In this document: positions 1 through 64,000 of the stretch, piece after piece
Layout: each line of letters opens with the position of its first letter
How positions within the stretch are numbered: the first letter of the stretch is position 1
Assembly (NCBI GenBank): GCA_043228905.1
Contig: JBHGNT010000001.1
Location: forward strand, 15,624,001-15,688,000
Reading direction: 5' to 3'
Length of the DNA: 64,000 nucleotides
From: Azolla caroliniana
Lineage: Eukaryota; Plantae; Polypodiophyta
Notes under the pieces: generated by a model
The model's database searches: none
The model's input: the letters and a program-made list of their open reading frames with translations, nothing else
Told to the model about the DNA's origin: nothing
Program-made: the position numbers and the translations under genes

Positions 1-184
1 GTTCAAGCACGTTACATCGCTTGCGGGTTAGGTGTGGAGGACAAAACTGCGTCTTTGTTGGTTCACCTACAACCATGCAACCACACATACCATCTGCTTT
101 GTTTTCAACATGCCTGTCGAATTGTTGCATTCTGTTTGGGAGATTGCAGTACATCTCTACCAAATGAGTGGAGAAAACTAACAG
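1..184 (+). CDS. Exon encoding a RING-H2-like zinc finger (5' part outside window)
   Basis: Frame 1 is open: VQARYIACGLGVEDKTASLLVHLQPCNHTYHLLCFQHACRIVAFCLGDCSTSLPNEWRKLT, matching (C>Y)x2C...CxHx2Hx2C...Cx3C. It ends at donor AG|GTATAC (185). Confidence 0.68.
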
Positions 185-197
185 GTATACCATACTG

Positions 198-1700
198 TAG
201 CTAATAAGCTTAGTCTTTTCTAATTAGCTATCCTACTAATTAGCTACTGGCAGCTAATTAGCTATCCTAGTAGCTAATTAGCTAGTACCATAGCTGTGTA
301 AAAAAACTAATTAGCTATCCTACTAGCTAACTCGCTACTGGCAACTAATTAGCTATCCTAGTAACTAATTAGCTACTGCCATAGTTGTGTAAAGTAGCTA
401 ATAAGCTATCCTAGTAGCTAATTAGCTACTAGCAGTTAATTAGCTATCCTAGTAGCTAATTAGCTATGGTACTAGCTAATTAGCTAGTACCATAGTTGTG
501 TAAAAAAGCTAATTAGCTATCCTACTAGCTAATTAGCTACTGGCAACTATTTAGCTATCCTACTAGCTAATTAGCTATCCTAGTAGCTAATTAGCTATTG
601 GCAACTAATTAGCTATCCTACTAGCTAATTAGCTATCCTACTAGCTAATTAGCTATCATAGTAGCTAATTAGCTACTGCCATAGTTGTGTAAAGTAGCTA
701 ATAAGCTATCCTAGTAGCTAATTAGCTACTGGCAGCTAATTAGCTATCCTAGCTACTACATAGTTGAGAAAGTAGCTAATAAGCTATCCTAGTAGCTAAT
801 TAGCTACTGGCAGCTAATTAGCTATCCTAGTAGCTAATAAGCTATCCTAGCTACTACATAGTTGAGAAAGTAGCTAATTAGCTTTCATTGTAGCTAATTA
901 GCTATCCTAGTAGCTAACTAGCTATCCTAGCTACTACCATAGTTAGTAAAGTAGCTAATTAGCTATCCTAGCTACTACCATAGTTGAGTAAAGTAGCTAA
1001 TTAGCTATCCTAGCTACTACCATAGTTGAGTAAAGTAGCTAATTAGCTATCCTAGCTACTACCATAGTTGAGTAAAGTAGCTAATTAATTAGCTATCCTA
1101 GCTACTACATAGTTGAGAAAGTAGCTAATTAGCTATCCTAGCTACTACGATAGTTGACTAAAGTAGCTAATTAGCTACCATAGTAGCTAATTAGCTATCC
1201 TAGCTACTACCATAGTTGAGTAAAGTAGCTAATTAGCTACCATAGTAGCTAATTAGCTATCCTAGCTACTACCATAGTAGCTAATTAGCTATCCTAGCTA
1301 CTACCATAGTTGAGTAAAGTAGCTAATTAGCTACCATAGTAGCTAATTAGCTATCCTAGCTACTACCATAGTTGAGTAAAGTAGCTAATTAGCTATCGTA
1401 CTAGCTAATTAGCTATCCTAATTAGCTATCATACTAGCTAATGAGCTATCATACAAGCTAATTAGCTATCCTAGCTTCTACCATAGTTTAGTAAAGTAGC
1501 TAATTAGCTATCCTAAATAGCTGCCATGTTATTGTAGAATCTTGTGGATTAAGGACGGCACATGATGTGTCTGGTGCTAATGAGCTATCATACAAGCTAA
1601 TGAGCTATCATACAAGCTAATGAGCTATCATACAAGCTAATTAGCTATCCTAGCTTCTACCATAGTTTAGTAAAGTAGCTAATTAGCTATCCTAAATAGC
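198..1700. repeat. Intronic tandem array of palindromic TAGCTAATTAGCTA units with variable spacers (TCC, CTACCATAGTTGAGTAAAG)
   Basis: Dozens of copies are visible. The array lies between donor 185 and acceptor 1716. Confidence 0.95.
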
Positions 1701-1716
1701 TGCCATGTTATTGTAG

Positions 1717-1803
1717 AATCTTGTGGATTAAGGACGGCACATGATGTGTCTGGTGCTGATGACGCTGCAACAGATGAGGATACTACTGCCAATGTGGCTG
1801 AAA
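1717..1803 (+). CDS. 87-nt internal exon of the RING-containing gene (ESCGLRTAHDVSGADDAATDEDTTANVAE)
   Basis: Acceptor TTATTGTAG|, donor A|GTAAGA, phase 1/1. It keeps the frame between exon 1-184 and exon 1876. Confidence 0.65.
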
Positions 1804-1875
1804 GTAAGAGTCCTGCTATCACATCTCCTTCAGATCAGCTCCACCCTATTCTTTTGGAATAGTGTACTGAATTAG

Positions 1876-2252
1876 GCAACGATGTGAAATGCCATGAAAT
1901 AGTGGAAACAACATGTAAAACTGAGGTTCACAACAATAGTGTTTATGAACACTTGATGCAACATTTCTTCGAATCTCAAGACCTTGATTCCACCCCACTG
2001 AGCCCAACTACTGAAAATGTCCAAATAGATCCCTCTGTACTTGAAAAGCTAGTTCAAGAAACGACTGATGTGCAATTAGCTGCTGAGGCGATGGGAAGGT
2101 TGTCGGAGGAGGACACACTTGCACATTGGGTGAAAGAAGCAAGGCTAAATGGGGAACCAACCAGAAAAAGGCTGAAGAAGGGGCCACGATTGGGAACAAG
2201 ACCAGTTACTCGGTCAAGGGGCCCAGACGTAGTGGAGCGAAATACTGTTTAG
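1876..2252 (+). CDS. Next exon of the RING-containing gene (acidic, then basic NLS-like RKRLKK)
   Basis: Acceptor GAATTAG| at 1875 places AGC AAC GAT in frame with ORF 1884-2252. Confidence 0.6.
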
Positions 2253-2422
2253 TTGGATATGATTGTTAGCTTAGGGATTTTGCTAGGGTTTTATGAAGTT
2301 TTACTATCCTGTTGGACAAGTAAAACCTCAGATTGGTTGTTGCTTGATCCACATTATGTAATGGAACTCTATGATGTTTTTCCAAGATAATTTGAAGAGT
2401 GTTGTTCTATGACTGAAACTCT

Positions 2423-3556
2423 TTGATGTTCAGGATATTGTTTTGTGAGACTGTTAGTTACTTTGTGAGTGTGAATATGTTGGTGTTTTCTGATGTTGCA
2501 GAGTCTAAAGGGTTTGATTCTATTGCTCGTAAGGCCAATGGCAGTGTGGATACTGTTGATGTTGTGGCATGTTTAAAGGGCCCCATCTTGAAAGTAGATG
2601 TAGCAACGGACACAAGTGATCTGGTCACACAAGTTGATCAAGCATGTAGCACGGATGACTTGGTGTTGCAGGTAGATGTAGCATGTAGCACGGATGACTT
2701 GGTGTTGCAGGTAGATGTAGCATGTAGCACGGATGACTTGGTGTTGCAGGTAGATGTAGCATGTGATACCAGTGGACTGATATCGAGCAGATCAGTAGCT
2801 ACATGCACTGAGGTAATCCAAGGATTGATAACTAAGTCGACAAAACAAGAGCACCAAAATGTGAAGCCAGGCCCAACACAGTCGACTAGGGGTTTGAAGA
2901 GGAAAAGGACGCCAGTTGTGTCAGCCGAACTTGAGCTGATTGAGATTGATCGTATCCTACCAGAAAATGGTGTAACAGCGGCTCAGTTTTAGGAATGGAA
3001 ACCTAAACCACTAGAAGTCGAAAGAAGAGCCTTGATCTTGGAGCTTGATAAAGTCTTGATGAGTGTGAGATATATGCAGCCAAGGAGGGACGCGAATCAG
3101 TTTCTAGAGTGGGCTGTGCAATACTTTGATTTCTTTATTTGGAGTGAAAAACCAAAATCAGATGTGTGGAAGTGTTTGGCAAGATTCTTCCCAAAATGGC
3201 GAAGTCATTTTAAAGGTCAATGGGCACGAGAAAATTGTGAGCAAATGGAAGTTGCAAGATTCAAGAGACTTTCTGATTTTTGGGCTACTTGGCCCGAATA
3301 TAATGCCGACAATACATTGATTTTGGATACAGAACATTTCCGACACTACTTCAATATTCGGAGATGCTGTCTCATTCTACCCGAGGAAATGCCTGAACAG
3401 TACCTGGTGCAAACAGTGAGCTGCCAACTAGGTGCATGGTTATGGACTCCATACCGAGCTCGATATGCGGATAATATATGTAGACTCATTCCACTGACTA
3501 GCAAGAGCTTAGCTGTTTATACGAGATTTGTAGACATTTCCAATGGTAATTTATAA
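2423..3556 (+). pseudogene. 13-aa-repeat region plus FCP1/NIF (HAD-family CTD phosphatase)-like domain, with one in-frame TAG
   Basis: ORFs 2423-2992 and 3032-3556 share a frame and are separated by one TAG. Motifs LILELDKVL, RRDANQFLEW..FDFFIWS, KRLSDFW and YNADNTLILD follow the NIF pattern. A possible acceptor lies at 2501. Confidence 0.62.
2594..2788 (+). repeat. 39-bp coding tandem repeat (VDVACSTDDLVLQ, about 5 copies)
   Basis: Seen directly in the DNA and in the translation. Confidence 0.9.
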
Positions 3557-3809
3557 ATATGTAAAGAGATGACATTATTCAATGAAGAATTTAATTAATT
3601 GTTCCCACTGTACTTATCTACTGTGTAATTTGAGGAATATGTTGCAGATTGTTGATTTCATGCTATTGATGACTATTTAGCTATTGACAGCTAATTAGCT
3701 GCATTTGTACAGCTAATTAGCTACTGATGACTATTTCGCTATAACTTATAACTTAAAACTTCACAAAAAAGACATGATTACAAGAGAACATGGTAAGTGC
3801 TACTTGTAG

Positions 3810-5645
3810 CTACAAATTCCATGGCATACTATTGTAAATACATTCATACACATTAGCACCAACAGTGTATAAACCGGAGCAGCTATTGTATTCTGACATT
3901 GGGACGTTGATGCACCTGACCAAATGAGAGTACATGTACGCCGTTGGTTTGTCTTCTAACAGCCTGTACACATATTCGTAGTCATCTAGTTTTGCATAAA
4001 AAATGCCTTCGATGTAGAATGTCCCGGCAGATACAAAATTTCCCCATGCATCTTTCTGCCTTGCACACTGTTTACTAACCGTGCACTTTAATATATAGAA
4101 ATCAGCACCCTCTGAATTGCCTTCTTCAGCATTTACAACGAAGTTATCCCCAACGTTCAGGACATCACTCAAAGTATCTCCAAGTCCCTCATATGTGAAG
4201 TCAGCATTCTGCCCTGTTTCTCCATCAACTGCTTCCTTATCATTCAGAGTGTGATACTCCCAATTCTGAATGTATGCTTTGTTTAGACAATATCTCCAAT
4301 TTCCCTGCACACAATGGAAGCAAAAACAAGTCAATTCTCTAACCGCAATACAATGACCATCCAACCTGGAATAACCGCGAACAACATGCAGAGATCGCAA
4401 TTCGGGAATTCCTTGGCACTCCCAGGTCTTCTCCCTATTTACTTCATCTATCTTCACTTCCCAAAATTCACGTTTGATATCTCGGACTTGCGAGGAATAA
4501 ACACCTGTGGCACTCGTTGACATATTTGTTCTTAAAAATTCAACTACACGTGATGCACAATTCATGTGCACACCATCTGTCTTTAGTTGTTCATGGGTAA
4601 GTGCCCGCTTTATAACAGCCCCTGCACCATCATGTTCACCTTTACCATGGCTAGACCCAAAAAAATTCCATCTCATCTCCAAACCTGTTATAGCAGGATA
4701 CCTCCCCACAAAATAAAATGGATGTCGAGCCTTGAATTGTGATGCAGCTCCGTCAAACCAGACCCAATGTTGAGTAAGCTCCAAACTTTGAGCTAATAAC
4801 CACTGCCAATGTAACTTAAAACAGTGTTGGACGAACAAGGTATCATGCTTCTTATGATCGGAAATAAAGAAATGAATTACTTTTTTAACATCACCTGAAA
4901 CTCGAAAATATGTTATGTGCACAAAAATGGTTACCTGAACTGAACACCAATGCATAGATTGAATTTCATTCTGCTGCTTGAAAGTATAATTCTCTGCGAA
5001 ATCTACTACTGAGACTACTACATCATTTGGGAAATCAGATATGCAAGTCTTAAACTGATGGGCCTGCAATGAATAAATGAAGTTGTGTTTAATGAACTTT
5101 CCTAGAGATACTACAAACAGAGACACGAAATCCCTTGGTTTAAGCATCTTCCGAACTAGATCCTTTCTTTTACACACCTTTCCTTCGAAATTGGTGTTCA
5201 CTGACTCAAATAACTTCACAGAGATCAATATTTCACTACTCAATTCATTTGGACACCACCTAAATCTAGTAGGGCCACAATCTTGACATAAACCCATGAC
5301 ACATTTATGAATATGGAAGATAGCGTCAGTTTCTCTCGGACACAATATTGAATCTAATAAATAACTCATGGAAGAGATAACGTGCTCAGATGATTTACAC
5401 TCCTCTTGCGGGCTTGATCGACAGATTGGGCACCCACATGTGCAAACTGTATTAGTTAGGGATGCGCTATGGTGACGTAGTAGATTAACAGAGTCCTTCA
5501 GAAAACCCATCTGTACATGGTAAATGCAACAACATGTGTATCGATCCTTTAAGCGTCTCACAAAGTGTGGCTTAAGAGACTCGAATGTTCGTAGTTGAAC
5601 TTTGATAGTTGGATGCATTCGTTTGAACCTAATAAATAAATCGAC
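3810..5645 (-). CDS. Sola2-type DDD transposase, exon 2 (catalytic core)
   Basis: Motifs CCCIYH, VDFAENY..QNEIQSMHW, ISD..HD, WFDGAASQFK and FFGSSHGKGEHDGAG..IKR. Acceptor TTATTACGCAG| adds VDLFIRFKR in frame before the ATG at 5618. Confidence 0.85.
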   Translation of the reverse strand, partial: VDLFIRFKRMHPTIKVQLRTFESLKPHFVRRLKDRYTCCCIYHVQMGFLKDSVNLLRHHSASLTNTVCTCGCPICRSSPQEECKSSEHVISSMSYLLDSILCPRETDAIFHIHKCVMGLCQDCGPTRFRWCPNELSSEILISVKLFESVNTNFEGKVCKRKDLVRKMLKPRDFVSLFVVSLGKFIKHNFIYSLQAHQFKTCISDFPNDVVVSVVDFAENYTFKQQNEIQSMHWCSVQVTIFVHITYFRVSGDVKKVIHFFISDHKKHDTLFVQHCFKLHWQWLLAQSLELTQHWVWFDGAASQFKARHPFYFVGRYPAITGLEMRWNFFGSSHGKGEHDGAGAVIKRALTHEQLKTDGVHMNCASRVVEFLRTNMSTSATGVYSSQVRDIKREFWEVKIDEVNREKTWECQGIPELRSLHVVRGYSRLDGHCIAVRELTCFCFHCVQGNWRYCLNKAYIQNWEYHTLNDKEAVDGETGQNADFTYEGLGDTLSDVLNVGDNFVVNAEEGNSEGADFYILKCTVSKQCARQKDAWGNFVSAGTFYIEGIFYAKLDDYEYVYRLLEDKPTAYMYSHLVRCINVPMSEYNSCSGLYTVGANVYECIYNSMPWNL

Positions 5646-5679
5646 CTGCGTAATAAAGGGGAATTAGTTATTCTCGTAA

Positions 5680-6173
5680 CTAGCTAACTATCCTAGTAGC
5701 TAATTAGCTATTCTAGTAGCTAATTAGCTATTCTAGTAGCTAATTAGCTATCATGGTAGCTAATTAGCTATCCTAGTAGCTAATATTAGCTATCATGGTA
5801 GCTAATTAGCTGTCCTAGTAGCTAATTAGTTATCATGATAGCTAATTAGCTGGTCTAGTAGCTAATTAGCTGGTCTAGTAGCTAATTAGCTATCATGGTA
5901 GCTAATTAGCGAGTCTAGTAGCTAATTAGCTATCATGGTGGCTAATTAGCTGTCCTAACTAATTAGCTATCATGGTAGCTAATTAGCTGGTCTAGTAGCT
6001 AATTAGCTATCATGGTAGCTAATTAGTTGGTCTAGTAGCTAATTAGCTATAATGGTGGCTAATTAGCTGTCCTAACTAATTAGCTGTCCTAACTAATTAG
6101 CTATCATGGTAGCAAATTAGCTGGTCTAGTAGCTAATTAGCTATCACGGTGGCTAATTAGCTATCCTAGTAAG
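5680..6173. repeat. TAGCTAATTAGCT palindrome array (transposase intron, left part)
   Basis: About 20-bp units such as TAGCTAATTAGCTATCATGG are visible. Confidence 0.95.
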
Positions 6174-6744
6174 TGTGAAAGTGTTTTTAGAATTCAAGGT
6201 ATTGAAGTCTACAAAAATATAAGGTATGGAGCATACACACCCGAAGGCCAAGAACACGAGCTAAGGTTTCAAGTATAAGTCAAACTAAAAGCAAGAAAGA
6301 TGGAGAAAAGTAAAAGAAGGAAAAAGCAAACCACCAAAAAGCAGTCAGAAACAAACGCTCATAACTTTCTCGTTTGACACCCAAATATCACGTGTAAATA
6401 TGGGTTAGAAAGCTTATGATGAGAGCTATCCGTAGCGTTTTAAAACTCTAAAGTTAGGGCATGGATGAAGGAGATATGACGATTAGAAGATCGTTGTGTC
6501 ATAGCTAAGAATAGGAGATGGAAAAGCTCTAAAAAAAGCGTGGAAAAGAAAGCAAGCGAAACTTATCTACTAGAGGAGAACTTCATATAAAGCAAGAAGA
6601 GTGAGGTGGTGAGGGGAGCTTTTTTCTTGTGGTGTTTTTCTTGCCTATTCATGTAGTGCGTTTTTCTAATGATCAATTCATCCTTGTAGGCTTGAGTTTA
6701 TATATCTTCCTTCTCTCTCTTTTCTATCATCATCTCTCTTTTCA
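6174..6744 (+). repeat. 5' LTR (571 bp)
   Basis: Direct repeat of 12258-12896, lacking about 68 bp that the 3' LTR has. Confidence 0.93.
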
Positions 6745-6748
6745 TTTT

Positions 6749-6765
6749 TGGCGCTCCAAGGAGGG
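6749..6765 (+). promoter_or_regulatory. Primer binding site TGGCGCTCCAAGGAGGG (probably tRNA-Asn type)
   Basis: TGG start 4 nt after the LTR. The tRNA identity is inferred from resemblance to the Tat PBS TGGCGCTAGAAGGAGGG. Confidence 0.7.
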
Positions 6766-6818
6766 TCGATCTTTTCCGTACCTTGGGAAGATTGATTGTG
6801 TTTTATTATTACGTGGAT

Positions 6819-9800
6819 ATGGCGTTTCAATTTGCTTTCGCAGGTGATGGCGTTCAGGATGGAGGAGCTTTTTTGGCATCGTTCGAGCATCATGCGGTTT
6901 CGATTGGGAAGGTGAATGACATAGAGAAATTGCCCTTGTTGGTGGCAACTTTCTACTCAAGAGCCCGGGAGTGGTATGAGTCATTACCTCCCAACCAACA
7001 AACCAACTACTAATTGCTCGTTCAACAATTTAGAAGCAAGTACATCCGACGTCGTAGTGCGATGGAGGTGCGAGAGGAACTATTCGCATTGCGTATGACA
7101 ACATCGATGGACTATTCTGAGTACGAGAGGGTGTTCAAAGAGCTATGGTCAACATGGATCCGTCTACGAGGAGGCGTAGAGGATGAGTGGTTCAAGATGG
7201 ATCGCTTCAAGGTGGGCTTGAACCCTTACTTTGCAATGGAGGCGAATTTGAAGGACCCAACCAATTTTCAAACTCTTCTACAAGTGTGTCAAATATATGA
7301 TAGACAACTAAAAGTGATGCGGATGGGGGTCGATACAACGGTGGTGATAGCTAATGCGAATGTGGTGTCAACTCTAAACGCCCCACATCCATCCTCTATT
7401 GTACATGGAGGACAGGTTTTTCCAAACATATTTAATTCTAATGTAGCTAACCAAGGTAATTTACCAATGATGCGAGATGTAGATCATCCAAGAACTGATG
7501 GAAGTTTCCCCGAGCAACTAAACCGACGACTTTACGAGCTAACAAATCAATTCCGCCAAATGCAAGCCAGTTTCAACACCAACCAAGTTCGCGAGGTGCC
7601 ACCAGAAAAACGGGTCCCAGTTTGTTATTCTTGTGGTGTTGAAGGACATATTGCTACACGATGTCCTTCAAGACGACAAGGAGGTTTAGGACGAGGTATC
7701 TATCAAGTTCAAGGAGGTTCAAATGCCCCTAACAACCATGCAAATAGCAATAATCAAGTTTCTAGTGATGGAGGACCGTTGCCAATGGCTCAAGTCCCAA
7801 CAATACCTTCCAATGTAAATCTTCTTGATTTTATGTATGATACTGACGATGATTGTGATGTTGTTCCAATCAAGAGAACTCGAGCAACGCATAAGGGAAA
7901 AGAGGTGGAAGGGGAGTCAAGTAACCCTCAAATAAAGAAAAAAACTATGGAGTCTAAGATGGAGAATCCTTCAAAAAGGCGTCGTTCAAGGAGAAAGATC
8001 AATATGGAGGATATGCCCATGGGGAAAGGAGTGGAGCCTTTCGACCTCAAGCAAGAGCTGATTACTAATGGACCCCGGATCACTTGGCCGCAACTTCTTC
8101 AACTCTCTCCAAAAATACGAAAAGAATGGGGACGACTAGCGAGCATACGTCAAAGTATGAAAACTGTGCATTATGCGGGGGTTGTACGAGTGAAGGAATG
8201 AAAGGATATTCGACCTACAATACCGGTATCTATAAAAGGTTATATAGTTAAGGATGCTTTAGTGGATAGTGGTGCTAGAATAAGTCTTATCTCAGAAGTC
8301 CTTATAAGTAAGCTTGGTATTCCTATTGGTAAAAGTTCATCTGCGAAAGTAGCTGTAGCTGATGGAGGATTAGTACCTTGCATGGGGATTATAGAAGATG
8401 TTATCCTTGAGTGTTTTGGTATATGTATTTCTATGGATTTCCATGTTATTCCCCTTAAGGGACCCTCTTATTCCTTGGTGTTGGGAAGACCTTGGATGCA
8501 AGAACTAAATGTAATTCAGGATTGGAGTAATGGGTTGATGACTTTGACACCCTCCGAGAGTGTGAACATTGTCTACGACATGCTTCTTCAACGAGTGAGT
8601 ATGAAGAAGAGAGTAGTGAGTATGAAGAAGAGAGTAGTGCAAGTGATAGTACTTCATCGGATTGGGAGGAGACAACATCATATGTGATATCCAAGGAGGA
8701 GAAAGAAGACAATAAAGAGGAAGAAACCATCACCCTTGAACAACGAGAGAAGATGATTTCCAAAGATATTCAAGGAGAAGAACGACAAAGGTTTGTTTCC
8801 CTACTTTCTGAGTTTCCGAGGTTATTTATAAATGACTATTCGCAGATTAGAGGAGTGGATGTCATTAAACACCAAATCAAGTTGAAGGAGGGAAGTGAAC
8901 CGGTTGCCCAAAAGCTTCGTCGCTTGGGGACAGTCCAAAAGGAGGCTCTATTAAAGGAGGTTAAAGCTTTGTTGAGGGCTGGTTTCATATACCCCGTGGA
9001 GGATTCGGAGTGGGTGTCCCCCGTTGTGGTGGTTCCTAAGAAGAATGGAAAATGGCGAGTTTGTGTCGACTTCAAACCTTTGAATGCAGCTACGAAGCGG
9101 GATCACTTTCCACTTCCTTTTCAAGATGAGATTTTGGATGAAATTGCGGGGCATGAGATGTACACGGTATGTGATGGGTATTCCGGCTATTTTCAAATAA
9201 GAATCGCAGAGGAGGATCAAAGAAAGACAACCTTCATAACACCTTGGGGTTGTTTTGCTTATAAGTGTATGCCTTTTGGTTTAACCAATGCAATGTTTAC
9301 TTTCAATCGTTTGGCTATACATGTTTTTCAACCCTTTTTTGGAAAATTTGTAAGGGTGTTTATAGATGATTTTGCCATCTATAGTACAAGGATTGGTCAT
9401 CTAGAGAAGGTGCGAGCGGCTTTCAAACGTCTTGATGAATGTAAAGGACAACTCAACCCCGAAAAGTGCCATGTTGGAGAAAAAGAGGTGGCGATGCTTG
9501 GACATGTGGTGTCTCTTCTAGGAATTAAGGTGGATCCCTCAAAGATCAAAGTGATTGAAAGTTTACCGTATCCGAAAGATATTAAGTCCTTGGAGGGTTT
9601 TGTTCAAAAGGTGCGATACTTTGAGAGATTTATCCATATGTTAGCCCAAGCCTTTATCCTTTTAGAGTCATCCTTCGCACTAATATTTTTGTGTGGAATC
9701 CTTTTGTGCAAGAAAAATTTGATAGAGTTAGAGAGCTATTAGCTAAAACCCCTATTCTTAAGCCACCAGATAGAAATTCTACATTCTTTCTTTCTCTTAG

Positions 9801-11994
9801 TGTTAGCTCTCATGCTATTGGCTCTATTCTCATGCAACAAGATCCTCATAATAAGCTAATGCATCCTATTTATTATATAAGTAGAGCCATAAGTGATGTG
9901 GAAAAAACCTTTATGGATGTGGAAAAGTGGGAGTTAGCTCTTACATATGCATGTCAAAAGTTTAGGAGCTTTCTTATCCCTCAAAACTTTGTAATAATCA
10001 CTAGTATGTCACTACTCCCCTATGTACTACAACATGTAAATGTATCATCTAGAATTACAAAGTGGGCTCTTCTATTGGTCGAGTTTGATTTTGAAGTTAG
10101 GCTTGAGTCCACTATGCGTGCGGAATTGGCGGATCTTCTCACTTATAGAGAGAGTCTTCATGAGAAGGATTTATCAAAGCTAAGAGATGCCCTTCCCGAA
10201 CCAAATATAGAAGATGCTTTCACTTTTTTTTTTGTTGGTGATTACCGAAAGGCAACAAATTTAGCAGTTGGAGGCTTTATATTAAGAAACCCCAATGGAG
10301 AGGTGGTACATGCTGAAGGGATTTCGCTTCCCGATGTCAACACCAACAATGAAGCGGAATGCGCGACCTTGTGCTTTGCCTTACGACTTTGTAAAGCTAG
10401 GGAGATCAAAATATTAATCATCAAAGGTGATTCACTATTAATTGTCAAACAAATTCAAGGTTTGTGGAAATGTCAAAGTGATGGATTACGTGGCTTCTAT
10501 AAGGAGGCACTTAGCTTAATGAAGTCATTTACTAAAGTACAAGTAAAACATGTAAGTCGTGTGGACAATAAAGAGGCTGATGCGCTTGCTCAAGAACAAT
10601 TAGTGAAGATTAAAGGGGAACCTGTATGTATTTTAGAAGAATGTAAGGGTGCAGAGTCCCTCTTAGAGATACAAGAGCTTCTTAACGATGGTGTTTTCCC
10701 CAAGGATCTTAATGGGTTACAGAGAAGAAGGTTGGTATCAAGATCTTCTCAATATGTAGTGGTTGGTAAGGATTTGTATCATAAAGGCAAGGATGATATT
10801 CTACAAAGGGTGCCACTTAAAGAGGAGATTGTAGAGATCCTAAGGAAGATGCATGAGGAGGCTTGTGGAGGACATTTTTCTCATGACATCATGTTGCGAA
10901 AGATTATGTTAACAGGTTTTACTTGGCCTACCATCCATAAAGACATTCACGAGTGGTGCAAATCTTGTGATGCATGCCAAAAGGCGGGACGTAGACATCT
11001 TCGTGTGGGTCCTTTAAATCCGATCGCGGTTTTTGCTCCATTCGAGAAGTGGGGAATCGATGCGGTAGGTCCTCTTCCAAAGACCCAACATGGTAAGGAA
11101 TATAGCTTGGTAGCAATTGATTACATGACCAAGTGGGCGGAAGTAGCAGCAACTTCTTCAATCAAATCTAAGGACGTGGCTCAATTCATCTACCGTAATA
11201 TTTGTACGAGATTTGGTGTACCGTTAGAGATTGTATCTGATCATGGTCCAAGTTTTCGTGGTGAAGTATTGGCTTACTTATTAGAGAAGTTGAAGATAAA
11301 GCATAGGTACTCTACCCCATACTATCCTCAAGTTAATGGTGCAGTGGAGAAGGTGAATGGTATTTTGGTTAAAAATCTCCAAAAACTTGTTAATGATAAA
11401 ATGAGAACCTGGGATAAATTTCTTGATGATGCTATTTGGGCATACCGTGTTTCCTTTAAGTTATCCACGGGTTTTACCCCATTTTTTTTAGTGTATGGAC
11501 AAGAGGCTTTATTTCCTATTGAACTACAAGTGCGAAGTAATCGACTTATGCAAGCTTCGTGTCGTGATGGAGAAAGTGCTATGGAGGATCGATTAGCACA
11601 CAATCATGTATTGCAATATTCAAGAGAAGAAGCGGTAGAGCACTACTTACAACAAGCGTTGAGGAGGAAACAATATTATGATAAAAAAGCAACATTTGAA
11701 ACATTTCTTAAAGGGTCACTAGTTCTTCGTTATGACAACCGTTATGACAACATCAAAGGTCAAAAAATGGTGAACCGATGGGAGGGACCCTTTGTTGTGC
11801 ATGAAGTTTATGACAATAGAAGTTATCAACTCAAGGACATCGATGGCACGATGCATGAGCTACGAGTAAATGGATGGCGTTTAAAGCAATATTTGAATCG
11901 TGGACCCACATATCTACATAATGTGAATGAAGAGCTTGATGATGATGCCACAGATCAAAATGTGTACTTGTTCCCATGTTTCTTCTTCACTTAG
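6819..11994 (+). pseudogene. gag-pol (CCHC knuckle, DSG protease, RT FIDD, RNase H, second aRH, integrase GPF) with 2 stops and 2 frameshifts
   Basis: CYSCGVEGHIATRC, LVDSGA, VFIDDF, TNNEAE..GDSLLIVKQ..NKEADALA and RWEGPF. Stops at 7011 and 8199; frameshifts near 8600-8680 and 9650-9700. Confidence 0.92.
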
Positions 11995-12257
11995 ATAAGT
12001 GTGAAAATACTCTTCTTTTTTTGGCAAGGAGAAGAATATATACATGTGTAATTGCCATTTTATTTTAATTTGTATTAGGAGTGTGAGGTTTTTCCTACCG
12101 ACTAGCGGGGGTTTTACTCACATAGTTTGTTTCTTTTCTATTTATTTTCTCCTTCTTTGTCTATAGCCATGAATAAGGCAAAGGAGAACCTTTAGTTTTA
12201 TTAGTAGCTTAGGGTTCACCATAAATGGTTCACCAAAAAGCAAGGGGGAGGGCTAAA

Positions 12258-12896
12258 TGTGAAAGTGTTTTTAGAATTCAAGGTATTGAAGTCTACAAAA
12301 ATATAAGGTATGGAGCATTCACACCCGAAGGCCAAGAACACGAGCTAAGGTTTCAAGTATAAGTCAAACTAAAAGCAAGAAAGATGGAGAAAAGTAAAAG
12401 AAGGAAAAAGCAAACCACCAAAAAGCAGTCAGAAACAAACGCTCATAACTCTCTCGTTTGACACCCAAATATCACGTGTAAATATGGGTTAGAAAGCTTA
12501 TGACGAGAGCTATCCGTAGCGTTTTAAAACTCTAACTTTGGAGCATGGATGAGGGAGATATGACGATTAGAAGATCGTTGTGTCATAGCTAAGAATAGGA
12601 GATGGAAAAGCTCTAAAAAAAGCGTGGAAAAGAAAGCAAGCGAAACTTATCTACTAGAGGAGAACTTCATATAAAGCAAAAAGAGTGAGGTGGTGAGGAG
12701 AGCTTTTTTCTTGTGGTGTTTTGTTTGCCTATTCATGTAGTGCATTTTTCTAGTGATCAATTCATCCTTGTAGGCTTGAGTTTATGTATCTTCTTTCTCT
12801 TGTTTCGATGATCATCACTCCTTATTAATATATCTTTGTAGATTTGGGTTTCTATATCTTCCTTCTCTCTCTTTTCTATCATCCTCTCTCTTTTCA
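12258..12896 (+). repeat. 3' LTR (639 bp), preceded by PPT AAGGGGGAGGG
   Basis: Direct repeat of 6174-6744. Confidence 0.93.
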
Positions 12897-13275
12897 GTAA
12901 GCTAATTAGCTATCATGGTAGCTAATTAGCTTTCCTAGTAGCTAATTCGCTGGTAATAACGAAATAGCAAACTAGCTACCAATACAGCTAATTATCTAGT
13001 AGTACCTAAATTAGCTATTGAGAATAGCTAATTAGCTATCATGGTAGTAGCTATTGAGAGTAGCCAGTTACCTATGTAGTAGCTATCCTAGTAGCTAATT
13101 AGCTATCATGGTAGCTAATTAGCTTTCCTAGTAGCTAATTAGCTAGTAATAACGAAATAGCTAACTAGCTACCATGATAGCTAACTAGCTACCAGTACAG
13201 CTAATTATCTGGTAGTACCTAAATTAGCTATTGAGAATAGCTAATTAGCTTTTCTGCTAACTGAGCTAATTAACT
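12897..13275. repeat. Palindrome array (transposase intron, right part)
   Basis: Continues the 5680-6173 array after the TSD. Confidence 0.9.
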
Positions 13276-13318
13276 TTCCGAGTAGAGTCAAAACAAATGT
13301 TGAGATAAATGTAAATAC

Positions 13319-14068
13319 CTGAGGTACATCAAGAAGATGAATGGGATGCTCCTCGTATTGATTTCTTCCAACATGTTTCCTGCATAAATCCTTTTTATTG
13401 GGTAAAACCCTACTCTCATTAGTCCAAAACATTGTGATTACATCCTTGATTTCAAATGTTATGGGTGTCATTGGCTTACATCTTGTAGTGAGCTTTAGTA
13501 GACTAGTTCCTTCACCCGAGGAAATTATACAGTTCATTGTATTGTACACTGTTTTTCTACTAACACCAATTACCTTAGATAGCTCACTGATGTTTATATC
13601 GTCAACATCACTATTAAGTAACATCATTAGACTAGACCTTTTTAAGACAAGATCATCTTCTGACCTGCTCATGGATACGAAACTATTACGAAGATTATTT
13701 ACTAAAATAGATGATATGTTTGCATTAAGACCATCACAATCAACTAAGTCATTTATCGATGGATCATTACATATTCCATAAAGTACTACCTTCTTTTCTT
13801 CATTGCTGATGTGCTTGGTTTGAACATTGAAATAGTCTACAACCTTTCTCTCTATGATGGTAGTCACATTACTTACATTCTCAGCTAAACTATCCTTACC
13901 TTTATTGAGTGTGGCTTTCGTATCCTTCAACAATTGACGGTGTTTCCTTTTTTTTTCTGCCCAATAGTTTCGTATGGCTTGTTGTGTCCTGATAGCATCA
14001 TCCCTATCCTTATGATCATTGAGGGGTAATTCTAAACACCCTTCTTCCCCTTCCATTTGGCTGGACAT
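13319..14068 (-). CDS. Sola2-type transposase, exon 1 (250 aa; basic helix and HTH-like segment)
   Basis: The ORF reaches FWTNESRVLPNKKD...HLLDVPQ at donor CAG|GTATTT. The phase-0 join to VDLFIRFKRMHPTIKV..FESLKP reconstitutes a continuous Sola2-like N-terminal block. Confidence 0.8.
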
Positions 14069-14329
14069 GTTAAAACCCTAAATTTCTAGAAAAAAAAACA
14101 AGTATTAAAGATGGCTATGGGCAACAATACACAAAAATATTCCACAATACACAAGATTAGACACAACGATACACAAGATAATCAATAGACAGAAAAGTTA
14201 TTGCAATCCAAGACCGAACAATAGAGGATTTCACTCTGTTGGATCGAACAGTTGAGGAGGCGATCTAAGATCGACCAATGGCGACAACTGAGTGTAGAAT
14301 GTTGCCGTTGGATGAGTGAACTCCGTCAA

Positions 14330-14792
14330 ATCGAAATGTGGAAGCAATCCGGGACTGGACAGTAGCGGCAACTGAGTATAGAATGATGGCAATGGAGGAG
14401 AGAACCCCGTCTGATTGAACAGTTACCAATGATGCTTGGAACGCACATAGAAGGCACCTGAGAGTAGAGTGGCACAGAGAAGAGAACTCTGTTAGATTGA
14501 ACAGTTACCAATGATGCTTGGAACGCATAGTAGCGGCCCCTGAGTGAGAGTGGCAAAGAGAAGAGAACCCCGTCAGATTGAATAGCTCTTTGATGATGCT
14601 TGGAACGCACAATAGCGACCCCTGAGTGTAGGGTGGCATAGAGAAGAGAACCCCGTCAGATTGAACAGCTTTTTGATGATGCTTGGAATGCATAGTAGCG
14701 GCCCCTGAGTGTAGAGTGGCACAAAGAAGAGAACCCCGTCAGATTGAACAACTCTTTGATGATGCTTGGAACGCACAGTAGCGGCCCCTTAG
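14330..14792. repeat. 83-bp minisatellite, left part
   Basis: Unit GTCAGATTGAACAGCTCTTTGATGATGCTTGGAACGCACAGTAGCGGCCCCTGAGTGTAGAGTGGCACAGAGAAGAGAACCCC with period 83; it degenerates leftwards. Confidence 0.92.
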
Positions 14793-15467
14793 TGTTGGGA
14801 TTTCGGTCCCTCCGGATGGGATGTCCGGAGATGAATGCCGGCAAGCCCGGTTCCGGTTACGGAGCCGGATGATGAAGACCCCGGCTACGGAGCCGGATGA
14901 TGAATACCCCGGCTACGGAGCCGGATGATGAAGACCCCGGTTACGGAGCCGGATGATGAAGACCCCGGCTACGGAGCCGGATGATGAATGTACCCGGAGA
15001 GGGATCCGGATGCGGGGACATATTTGTGAATATGTTTGCCAAGAGCCCTTGAGGCTATATTTGTAAATAGCCCGAAAGTCATATGTGTATAAATATGACT
15101 TAGGGCAAACAGTTTAGTAGTTGTTGCTTATTTTTCTGATTTTCCACTTAGAGTGAGCTAAGTGAGCAGCCGAGAGAGAGAGAGAGAGAGAGAGACGAAG
15201 AGGTCGTTGCCTCTGTGTAATACCGCCGCCTGTGGCGAGGATAGCGAGCTCAAGGTTGTCGCCTTGCAGCTCGCCATTGTATATTTCTCTGTGCATAGTT
15301 TTGGTTTGGAGTCTTGCACTCCCGTGGTTTTTCCCGTATAGGGTTTTCCACGTTAATCCCTGTGTAATCGTGTCTTTCTCTGTGTTTCCTATTTTCTGCT
15401 GCATTGATTCGCGATTTCTCGGTTGTGGCCGAGCGGAGAAGGTGAATCTGAGCGTTGATTCGCAACA
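14793..15467 (+). repeat. 5' LTR with ~28-bp U3 tandem repeats and (GA)n
   Basis: CCGGCTACGGAGCCGGATGATGAAGACC occurs about 5 times. Confidence 0.95.
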
Positions 15468-15498
15468 AAGTGGTATCAGAGCGACGACAGTGCAGAAA

Positions 15499-18400
15499 AT
15501 GGAAGGCGGCAGCAGCGGGCAGCCGGGGATGATGGTGCTGAATGCGCAGAACTACGCCGACTGGAAGATCAAGATGGAGGATCTTCTGATTGTTCGGAAC
15601 CTGTACGAACCGATTGACAGGTCGGAAATACCGAAGGGGGTACTTGAGTCGGAATGGAGGCTTCTGAACCGGAAAGCCGTTGCAACCATTCGGCAATACG
15701 TCGACGTGAGCGTTCTACAGCATGTGGCGAACGACACCAACGCATATGAGATGTGGCGGAAGCTGTCGGGCCTCTACGAGAGGAAGAATACGTTGAACCG
15801 GACCTCCCTGATGAGGAAGATAGTGAACCTCAAGTACCGGGACGGCGAGAGTATGGTGGAACATGTAAGCACGTTCATGGGATTCGTGAACCAGCTTGCG
15901 GCGATCAAGTTCCCGTTGGAGGATGCAATGCAAGCCATCATTCTGATGTGTACATTGCCGGACAGCTGGGAGAACTTGGTGGTGACTCTCAGCACCTCCT
16001 GCACCGAAGATAACTTGTCTCTACAAACGGTAAAGACGAGTATTTTGAACGAAGAAGCGCGTCGGAGAGATAAAGAACCGGCCTCCGACTCGAAGGCGCT
16101 GCTTACCGAATCGGATCGGGGAAGACAATGGAACCGGAGTCCGCAAAGACGGGAGAAGTCGGGGACCCGGTCGCAGTCAAGAGGAAGGCCCACATGCTTC
16201 CACTGTGGGAAGCCGGGGCACTTCCGGAAGAATTGTCGGCATTACCGAAAGGACAACGGAGCCGACGACACCGATTCGAAGAAGTCACCGGAGAGAAACG
16301 GTGCATACCGGGGAGCCACGGACCGGAGAGGTCCGGATAGGCGAGGGCAGGATCGGAAAGGAACGACGGCACTCGCGGCAAGTGAAGAAGAGATAATGCT
16401 CATTACTGAAGAGAGGGAGCTGAACCTTGCCGGTGAAGAGATGACCTGGGTGGTCGATTCCGGAGCGTCGTTCCACCTGACCCCGGAGAAGAAATACTTC
16501 TCATCCTACACAGCCGGTGAGCATGGCTGTGTCCGGATGGGAAATGAAGGTACATGCCGGATTGCCGGCATAGGAGACGTGTGGCTGATGACATCAACCG
16601 GATGCAAGATGCTGCTGAAGGATGTACGACACGTTCCGGAGGTTCGATTGAACCTGATTTCGGCCGGGAGGCTAGACGATGAAGGCTACACGGGTAGCAT
16701 CCGGAACGGCGTAATGAAGTTCAGCAAGGGGAGCCTGATAGTGGCTCGGGCCCGGAAAGTCAACACACTGTACCTGATGAATTCCCGGCTATGTCCGGAG
16801 GAGCTGAACGTGGCAGCCGACACTGCCGGTGAGCTGTGGCACAAGAGACTGTGCCACATGAGTGAGAAGGGGATGAAGAGGCTTGCAGAAGACAACCTTA
16901 TTCCAGTGAAGCATGTGCACCTGGAGAAGTGCACCGACTGCCTGGCCGGTAAGCAAAACCGGACCTCCTTCCACTCAAGGCCACCGACGAGACGTAGCGC
17001 ACCATTGGAGCTGGTGCACACTGACGTGTGTCAAGTAGAAACGAAGTCACATGGCGGAGCCCAGTACTTCGTTACATTCATTGATGACCACAGCCGGAAG
17101 CTGTGGACGGCACCGTTGAAGACAAAGGACCAAGTGGTGTGCGTTTTCAAAGAACTCCACGCAAGAGTGGAAAGGGAATCCGGCAAGAAGCTGAAAGCGA
17201 TACGAGCGGATAATGGAGGGGAATACCGGGGGCAGTTCGCGGAGTACTGTCGCTCGAAGGGAATCCGGCTCGAGTTCACTGTGCCGAAGACGCCGGAACT
17301 GAACGGGCTGGCCGAGAGGATGAACCGGACCATAATGGAGAGGGTCAGGAGTATGCTGGCGCATGCGGAATTACCCAAGGGGTTTTGGGCTGAGGCGATG
17401 TCGACGGCGACATACGTGATAAACAGATCACCCTCAGTACCATTGGACGGAGACACGCCGCAGAGAGTGTGGACTGGTAGGGAAGTATCCTACCGGCATC
17501 TGAAGGTGTTCGGGTGTCTCGCATACGTGCATGTGGCAAAGGACCGGAGAGGAAAGCTAGATCCAAAGACCCGGCCATGCATATTCCTCGGTTACGGTGA
17601 CGACGAGTTCGGCTACCGAGTATGGGACCCGGTCGACAAGAAGATATTCAGGAGTCGAGCTATCATCTTCATGGAGAACAAGACACTCGCCGACTGGGAG
17701 TCGGAGAAGAAGATGAATAGCTCCAAGTCGACCGGTGAGGATAAACTCTACGAGGAGCAGTCCCGACCGGCAAAGGACCGGTTAACACTCGAAGATCCGG
17801 CCGAAGACGGTGAAGAAACAGAACCGGCCGAAGAAGATGAAACTGATACCGGGACCGGCCCCGATCCCGAAATGGATTCGGATGAAGAAGAATCGGAAGA
17901 ACCGGTTACCGAAGCTCCGGAACGGAGATATCCTCTAAGGGAGAGAAGGGCCCCCCGGAGATTTCCGGAACCAGAGCACGTGCTGCTAACCGACGAGGGG
18001 GAGCCGGAGAGCTTTGAAGAAGCAAAGCTTGACACCCATAGCCGCAGGTGGTTAAGTGCCATGCAGGAGGAGATGGATTCCCTGCATGAAAATCACACAT
18101 ATGAACTTGTGGAGTTGCCGAAAGAAAAACGGGCACTCCGTAACAAGTGGGTGTTCAAGCTGAAACCGGGAGATGCCGGAAACCCCCCGAGATATAAAGC
18201 CAGGATTGTGGTGAAGGGGTTTCAGCAGAAGAAGGGCGTCGACTTCGACGAGATATTTGCCCCGGTAGTGAAGATGACCTCCATCCGGACGGTGCTGAGC
18301 ATAGCGGCAAGCATGGACCTCGAGGTAGAACAGATGGACGTGAAGACGGCATTCCTTCACGGTGACCTCGAAGAAGAGATCTACATGCAGCAACCGGAAG

Positions 18401-19572
18401 GATTCGAGAAGAAAGGGAAGGAGCACCTGGTATGCCGGTTGAAGAAGAGCCTTTACGGACTGAAGCAGGCTCCCCGGCAATGGTACCGGAAGTTCGACTC
18501 CTTCATGACAGACGAAGGGTACCACAAAACGCAGCCCGATCACTGCGTGTTTGTGAAGAAGTTCGAAGGAGGTGACTTTCTAATACTCCTCCTGTACGTA
18601 GATGACATGTTGATCGTCGGACGAGACCAGGGCAAGATACGGATGCTGAAGAAGGCCCTTCACCGAACCTTCTCAATGAAGGACCTGGGTCCGGCGAGGC
18701 AAATACTAGGGATGCACATCATCCGAGACCGGAGCAAGAAGCAGTTGTGGCTGTCACAGGAGAAGTACGTGACAAAGGTGCTTAAACGGTTCAACATGTC
18801 GGAAGCAAGACCGGTCGGAACGACCCTCCCGGCAAACTGCAAGCTGTCCAGCAAGCAAAGTCCCAAGACAAAGGCTGAAAAGGAGGATATGATGAAAGTG
18901 CCGTATGCCTCAGCCGTCGGGAGCTTGATGTACGCCATGGTGTGTACGAGACCGGACATCGGATATGCAGTCGGAGTGGTGAGCCGGTACATGAGCAATC
19001 CCGGCAAAGAGCATTGGAACGCGGCCAAGTGGATACTCCGATACCTGAAGGGCACGGCAAACGTGTGCCTCCGATTCGGCTCCGGTAAGCCCGAACTCGA
19101 CGGCTTCACCGATTCGGATATGTCGGCTGATGTAGATACCAGCCGGTCCACATCAGGGTATGTGATGACGTATGCAGGGGGAGCCGTTTCGTGGCAGTCA
19201 AGGCTGCAGAAGACGGTTGCGTTGTCAACCACGGAGGCGGAGTACATGGCGGCCGTTGAAGCCGGCAAGGAAATAATATGGATGAAGGACTTCATTAGAG
19301 AGCTCGGTATCCGGCAGGAGGAGTACCGACTCTACTGCGACAGTCAGAGTGCCATCCACCTTGCAAAGAACGCTGCCTACCATTCCCGGACGAAGCACAT
19401 CCAGCGAAGATATCACTGGATCCGGGAAAGGACAGAAGACCAGGAGTTCGTGCTGACGAAGATCCACACGGACGAGAACGGCTCAGATATGCTGACCAAA
19501 GTGCTCACACCCGACAAGCTGGAAGCATGCCGGAAGAGGATCGGATTGGAGAGACATCCCATGCCGAAGTGA
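15499..19572 (+). CDS. Copia gag-pol polyprotein (1357 aa), uninterrupted
   Basis: First ATG after the PBS. Motifs CFHCGKPGHFRKNC, VVDSGAS, WHKRLCH, integrase DDE, YVDD and RNase H TKHI. Confidence 0.96.
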   Translation: MEGGSSGQPGMMVLNAQNYADWKIKMEDLLIVRNLYEPIDRSEIPKGVLESEWRLLNRKAVATIRQYVDVSVLQHVANDTNAYEMWRKLSGLYERKNTLNRTSLMRKIVNLKYRDGESMVEHVSTFMGFVNQLAAIKFPLEDAMQAIILMCTLPDSWENLVVTLSTSCTEDNLSLQTVKTSILNEEARRRDKEPASDSKALLTESDRGRQWNRSPQRREKSGTRSQSRGRPTCFHCGKPGHFRKNCRHYRKDNGADDTDSKKSPERNGAYRGATDRRGPDRRGQDRKGTTALAASEEEIMLITEERELNLAGEEMTWVVDSGASFHLTPEKKYFSSYTAGEHGCVRMGNEGTCRIAGIGDVWLMTSTGCKMLLKDVRHVPEVRLNLISAGRLDDEGYTGSIRNGVMKFSKGSLIVARARKVNTLYLMNSRLCPEELNVAADTAGELWHKRLCHMSEKGMKRLAEDNLIPVKHVHLEKCTDCLAGKQNRTSFHSRPPTRRSAPLELVHTDVCQVETKSHGGAQYFVTFIDDHSRKLWTAPLKTKDQVVCVFKELHARVERESGKKLKAIRADNGGEYRGQFAEYCRSKGIRLEFTVPKTPELNGLAERMNRTIMERVRSMLAHAELPKGFWAEAMSTATYVINRSPSVPLDGDTPQRVWTGREVSYRHLKVFGCLAYVHVAKDRRGKLDPKTRPCIFLGYGDDEFGYRVWDPVDKKIFRSRAIIFMENKTLADWESEKKMNSSKSTGEDKLYEEQSRPAKDRLTLEDPAEDGEETEPAEEDETDTGTGPDPEMDSDEEESEEPVTEAPERRYPLRERRAPRRFPEPEHVLLTDEGEPESFEEAKLDTHSRRWLSAMQEEMDSLHENHTYELVELPKEKRALRNKWVFKLKPGDAGNPPRYKARIVVKGFQQKKGVDFDEIFAPVVKMTSIRTVLSIAASMDLEVEQMDVKTAFLHGDLEEEIYMQQPEGFEKKGKEHLVCRLKKSLYGLKQAPRQWYRKFDSFMTDEGYHKTQPDHCVFVKKFEGGDFLILLLYVDDMLIVGRDQGKIRMLKKALHRTFSMKDLGPARQILGMHIIRDRSKKQLWLSQEKYVTKVLKRFNMSEARPVGTTLPANCKLSSKQSPKTKAEKEDMMKVPYASAVGSLMYAMVCTRPDIGYAVGVVSRYMSNPGKEHWNAAKWILRYLKGTANVCLRFGSGKPELDGFTDSDMSADVDTSRSTSGYVMTYAGGAVSWQSRLQKTVALSTTEAEYMAAVEAGKEIIWMKDFIRELGIRQEEYRLYCDSQSAIHLAKNAAYHSRTKHIQRRYHWIRERTEDQEFVLTKIHTDENGSDMLTKVLTPDKLEACRKRIGLERHPMPK

Positions 19573-19582
19573 AGGGGGAGTT

Positions 19583-20257
19583 TGTTGGGATTTCGGTCCC
19601 TCCGGATGGGATGTCCGGAGATGAATGCCGGCAAGCCCGGTTCCGGTTACGGAGCCGGATGATGAAGACCCCGGCTACGGAGCCGGATGATGAATACCCC
19701 GGCTACGGAGCCGGATGATGAAGACCCCGGTTACGGAGCCGGATGATGAAGACCCCGGCTACGGAGCCGGATGATGAATGTACCCGGAGAGGGATCCGGA
19801 TGCGGGGACATATTTGTGAATATGTTTGCCAAGAGCCCTTGAGGCTATATTTGTAAATAGCCCGAAAGTCATATGTATATAAATATGACTTAGGGCAAAC
19901 AGTTTAGTAGTTGTTGCTTATTTTTCTGATTTTCCACTTAGAGTGAGCTAAGTGAGCAGCCGAGAGAGAGAGAGAGAGAGAGAGACGAAGAGGTCGTTGC
20001 CTCTGTGTAATACCGCCGCCTGTGGCGAGGATAGCGAGCTCAAGGTTGTCGCCTTGCAGCTCGCCATTGTATATTTCTCTGTGCATAGTTTTGGTTTGGA
20101 GTCTTGCACTCCCGTGGTTTTTCCCGTATAGGGTTTTCCACGTTAATCCCTGTGTAATCGTGTCTTTCTCTGTGTTTCCTATTTTCTGCTGCATTGATTT
20201 GCGATTTCTCGGTTGTGGCCGAGCGGCGAAGGTGAATCTGAGCGTTGATTCGCAACA
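19583..20257 (+). repeat. 3' LTR
   Basis: Near-identical to 14793-15467. Confidence 0.97.
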
Positions 20258-20517
20258 CTTAGTGTAGAGTGGCACATAGAAGAGAACCCCGTCAGATTGA
20301 ACAGCTCTTTGATGATGCTTGGAACACACAGTAGTGGCCCCTGAGTGTAGAGTGGCACAGAGAAGAGAATCCCGTCAGATTGAACAGCTCTTTGATGATG
20401 CTTGGAACGCACAGTAGTGGCCCCTGAGTGTAGAGTGGCACAGAGAAGAGAACCCCGTCAGATTGAGCAGCTCTTTGATGATGCTTGGAACGCACAGTAG
20501 CGGCCCCTTAGTGTAGA
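20258..20517. repeat. 83-bp minisatellite, right part (about 3 units)
   Basis: Resumes in register after the copia TSD. Confidence 0.92.
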
Positions 20518-20879
20518 CTCAGTGGCAACAGGTGGACTCGATAGGGTTTAGCAACAGTGGTAGCAACTAACCCACAATACTCAACTAGAGATGGCCTACG
20601 TGATGTGGCAAAGGATCATGCATAATGGACCTAGGAATTCGATATATAATTTATGGTACACATTTATGGTGCACACATCAATTTATGTTGCACATTTATG
20701 GCACTCATTTACATATGTAATTAAAACACTCTAGTATTTTCAATGGTAGTTTTTTGCATACTTAATTTATTAATGATGGCTTTTTACTAAAATGACTATT
20801 TATCAATGATAGCTTTTTGCATAGCTAATTAGCTATGTCAAGGACATAGCTAATTGTTTCCACTCGCATGCTTTCACCC

Positions 20880-22022
20880 ATCTAGAGGCGTGGAATACGA
20901 CAAGATGAGAAGGCAGCAGTTCTACGCGAAGCCCATTGTGGTACGGCGGGAGGACATTACGCGGGTGATGTTACGACCCGGAAAATTTGGCAAGCAGGAC
21001 TGTGGTGGCCGACGACGCAAAAAGGCGCGTATGAATATTGCAGACAATGCGATTTATGCCAACGACTGGGCCATCCCGCAAAAGTCGCAAGAATGCCACA
21101 CTAACCAGTGTTGCCACTAGATCCTTTCCAAAAGTGGGGCTTAGATTTCGTGGGACCCTTTACCCCGACGACCATTCGAACAGGCAAGAAGTCCATCCTA
21201 GTGGCTACGGATTACTATACCAAGTGGTTAGAAGCGAAACCACTCCACTAGAATACCGTGGCAGTCACGATGAAATTCCTTTACGAACACATCTGGTGTC
21301 GTTTCGGATACCCTATCGAGCTCATTAATGACAAATGGAGTCACTTTCTAAATACGGTCATCAACGAACTGACCCAACATTACGTTGTGGTGCATAAAAA
21401 AAGTACGCCGTATTACCCGCAGGCAAATGGCTTGGCGGAATCCACGAACAAAACCCTCCAAACTATCTTGAAAAAGATAGTCAATGAGAACATGACTGAT
21501 TGGGACACCAAGTTGCATAGCACATTATGGGCATACTATACCAGCTATAAGACTAGCATACAATCAACACCGTTCAAGCTAGCATTTGGTCTGGAGGCCG
21601 TGATGCCAGTCGAATTCCAGGTACCCAGTCTACGGATTCAAGTACGAGCCCGGCTACTAGAGGGCAAATCCGAACAAGTATTGCTACAACAACTGCTAGA
21701 GCTAGGAGAAACAAGGGTACGCAGTATGGCCATATTAGAGCAGGAACAGTGGCGGCGCAACGCATTCGTGGACTGACACCGGCATGTGCGTGAAAAAGAT
21801 TTTACAGTTGGAAAAACGGTATTAGTTTTCCAAACACGTATGGGGCATATGCCAGGAAAATTAAGATTCCACTGGACAGGCCCGTACTGGATAGTGGGAG
21901 CAGAACAGGGCACGTTTCAATTGGGCACGTTGGCCGGGGAAGTGTTACACCAAAAAGTGAATGGGTTTCGCCTTAAACCTTATCTGGGACCTACGCCACC
22001 TAACCCGTTCCCCGCCGAATAG
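20880..22022 (+). pseudogene. Gypsy integrase remnant
   Basis: IWCRFGYP, STPYYPQANGLAE and WTGPY, with stops and frameshifts. Confidence 0.9.
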
Positions 22023-22211
22023 GACAAAGCCGGAGAAACCACGGAGTAAGTAGACAACCCCACTTGTATTATAGTGTAAAAATAGTATTGTATGTAACCG
22101 TTACGAAAAAAAAGAAAAAGAAAAAGAAAAAGAAAACAAAGAGGAGATAGCGACGCTATTAAAAGGACTTAAGGCATGCATAGACTTCTAGGCCAAGAAC
22201 ATGCGGCACCA

Positions 22212-23466
22212 CGATGGATCACCGACCAATGAACCCTAGGCCACAAAAAGAAGGAAATCAAAGGTTTTCTGCACAATACAGAAAGCAACCTTCTAACTCT
22301 CATCGCTCTCATTACTCCCCTTCATCACAGAGCTCAAGCCCGCCGCAACCAACAGTCTTCACCCATTAGCCACGAGCCTATTCCGACTATGTCGATATCC
22401 ATCTCTACCGCCTTGCGTTGATGGCTCGTGGAGAAACACTTGGATGGGTACATCAAAGTCGATGAGGCACCTCCACACCCTGACGCACTAGATATCGCTA
22501 GGAAGCTCAACATTGACACAGTCACCAACTCATCCATCTGGAAAAAGTTGGACCTGTCATCACTAGGTGAAAGGCATTTCGAAATCCCTCTTGCGGAATC
22601 CCTATAGAGATATTTCAGTCCATATTCGTCATCCGCCAAGGCATATAGAAAGAAGGAGATCCCGGATCCCTTTTTCCGCGAAATCGCCAAGTTCCTGTTG
22701 GAGGTCAGATGCGTACATGTAAACGCATATGGGATGCCGAAGCAGAAGGCAGGTATCATCATTGATACCTTTGCAGGGCGTACGATCAATTGGGGGGTCA
22801 TTACGGGGCCGGCGTTACGGGAAGGCCTGCACGCATACCAAGGAGGCAAAAAGTTTAGGCCTATCATACAACAATATCTAACGATACTATTCCCACCCTG
22901 AGGTATGCCGGCACCACAGCCTAGTAAATCCACGCCGCCGCCTCGATCCACTAAGCCAAGGTTAGCGGAGTTAGCCACCACAGAGTGGGAGGATGAACCC
23001 CAACCCGCCTAGCCGAACACACGAACAACACAAGAAGAATAGGCTGAGCACACTGAAGAAGCGGCACAGGAGCCGAAAGCCGAACCACGACAAGAAAGCT
23101 CGAGGGCGAAACGGCGGAGACTGGACAAGAAAGATGGGTGCGGGTTAGTTAAAAACACACTCGCGGCCACGGAGACGACGATCGTGGGCGACAGCTGCAT
23201 AGCTACGGAGCCCAACACCACCTTCGAAGTAATCCGGGAACCACGGTCGATCATTACGGCCCAGTCACAATGGGGGAAAGCCGTATTGATGGCGGAATGC
23301 GAAGTCATGGCGTATACGGACATTCCGGACACGACCCATGAGTTTGGCGCCCTATTACAGTTCGGAACCACTTTTGAACTGATGGAATTCTTGGCAACGC
23401 AGCAGATAAAAGACTCAAAACAAATGGCCGAGGAGCGCGTGAAGCGCCAAATGATCGAGCGCATGT
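22212..23466 (+). pseudogene. Extra post-integrase ORF of family A, N-terminal part
   Basis: Homologous to A2 53438-54056 and 55600-56075 (YGMPKQKAGIIIDTF.GR...WGVITGPALREGLH). Confidence 0.72.
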
Positions 23467-24004
23467 TGTCGTGGAGAAAATTGTCCCTAGGCGGAATCAG
23501 AGAATGATGTGCACGAACCGGCCCTTACACGCGGGCACAAGTTTTGTTGTAATGTACATATTTAGGTACAAGTCGGCTGATGTGAATATCCTACATCGCA
23601 CGGATTTGATAGGTAGGAAATCGAGGCATATCTCTGTCCAAAAGGATAGAGAATAAAGATGATGTAACAAGTTGTAACGACCTCCCTCCTTGGGCTATAA
23701 AAGAGAGGGAGAGGAATCGTAAAAGGTATCGCTTTTATCGAGGACGAAGTGCTATCGAACTAGGACCGAGCTCTTCGCCTTCTTCTTTCTCTGTATTTGC
23801 TCTGTGTAGGTTTTCGAGAGGCTGACTCTGCTCCACGGAACGCCCGAGTGCTTCCGGTAGAGTCTCCATCTCACTCTTTTGTGTGCGTGTGCATAGGCAT
23901 AGGATATTATCGCTCACCGGCCTACCGGTTGTAACCCCTTTTTCATTAGAATATATATATACATATACGCATTCGTCTCGTTTTTGTTGTTTCATTCGGT
24001 TGCG

Positions 24005-24054
<50 letters not shown>

Positions 24055-24165
24055 AAGCACGGTTGTTGTCCTTCTTGCTCCTACTCTTGATCGGTTATTC
24101 CTCGGTCCAAGACCCCTGTGGTCCCGTCTTGTTCTATACGCACGCATGTAAGAACGCGACATATT

Positions 24166-24182
24166 TGGTGAACCCGACGTGA
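24166..24182 (+). promoter_or_regulatory. PBS TGGTGAACCCGACGTGA, complementary to the plant tRNA-Trp 3' end
   Basis: The reverse complement TCACGTCGGGTTCA-CCA matches the recalled plant cytosolic tRNA-Trp end. Confidence 0.8.
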
Positions 24183-25441
24183 AAAGGCGGCAGATGAATA
24201 GAGAAGATGAGGGGAACGGAGCTTGGAGAAGCCATGGCTTCAGCTGAAGATGGTTTAGTGAGTGCGCGTTGTCGTGACGTGGCTTGCCTAGAAGCATAGC
24301 GTTGCGCACACAAAGGATAACGTGAAAGTGAGGAAGGAATCACTGGGATTATGGACGGAAGAGACGAAAGAGTAGAGATGGAGTGAATAGAGATCAATAA
24401 GATATGACAAAATAGGATTTTTAAGGAATATAAGATAAGACAAGATAAGATATAAAATAATATATGAGAAAGTGTATGAAATTTATAATCATTTTCATGA
24501 AAGAGTTACAAAATGATTGTACACGTCGTTGATCCTCCGAACTTTGTCTTGCAAGGTAATCGCTCTTCTCTTTCTTGATCGTAGACCACTACAATCTTCA
24601 CTTCAATATTTTGATAAAGATAAGGCTCGAACCGCCTCCCTCTTGTTGAGAGTTGACCACCACGACCGCCAAGCTAGAGCTCCACCTTTTTCTTGACTTC
24701 TTCCTTTCTTTCTCTATTTTATGGTATCTCTTATGTAATATATATTTGATTGATATCTCATACCCATCCCCCTTTGATCTTCTCTTTCACCATTTAAATA
24801 GGTGCCCCCATGCATATGATGCATTGGAGGGTACAAGTCATGCATGTAGTGCATGAAATGCATGTGATGCATGATCGCCATTTGGCGTTCATGCATTACA
24901 TGTGATGCATGATAAACATCTCGCTCATTTGAGCTTTTATGTATGAAACAATATATGCAATAACAATAAACATGAAAATAAAATCTTAAAGAGAAAGGGC
25001 CTAGCCTAATGGTAGGTGTGTTGACTTTGGTGTATGAGGTTGTGGGTTTGAGTCTCAAAATACTATTGAATACAACATACAACTTTATTCTTATATCATG
25101 AAGCAAATCCTTTTATGTAATATAAAGTATATATAAAGTATGCTTTATTTTATGTATATTACTAGTATAGAGTAAATGGTAAGATTTGAGAGTCATAGGG
25201 TGGGGTTATTGGTTCAAGTCCTTTCTTGTTCGTGTAATATAATATATATATATATATATATAATTTTTCTTTACACATATATAATATTATCATATGTGTT
25301 GTTAATATTATCTTTATATATAAAACATTATCAAATGTTATTTTAGTTACGTATTTATCTTATTGTAGACTTTTAATGTGAAGCTTTCGTACTTCACGAC
25401 ATCCACCCCCTCTAGACCTGCACATCCTCTGGCATGTGCCA

Positions 25442-28400
25442 CTATCTTTCATCTTCATGTTGATCTATTGGAGGAGGTTCAAGCTCAAACCTTTTCTTAA
25501 ATACTTTTATCCTCTTTCCAGCTACCACGTTTAGGATTAGTGTCCCATCCAATTCACTAAGCTTATAAGTAAAGTTATCATATACTTTTCTTACTATATA
25601 AGGCCCAAACCATCTTTCAGCAAACTTGCGGACGGTGCTATGTTGATTATCTAAACTGCTATCATACACGAGCACCCAATCTCCTTCTTCTATTTTCTTA
25701 GGTCGAATTCTATCAGTTTTATCAAAACGGATTTTATTCTTTAGTCGAGCCTCCTTCAATCGTTGGGCTGCTATTTCTATATCTTCAGGTCGACGCTCTA
25801 ATTGTTGAATTCGCAAAGCAAGTAATTCTTCTCTGCTCACCTCTTCTCTCCATGGAATAGATATCCATGACATAATTGATTCTTCTATCGGCATGATGGG
25901 CTTTTGGCCAAGTATCAATTCAGCTGGCATGTATCCTGTTACTGAACTATGAGTTGTTCGATCCGCCCATAGTGCATAAGGTAGCATGCGTGGCCAATCT
26001 CTTATTTTACCTTTACAGCTTTTCACGATCGCCTTAACTACTGAGCTATGTCCTCTTTCAATCTTTCCATTGGCTTCTGGATTATACGCAGTTGTAAGTG
26101 ATAATTTGACCCCTATTCGGCTGAAGAAATCTCTAGCTTCATCAGAGTCGAGTTCTCCTCTATCTGCAATTATTTTACCAACACACCCGTAACGGCATAT
26201 TACATCTTCTAATAAAAATTTACATACAGCTCTAGTTGTTTTTTGTCGTAGTGGTCTTCCTTCTACTTGGTTTGTAAGGTCTTCTCTTGCTAGTACTAAA
26301 TATCGCATTTGACCTTCCCCAAGTGGCATTGTCACTAAATCAACCATCCATTTATAATGCATTGATGATGAATATGTTGGTTTTAGCTCATCTCGATACC
26401 GGATAGTTGAATACCTTTGGCAAACCTCACAGGTTTCCACAAATTTCGTTACATCTTTATACATATGTGGCCACCAATACTTTTCTTTCAACTTCATAAA
26501 TGTCGCCCATATGCCTCTATGTCCTGCCCACAAACTATCATGGAATTCATTAATTAATTTTCTCTTAATGTCATCCTTACAAATGACTCGAAGAGGATTT
26601 TCGGTTGGCCTTTTTGGACGCCTCCATAAATGCCCTTCATGTAAAAAAAACTTGAATGCTCGTCTTCGAAATTCATTTAATTGTTTCTTCGACCATGATG
26701 GGTTGGCTTCTTGAGTCTTTAGAAAATTTCCTATTTCTAACCATTGACCTTCATACTCTGTGTCTTTGAACATTATACTTACATTAAACTCATCATGAGG
26801 CGTAATAGATTCTTGATGAGCAAATTGATGGCTTGTAGTTGCCCAGTTCTTATCTTCAGTTTGCATCACCTTTTCATTTATGAACCTTGCCCTTGACAGC
26901 ATATCTGCAACTGGGTTGTCTTTTCCCTTTATATGCCGCAATTTTGGGTTCATGGTTCTGATGTATGCAATCCACCGAAGCATTGCAATATCTGGTGTCG
27001 TGCAACTTGCTATCATTCCAATGAGTGGCAAACAATCTGTTTCAACCACGACATATGCTCCAATCAAGTAATCTCTATCTGTTTTTAATGCAGTAAGCAA
27101 ACCCCACAATTCTCGTTTAACTTGTGCATAGTTTCTTTGTCTTTCATTTAATATCTTTGCTCCAAATCTGATAGCATATTGATGTTGGTCTTCATCTTCT
27201 TAGTTGATAACCCAACCGATCCCGATTGGGCTAGTATCAACTGTTACTATAATTGATCTTTCACCTTTGTAGTCTGGTTGACGAAGAACTGGTGCTTTCA
27301 GTAATGCTTCTTTCAGCTGTTGAACAACTTGTGTATGTTCATCAGTCCAAATAAACTTCTTTCCTTTTCTTAAAAGTTGGTAGAGAGGATCTGAGACATG
27401 TGCAAAGTGTGGTAACCAAATATGATAAAACACACATGCACCCAAAAATCTTCTCACCTCTGTTACCGAGTCGCAAACTTCCTTCATATTTTGTATTGCG
27501 TTAATTTTGATCGGTGAAGGCTTCCTCCCATACCACCCACACATATGACCAACTATTAGAACTTCGTTTTGCCCAAAGCAAGACTTTGTTCCTGATAGTG
27601 TCAAATGTACCTGCTCAAGCTTATTTAAAATACTTTCACAGTCATTAATGTGATCCATCACAAACTTTCTGCAACCATTTCCAACCATAGTCTCATCTTT
27701 CTCTCTTTCTAAGCATCCCTTAATAGGAATATCATCTAAAAATGGCATAGTTACCTTTGGGATGTACTCATGTAGAACCTTGTTCATTGCATTCATCATA
27801 TGAGCAACTGAATTTGTCGCACCTTGAGGTAGAGTGCACATTCGAACCAACCCAATTGGTGTTTTTATTGTTGTGATATTGCGACTATCAATTGCTAGTT
27901 GAAATTGGTCGTATCCTGAATATAGGTCTCCCACAGAGTAAATCGCTCTTCCAGCAAACGCTTCCGCAAATTCATCAACGATCGGTCCGATTCCCGCATT
28001 TCGGATTGTGACCTTGTTGACTGGTTGTAGATCTTGAATGAATCTTAGAGAACCATCTTTCTTTGGAACTGTGAACCATCTATTGGAGTATGGTGCATTT
28101 GAAGGCTCTAAAATCTTCATCTTGACTTTATCCTTCAACAGCTCCAACAATTGAGGTAATCGAGCTCTCGGTACTGCAATAGGTTTAAAATTCCAAGGAA
28201 TATGAGGGATAGTAAATATTACCATTGGCGTCACCACCTTTGGATTTACACAACCAATCTCCTCAGCTTTGAATGCGAACGCTTTCCCATGCCTAAAGAT
28301 CATTTCTTTGAAAGTCGCGATCTCTGATTGCAGAAGAAATTCACCCCTTCCAATTCTCAAGTTATTTATTGTCTCCGAAGTGAAGTGATGTCCAATCTTC

Positions 28401-28900
28401 TCTATTGGTCGAAGCATAGGCTCAGTTGCTGCTGCCTCCATCTTCTCTTCACTACTAATAGGTAATGGTACTACAACAGGTTTGACCTTTTTATCTATTG
28501 TTTTGTATTTTGTATTACATAAACTTTCTACTTCTTCATATTTACAATTATACCTATCAATCTCATAATACATGTCAATTGAGTTTACATGTATCTTTCT
28601 AACATTCTCATCATCTTCTTTCAAATACATTTCTAACTCTTCTAAAGTATTTGCAAAAGAAATTTCTTCCATAACACTTTCAATCTGCTCTTCCATTTCA
28701 AGTACTCCATTATCCTTCAATGCCTGCTGAAACAGATTAGCATTCTTTTTCAAGTTCCTCTTGCATTCATACATCCTAGTCACACATATAGCACCACTTT
28801 CAGAAACACGAAATGACTTATTCATATGTTGTAATGCCCTATATGAGGGTCTTTTAATAATGGGACTATTGCAACCCTCACTCGCAACAGTCCTAGTCAA
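25442..28900 (-). pseudogene. Element C pol (RT LPQGATNS/FLDD, RNase H, integrase WFGPY), one TAA at 27200
   Basis: ORFs 27200-28972 and 25442-27109 are in the same frame. Confidence 0.92.
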
Positions 28901-31067
28901 AAACCTGATTATCAAAATCATCATAGTCTTTTGGTATTGAATGATCACGAAGCTCTTGCTTGTTCCTCTCACGATTTGGGCGAACTGTCATAAATTGTAT
29001 AGTTCGTCGTCCATCTTGGCTACGGATTTTCACATAGGCAGAACCATTGTCGAGGACTTCGGTCTCCATCCGTACCGCTATAATGTATGGTTACCCCAAG
29101 ATTATTGGATAGGTAGATCCTTCCTGCACAAAGAAATGTTGATCTACCTCTATATCACCAATAGTAACCTTTACATTTGGGCATGCACCAAATAAATCTT
29201 CCGTGACTGATGTGGCAGCTTTTACTCGCCAACCATGTTGAGTATCAATTGGCCATCTACCTTTCCTGTAAAAATCAGCACTCATTATATTTATTTCAGA
29301 ACCATGATCAATAAGTGCCATCACGGGGTCTGGAACATTTCCAATCTTCACATGATGCTCAGTAGTGGCGCTTGCCCAACATTTGCGAGAGTGATGGCTT
29401 CTTACATCTGTTGAATTTATCATTGAGGTTGATGCATGTTGAGAGTCAACAACGATATTGTTTGACTCGTTGCTCACCACTTCATATGCCACCTTCGGAT
29501 TTGTCTCTTTAACCTGCTCATTTACTTGCTTCTTTCTTCGCACAATATCAATTATTTCATCATGAAATTCCTTTTTTGCAATACCTAACACTTCTCTTAG
29601 TGTAAATTCTACTCAACTGTCTAGTATTCTTGTTTCTAAAATTTTCTTTAAATCTGTATCCTTTTCAATATCAGACATTAATTTGAATGAAGGACCAGAT
29701 TTACCTTTTTCAACTTTTGCGTCCATCTCTTTTCTTTTGCTTTCTCTTGTTTCATGCTTTTTGGTTGAGCCAATCTCATCATCCGATCTTTTCCTTTTCT
29801 CTTCCACTATCACCTCATGCTCTTGGTGTTCTGCCATCTGAGCATAGACCGTCATAGCATCTACTGGAACATCCCATCCAGTGTTTTTCCTTACAGAATC
29901 TCCGGCAACACGAAGGTCTTCCATCTTCATCTTTTGCTTTTGTGCGGTACTTACAACCTTCTCCCAGAATGATGGCCGAGATGGCATGTCATCAAGGCGC
30001 ATTCCTACCGTTGCCGAGTAGTACATTGCGGAAGCCTTCTTTGCTTCAGCTTCTTCAAATTTAACCTTAACACCACCATCACCAAAGTTCTTTGTAAGTG
30101 GACTTCTAGTTTCAGTTAAATAAATGTTACCATTTTTCCAATACACCAAGTCTTGATTTTCCATGTCTTTATATTCCACACAATCACGTAATCGATGTTC
30201 GAGGCTATCACACCACATGCATTGAGGTTGAAATGGTTCCCTTGACCTCGAAGTCTGACCATTCTCAAGCTTTGCCACTTTAATTGTTAGATCTTTCATA
30301 CTTTGAACTAAATCATCAAGCAAAGACTCGCTCTTAGTTTCGATCATTTCTCGTGGTTGATGGACCATTTCGTGTGATGGTTCTCGACCAAGTCTTTGAA
30401 CTTCGATGTTTTGCTCAAGCCGATTTGTGATTCCCACATGTGGTATTTGTAGCATTACACCATTCCTTTGCATTCTTTTCATAAATTTATTACAAGCATT
30501 TGTTACCTCATTCCAATCTGTCGTTATACCATCCTCGGTATTTGGCACTTCAAGCATAAATTCCAATTCTTTTCTATATCTCTTGTCAACTGCCTGCAAA
30601 AATAAAGCAACCTTTTGCCAAGACAAAGAATTTCTTTCTTCTGGCTTTAAGTGTCCATACATCCTATCAAACTCTTTTTTTGTGTCAGCCACAGATAACC
30701 CTTTATCTTCTTTTAAGATCCATTCATGAAATGAACGCATAGTAACTCGAGAGAAATCCTCACGAGCATATTCAGACACAAGTGCTTCTTTGAATGCATT
30801 CCAATCCAAACTATGCAATGCTTGTATTTCATGAATTCTATCTCTTAATTCCATGTCCACTAATTTATAAAAGTTTGCTATCATATTGACATCATTTATA
30901 CCAGACATTTCCATTTCATCATAATATATATTCACATACTTCGAAATATTTGTGCCATCAAACATACCAATCTTCTCTCGGACTTCTCGTAAGGCATGAA
31001 ATAATCGATCTTGATTCAACTTTTCAATAAACAACATTACCGGATCCATTGTACTCGTACTTGCCAT
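28894..31067 (-). pseudogene. Element C gag-protease (CMWCDSLEHRLRDC; ALIDHGSEIN), two in-frame stops
   Basis: ORFs 29613-31067 and 29091-29591 read through to ..DNQVFD*. Confidence 0.88.
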
Positions 31068-32261
31068 GTTGATGTTGATCTTTACTTTAGATGTCTCTTC
31101 TGCTTCCCCGTTTCACGTCGGGTTGTGTCGTGACATGGCTCGCCTAGAAGCATAGCGTTGTGCACACAAAGGATAACGTGAAAGTGAGGAAGGAATCACT
31201 GGGATTATGGACGGAAGAGACGAAAGAGTAGAGATGGAGTGAATAGAGATCAATAAGATATGACAAAATAGGATTTTTAAGGAATATAAGATAAGACAAG
31301 ATAAGATATAAAATAATATATGAGAAAGTGTATGAAATTTATAATCATTTTCATGAAAGAGTTACAAAATGATTGTACACGTCGTTGATCCTCCGAACTT
31401 TGTCTTGCAAGGTAATCGCTCTTCTCTTTCTTGATCGTAGACCACTACAATCTTCACTTCAATATTTTGATAAAGATAAGGCTCGAACCGCCTCCCTCTT
31501 GTTGAGAGTTGACCACCACGACCGCCAAGCTAGAGCTCCACCTTTTTCTTGACTTCTTCCTTTCTTTCTCTATTTTATGGTATCTCTTATGTAATATATA
31601 TTTGATTGATATCTCATACCCACCCCCCTTTGATCTTCTCATTCACCATTTAAATAGGTGCCCCCATGCATATGATGCATTGGAGGGTACAAGTCATGCA
31701 TGTAGTGCATGAAATGCATGTGATGCATGATCGCCATTTGGCGTTCATGCATTACATGTGATGCATGATAAACATCTCGCTCATTTGAGCTTTTATGTAT
31801 GAAACAATATATGCAATAACAATAAACATGAAAATAAAATCTTAAAGAGAAAGGGCCTAGCCTAATGGTAGGTGTGTTGACTTTGGTGTATGAGGTTGTG
31901 GGTTTGAGTCTCAAAATACTATTGAATACAACATACAACTTTATTCTTATATCATGAAGCAAATCCTTTTATGTAATATAAAGTATATATAAAGTATGCT
32001 TTATTTTATGTATATTACTAGTATAGAGTAAATGGTAAGATTTGAGAGTCATAGGGTGGGGTTATTGGTTCAAGTCCTTTCTTGTTCGTGTAATATAATA
32101 TATATATATATATATATAATTTTTCTTTACACATATATAATATTATCATATGTGTTGTTAATATTATCTTTATATATAAAACATTATCAAATGTTATTTT
32201 AGTTACGTATTTATCTTATTGTAGACTTTTAATGTGAAGCTTTCGTACTTCACGACAGCGT

Positions 32262-35200
32262 GAAGGCACAGGTGCCCTCGATAGGGTTATTGAAGCAATC
32301 TTTGGCACAATAGGCCGGCTTGGTGGAAAGGACGCGACGAGCTACTTGGAGCCCTACCGAGCCGAAATGGTGATGAGGGACATTCCGGAAGACAGGAGAC
32401 TGGCCAGATTCCCTCGGGTGGCGATGCCAGGCATCCACGCGGAGGTGCTCAAGGTACGGGCTGAGAACCGGACCTGGGAAGAGTTTGAAGGTCAGCTTCT
32501 TGAGAAATACGGGCTTGATGACGCACTTCAGCTATTGAAGCGGGGCTTCATGGAATGGGTGGAGACACCCGAAAAGGGGAGAAATGCGTCGGTGCTCCTC
32601 CAGGAGTTCGAAGAACGCTTCGCGCATCTTTCGGCACTTGACCAGACCGTACTGGACACAAATCGTGTCCTATTATTTGTTAAATCAATGGACATGAGGG
32701 ACCGGGAGCAAGTGGGCCTCTTGCTGGATATCGATGATGGGCTAACGGCCGACTGGGCCGTGGTGAAGAGAGTTTGCGGCCATTTCAACAAATGGCGTGA
32801 GTGGGTCGATAAAGGCTCGTCGGGGGCGGGTTCTGTTGTGGAAAGGAAGCTCGAGGTACCCCCACCAGCGCGAAGGGAGGAGAACTGAGACTGGCTCGAC
32901 ACTGGCTCAACTTCGACCAGCATGGTCAAAGGCCCGTCCGGAGGAGCGGCTCTGGATTAGCTGACTCAAATGGTGAGGGACCTCCAGATTGCATAGGCGC
33001 GAAGGGACGACAGCGAACAAGCCCGTGACCGAAGGCCTTCGGCTGGGCATCGGTTCTTGTGGTGCAACGCGGTCGGCCACGTCTGAAAGGACTGCGAGGA
33101 CTTCGCCAAAGCGATAAGGGCCTACGTGGTGTACCTGTGGAACGGGTGGGTACATGCTAGCAAAACCCGGAGGGCCCTGGATCTGAACGTCGGACGAGGG
33201 GGGATGAAACGGCTGATGGAGGAAGCGGTGGCTCGCCACGTGGAGACCATCCACTACTCGGCGTCGGCAGGAATCCGGGTCGGGAGTGATGAAGTCCGGA
33301 AAACGAAGGACTCCGGGTTCGGGCCATTGATGCTAGAAGGCCTAGCCGGCGTACGGCTGAGGAAAGAGGAAGCGGACCGCACAGAAAGACGGGTCGAGGA
33401 GGTAACCGGGTGGAGTGACCAAGTCGAAGAGAAGACGGGCTTCATGGAAGCCACGTGCTAGAACTACGAGGTTCTAGTGGAAGACAAGCACGCGGGAAAG
33501 ACCAAGGGGGCTGGACCCTCACAACGGTATGAAACCCGTTTGGCCGTAGCAGAATGATGTCAGTGCATCCGATGCACCGGACAAGGCCAAGAAGGCCGGT
33601 TACCGGTTGAACATAGAGATCAAAAGGACCACGGACCTACGAAAGGTCCTGGAGGAACGGATCCTTGACAGCAAAGTGGAGCTGTCGCTCAGGGAAGTGC
33701 TCGGTATCGCCAAGAAGGAGTTCCACGACTCCATCGTAGACTTGGTGAAGCGGAAAAGGCTTTCGACGGAACCGGAGCCGGAGAAGCCGGTGGAGGTGCG
33801 AACGACGCACCTAGAAGACATGGCCGTAGAGGACGAGTTGGCGAAAAGCTACTATTCGAGGCTACATTGGGCTAGGGCCACTACGGAAACCCTAGTTCGG
33901 ATCGGGGACGTCCAGGAGCTGGTGGTGGCATTGGTAGACTACGGTTCGGAGATCAACTTGATGTCCATGGACTTCTACAAGAAGGGAAAGTGGCCGATCA
34001 CCACCAAGCACGGGTGGAAGATATGGGCAACAACGCACGCCACGGAGGAGCTACACGGAGCCTGCCCAAATGTACGAGTGAAAATCGGCGATGTCAAGAT
34101 TGATCAACAGTTCTTTGTGCAGGAGACGTCCTCGCATCCGGTAATACTCGGAGAACCGTACATCACGGTGGCGCGCATGGAGACTAAGGTGATGGACAAT
34201 GGTTCGGCATATGCCCAAGTCAAAAGCCAGGATGGGCGTCACTCCATTCAGTTTTTGACGGTACGACCGAACCATGAGCGTAACTGCGAGACCCTCGGCG
34301 GCGAAAGCCAAGGGGATTTTTCGAGAGGGCTATCAAGGCGTGGGGACGCGATAGTCCGAACACCCTAGAAAAACCCCGCACATGTACAATAGGCAGAAGA
34401 ACCTGTAACATATGTAGGAAGTTTTGGTTCTCCGACAGCGGAGGTTCTACAATAGCTGGCGTCGTTGGCCGGGAGAAGAAGCAGGCAGAAGAGTGACTCA
34501 GTGCAATTGGAGTCCTCGCTCCCGAAGAGGAAATCAACGGAGCCGTGGAGGCGGTCTCTCTTGACGACACCTGGGGGAAGTTACGGAAGATGTTCAGAGA
34601 GGGCCTTAGTGAAGACTGGACGATTCCGGTATGTTCGAAAAAGATGTACGAAGTCATCGCCGACTTCGGTGGAGGACTCGAGTCGGCTCGGACGGCTCGA
34701 GTGAATACAAAGTACAAGATTGTGGACCAGAAGGTGAGGCCAGTCACGGCACCCTTGCCGGAGGGCAGCGAGCTACGGATTCAGGGGGTCGCGTCAAACC
34801 CAAGTTTATGAGATCTGGCTGGCATAGGACACTGATTCACTGACATAACGCTACGAGAGCTCAAGGTCGGTGGCGGTGGCTTTCTATTGCCCGCGGAGGA
34901 GGACTGGTTTTCGAGAATGCTCGAGAGGCACGGAAAGGCCTTCGCGTTCTCGCCGGAGGAGATCGGGTGCGTAGACCCGACGATTGTGGAATCGATGGTG
35001 ATCTTCACGGTACCACATGTACCGTGGAATCTCAAACCGATTCCAGTACCCAGAGCTCACATCCCGAAGCTGATGGAGCTGCTGAAACAAAAGGTGGACA
35101 TGGGCATCCTCAAACCATCGAGTGCCCCGTATTCTAATCGGTGGTTTACCGTGCCCAAGAAGAACGGCACGACCTGCAACCGGTCAACAAGGTGACCATT

Positions 35201-37225
35201 TGGAACATAGGAATCGGACCGACCATAGACGAGTTCGTGGAGGCCTTTGCCGGAAGGTCAATTTACTCGGTCGGTGATCTGTACTCAGGATACGATCAGT
35301 TCCAGCAGCCGTGGAGAGCAGGGACATTACAATAATGCAGACTCCTCTCGGCCTAGTACGGATGTGTACCCTTCCGCAAGGAGGGACGAACTCGGTAGCC
35401 CACATGGTGAACGCAGTGAACAAAGTGCTAAGGGATTGTACCCCGGACATCACCATGCCATTCTTAGAAGACATCCCGATCAAAGGATGCTTGGTGGAGG
35501 ATAAGGACGAGACAATCAGACCGGATGGATGCCTGAAATTCGTGGCGGACCACATCGATGACTACGAGAAGGTGTTGCAAAGACTAGAGGGCGCTAGGCT
35601 CACCTTCTCCATGGAAAAATCGGCCTTCGGGCAATCAGACATCATGGTCGTCAGACACCTATGCGGGCCATTCAGTCGGAAATCGTTGCCGGCCAAGGTA
35701 GAGGTCATCTCCGCGATGAAGCACGATTGCAAATCGGTCACGGAAGTCCGGAGATTCTTGGGAGCATGCACGTTCTACCATATCTGGATCCCGCATTACG
35801 CCGACGTCGCGGAGCCACTCTATGGATTGCTGAAGAAAGGGCGTAGATTCGAGTGGAGAGCAGAGCATACGGAATCAGTCCGGAAAATGAAAGAAGCACT
35901 TGCTGCGGTGCCGACACTCCGAAAAGCGGTCTACAGTAGAGACATTCCGATTTACGTGATCGTAGACACGAGTCCGATTGGAATCAGATGGTAGGAGGAT
36001 GAGAATGGCACGAGGTTCCCCATCCAGTTCGGCGCAAAAGTCCTCAGTGAACAGCGAGGGTACGCCCAAGTTAAACGCGAACTCTGGGGTATCGTTTCGG
36101 CGGTCAAGGCTGACAAAGACTACCTAATCGGGACGGAGGTGATAATTGAGACGAACTACCTACCGATTCTCACTTTGGTTTCTGGATGCGCGACGCCAGA
36201 CCTGGCAATGCTCAGGTGGATAGCGTACATCAAGTCCCTGAATTCGGAAATACGACATAATTTCCAAAAAGGACAACGCCATCCACTTCAAATGGATGGT
36301 GGACTTAGTGCCAATGCCGATGGGAGTAGGGCAGATGCGGTATCTGGTGCTTGCGCAGGAGGATTTAATGAACCAAGTGGAAGGCCACGCACTGATGAAA
36401 AAGATGACTGCGGCGGTGTGCCGGTTCCTGATCGAAGAGGTAGTGTGCAGGTACGGATGTGTAGGGAAAATCGTAGCGGATCGGGGAGAGCTGAACGTGC
36501 AGGAAGCTGAGGAGTTGTTCGACCGGTTCGGGGTCAAGCTCTCCCTCACTACGGCGTACAATCCGGAGGCGAACGGGAAGGTAGAACACGGACATGGACA
36601 AATCGTGAAGGCTTTGGTATGAGCGTGTGAAGGGCAGGTTGGGAACTGGTCGTGGCTTCTACCCTACGCATTGTGGGCAGACCGGACTACGCACAGTTCG
36701 GTGACGGGGTTCATGCCGACGGAGTTGATGTATGAGCAAAAACCAATTATGCCGGTGGAACAGACGATCTCCTCATGGGCCATGGTGGACTGGAGAGACG
36801 AGATGAGCCGGGAGGAGCTGTTAGCGGCGCGGATCCGACAGCTCGAGCGAAGACCGTAGGATGTGGAACGAGCCGCGAAAAAGCTGCAGGCCGCGAGGGA
36901 AAAGAACAAGGAAGGATTCAACCGGACTCACCGACTAAGGCCGAAGAAAATCGAGGAAGGCTTTTGGGTTCTGGTATATGACAACAACCTCGACAACCAG
37001 CACAAGGCGATGCGGAAGTTCGCAAGGAGGTGGTTCGGGCCTTATGTGGTGACAAGCGCCAACGACAACGGTACCTACAATCTCGCGGAGCTTGACGGGG
37101 TACCGGTTGCCGGGAAAAGGATCAAAGCGTTCAAAAAGCGGCACAAGGATGAACCGGACCCGGACAACTTGGATAGCGAGGACGACCGGTTCAAAGCGAA
37201 TGGCGATCCAGAGGACGAAGGGTAA
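32262..37225 (+). pseudogene. Element B gag-pro-pol remnants; integrase Zn-finger region deleted near 36270
   Basis: Domain-by-domain homology to element C, with many stops and frameshifts. Confidence 0.9.
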
Positions 37226-37988
37226 GCGTGGGTCTGTCTTCTCCGGCAAGAGTCTATTTTGGCGCATACCAATGGATGCGTGATTAGGTGGGGGCGGATG
37301 TCGTGGAGAAAACCGTCCCTAGGCGGAATCAGAGAATGATGTGCACAAACCGGCCCTTACACGCGGGCACAAGTTTGGTTGTAATGTACATATTTAGGTA
37401 TAAGTCGCCCGATGTGAATATCCTACATCGCACGGATTTGATAGGTAGGAAATCGAGGCATATCTCTGTCCGAAAGAACAGAGAATAAAGATGATGTAAC
37501 AAGTTGTAATGGCCTCCCTCCTTGGGCTATAAAAGAGAGGGAGACGAATCGTAAAAGGTATCGCTTTTGTCGAGGACGAAGTGCTGTCGGACTAGGACCG
37601 ATCTCTTATGCTCCGTCTTTCTCTGTATTTGCTCTATGTAGGTTTTCGGGAGGCGCACTCTGCTCCGCGGAACACCTGAGTGCTTCCAGTAGAGTCTCCA
37701 TCTCGCTCTTCTGTGTGCGTGTGCGTAGGCGTAGGAGATTGTCGCTCACCGGCCTGCCAGTTGTAACCCCTTTTTCATCAGAATATATATATATATATAT
37801 ATGCATTCATCTCGTTTCCGTTGTTTCATTTGGTTGCGGTTTCCGTTGTATCTGTGTGTGTGTGTGTGTGTGTGTGTGTGGAAGCATGGCCATTGTCCTT
37901 ATTGCTCCTACTCCTTATCGGTTATTCCTCGGTCCAAGACCCCTGTGGTCCTGCCTCGTTCTATACACAGGCGCGTAACAATGCGACA

Positions 37989-39577
37989 ACGTTAACACAA
38001 ACGGCAAAAAGCGACGATGAGGATCAGTTAGCCAGAGTCACCAGGCAGAGGAATGTCGGTATACGCTGAATGGGGATGCAACTACCCCCCTTAAACGCGG
38101 CCCTTGTCGAATTGCATAGGGAACTGGCCAAGGTCAGTATGGGCGCCAAAGATATGGCGAATAAAAATAAAAATGTCTAGAAAAAGGTTAAACTGACCCA
38201 AACCGAGCTAGAAAAGGCCAATGAACGCATCACGAAGTTGGAAAATAATGCAACTACAGCGCAACAAGAAGCTCCACCAACAACCAACACCGTTGAATCT
38301 TTGAGGGAAGAAATTGAAGCTTACACCGCCATTGCCTCGAAAGCGAAATGGGCCGTCCAACTGGCGGAATCAGAGATTGACCGTCTCCGCGCTGAATTTC
38401 GACAGTCCTCAGACAAAGAAAAGGACATCCGGGCCAATGGCCGAAAGGCAGTAAAGACCCTTGAAGAGAAACTCGCATCGGAGATAGCACAACACACCCG
38501 AACGAAAGAAGAAAATGCCCAATTACGAGAGGAAGCGAAAAAATCAGAAGCGGCAATCGCGGGACTCCGGGCTTTATTGGAGAAGAAGAAAGCATGGTTC
38601 GATGAGCAGCTGGTTGGAGAACAAGAGAGGAGGCATCAGCTGGAAATCCGCCTGAACAATGAAATGGGAAAACTGGAAGAACTACATTCGAAGGAATCTC
38701 AGCTCTTGGCAGGAATGAGGAGCACTTATGAGGAAGCGACAGTGGTTAGTCAACAAGAAATTGCAAACCTCAAGAAATCCGTAGAAGAAACACGCAACCG
38801 TTGCCAAGCCATAACAGACAACGTGCACATCCTTCTGCAAACGAATCGGAAGAGGTTTACGGTGCAATTAAAATCTGCGCTAGACAAAGGATGGATGGCG
38901 TGGGTTGCACAAGCGGTGGAATTGCATACGTAGCAGGCGGATTGGGAGAACCAAAGGAAAGATGGCCGAGGGTTCTACAAACTCAATGAGGAAAGCATTG
39001 CGGTAGTACGCGAGGACCTAGCATAGGACTATCGCACGCTAGCGGACCAACATTCCGAGGAACTCATGCAGCTACTAGATGATTTTGGCGAAATTCAGGA
39101 GGACCTGTTTCACCAAATCACGCAAGTCAGCACGCGAACAAATGAGGAATCCATCGCGACACCAGTTCCGGATACTGCCGAACAAGAGGAACCTCAGCCC
39201 ATGTCACCGGAAATTACCACTACGGTGAACAGTACGGAACGGTGAGCAGAGCCCCCCGCAATACCAGACAGCGAAACCGCCGACCACGAGGAAGCCCACT
39301 CTCCAGAGCGTACGACTACGGCCGAAATCACAGAGGAAGTTACGGACGAAACAGAGCCACGACCTACCACAAGCCCGCGAACGGCCGAACCAACCCCAAT
39401 AGCTCAAGAAGAGCCAGCAGAACCCGGACCGCCCACATAGGAAACCAACGACACCATGGAAAGCCCTCCCGACCAAGCAGGGGAACCACACAATGATGTG
39501 CCTACGGGCCCTACGCTGTCCTTGGGCCCGAACACCGTAGCAGAACCAAACATCAGGGCCACTTTGGAGGAAGATTA
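37989..39577 (+). pseudogene. Family A extra ORF, C-terminal part (long coiled coil plus acidic Thr/Pro tail)
   Basis: ORF 38238-38933 is heptad-rich and homologous to 56075-57736. Confidence 0.75.
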
Positions 39578-39680
39578 AAGGGGTGGGTCTGATGTGCCAT
39601 GGCATTGTCCCACAAGCATGCCAAGTGTTGTCCGCCGGAATAGTAACCGACGGACAAGAGCGCAGTAATATAGAATAGAG

Positions 39681-42600
39681 TAGTCAACTCCGTGCGTTTG
39701 TGCGTAGCCTTTTGCTACGAGTCGCACTTTGTAGTGGTTGACAGAACCGTCGGCGTTGTACTTCACTTTGTAAATCCATCTGCATCCGCTCGCCTTTTTT
39801 GTGTGGTGAGGTGGGAATGAGATCCCATGTCTCGTTGTTGCGTAGTGCTTGCATCTCCTCGTTCATGGGTTTGATCCATCACGGATCCTTGGTTGCTTCG
39901 GAGAATGTTTCCAGCTCGCGTACTATTGCCACCTTCATCATAAAGGCATAGTGATATGCCATGTCGTCGTTGTAGCCGAATCGGCTGACCGGGTTCTTTT
40001 CACGGGTGGAGCGACGGAGCTTTTCATTTGTAGAGATGAGGGCTTTCTTAGCTCCGATTGGTACATTGAAGCCTCCAAACTCACTGTCGAGTGAGTGAGT
40101 TGACTCATCGTCGTCTAAGTGATCGTCTTCGTATTTCGACATTTTCGCCTTGCCCTTGTCCATCTTCGAGCTAGGCCATGATGTGCTTTGATTGCTCAAA
40201 GGCTGTTGTGGTCCACTCAGTCGGGTCGTGATCGGACTTTCTTCGAACATGCGCGTAAGGAGATCATCATCCTCTATCTCTTGTTCGGCAGAATCCGGGT
40301 CGAGCGGAGTCGGAGTCGAAGTTGTCTCTAGTGCGTACCAGGATGCGGACTCGTCAAAAACGACGTCTCGACTTACTCGAGATTTTGGAGTTGAGGGGTT
40401 GTAGCACTTGTACCCCGTTTGCTCCAGTGAGTATCCTACAAGGATACATTTCTCCGACTTTGGGTCAAGCTTTTGACGCTTCTCGTCGGGGATGTGCATG
40501 TATGCTATCGTGCCGAATATCCGGGTGTGCGATAAATCCGGCTTCTTTCTGAAGTATTTTTCGTGCGGAGTGACCTCGTGCACTCCGGACGTTGTGCACC
40601 GGTTCATTAGGTAGATGGCCGTATTTGCAGCTTCGGCCCAATATGACTTGGGCATATGCTTCTCGTTCATCATGGCCCGCGCTACTTCGAGAATGTGCCG
40701 ATTTTTGCGCTCGGCTACTCCGTTTTGTTGCCGAGTGTGTCGGCAAGTGAATTCTCGCCGAATTACTTCCTTTCGGACATACGCCGTGAAATCATCCGAG
40801 AAGTACTCCTTGCCGCCATCCGATCGGAGACATGGTACATGGCAACCAATGGCTTTTTTGACTTCATTTTTAAACCTTTGGAAGTGCCCAAACACTGCAC
40901 TCTTTTGTCGCATTGGACAGAGCCACGTGTGCCTAGAGAAGTCGTCGATGAAGAGCACGTAATATCGGCATTCGGTTCCCATACGTCGGAATGGACTACG
41001 TCGACTAGACCTTTGCTCATGTTCCGCTCTTTCGGGAATGGGTGTCGGTGTTGTTTGCCGAATTGGCACTCTTCGCATACACCTTCAATCTCCTTCTCTT
41101 TGAATGTCGGGAGTTCAATGACGAATCCTTTCGATTTCATTTCTTTGAGTTTGTTGATATTGATGTGGCCGATTCGCTTGTGCCATAGCTCTATGTCAGA
41201 GTTGGCTTTCGTGCTTTTTTTGAACATGGCAGATTTCATCTCGTGTGAATTGAGAATGAACATCTGGCCCTCTCTTCTTCTGCGCGCGGTGATTCGGCCC
41301 TCATTTTCGATGAAGCACCCTTCTTGGTTGAATCGTACTTGCATCCCTTGCTCAACCATTTGGCCGACCGAGACCAACTTCTTTGTGATGGTGGGAACAT
41401 GCAAGACATTTTTAATGTATGTTTGCTTACCTCTTTCGCCGAACGGAACATTGCCGATGTGCCGAATCGGGTGCATAGTGTCATCTCCGATTTTGACATA
41501 ACCGGGTCGCTCCGGCTCTCGAAGTTTGAGAAACCATTCTTTTTGAGATGTCATATGGTTTGAGGCTCCGGAGTCAACAAACCATACGTCCTCCGGATTG
41601 AGGGCACTAGTTGAGGTGGAGGCCGACATAGAGTTTGCTCTATGTTTCATCATGAACATTCCGCCACGGTCGGAGTTGTGTGCATACATTCCGCCACGAT
41701 CTTTGTAGTCAGAGTTGTGCCCATACATTCCGCTATACTCTTCGTAGTCGGAATTGTGCGTGTAATTCGTGAGTTGTCGGCTTGTGCAAGCCGATTCGCG
41801 CATCTTCTTTCGGCACTCTTCTTCGTAGTGGCCGAGCTGTCTGCAATATCCGCATTCAATTGTGTTTTGACGGCTCGGGCCGGAGTGGAAGCTCCCCATT
41901 CTTGCAAAAGTTCCTCGTTAGCTTCCGTTTTGCGGCCGAAATTGGGAGTTGTTGTCGTAGGTCGGACCTCGTCCGCCTTGTCCTTGGCCGAATCGGCCTC
42001 TCGCTCGTATGTGTCCTCTTCTTCCGTTCGAGTGCGTGTAGAGCATGTGGCCTTCCGACTGATTGCTCCTTGTATGCACGTGGTTTTCTTCGACCAATAG
42101 CATTGATTGGAGCTCGAAGGAGGGAGATTTCTCCCTTGCTAGAACGGCGGTTCGCATCGAGGCATGTTTGCACCATCTCATCATTATCGATATTTACACT
42201 TATCGAGTCGAGCGAGTCGCAAAGCTCCTTGATCTTCAAGGTGTATGTCATGATGGACATGTCCCTTTGTTGAATGTTGTTCAACTCTTGGCAGAGTTGA
42301 AGCCTTCTGGAGGTTGTGTTCGCCGCGAAAATCTTTCGTAGATTTTCCCATGCCTCCTTCGGCGTCTTGGCTTTGCGAATGTAGCTGAGCATGTGATCGT
42401 GAACACATGTCACCAAGCAATACATCATGTGGCTTGCGACTTGCTCCCATGTTTCGTATCTGCGAGCCGTGTCGACGGGTCGATCTTCGTGCGCACCATT
42501 GTTGTAGCTCCAATAGCCTTGTCCAACAAGGTATTGGTGCATCTTATACTCCCAAGATGCGAAGTTGTTTCGATCCAACTTCTCGGTAAGGAGAGTGCTC

Positions 42601-42830
42601 CCCATTTGAGTATTCATTATGTCGATTCTTCTTCTTCTTCTTCTTCTCTCTTCGAATGTGAGCTATGTAGCGAAGCTACGATAGCGATGAGCCGGTTCTT
42701 CTTGAACGTCGGCATAGAGCTTAACACACGCAGATGGGTTAGATGGAGCTACCAAACCACTCTGATACCATGTAAAGAATCGGGTATGATTCTTGTGTAG
42801 CGGAATAGGTGCGAACTGTGTGTGTGTGTA

Positions 42831-42866
<36 letters not shown>

Positions 42867-43183
42867 TGAGAGAGAGACGAGGAGTAAGACACAGAGAATA
42901 CGCAAAGTAAAAGTATATTAACAAAGGAGAAAGACTCAACATTATACAAGGTGGGAGGAGGGTGCTTTATATAGTCACCCTCTCTCTTCATTAACTACAA
43001 GACTCATGGAGCATGGGGAATGTGAAAGCTCATTAGTTATGTGTCATAGAATATGATTCTATGACTCATACTAAATGCTAGAATACAAAGTGGTGACATA
43101 ATGGTGACTCTTGACCGTTGGAGTGTCTATTCACTCTCAAGGTGAGTTCACACACTAGACCAAGTTGAGCTTGATTCTAAACG
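39681..43183 (-). mobile_element. Truncated copia F1 (5' LTR ~42771-43183, PBS, gag, protease, integrase, start of RT)
   Basis: PBS TGGTATCAGAGT at 42770-42759. Motifs WFVDSGASNHM, LWHKRIGH, LRSDGGKEY and YKVRLVAKGY. Confidence 0.88.
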
Positions 43184-44644
43184 AGAGCGATACTTTGTTG
43201 TAACCGCCGGTTGGCGAAGATACAGAGCTCGAGGTCGTTGCCTCTAAGGCTCTGAATGTACTTTCTCATATAGTGATAGTTTGGAGTCTGTGGGCTCCCG
43301 TGGTTTTTCTCTATTAGGGTTTTCCATGTAAACATCCTGTGTATTTACTTGTGTACTCTCCATTTCCCATTTCTGTGTTTCATTCTCAAAGAAGTGATTC
43401 AAGACTTGGTTGTGGCCGAGCAATATTCCACACTATTCTCTTCAGGTGAAATCCCTCCTCTCCAACAAATTCGAGATGTCAGACATGAAGGAACTTCATT
43501 ACTTCCTTGGAATCGAAGTAATTCGGATTCCGACCGGAATTATGATCTCTCATGGCATTACATCCTAAACTTGTCATACAAGTTCGGGATGGCTGAGTGC
43601 AAATCTGTGGCAACCCCTCTCGATCGGATCGACACTTCTAGCAAACTGCAAGCTATCTGGAAAACAAAGACCGAGGACAAAGGCGGAGAAGACGGATTGA
43701 TGAAGATTCCATATGCCTCTACCGTCGGAAGCTTGATGTACGCGATGGTATGTACCCGGCCGGGTATCGGATATGCAGTCGGAGTGGGGAGCCGGTTCAT
43801 GAGCAATCACGACAAAAAGCATTGGAATGCGATCAAGTGGATACTCCGGTATCTGAAAGGCACTTCGAGTATGTGCCTCCGGTTCGACTCCGTTAATCCC
43901 CAACTTGACGGATTCACCCGATTCGGATATGTCGACTAATGAGAATACCAGCCGGTCTACATCCGGATATGTCATGACTTATGCAGGGGGAGCTGTATCA
44001 TGGCAGTCGAGGCTACAAAAGACGATTGCATTGTCAACCACGGAGGTAGAGTACATGGCAGCTGTAGAAGCCGACAATGAGATAATATGGATGAAGGACT
44101 TCATTGGAGAGCTAGGGATCCAACAAGAGGAATACCAGCTCCACTACGACAATCAAAGTGCCATCCACCTTGCAAAGAATGCGGCCTACCATTCCCAGAC
44201 GAAACATATCTAGCGGATGTACCTCTAGATCTGGGAGAGAGTAGAAGATCAAGAGTTCGTGCTGACGAAGATCCACATGGAGGAGAACGGGTCGGATATG
44301 CTGACCAAGGTGTTGACAACCAACAAGTTGGACGCGTGCCGAAAGCGGATCAGGCTAACGAGACATCCCATGCCGGAGTGAAGGGCGAGATTGTTGGGAA
44401 ATCGGTCCCTCTCGATGGGATCCGGTGATGAATGAAGAGGACCCGGTGAGAACCAGAAGAGAGGGCATATTTGTAAATATGTTTTGAGTAAGCCTATGGA
44501 GGCCCTATCTATAAATAGCCCTAATTTCCTATAAGTATAAATACGACTTAGGGCAATCACTTAGTATTGTGCATAGTGTTGTTGTCATACTATTGTAATT
44601 GTTGTACAGAGAGTAACAGAGGGAGAGAGTGTGAGATACAGCGT
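43184..44644 (+). mobile_element. Chimeric copia debris: Tork-like LTR fragment, RT/RNase H fragments, PPT and partial 3' LTR (from ~44391)
   Basis: FEMSDMKELHYFLGIEV is fused to VPYASTVGSLMYAMVCTRP..RHPMPE*, followed by GAAGGGCGAGAT TGTTGGGA. Confidence 0.8.
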
Positions 44645-46708
44645 TGTAAAGAATCACGAGATGGATTCTGTGCAGCGGAATAGATATGAATTGTGTGTGT
44701 ATGAGAGAGAGAGAGTGAGAGAGAGAGAGAGACAAGAAGTAAGACACATAGAGTACGCAAGGTAAAGTATATTAACAAAGGGGAAAGACTCAACCTTATC
44801 CAAGGTGGGAGAAGGGTGCTTTATATGGTCACCCTCTATCTTCATTAACTACAAGACTCATGGAGCATGGGGAATGTGAAAGCTCATAAGTTGTGTGTCA
44901 TAGAATATGATTCTATGACTCATACTAAATGCTAGAATACAAAGTGGTGACATAATGGTGACTCTTGACCGTTGGAGTGTCTATTCACTCTCAAGGTGAG
45001 TTCACACACTAGACCAAGTTGAGCTTGATTCTCAACAAGAACGTTGACGTTTTTCACTCGCCGATGTGAGTGCCTTCTTTACTCTGGGTGTCCACATGAT
45101 GGGTACACCGAACTCACTATCTAGTGACGGAACCAACTCATCCGAATCACCTTCATCGAGGTGATTAACTTCGTATTCGGGCATCTTACTTTTGCCTTTG
45201 TCCAAGTTCGGACTTGGCCACAACGTGCTTGGAAGGATTGAAGGATTAGGTGGGCTTTGATTGTCTTGTGGTAGACAACTTGTCCGAATATCGTCCTCCG
45301 AGTTGACATTAAACTCTTCCTCAGTCAAGTTGAGTGGAGTCGAATCCGGCTTATACCAAGGTGTTGATTTGTTGAAGACTACGTCTCGACTCACCCGAAC
45401 CGCTTGGGCCGAAGGGTTATAGCACTGGTATGCCTTCTTGTTGGACGAGTATCCTATGAGGATACATTCCTCCAACTTCGCATCGGGCTTCTGTCGGTTT
45501 TCGTTCGGGATGTGTACATTTGTAATGCTTCCGAACACCTTGATTTGTTGAAGACTACGTCTCGACTCACCCGAACCGCCTGGGACGAAGGGTTATAGCA
45601 CTGGTATGCCTTCTTGTTGGACGAGTATCCTATGAGGATACATTCCTCCGACTTCGCATCGGGCTTCGGTCGGCTTTCATTCGGGATGTGTACATTCGTA
45701 ATGCTTCCGAACACCTTGAGGTGTGACAAGATCCGCTTCCTTCCGACGAGGAGCTCATATGGAGTTAGCTCATGCAATCCATTGGTGGTGCATCGATTCA
45801 TGAGATAGACGACCTTGGATGCCGCTTCGGCCCAATAGAAGTTCGGCATGTGTTTCGCACGTGCTACCTCGAGTATTTGCCGATTTTTCCTTTTGGCGAC
45901 TGCATTTTTTGGGGATGTGTGTTGGCATGAGAATTCTCTCCGAATGCCTTCACTTTGGAGGTAGGAGGTGAACTCGTCGGAGAAGTACTCCTTGCCTCCA
46001 TCCAATCATAGGCATCAAATGTGCCAACCGGTTTCTTTCTCCACTTGGCCCCTGAGCTTTTGGAAGTGGGAGATCACTTCACTCTTCTTCGTCATCGGGA
46101 AGATCCACACGTAGCACGAGTAGTCGTCAATGAAGGTGACGTAGACTTGGCATCAGTCGATCATCGGCGTTTGAGCCGGTCCCCATACATCTGAGTGTAT
46201 AACGTCAAGGAGGCCTTTGCTTGCGAAACTCTCCTTCGGAAATGGGAGTCGATATTGTTTGCCAAGTTGACACGGTTTGCATACTCGATCGACTCATTTC
46301 GACTCGAATGTTGGAAGTTCGATGACGACTCCCTTTGATTGCATAGCTCAAAGCCATTGGAGGTTTATGTGGCCGATTCTCTTGTGCCGCAACTCAATGC
46401 TTGTCTCGGTGTTGAGACCTTTAGCATGCATTGTCGATTTCACCTTGTTCGCAATGAGGATGAACATTCGACCATCTCTCCGCCATTAGCTATGAGTTGG
46501 CCATCTTTCTCAATGAAGCATCCTTCGTTGTTGAAGCGGACTTGCATGCCTTGCTCCATGATTTGGCCAATGGAGACCAAATTCTTCGTTATTGTGGGCA
46601 CATGCAAGACATTCTTGATGCAAGTTTGTTCGCCTTCTTTCCCGAATGGGACATTGCCGATGTGCCTAATGGAATGTGTGGTGTCGTCTCCGATCTCTAT
46701 GATGCCGG
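44645..46708 (-). mobile_element. Copia F2 fragment: 393-bp LTR (44645-45037) abutting integrase remnants
   Basis: The LTR is homologous to 42771-43183, and the internal part to 40000-41500. Confidence 0.82.
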
Positions 46709-48198
46709 TGTCGAATACAAGTGTATAATGGCCGTATTCACACTGTCCCTTTGGACAGCCCAAGTTTGGGCTATTTCTATAGATAGCATAAAGGGCAGTT
46801 GCCCTAGGACAGTCACTATATAAAGTGACTTTGTAACCTTTAGAAAAGGTTGGTTATCATTCTTTGTAACTATTGCTATTGGAATATAACGTTTTCTTTG
46901 TGCCTATCTCTCTCTCTCTCTGTGTCTTTCTTGCTTATGCGCATACACAAGTTCTTCTTCAAACAGAATGTTGCTTGCACTTCCACATTGACAGCCTTGT
47001 CACCAACATTTGGTATCAGAGCGTTGGAGGTTCTTCAACCCGTTGCCGGCTGTCATCATACACCACAACATTTTGTTTTTGTATTTTCTTTGAAGAACAG
47101 AGAAGGGAGAAGAAAAACAAAAAGCTCGCATCTCACCATGTTAAATCACAAATTGGAGTAAGCCAGGCGGCCGTACTCTGTTCCTGTGATTGTAACCGCT
47201 TGAGGGGAGCTCCTTGTGCAACAACCGACACAATCGTGCTTCGTTCGGTTAAACAACATCCGAATAGGTCACCGGACGCTATTCACCCGCTTGCTGTAAC
47301 CACCCACTGCAGATTGGTCCTTAGGCAACAACCAAATTCGTGCTTCACTTGACTGATCGACATTCGGGAGGATCAGTTGGATCCATCCCTCTCATCGCTG
47401 CAGTCACCCAAAGCATAATCGGCCCAAACAATCGATTTCTTGTAATCGGTGTTGTCCGCCGGAATAGTAACCGACGGACAAGAGCGTAGAAATAAGAAAT
47501 AATATAAGATCATAACGCATGTAATGGTTCATGCAGGAAGCGTGAACGGCTAAATAGACCCTGCGTATATAAAGGGCCGAAAACCTCCGATAGAGGGGGC
47601 GTGTAATTTGAATTGTAAAGAAGTGTATCGTAATAGAATTCTATCTTCTCTGAAAGTCTGTGTATAGCTACAGCTCATCTACTGTTTGTCTGGAATACCT
47701 GAGCGTATAAGAACGTAAGTGTAACCATTGCTAAGGAGTCAGTTGTAGCCGTCTCCCTTATACGCTGATAGGTTACGAGGAACATTCCCCTACGCATTAC
47801 GCATAGACGCCCCATTCGTTGTTCCACAACCACTTGGAGGTCTAGGTCGAAGGACTGACTGCAGACCATGTTCCTAATCGGTAACACTTTTGGCACGCTT
47901 GGTGATCTGTGTCCTCTCACACACGAGCAACGATGAATGGATGTTTAGCCGCAAACGCCCTAGAGAACCAACACGACAAGACCGGCCAATCACAAGGTCC
48001 GTCACACGCCAGGTAGAGGAACGCTAATCACAAAGTCCGTCACATGGCAGGTAGTACTGAAGTCGCTGAGGCGACCTCAGTACTACCTGCCGTGATTACA
48101 AAGGTGATTCTTTACTCTCCAAATACCTTGACGATACGCGGGGAGTACGGTCACCACAGCCACCCTGTGGTCTTTCCCGACCCGTCGTAGCCCCTAGT

Positions 48199-51100
48199 AT
48201 GGCCTTTGCCTATCCCCGCTTTAACGGCGAAACCGATGCCACAACCCATATTCGCATGTTCCTTAATGTCTGGAATGTGAACCACATGGCGGAGAGCCTT
48301 TCGGAGGTGGTAGCGCCCCAGTCGAAAATGACGGAGTTCAGGTTAACATTGGATGGGCGAGCGGCGTTTTGGCATTCACAGATGGATTTACCAGCAATCA
48401 CAACCTTCGATCAACTGTAGTCTACTTTCTTACGGTTCTTCCACACAACGCGAAATCCTCGGACAATTCTACACGATTAAGCAACTGCCGACCGAGACAA
48501 TTGCAGACTTCAGCTTACATTTCCAAAATTTATAGCGGAAACTAGAACGAAGCCCCGTGGAGGACGAGGCTCGAGAGACATCTCTAGCAGCATTACGCCG
48601 ACCCATCCGGGCAACGCTCAACAACAATAGCGTGAAAGGGGAAATGGCGGATATGGTCATTGAACGAGCGTTATAGCTCGAGTTGGAAGAGGAGGAGGAA
48701 AGGTTTTTATGTCCTCCTTACGACAAGCGTTACCCCAGGACGAGGAACACCAGTTTTGTCAAGCAATCCAGTGCACGATTTTCTTGAACTCGGGGCATTC
48801 CGCAGTGGAGTGCACTATGTGAATCCATTGCCCAATCTGCCACTCGAAGGCTCACAGAGTCAAACAATGCGAATACAATATATTGAACAGAGCCACTCCC
48901 ACAGTCCGTAGCACGGACACCCAGCGTCCCCCACGCCGTACTGAACAAAGGAGGCAAGAAGATCGACCACGGTATATGGATCGCAACCCATGGGACGACC
49001 GGCACCACCGCAATCGCTGAAATCACAATGATTCCGGGGAAGACGAACCAGAGGACGAGGATTATCGTTGTCATCCGAGTTATGCTAAAGGAGGCCGACG
49101 CTACGAGAATCACCGGCCGAAAAACAAACGTGGCGGCTTCAATGGTTATCGTGGTAAGCCGTGGCAATATCGAGATCATCGGCATTACGACGAAAGCTCG
49201 GGAGATGAGCGACACCAAGAACAATGACGGGACCAACAACAACCACCGCGTGCATTCCGACAAACGAGGCCGGACTTTGAGGAGCAAGTTGCACCAGGGG
49301 ATCGGCACACACCACCAGGAGCCAAGAAGGGTGAATCAAGCATCCATTGTTTTATTTGTCAGCATCCCGAACATTATGCCACGCAATGCCCAACACGCAA
49401 AGGCAAGGGGCCCGCCGTCAATACGATTACGGCGGAAGTGCAGCAAGTCACGACATGCCAGCAAACAAAAACGGTTGATTGCGCTGCGCAAGATGAGATA
49501 CGACGACAAGCCCAGGCATGGGTGGAAAAAGCCAACGCGACCAATACAGAGTGCATGCGGAAGGAGTCCACAAATGCGAGGGAGCGAGCAGAGGATGAAG
49601 GACCGGTCGTAGACCCCATTTGGCAGGCATTAGCAGGCTGCGAGATAATGTTAACCATGGAGAAGTTCTTGCAGCTAGTCCCACGCTTCCACCCGACCAT
49701 GGAAGAACGGGTGACGAGCATACCCGGGGTGAGCGTCGCTACAAACCTTACAGACGTTAGCGACGGACCGCCGGTAGTGGATCACCACAACCCAGCTATT
49801 ACATTAATATTACACGGACAGGAAATTCCTAGATGCTTAATCGATGGCGGCTCAGGCGTCAATGTAATTAGCACGAAAACTTGCGAGCAGTTAGGCATTT
49901 CAGAATGGGAGGCTTGCCCATTCTGGCTCTGAATGGTAGATACCCGCTCAGTACGACCATTGGGGTTAATTCGGAAGATAGGCATTATCGTGGGTGGACA
50001 TCGCTTCGACATCTCGGCGGTCGTCCTCGCCTTGGACGCCCTAGGGGCGTACCCAGTGCTTCTGGGCATACCATGGCTTCGGGCAGCAAATATCATGCAA
50101 AGCTGGCAACACAAGTGTATCAGTTTTCAACACGGACGCACCAAGGTTCGCGTACCTACGGAAGGAAGCACGCCACAACCCAAGGGTATAACACCATTAT
50201 ACGCAGAAGATATAAATATGTTGGCTGGGGCGGAGGATGCAGAATTAGAGGCATACCTAGATGAGCACCCACAGATCATTCCGTTGTTCGAAATCGACGT
50301 CATCGCAACCGCGGCAGAATATGCCACGGGCACTATTCTCCACGACGAAGCTTACGAATCAAACCCAGAGTCCATATTGGAACTCAGCAGAGCACGGGCG
50401 GCATTCGAAAGGGAAATGGAAATTTCACGACGAGTCACCGCCTCCGCCCTGGACAAAATAAATGTGGGTACGGAGTCGGAACCCCGTTTCCTCTACATCG
50501 CAAAGGAATTAAGGCCGGACCAGAGAAACATGATGATCGTACTACTCACGAAATATAAAGATGTGTTCGCTTGGGCTCACGAGGACATGAAGAGGTTAGA
50601 TCCCAAGTTCTATCAGCATAAGATCAATTTAGCAACCAATGCAAAACCCGTCTAGCAACACAACTACCACATGAACTCGAACTACGCGACCCGCGTAAAA
50701 GAAGAAATTGACAAACTCTTGAAGGTGGGGTTCATACGGCCAGCTAAACAAGACACATGGTTAAGCCCGATAGTGGTCATTCCAAAGAAAAACGGCAAAA
50801 TACAGGTATGCGTGGATTACCGAGAATTAAACGCTGTAACCATTACGGACGCATTCCCTTTACCCTTCACCGATAGCGTACTGGACGCCATCATAGGACA
50901 TGAGATGTACAGTTTTTTAGATGGCTTCAGTGGGTATAACTAGGTACGCATGCATCCTGAAGACCAAGAAAAGACGGCATTTGTCACGGACTGGGGAGTC
51001 TATGTGGCAGTGGTCATGATGTTCGGGCTAAAGACAGCGCCGACAACATTTCAACGGACAATTACGGAGATCTTTGGGGAATACATTCCGGCGTTCATGC

Positions 51101-53259
51101 AAGTTTTTTTAGATGACTTTGCGGTATATGGGAAAACAATAGACCATTTTATGCACCTGCAATCGTGCCTGGAACGTTGCCGCACCACACGCTTAAGCCT
51201 GAATCCCGCGAAATGTGCTTTCGGCGTGACCAGCGGGACTCTCCTGGGCCATATAGTCAGCAAGGAGGGAATAGCGGTCGATCTGAACAAGATCTCCGCG
51301 ATTACGCAAGCCAAAACTCCAACAAACGCGAAATCACTCGGCCGGTTTTTAGGACGAATACGGTGGCATAGTCGGATGATACGATATTTGGCGGACTTCG
51401 CCACATCGTTACATGGACTCCCTTCCAATGGACCGCAACGGAGGATAAGGCTTATGAGGCACTTAAGATAATGCTCACACAGGCCCCCGTCGTACAACCA
51501 CCAGTTTGGGCAAAGCCATTCCACGTGTTCGTCGACGCCTCGGACATAGCAATAGGAAGTGCACTAATGCGGCTCACCAAGCCAAACTGGTACCAGCCAG
51601 TGTACTACGCTAGTCGCAAATTATCAACAGCAGAGCGTAACTATTCCACAACGGAGCGGGAGGCGCTAGGGATGATCTATAGCATCAATAAATTCCGGCA
51701 TTATTTACTAGGGAGGAAGTTCACATTCCACGTGGATCATTCGGCGCTGCTGTATTTGGTGGAGAAACAAACCCTGATGGGGAAATTGGCGTGATGGATG
51801 CTGCTGCTTCAAGAATTCGATTTTGTAATCCAGCACCGACCAGGGACGCAACATGCAGTGGCAGATTTTTTGAGCAGACTCGAGAATGGAGAAACAGTAC
51901 AAAAAGATGACGACGATTTTCCGGACGCCGACATCCTACGGGTAGCAGCACTAGCAGAAAGAACGGAATCGACCTTTCCGGACTAGTGGCTTATGGAAAT
52001 GACATACTTTTTGACTACAGGACTGCCTCCACTACAATTACGCACGGACGAGAAGAAACAACTAGCCGTCCGAAGTCGTAACATCTGCCTCATAGAAGAA
52101 GTTTTATATCACAAAGGAAGTGACAACATTTGGCAACGTGGGGTACGTCAAGATGAGAAAGAAGTAGTTTTACAGGAGGCGCACTGCGGCACGGTAGGCG
52201 GCCATTACGCAGGCAATGTTACAACCCGGAAAATATGGCAGGCGGGCTTATGGTGGCCGACAACGCAGAAGGACACATCCGAGTATTGTAGAAAGTGTGA
52301 TTTGTGTCAACGGATGGGCCAACCCACGGAGGGCGCAAGGATGCCACATCAGCCCTTATTACCGCTAGACCCCTTCCAAAAGTGGGGATTGGATTTTCTG
52401 GGCCCCTTCACACCAGCGGCAGCCCGTACGGGCAATAAATACATATTGGTAGCCACGGATTATTGCATCAAGTGGGTAGAAGCAAAGGCACTACGAGAAA
52501 ATACGGTGGACGTCACAGCGAGATTCCTTTACGAGCACATCTGGTGCCGGTTCGGCTGTCCGATTGAGCTCATCAATGACTAGGGGAGTCACTTTCTCAA
52601 TACGATGGTTCGGGAACTAACACATCATTAAGCCGTAGTCCATAAGAAGAGTACGCCATATTATCCACAAGCGAATGGGTTAGCGGAATCCACCAACAAG
52701 ACGTCTTGAAGAAAATCTTCAATGAAAATAGAACGGACTGGGATACCAAATTACAGAGTGCGTTATGGGCGTACAGAACCAGCTACAAAACAAGCATACA
52801 ATCAACACCGTTTCGACTAGCGTTTGGGTTGGAGGCTGTGATGCCGGTCAAATTTCAGGTACCCAGTTTGTGGATTCATGTACGGGACCGACTATCAGAA
52901 GCCAAGTCGAAGGAGGTACGGCTCCACCAGCTACTCAAACTTGGGGAAAACGCGTACACAGCATGCCTGTGTTGGAGCAGGAACAACGACGATGTAAAGC
53001 GTTTGTGGATTGACATCGGAACGCAACGGAAAAGGAGTTCGTTGTCGCTCGAGCGGTGCTGGTTTTCCAAACCCGCATGGGCCATATGCTAGGGAAATTA
53101 CGCTTCCGCTGGACTGGCCCATACTGGATAATTGGAGCGGAACAAGGCACGTCCCAACTAGGTACGCTGGCCGGGAAAGTAGTATGGCAAAAGGTGAATG
53201 GGTTTTGCCTTAAACCTTACCGGGGCTCTACGCCACCTAACCCATTCACCGCCAAATAG
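48199..53259 (+). pseudogene. A2 gag-pro-RT-RH-INT
   Basis: LIDGGSGVN, FLDGFSGY, VFLDDF, VDASD..YSTTERE, EAHCG..GGHY and WTGPY, with many stops. Confidence 0.92.
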
Positions 53260-53437
53260 GACAAAGCCGAAGAACCCACGACGTAAATGGACAGCCCCAC
53301 TTGTACCATAATGTAAAAATAGGTTGTATATAACCGTTACAAAAAAAATAAAAAATAAAAAAAAAGAGAAGATAGCGACACTATTAAAAGGACTAAATGC
53401 ATGCACAGACTCCTAGTTCAAGAACACGCGGCATCAC

Positions 53438-56400
53438 GATGGCTCACAACCCAAGGAACCCTAAGCCACAAAAAGAAGGAAATAGAAGATCTTCTGCACA
53501 AAACAGAAACCCACCTTCTAACTATCAGCGCTCCCATCACTCCCCCCCCTCACCTTCCTCTCCATCCTATCACAAAGCTCCAGCCCACCGCAAGCACCAG
53601 TCTCCTTCCCATGAACCTACTCTGGCGATGCCGATCTTCATCTCTACTACCTTATGCCGATGGCTCGTGGAGAAACGCCTGGATGGGTACATCCGGGTCG
53701 CAGAGGCACCCCCACACCCGGACGCCATGGACGTCGCCAAGGCCTATAGAACGAAGCAGATCCCGGATCCCTTCTTTCGTGAAGTTGTCAAGTTCCTGTT
53801 AGAGGTCAGTTGCGTACATGTCAACACATATGGGATGCCCAAACAGAAGGCGGGCATCATTATCGATACCTTTGAAGGGCGTGCGGTCGATTGGGGGGTC
53901 ATCACAGGGCCGGCATTAAGGGAAGGCCTGCATGTGTATCAGGCAGGAGAAAAGCTCACGCCGATCATACAACAGTACCTTACGGTACTATTCCCACCCC
54001 GAGGCCTGCCGACACCACAACCTAGTCGACCCACGCCCTCGCCTCGATCCGCGAAGACCGGAACTGGAACCGGCCAAGACCCCGAATCGGATTCGAATGA
54101 AGAGCAAATGGAGGAGCCGGTTACCGAAGCCCAGACACAGAGATATCATCTCAGAGAGAGAAGGCCCCCCCGGACATTTCCAGAAAGCTTCGAAGAAGTG
54201 AAGGATGACACCCACATCCGAAAATGGTTAAGTGCCATGCAGGATGAGATGGATTCCCTACATGAGAACCATACGTACGAATTGGTGGAGTTGCCGAAAG
54301 GAAAGCGGGCACTCCGAAATAAGTGGGTGTACAATTTGAAACCGGGAGATGCTGGCAACCCCACGAGATACAAAGCCAGGATCGTGGTGAAGGGGTTCCA
54401 ACAGAAGAAGGGCGTGGACTTCGACGAGATATTTGCCCCGGTAGTAAAGATGACCTCCATCCAGACGGTGCTGAGTATAGCGGCAAGCATGGACCTCGAG
54501 GTAGAGCAGCTAGATGTGAAGACAACATTCCTTCATGGCGACCTCGAAGAGGAGATCTACAAGCAGCAAACGGAAGGATTCGTGGAGAAAGGGAAGGAGC
54601 ACCTGGTATGCCAGTTGAAGAAGAGCCTGTACCAACTGAAGCAGGCTCCCCGACAATGGTACCGGAAGTTCGACTCCTTCATGATCGATCAAGGGTACCA
54701 TAAGACGCAGGCCGATCACTGCATGTTTGTGAAAAAGTTCGAAGGAGGCAACTTCTTGATACTCTTTCTGTATGTGGATGACATGTTGATCGTTGGACGG
54801 GACCAAGTCAAAATACGGATGCTGAAGAAGGCTCTCAACCGGACCTTCTCAATGAAAGACTTGGGTCCGGCAAGACAGATGTTGGGGATGCATATCATCC
54901 GGAGCCGGCCATCGAAGCAATTGTGGTTGTCACAGGAGAAGTACGTGACAAAGGTGCTTCGGCAGCTCAACATGTTGGAAACGAAACCGGTCGGATCAAC
55001 ACTCCCGGCAAACTACAGATTATCCGGTAAGCGAAGCCCGAAAATGAAAGTAGAGAAGGCTGATATGATGAAGGTTCCATATGCCTTTGCTGTTGGGAGC
55101 TTAATGTACGCAATGGTGTGTACCCGACCGGATATAGGATATGTAGTCGGAGTGGTGAGCCGGTTTATGAGCAATCCCGACAAGGAGCACTAGAACGCGG
55201 TCAAATGGATACTCCGGTACTTGAAGGGCACTTTGAACATGTGTCTCCGATTCGGCTCCGATAAACCTCAACTTGACGGTTTTACCGATTCGGACATGTC
55301 GGCTGATGTGGATACCAGCCGGTCTACATCCGGGTATGTAATGACATATGTAGGGGGAGCTGTTTTGTGGCAGTCGAGGCTGCAGAAAACGATTGCGATG
55401 TCAACCACGAAGGCGGTGTACATGGCGGCAGTGGAAGCCGGTAAGGAAATATTATGGATGAAGGACTTCATCGGAGAGCTCGGTATTCGGCAAGATGAAT
55501 ATCGGCTCTACTGCGACAGTCAAAGTGTCATTCCCCTTGCTAAGAATGCGGCCTACCATTCCTGGACAAAGCATATCCAGCGAAGGTAATACTGGATCCG
55601 GACACACGGACAACACGTCCCGCCCAGCCAAACACACGGACAACGCAGGAAGAACGGCCGACACGTCCCGTGGAAGTAGCCCTAGAGTCGGACACCGAAA
55701 CACGGCAGGATAGCCCAAGACCGAAACGGTATAGATTGGACAGGAAAGATTGGCAGGGATTGGTCAAAGATGTCCCCACGGTAACAGAGACAATTACCGA
55801 AGGCGATGGCCCCACAGCTACGGAGCCCAATACCACCTTCGAAATCATCCGAGAGCCACGAACGATCATTACGACCCAGTCCCAACGAGGGAAAGCCGTA
55901 TTGACGGCGGAAAGTGAGGTTTTGACATATCCAGATATCCCAGATATGGCCCATGAGTTCAGCGCCCTCTTACAGTTCGGCACCTCTTTTGAGCTCATGA
56001 ATTCCTGGCAACACAACAAATAAAAGCCTCCCAACGAATGGCCGAGGAGCACACGGAGCACCAGATGATCTAGCGCGCCCTAACACAAACGACAGAGAGC
56101 GACGATGAGGACCGGCTAGCCAAGGTCGGCAGACAGAGGAACGTCGGGGTACGCCGAGTGGGGATGGAGCTACCCCCACTAAACACGGCCCTAGTCGAAG
56201 TCCATAGCGAACTGGCAAAGGTCAGCACGGGCGCCAAGGAGATGGCCATTAAAAATAAGAATGTCTGGAAGAAGGTGAAAATGACCCAAGCCGAGCTGCA
56301 AAAAGCCAACGAATGCATCGCGGAGTTGGAAGTTAACGCGACGACGGCGCAACACGCAACTCCGCCACCAAACCACGCCATCGACACTTTGAAGGAAGAA

Positions 56401-57736
56401 ATCGAGGCTCAGACCGCCATTGCCTCAAAAGCGAAAAGGGTCGTGCAACTAGCGGAATCAGAAATTGACCACCTTCGAGCTAAACTACGTCAATCCTCAG
56501 ACAGAGAAAAGGAGACCCGGGCTAACGGACGTAAGGTAGTAAAAACCCTTAAAGAGAAACTCGCTATGGAGGTAGCTCAGCACATCCGGACAAAAGACGA
56601 AAACGCCCAATTACGGGATGAAGCGAAGCAATCGGAGGTGGCAATCACGGGACTCCGGGCCTTATTAGAGAAAAAGAAGGTATGGTTCGATGAGCAGCTG
56701 GTGGTCGAATAGGAAAGAAGGCATCAACTCAAATCTGCCTAAACAATGAAATGGGGAAATTAGAAGAACAAGATGCAAAGGAATCCCAGCTGTGGGCGGG
56801 CTTGGAGACCACATACGAAGAAGCGGCGGCGGTAAGGCAGCAAGAAATTGCAAACCTCCAGAAGTTGATGGAGGACGCACGCAACCGTTGCCAAGCCATC
56901 ACAGACAACGTGTGTATCCTTCTCCAAACAAATCGGGAGAGGTTCACAGTGCAATTGAAAATGGCACTGGACAAAGGATGGATGGCGTGGGCAACCCAAG
57001 CAGCGGAATTGCACGCGTATCGTGCGGACTAGGAGAACCGGCGAAAAGACGGTCGAGGTTCTTATAAACTAAATGAGAAGAGCATTGCGGTCGTACACGA
57101 GAACCTAGCGCAAGACTATCGTGCGCTAGCGGACAAACATTCCAAAGAACTCGCGCAGCTCTTAGATGATTTTGGTGAAAGCCAGGAGGAGCTATTTCAG
57201 CATATCACACAAGCCGGCAACATGCGAACAAATGAGGAAGCCAGGGCGACGCCGATTCCGGGCACGGCCGAAGAAGAGGAACCTCAGGCAGATCACCAGA
57301 AATTACAACGATGATGAATAACGCAGACCAACGAGCGGAGTCCCCCATAGTACCAAACAACGAAACCATTGCCCAAGAGGAGGTCCATCCGCAGAAGCCG
57401 ACGCTATCGTCGGACCACACGGAGAACGGTGCGTGCCAGGCGGAATCGCAGTCCCACTCCCCGGAACATACAAAGACGGCTGACACCACGAAGGAAGTAA
57501 CGATTGAGACAGAGCCAGGGCCGACCGCAATCACGACAACGGCGGGGCCCAACCCACTAGCTCAAGAAGAGCCCACAGAACCTGGACCGCCCACACACGA
57601 CGACTGCGACACCGGGAGAAACCATTTCGACCAAACAGGGGAGCCACACCACGATGCACCTATGGGCCCCACGTTGCCTCCGGACGTGAACACCGTAGCA
57701 GAGCCAAACATCCGGGCCATTTTGGAAGAAGATTAA
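53438..57736 (+). pseudogene. A2 extra ORF, interrupted by a copia fragment
   Basis: Homologous to the A1 extra ORF on both sides of 54057-55600. Confidence 0.75.
54057..55600 (+). mobile_element. LTR-less copia RT/RNase H fragment, copy of ~61007-62586
   Basis: Near-identical to copia E, including the same premature TAG. Confidence 0.9.
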
Positions 57737-58069
57737 CGGGATGGGTCCGACGTGCCAGGGCACTGTCCACCAGACGTGCCAGGTGTTGTCCGCTGGAATA
57801 GTAACCGACGGACAAGAGCGTAGGAATAAGAAATAATATAAGAAGCGTGAACGGCTAAATAGACTCTGCGTATATAAAGGGCAGAAAACCTCCGATAGAG
57901 GGGGCGTGTAATTTGAATTGTAAAGAAGCGTATTGTAATAGAATTCTATCTTCTCTGAAAGTCTGTGTATAGCTATGGCTCATCTACTATGTGTCTGGAA
58001 TACCTGAGCGTGAAAGAACGTAAGTGTAACCATTGTTAAGGAGTCGGTTGTAGCCGTCTGCCTTATACG

Positions 58070-61000
58070 TGTTAGGAAACAGATCCCTCCGGATGAGTAC
58101 CCAGAAACGGAAGACCCGGTGAGAACTAGATGTGGTGTACCCGGCAAGCGCTGGATGACGAGTACCCAGCTACTGAAGACCCGGTGAGAACCGGATGAAG
58201 TGTGCCCGGCAAGCACCGAATGATGCAGGCCCAGTGAGAAGTGCTTACCGGATGAAGGGACATATTTGTAAATAGCCAAAAAGTCATATTAGTATAAATA
58301 TGACTTAGGGCAAACAAAGAATAGTGATGTTGTTGTTATTCTTGTTGGCGCAAGATTAGTGCGTGCAACTGTGTATAGAGAGAGTGAGAGAAAGGAAGAG
58401 GTCGTTGCCTCTATTGTAACCGCCGCCTGTGGCAAAGATAGAAAGCTCGAGGTCGTTGTTTCGGTGCTTTACCATTTTGTACATTTTGACATAGTGATAG
58501 TTTGTAGTCTATGGGCTGCCGTGGTTTTTCCCATATTTGGGTTTTCCACGTAAAAATCCTGTGCACTCTTCTCTTCAATGTGGCGTGCATTCGTTCCCGT
58601 TTTTCTATGTATGATTCTAAGCTCGGTTGTGGCCGAGCGTTGCGCATAGGGAGCGTGTAGTTCCTGTCAAAGTGGTATCAGAGTGAAACGACACAGAAGA
58701 TGGACGAATCGTTGGGCGGCATGTTCAAGCTCACCGACTCAAACTATTCAGTGTGGAATTCGAAGATGAGCGACATGCTCGTGGTTAAAGATCTTTGGTT
58801 GCCGGTTCAGTTCGGGGACAAGAGACTGGACAAAATCGACGCCACGATATGGGAGGTGATGCACATGAAGACAACGGCGTACATACGGTGCTCGATAGAC
58901 ATGAGCCTATACAACAACTTCAATGAAGAGAGCAAGGCTCATGAGCTCTGGGAGAAGATCAACATTATGTTTCAGAAAAAAAATGATGTTATCCAGGTCT
59001 CGGTATTTCGGAAGCTAGTAAGACTCTGGTACTAAGATGGCTCCAGCATGGCGGAGCACATGAATGCCTTCTAGGGGCTGATACACCAGGCAACATCATT
59101 GGAAGTACCTCTCGCCGACGAGGTACTAGCGCTACTCCTACTCGGTTCCCTCCCGGATAGCTAGGAGATGTTGGTTGTCACTTTGGGCAACGCCGGGCCG
59201 GAAGGGAAATGGCTATCCCTAGCAAGAGTGAAGTCGAGCTTACTAGATGAGGAGGCGCGTCGGAAAGATAAGGATACAAGCTCTGACTCCAAAGTGCTCC
59301 TTACTGAATCGGAACGCGGAAGACAAAGGAACCGTAGTCCCCAGAACCGGGAAAAGTCGGGAACACGGTCAAAGTCAAGGGGGAGGCCTACTTGCTTCTA
59401 TTGCGGCTAGCCGAGACACTTCCAGAAGGACTGTCGGCATTTCCGAAAAGACAAGGAAACCGACGGTACCGATTCGAAGCGGACACCGGACCGGAACGGT
59501 AAAGACCGGAGGGGGCCGGACCGGAAGGGAACGACGGCAATTGCGGCAAGTGAAGAGGAGTTGATGCTCATCACCGAGGAGAGTGAGATAAACCTTGCCG
59601 GCGATGAGATGACCTGGGTGGTCGACTCCGGAGCGTCGTTCCACCTTACCCCGGACCGGAAGTGCTTCTCATCCTACTCAGCCAGTGATCACGACTGTGT
59701 CCGGATGGGGAATGAAGGTACATGCCGAATTGTCGACATAGGAGACGTGTGGTTGATTGACCATACCAACCGGATGCAAGTTGTTGCTGAAGGATGTCTG
59801 ACACGTTCCGGAGGTTCGTCTGAACTTGATATCAGCCGGTCGGCTAGATGATGAAGGCTACACGGGTAGCATCCGGAACGGTGTTATGAAGTTCAACAAA
59901 GGGAGCCTGATTGTGGCTCGGGCCTGGAAGGTAAACACATTGTACCTGATGAATGCCCGATTATGTCCGGAGGAAGTGAACGTGGCATCCAACACTGCCG
60001 ATGAGCTGTGGCACAAGAGGCTGTGTCACATGAGCAAGAAGGGGATGAAGAGGCTTGCAGACGACAACCTCATTCCAATGAAGAACGTGCACTGATTGTC
60101 TGGCTGGAAAGCAAAACCGGACCTCCTTCCGATCGAGGCCACCGATGAGACGTAATGCACCGCTAGAGTTGGTGCATACTGATGTGTGTGAAGTGGACAC
60201 GAAGTCACATGCAGGATCGCAGTACTTCGTGATGTTCATAGATGACCACAATCGGAAGCTGTGGGCCACACCATTGAAGACAAAGGATCAGGTGTTATCC
60301 GTCTTCAAAGAGTTCCATGCGAGAGTGGAAAGAGAATCCAGCCAGAAGCTCAAGGCGGTTCGAGCAGATAACAGAGGTGAATACCGGGGGCAGTTCGAGG
60401 AGTACTGTCGCTCGAAGGGAATCCGGCTCGAATTTACCATGCCGAAGACGCCGGAACTAAACGGGTTGGCCGAAAGGATGAACCGGATCATAATGGAAAG
60501 GGTCCGGAGTATATGCTAGGGCATGCAAAGTTACCCAAGACGTTTTGGGTTGAGGCGTTGTCGACAGCGACGTATGTGATAAACAGATCACCCTCAGTGC
60601 CCTTGGATGGAGACACACCGCAGAAGGTGTGAACCGGTAAGGTGTCCTACCGGCATCTGAAGGTGTTCGGGTGTCTCGCATACGTGCATGTAGCTAAGGA
60701 CCAGAGAGGAAAGTTAGATCCAAAGACCCGACCATGCATATTCCTCGGTTACAGCGACGATGAGTTCGGCTACCGACTGTGGGACCTGGTCGACAAGAAG
60801 CTATTCCAGAGTCGATATATTATCTTCATGGAGGAAAAGACGCTCACCGACTGGGAGTCGGAGAAGAAGATAATGACCTCTGAGTCGACCGGTAAGGATC
60901 GATTCTACGATGAGTAGACCCAACCGGCAAGAGACCGATTAGCACTCCAGGAACCAACCGGTTACGGTGAGTATACCGAACCGGCAGAAGAAGTAGACGA

Positions 61001-63376
61001 AGCTGAAACCGGAACCGGCCAATACCCCGAATCGGATACGGATGATGAGCAAATGGAGGAGCCGGTTACCGAAGCCCAGAGATGGAGATATCCTCTCAGA
61101 GAGAGAAGGCCCCCCCGGACATTTCCGGATGCAGAGCATGTGCTGCTAACCGATGAGGGGGAGCCAGAAAGCTTCGAAGAAGTGAAGGATGACACCCACA
61201 GCCGAAAATGGTTAAGTGCCATGCAGGATGAGATGGATTCCCTACATGAGAACCATACGTACGAATTGGTGGAGTTGCCGACAGGAAAGCGAGCACTCCG
61301 AAATAAGTGGGTGTACAAGTTGAAACCGGGAGATGCCGACAACCCCACGAGATACAAAGCCAGGATCGTGGTGAAGGGGTTCCAACAGAAGAAGGGTGTG
61401 GACTTCGACGAGATATTTGCCTCGGTAGTAAAGATGACCTCCATCCGGACGGTGCTGAGTATAGCGGCAAGCATGGACCTTGAGGTAGAGCAGCTAGACG
61501 TGAAGACAACATTCCTTCACGGCGACCTCGAAGAGGAGATCTACATGCAGCAATCGGAAGGATTCGTGGAGAAAGGGAAGGAGCACCTGGTATGCCGGTT
61601 GAAGAAGAGCCTGTACAGACTAAAGCAGGCTCCCCGACAATGGTACCGGAAGTTCGACTCCTTCATGACCGATCAAGGGTACCACAAGACGCAGGTCGAT
61701 CACTGCGTGTTTGTGAAGAAGTTCGAAGGAGGCAACTTCCTGATACTCCTTCTGTACGTGGATGACATGTTGATTGTTGGACGGTACCAAGTCAAAATAC
61801 GGATGCTGAAGAAGGCTCTCAACCGGACCTTCTCAATGAAAGACTTGGGTCTGGCAAGACGAATGCTGGGGATGCATATCATTTGGAACAGGCCATCCAA
61901 GCAATTGTGGCTGTCACAGGAGAAGTACGTGACAAAGGTGCTTCAGCTGTTCAACATATTGGAAGCGAAACCGGTCGGATCAACACTCCCAACAACCTAC
62001 AGATTATCCGGTAAGCAAAGCCCGAAGATGAAAGCAGAGAAGGCTGATATGATGAAGGTTCCATATGCCTTTGCCGTTGGGAGCTTAATGTACGCAATGG
62101 TGTGTACCCGACTGGATATAGGATATGTAGTCGGACTGGTGAGCCGGTTTATAAGCAATCCCGGCAAGGAGCACTAGAACGCGGTCAAATGGATACTCCG
62201 GTACTTGAAGGGCACTTTGAACATGTGTCTCCGATTCAGCTCCGGTAAACCTCACCTTGACGGTTTTACCGATTCGGACATGTCGACTGATGTGGATACT
62301 AGCTGGTCTACATCCGGTTATGTAATGACATATGTAGGGGGAGCTGTTTCGTGGCAGTCGAGGCTGCAGAAGACGGTTGCGCTATCAACCACAGAGGCGG
62401 AGTACATGGCATCTGTGGAAGCCGGCAAGGAAATATTATGGATGAAGGACTTCATCGGAGAGCTCGGTATTCAGCAAGATGAATATCGGCTCTACTGCGA
62501 CAGTCAAAGTCTCATCCACCTTGCTAAGAATGCGGCCTACCATTCCTGGACAAAGTATATCCAGCGAAGGTATCACTGGATCCGGGAAAGAGTAGATGAC
62601 CAGGAGTTCGCGCTGACGAAGATCCACATGGCCGAGAACGGGTCAGATATGCTGACCAAAGTACTAATACCCGACAAGCTGGATGCATGCCGGAAGCGGG
62701 TCAGACTAGTAAGACATCCCATGCCGGAGTGAAGGGGAAGTTTGTCAGGAAACAGGTCCCTCCGGATGAGGAGTACCCGGAAACGGAAGACCCGGTGAGA
62801 ACCGGATGAGGAGTACCCGGCTAGGGAAGACCCGGTGAGAACCGGATGTGGTGTATCCGGCAAGCACCGGATGACGAGTACCCGGCTATGGAAGAGCCGG
62901 TGAGAACCGGATGAAGGGTGCCCGGCAAGTGTCGAATGATGCAGGCCCGGTGAGAAGTGCTCACCAGATGAAGGGACATATTTGTAAATAGCCATAAAGT
63001 CATATTAGTATAAATATGACTTAGGGCAAACAAAGAATAGTGATGTTGTTGTTATTCTTGTTGGCACAAGATTAGTGCGTGCAATTGTGTACAGAGAGAG
63101 TGAGAGAGAGGAAGAGGTCGTTGCCTCTGTTGTAACCGCCGCTTGTGGCAAAGATAGAAAGCTCGAGGTCGTTGTTTCGGTGCTTTACCATTTTGTACAT
63201 TCTGACATAGTGATAGTTTGTAGTCTGTGGGCTGTTGTGGTTTTTCCCGTATTTGGGTTTTCCACGTAAACATCCTGTGTACTCTTGTCTTCACTGTGTC
63301 GTGCATTCATTATGTGTATGATTCTAAGCTCGGTTGTGGCCGAGCGTTGCGCATAGGGAGCGTGTAGTTCCTGTCA
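58070..63376 (+). mobile_element. Copia E (Tork-like, decayed), inserted in the A2 3' LTR
   Basis: LTRs at 58070-58669 and 62743-63376. TSD ATACG, PBS at 58673, PPT GAAGGGGAAG. Confidence 0.96.
58700..62732 (+). pseudogene. Copia E gag-pol with stops and frameshifts
   Basis: Fragmented ORFs homologous to 15499-19572. Confidence 0.93.
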
Positions 63377-64000
63377 ATACGTTGATAGGTTACGGGGAAC
63401 ATTCTCCTACGCATTACGCATAGACGCCCCATTCGTTGTTCCACAACTAGTTGGAGGTCTAGGTCAAAGGACTGACTGCAAACCGTGTTCCTAATCGGTA
63501 ACAATCGGTATTCAGCATACAATCGGAAGCTAACCGGGCTCACTCTAACTCAGCAAGATTTGGGAAGGCCGGCATAACGCACCTATCCAGAACCGGTTAC
63601 ATCCCCAAACTCTCCTTCTCAGATCACCAATTTTGCGAGCATTGCCAATACGGCAAATAGGTAGCCGCATCACACCCGACATCAGCACCAAGAGAATCGA
63701 GTCCCCTCGATTTGGTCCACTCGGACATCTGTGGCCCGATGCCACATTAGTCTCGCGGAGGTGCTTCATACTTCGTCAGTTTTATTGACGATTCGACTTG
63801 GAAGGTGTGGGCTTACCCCATTAGAACCAAAGATAAGGTGTTCTCAATCTTCTCCGAATGGCTTGCAATGGTCGAAAATGAGACCGGTTGGAAACTGAAA
63901 TGTCTCCGAACCGACAATGGAGGAGAATTCAAGTCAGAAGAATTCGTCAAATTTTGCCGGGAATGTGGCATTCGACGTGAATATATGGCACCCTATAGTC

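What the first reader, a model, noticed from the sequence alone, without database searches (positions are those of the whole stretch)
1..20879. Large cargo-carrying Sola2-like DNA transposon in a plant genome
Seen: after removing the two nested LTR elements, at least 8.6 kb remains. It holds a spliced 861-aa transposase, convergent RING-H2 and FCP1-like coding sequence, palindrome arrays, an 83-bp minisatellite and a sharp end inside a gypsy pol. Known (from memory): DFAENY / DG..QFK / HGK..DG is the Sola2 DDD signature; Sola2 has GRG termini and 4-bp TSDs and was described mainly from animals and protists as a single-gene element. Inference: this is a multi-gene, intron-bearing plant Sola2 family, the best candidate for an undescribed system here.
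Basis: partly seen in the sequence, partly recalled or inferred. Interest (0 to 1): 0.85.

Follow-up and report, generated by a model that had tools for sequence, protein, structure and literature searches.

The report
Two-gene plant Sola2 transposon, chromatin-type cargo
This is a damaged copy of an abundant cut-and-paste jumping gene of a non-flowering land plant (likely a fern) that carries a facing RING-finger and phosphatase-like passenger region, and rows of one palindrome in its introns that an element-encoded protein likely binds to keep the element active; the group is known, and I found no description of this plant layout.

Summary
After removing a gypsy (6174-12895) and a copia (14793-20257), 8,682 bp remain. 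They hold an open, spliced 861-aa transposase with the Sola2 motif series and an integrase-type fold. The end at 20879 is real: its 13-bp motif recurs at the same place in diverged relatives, and one 1.06-kb related element has both ends and a 4-bp ATTT duplication. The far end lies outside the window and no genome is held, so this copy's own inverted repeat and duplication are untested.

The passenger region belongs to the element. It is covered like the transposase in two DNA runs. A facing RING-like exon recurs in 5 of 15 distant groups with long flanks, and a facing FCP1-like frame in two diverged relatives, but not in the two closest other families. New here: the transposase tail folds most like BAH chromatin-reader domains (Z 5-6.6, suggestive), and intron repeat motifs differ between families.

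Plant Sola/Sola2 and cargo-bearing Sola elements are already in print, so this is a new variant. The scan noted similar moss elements on other DNA.

The parts
1..184 (+). RING-H2-like zinc-finger exon of the facing passenger gene, cut by the window edge; first Cys is Tyr in this copy
   Evidence: Pfam RING weak; relative P0313 has C-x2-C; E 0.1 to a profile of distant RING exons; covered at element-like contig depth in run X2
185..1716 (+). Inferred intron filled with the TAGCTAATTAGCTA palindrome array (42 copies)
   Evidence: GT..AG ends in phase; counts; no spliced read seen
1717..2252 (+). Acidic linker exon ending in a basic, NLS-like tail; in-frame stop at 1860-1862
   Evidence: a similar acidic-PLA-basic motif lies on the facing strand in L002 and L003
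2502..3556 (+). Exon or gene with 39-bp repeats and an FCP1/NIF-like HAD domain (2993-3556) lacking the catalytic DxDxT; stop at 2990-2992 in this copy
   Evidence: Pfam NIF E 1e-7; open 347-389 aa relatives at 75-97%; other copies read C at 2990 in runs X1, X2, X17; alignment
3810..5648 (-). Transposase exon 2: Cys-rich region, DDD core (Asp codons at 5003, 4754, 4631) and C-terminal domain
3813..4217 (-). C-terminal beta-barrel domain of the transposase, predicted BAH-like
   Evidence: model pLDDT 85.7; top VIA rows are BAH-domain proteins, Z 5.1-6.6; Foldseek best E 0.039
5649..13321 (-). Transposase intron (946 bp net) with 27 palindrome copies, interrupted by the gypsy
   Evidence: same intron position in L001, L002, L003, L006, L007
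6174..12895 (+). Nested gypsy LTR retrotransposon, GTAAG duplication; not part of the element
   Evidence: absent from L001
13322..14068 (-). Transposase exon 1 with a weak HTH (residues 147-179)
   Evidence: Pfam HTH_11 E 3.5e-4, below cut-off; 94% identical in L001
14359..20517 (.). 83-bp minisatellite upstream of the transposase (14359-14795 and 20261-20517), split by the copia
14793..20257 (+). Nested young copia LTR retrotransposon, CTTAG duplication; not part of the element
20822..20855 (.). Subterminal inverted repeat (ATGTC-n3-GACAT core) plus one 14-bp palindrome
   Evidence: similar core at the same distance in L002, L003, L006
20867..20879 (-). Element terminus GGGTGAAAGCATG; next four flank bases on the + strand are ATCT (predicted target duplication)
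20880..23470 (+). Flank: 3' half of an older gypsy (integrase region onward) into which the element inserted

Best explanation
This is a likely inactive copy of a multi-copy land-plant Sola2 cut-and-paste transposon whose spliced DDD transposase is predicted to bind the conserved ends and insert with a 4-bp duplication, and whose facing RING/FCP1-like passenger region likely helps the element stay expressed through its own palindrome arrays.

SHOWN. The anatomy, the conserved terminus, the conserved intron, DDD residues in an integrase fold, multi-copy status, recurrence of the facing gene in relatives, and family-specific repeats confined to non-coding DNA.

INFERRED, about 0.9. Cut-and-paste transposition into A/T-rich WNNT sites.

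INFERRED, about 0.8. The passenger is a long-standing accessory gene (N-terminal domain, acidic tract, coiled coil, RING-like finger, basic tail), with an FCP1-like module added in part of one subclade.

INFERRED, about 0.4. The palindrome arrays are docking sites for an element protein (the transposase HTH or the accessory protein) that counters silencing, as VANC does for VANDAL elements. The RING finger would act as a ubiquitin ligase or scaffold, and the catalytically altered FCP1-like domain as a phospho-peptide binder.

INFERRED, about 0.4. The BAH-like tail reads chromatin and steers insertion or binding.
For: SOLA2 MOTIFS. The window has FWTNESRVLPNKKD, FESLKPHFV..CCCIYH, DFAENYTF..QNEIQS.HW..Q.T, DGAASQFK and WNFF.SSHGK..HDG, in the same order as the Sola2 alignment of PMC3627910 S10 (compared by eye). 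A sea-cucumber protein that resembles Sola2-2_SP in that alignment matches at 30% over 354 aa, E 2e-27. The three Asp are invariant in 33 of 33 aligned sequences. The core matches integrase/transposase folds at Z 9.3.

TERMINUS. The motif occurs 7 times at up to 1 mismatch in the loci against 0.25 expected in shuffles. It lies upstream of the transposase in L002, L003 (2 mismatches), L006 and L072/73. L079 has both ends, a 19-bp inverted repeat and ATTT on both sides. All 6 independent flanks end in T.

PASSENGER. Contig depths across RING, linker, NIF and transposase are alike: X2 280-425, X1 12-15. A facing NIF frame occurs in L005 and L006, whose transposases are 48% and 44% identical. A facing RING-like exon occurs in 5 of 15 groups with at least 3 kb downstream, and a facing RING or N-terminal domain in 7 of 15.

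SELECTION. Exon 2 dN/dS is 0.25 against L001. NIF frames are open at 75-97% identity.

REPEATS. Motifs of the window family, L002, L005 and L008 barely cross-occur. VANC binds family-specific tandem motifs in introns and intergenic regions (PMC5735166).
Against: No full-length autonomous element with both ends around a transposase was recovered in 80 loci, and this copy's left end is outside the window.

FCP1-like frames are absent from all 15 long-flank groups and from L002, L003 and L008. 8 of 15 long-flank groups show neither RING nor the N-terminal domain.

Three RING groups (L012, L053, L073) and two N-terminal-domain groups (L015/22, L069) were used to build the profiles that count them. 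Two RING-like hits do not fit the layout: L052 on the same strand, and a second one upstream in the L053 group. Such frames can therefore also sit in other elements.

The window's RING is below Pfam's cut-off. BAH Z-scores are under 8, and there is no Pfam or significant Foldseek support. Several intron sequences of distant loci show no palindrome excess. No spliced transcript was seen.
Confidence: 0.7

Rival explanations
1. Same Sola2 element, but the passenger is captured host or retroelement sequence that hitchhikes (Pack-MULE-like), and the palindrome arrays are satellite-like by-products of slippage with no role.
For: The FCP1-like module is patchy. Its catalytic motif is altered. The N-terminal domain of the facing gene resembles plant-transposon and Athila ORFs (Atlas score 0.83-0.84, lead only). 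RING-like frames also occur outside the layout. This copy's passenger is broken.
Against: The same facing arrangement occurs beside transposases only 31-48% identical. NIF frames stay open at 75% identity. Repeats are confined to introns and gaps and are replaced family by family.
Confidence: 0.2
2. The RING/FCP1-like region is a separate repeat or host gene lying next to a single-gene Sola2 element that ends shortly after the transposase stop.
For: The left end is not seen. No single contig in the laid runs was shown to bridge the NIF frame and the transposase (listed pieces only).
Against: No terminus motif lies between 3556 and 3810. The same palindrome occurs in the passenger intron, the gap, the transposase intron and the terminus. 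Depths match. L005 and L006 show the linkage on single contigs. One transposase and one NIF cluster member share a longest-contig length of 10,576 bp, an indirect hint only.
Confidence: 0.05
3. The transposase belongs to another DDD/E group (Sola1, Sola3, Zator or an unnamed sister group).
For: No Sola1, Sola3 or Zator references were available for a tree. The tree was rooted on a Sola2-like protein and cannot exclude a sister group.
Against: Full Sola2 motif series, Sola2-like anchor, G-starting ends and a 4-bp A/T-rich duplication as in amoebal Sola2. Exon 2 has no Pfam hit, including none to DUF7869, which earlier notes tie to Sola-like transposases.
Confidence: 0.05

Closest known systems
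Sola2 group of the Sola superfamily (Bao et al. 2009, not held, recalled; alignment and ends seen in PMC3627910 supplements S10 part 1 and S11)
   Same: DDD transposase with the same motif series and Cys-rich region; ends starting with G; 4-bp A/T-rich target duplication (seen in relative L079); size in the 2-15 kb range given in PMC10741241 (passage).
   Different: Land-plant clade with a conserved intron, a C-terminal BAH-like domain, a facing passenger gene and intron palindrome arrays; I found none of these described.
Sola2-Fanzor1 chimeric elements of Dictyostelium fasciculatum and Polysphondylium pallidum (PMC3627910, passages)
   Same: Sola2 transposase at the 5' end, variable cargo at the 3' end, short inverted repeats, 4-bp AWWT duplications.
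   Different: Cargo there is a TnpB-like Fanzor protein; here it is RING-like plus FCP1-like.
Sola1-1_Ec32 of Ectocarpus (PMC12477816, passages)
   Same: Large Sola element with nested insertions and an accessory gene on the opposite strand, proposed to act on the element's own chromatin.
   Different: Sola1, with a ParB-methyltransferase accessory gene. No ParB or methyltransferase hit among the 97 and 127 frames scanned here, though the window's far part is unseen.
VANDAL/VANC anti-silencing system of Arabidopsis (PMC5735166, passages)
   Same: Multi-gene DNA transposon with family-specific short motifs amplified as tandem repeats in introns, intergenic and terminal regions.
   Different: Mutator-like superfamily and unrelated proteins; binding and demethylation are shown there and untested here.
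SOLA/Sola2 entries in fern and conifer genome annotations (PMC6786969, PMC6890710 passages; bioRxiv 10.64898/2026.07.23.736688 section 7)
   Same: Sola elements present and sometimes abundant in non-flowering plants.
   Different: Counts only in the passages read; no structure, ends or accessory genes given there (tables as images and supplements not seen).

Membership tests
Sola2 | DDD triad in an RNase H/integrase fold | tested here: met
   D216, D299, D340 of exon 2 invariant in 33 of 33 sequences; Z 9.3, rmsd 3.2, 146 aligned to an intasome integrase
Sola2 | Sola2-specific motif series | tested here: met
   By-eye match to PMC3627910 S10; 30% over 354 aa to Sola2-like P0074
Sola2 | 5'-GRG terminus (recalled from Bao 2009, paper not held) | tested here: met
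   GGG at the window end and in L002, L003, L006, L072/73, L079
Sola2 | Terminal inverted repeats | tested here: inconclusive
   19-bp inverted repeat in the 1.06-kb relative L079; left end of the window copy is outside the window and no genome is held
Sola2 | 4-bp A/T-rich target-site duplication | tested here: inconclusive
   Met in L079 (ATTT); only one side (ATCT) visible for this copy
Sola2 | Phylogenetic placement against Sola1, Sola3 and Zator references | not testable with these tools
   No Repbase/Dfam set; the tree of 258 core domains held only hits to the query
RING-H2 finger | C-x2-C..C-x-H-x2-H-x2-C..C-x2-C ligand pattern | tested here: inconclusive
   Middle ligands present; first Cys is Tyr in this copy but Cys in P0313; last pair spaced x3; Pfam below cut-off
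FCP1/SCP (NIF) HAD phosphatases | NIF domain similarity | tested here: met
   Pfam E 1e-7 above cut-off; Atlas 30 of 30 hits NIF; best solved relative UBLCP1, E 0.0014
FCP1/SCP (NIF) HAD phosphatases | Catalytic DxDx(T/V) motif | tested here: not met
   ELDKVL in the window and P0083-P0086; DLNGLL and DLNGVL in L005 and L006; likely a pseudo-phosphatase
BAH domain | BAH fold | tested here: inconclusive
   Top 16 VIA rows are proteins with BAH domains (several recognised from recall of their domain content), Z 5.1-6.6, rmsd 2.6-5.1, 78-93 aligned; Tudor/chromo/PWWP rows at 4.9 or less; no Pfam hit; Foldseek E 0.039
VANC-type anti-silencing system | Element protein binds the non-coding motif and lowers methylation of its own family | not testable with these tools
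   Only the motif distribution could be compared

The most novel reading that the evidence does not exclude
Land-plant Sola2 elements form an old two-gene lineage with an independently evolved, sequence-specific chromatin toolkit. The transposase ends in a BAH-like histone reader. An accessory RING protein, in some families joined by an FCP1-like pseudo-phosphatase that could grip phosphorylated RNA polymerase II, docks on family-specific palindrome arrays in the element's introns to keep it transcribed. This would be a second VANC-like anti-silencing solution, in non-flowering plants.
Probability: 0.25. Interest if true: 0.75.

Novelty: new variant of a known kind. Interest (0 to 1): 0.5.

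Why it matters
Sola2 is listed as an abundant DNA-transposon class in fern and conifer genome papers, but I found no description of its structure there. A defined terminus, target preference, intron position and accessory gene would let these elements be annotated properly, and would stop their RING and FCP1-like frames being counted as host genes. If the palindrome arrays are protein-binding sites, the family gives a testable case of how transposons counter silencing outside flowering plants. A BAH-like tail on a cut-and-paste transposase would be a candidate chromatin-guided targeting device.

Tried and rejected
WHOLE-GENOME TESTS. No genome is held for the window, and the records behind L001-L004 and L006 are not held. 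The left end and a copy count stay open.

GENERIC INVERTED-REPEAT SEARCH. The search in 35 loci gave only A/T-rich chance pairs, which I rejected. A relaxed terminus search in 19 long loci found no right end downstream of a transposase.

SEQUENCING RUNS. No RNA holder was listed. Two guessed-RNA runs gave scattered pieces and no splice joint, which is no evidence either way. Depth falls across 20879 in 4 of 4 DNA runs; I use this only as consistent, since summed contig depth is not copy number. Loose ends at the terminus were not among the rows shown.

OTHER COLLECTIONS. Viral contigs: 55 pattern matches, none a relative. Genome contigs: 2 of 67, both fragments in MAG contigs.

FOLD AND FAMILY SEARCHES. 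Foldseek gave no match at E 0.001 or better for either model. No ParB or methyltransferase was found in 97 + 127 frames; short exons would be missed.

DROPPED ROWS. Two palindromes I guessed for L003 and L006 gave 0 hits and were dropped; the enriched 10-mers stand. The L004 dN/dS values were left out as possibly out of frame, and L002 was saturated. Some intron intervals were approximate.

LITERATURE. Bao et al. 2009 is not held. Searches that found no description of this layout. Several were loose and returned unrelated papers. Repbase reports and subscription journals are not covered.


Full report
ANATOMY. The gypsy at 6174-12895 and the copia at 14793-20257 each have a 5-bp duplication and paired LTRs, 555 matches to 15 mismatches and 672 of 675. 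Removing them leaves 8,682 bp. On the minus strand, exon 1 (14068-13322) and exon 2 (5648-3810) give 861 aa without a stop. L001, a 97%-identical sister, has both exons and a palindrome-filled intron with no gypsy, and the intron falls at the same codon in L002, L003, L006 and L007. Facing it on the plus strand are a RING-like exon (1-184), a palindrome-filled intron, an acidic exon with a basic tail (1717-2252) and an exon ending in an FCP1/NIF-like domain (2502-3556). The 83-bp minisatellite is split by the copia.

TRANSPOSASE IDENTITY. Exon 2 has no Pfam match, as expected for Sola (PMC5751038, passages). It has 82 homologues among 3,226 candidates and 14,005 profile hits in the 50% library. 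Its motifs follow the Sola2 alignment in PMC3627910 supplement S10 (part 1 of 2 read), from the FW..ESR..P.KKD block through DFAENY, DG..QFK and HGK..DG. A sea-cucumber protein that by eye resembles Sola2-2_SP of that alignment matches at E 2e-27. The model's core matches integrases and transposases at Z up to 9.3. In a FastTree of 258 core domains (those covering at least 170 profile positions, duplicates removed), the window lies in a 136-member clade with support 1.0 that holds the Cryptomeria and Taxus proteins and all 40 related loci retained; animal-type sequences lie outside it. The tree had no Sola1, Sola3 or Zator references. The host is not identified. A fern is inferred from a 66% fragment match to an Adiantum protein and from earlier notes on the same genome.

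THE END. A second gypsy copy in the window aligns with the flank from about 20880 on and not convincingly before it. The terminal motif GGGTGAAAGCATG recurs upstream of the transposase in L002, L006 and L072/73, and with two changes in L003. There are 7 hits at up to one mismatch against 0.25 in shuffles. L079 holds a 1,064-bp element with both ends, a 19-bp inverted repeat and ATTT on each side. The six independent flanks are AGAT, TTAT, TACT, TTTT, ATGT and ATTT, in line with the AWWT sites of amoebal Sola2. Summed depth drops across the junction in 4 of 4 runs. No autonomous element with both ends was found, and the window copy's far end is out of reach.

THE PASSENGER. In two low-coverage DNA runs the listed contigs over passenger and transposase have similar depth: X2 280-425, X1 12-15. 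This fits co-amplification but is not a copy count. Four NIF-bearing protein clusters at 75-97% identity are open frames of 347-389 aa, and other copies read C where this copy has the stop at 2990. L005 and L006, with transposases 48% and 44% identical, carry a facing NIF frame. L002 and L003, which are closer, do not within the DNA held, though they share the acidic-basic tail motif. The 80 metagenome loci fall into 44 groups, 15 with at least 3 kb downstream. Five of the 15 have a facing RING-like exon (L012, L037, L053, L073, L077). Five have a facing N-terminal domain with an NWA motif (L015/22, L069, L037, L053, L073). Seven have one or the other, and none has NIF. Several of these seeded the profiles; L037 (both profiles) and L077 (RING) did not. 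Two RING-like frames break the pattern. P0313 shows an intact first Cys pair and a likely coiled coil before the RING. I read this as one old accessory gene with a variable C-terminal addition. The FCP1-like domain lacks DxDxT in all 7 aligned sequences.

TWO FURTHER FEATURES. First, the transposase's last 135 residues fold confidently (pLDDT 85.7), and the top 16 structural neighbours are BAH-domain proteins such as MTA1, ZMET2, EBS, DNMT1 and ORC1, at Z 5.1-6.6, above Tudor and chromo rows. This is below the tool's Z 8 guide and unsupported by Pfam or Foldseek, so it is a lead. The domain is also detectable in some sequences outside the plant clade. Second, the 14-bp palindrome sits only in non-coding parts of the element (71 of 71). 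Related families carry different enriched motifs in the corresponding places, with little cross-occurrence for the four motifs that tested well. Not every distant intron has such an array.

STATE OF THIS COPY. The transposase frame is open, but it differs from L001 at 28 residues, including S to F beside the second Asp. It has a 6.7-kb gypsy in its intron and a 5.5-kb copia upstream, and the passenger has two stops. It is likely inactive. A dN/dS of 0.25 against L001 points to selection on the family until recently.

MECHANISM. Cut-and-paste transposition with a 4-bp duplication follows from the family (inferred, strong). The subterminal inverted repeat conserved in four families is the likely transposase site. 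For the arrays, the closest described parallel is VANC binding to family-specific tandem motifs in VANDAL introns (PMC5735166, passages). A 2026 preprint reports that transposases themselves can activate their own copies (abstract only), so either protein could be the binder. I put this anti-silencing reading at about 0.4; nothing here tests binding.

WHAT IS KNOWN. Sola elements are 2-15 kb with 4-bp duplications and occur in moss (PMC10741241, PMC9033089, passages). SOLA is counted in Azolla, Salvinia and Ceratopteris, and Sola2 is the top DNA-transposon class in cypress. Cargo is known for Sola2 (Fanzor) and Sola1 (ParB-methyltransferase). Nine literature searches turned up no description of the RING/FCP1-like gene, the BAH-like tail or the arrays. 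Repbase, Bao 2009, and tables or supplements of the plant genome papers were not seen and may hold more. Earlier scan notes describe a moss Sola2 with a conserved intron and facing gene, and a moss Sola-like element with FCP1-like domains and palindromes; these are unchecked leads.

VERDICT. A real feature and a new variant of a known kind. Interest 0.5; 0.75 if the chromatin mechanism holds (probability 0.25).

Noticed in passing
L079 986-2049: A 1,064-bp gene-less element with the family's ends and an ATTT duplication, inserted just upstream of another Sola2 transposase exon.
   Followed up: yes
L073 14360-16224 (minus strand): Two B3 DNA-binding-domain frames lie further along the facing strand, beyond the RING and N-terminal exons; unclear whether inside the element or a host gene.
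   Followed up: no
L081 908-1518; L082 1074-1574: Sola2-like transposase fragments in two bacterial MAG contigs; L081 has ordinary bacterial genes next to it. Chimeric assembly or transfer not resolved.
   Followed up: partly
L052 3658-4917 (+); L053 about 5414 (-): A second type of RING-H2 frame that does not fit the facing layout, possibly from another mobile element.
   Followed up: partly
window 22390-23520: The flanking gypsy has a broken extra frame after its integrase with an INWG motif, loosely like the NWA domain of the Sola2 passenger, but the profile did not detect it.
   Followed up: partly
window 1418-1762: A 179-bp tandem duplication copies the splice acceptor of the acidic exon, giving two candidate acceptors.
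   Followed up: no
P0281: An animal-type Sola2-like protein of 1,203 aa with an OTU-like protease match (E 1.5e-6), suggesting other ubiquitin-related additions in this group.
   Followed up: no
window 20880-64000: The rest of the window is a nest of LTR retrotransposons, including three more copia copies 81-88% identical to the nested one and a second gypsy of the flank type near 52100-56100.
   Followed up: no
same genome, other pieces: Earlier notes report Sola1 elements with a ParB-methyltransferase gene and palindrome arrays, so two Sola groups in this genome may share the array design.
   Followed up: no
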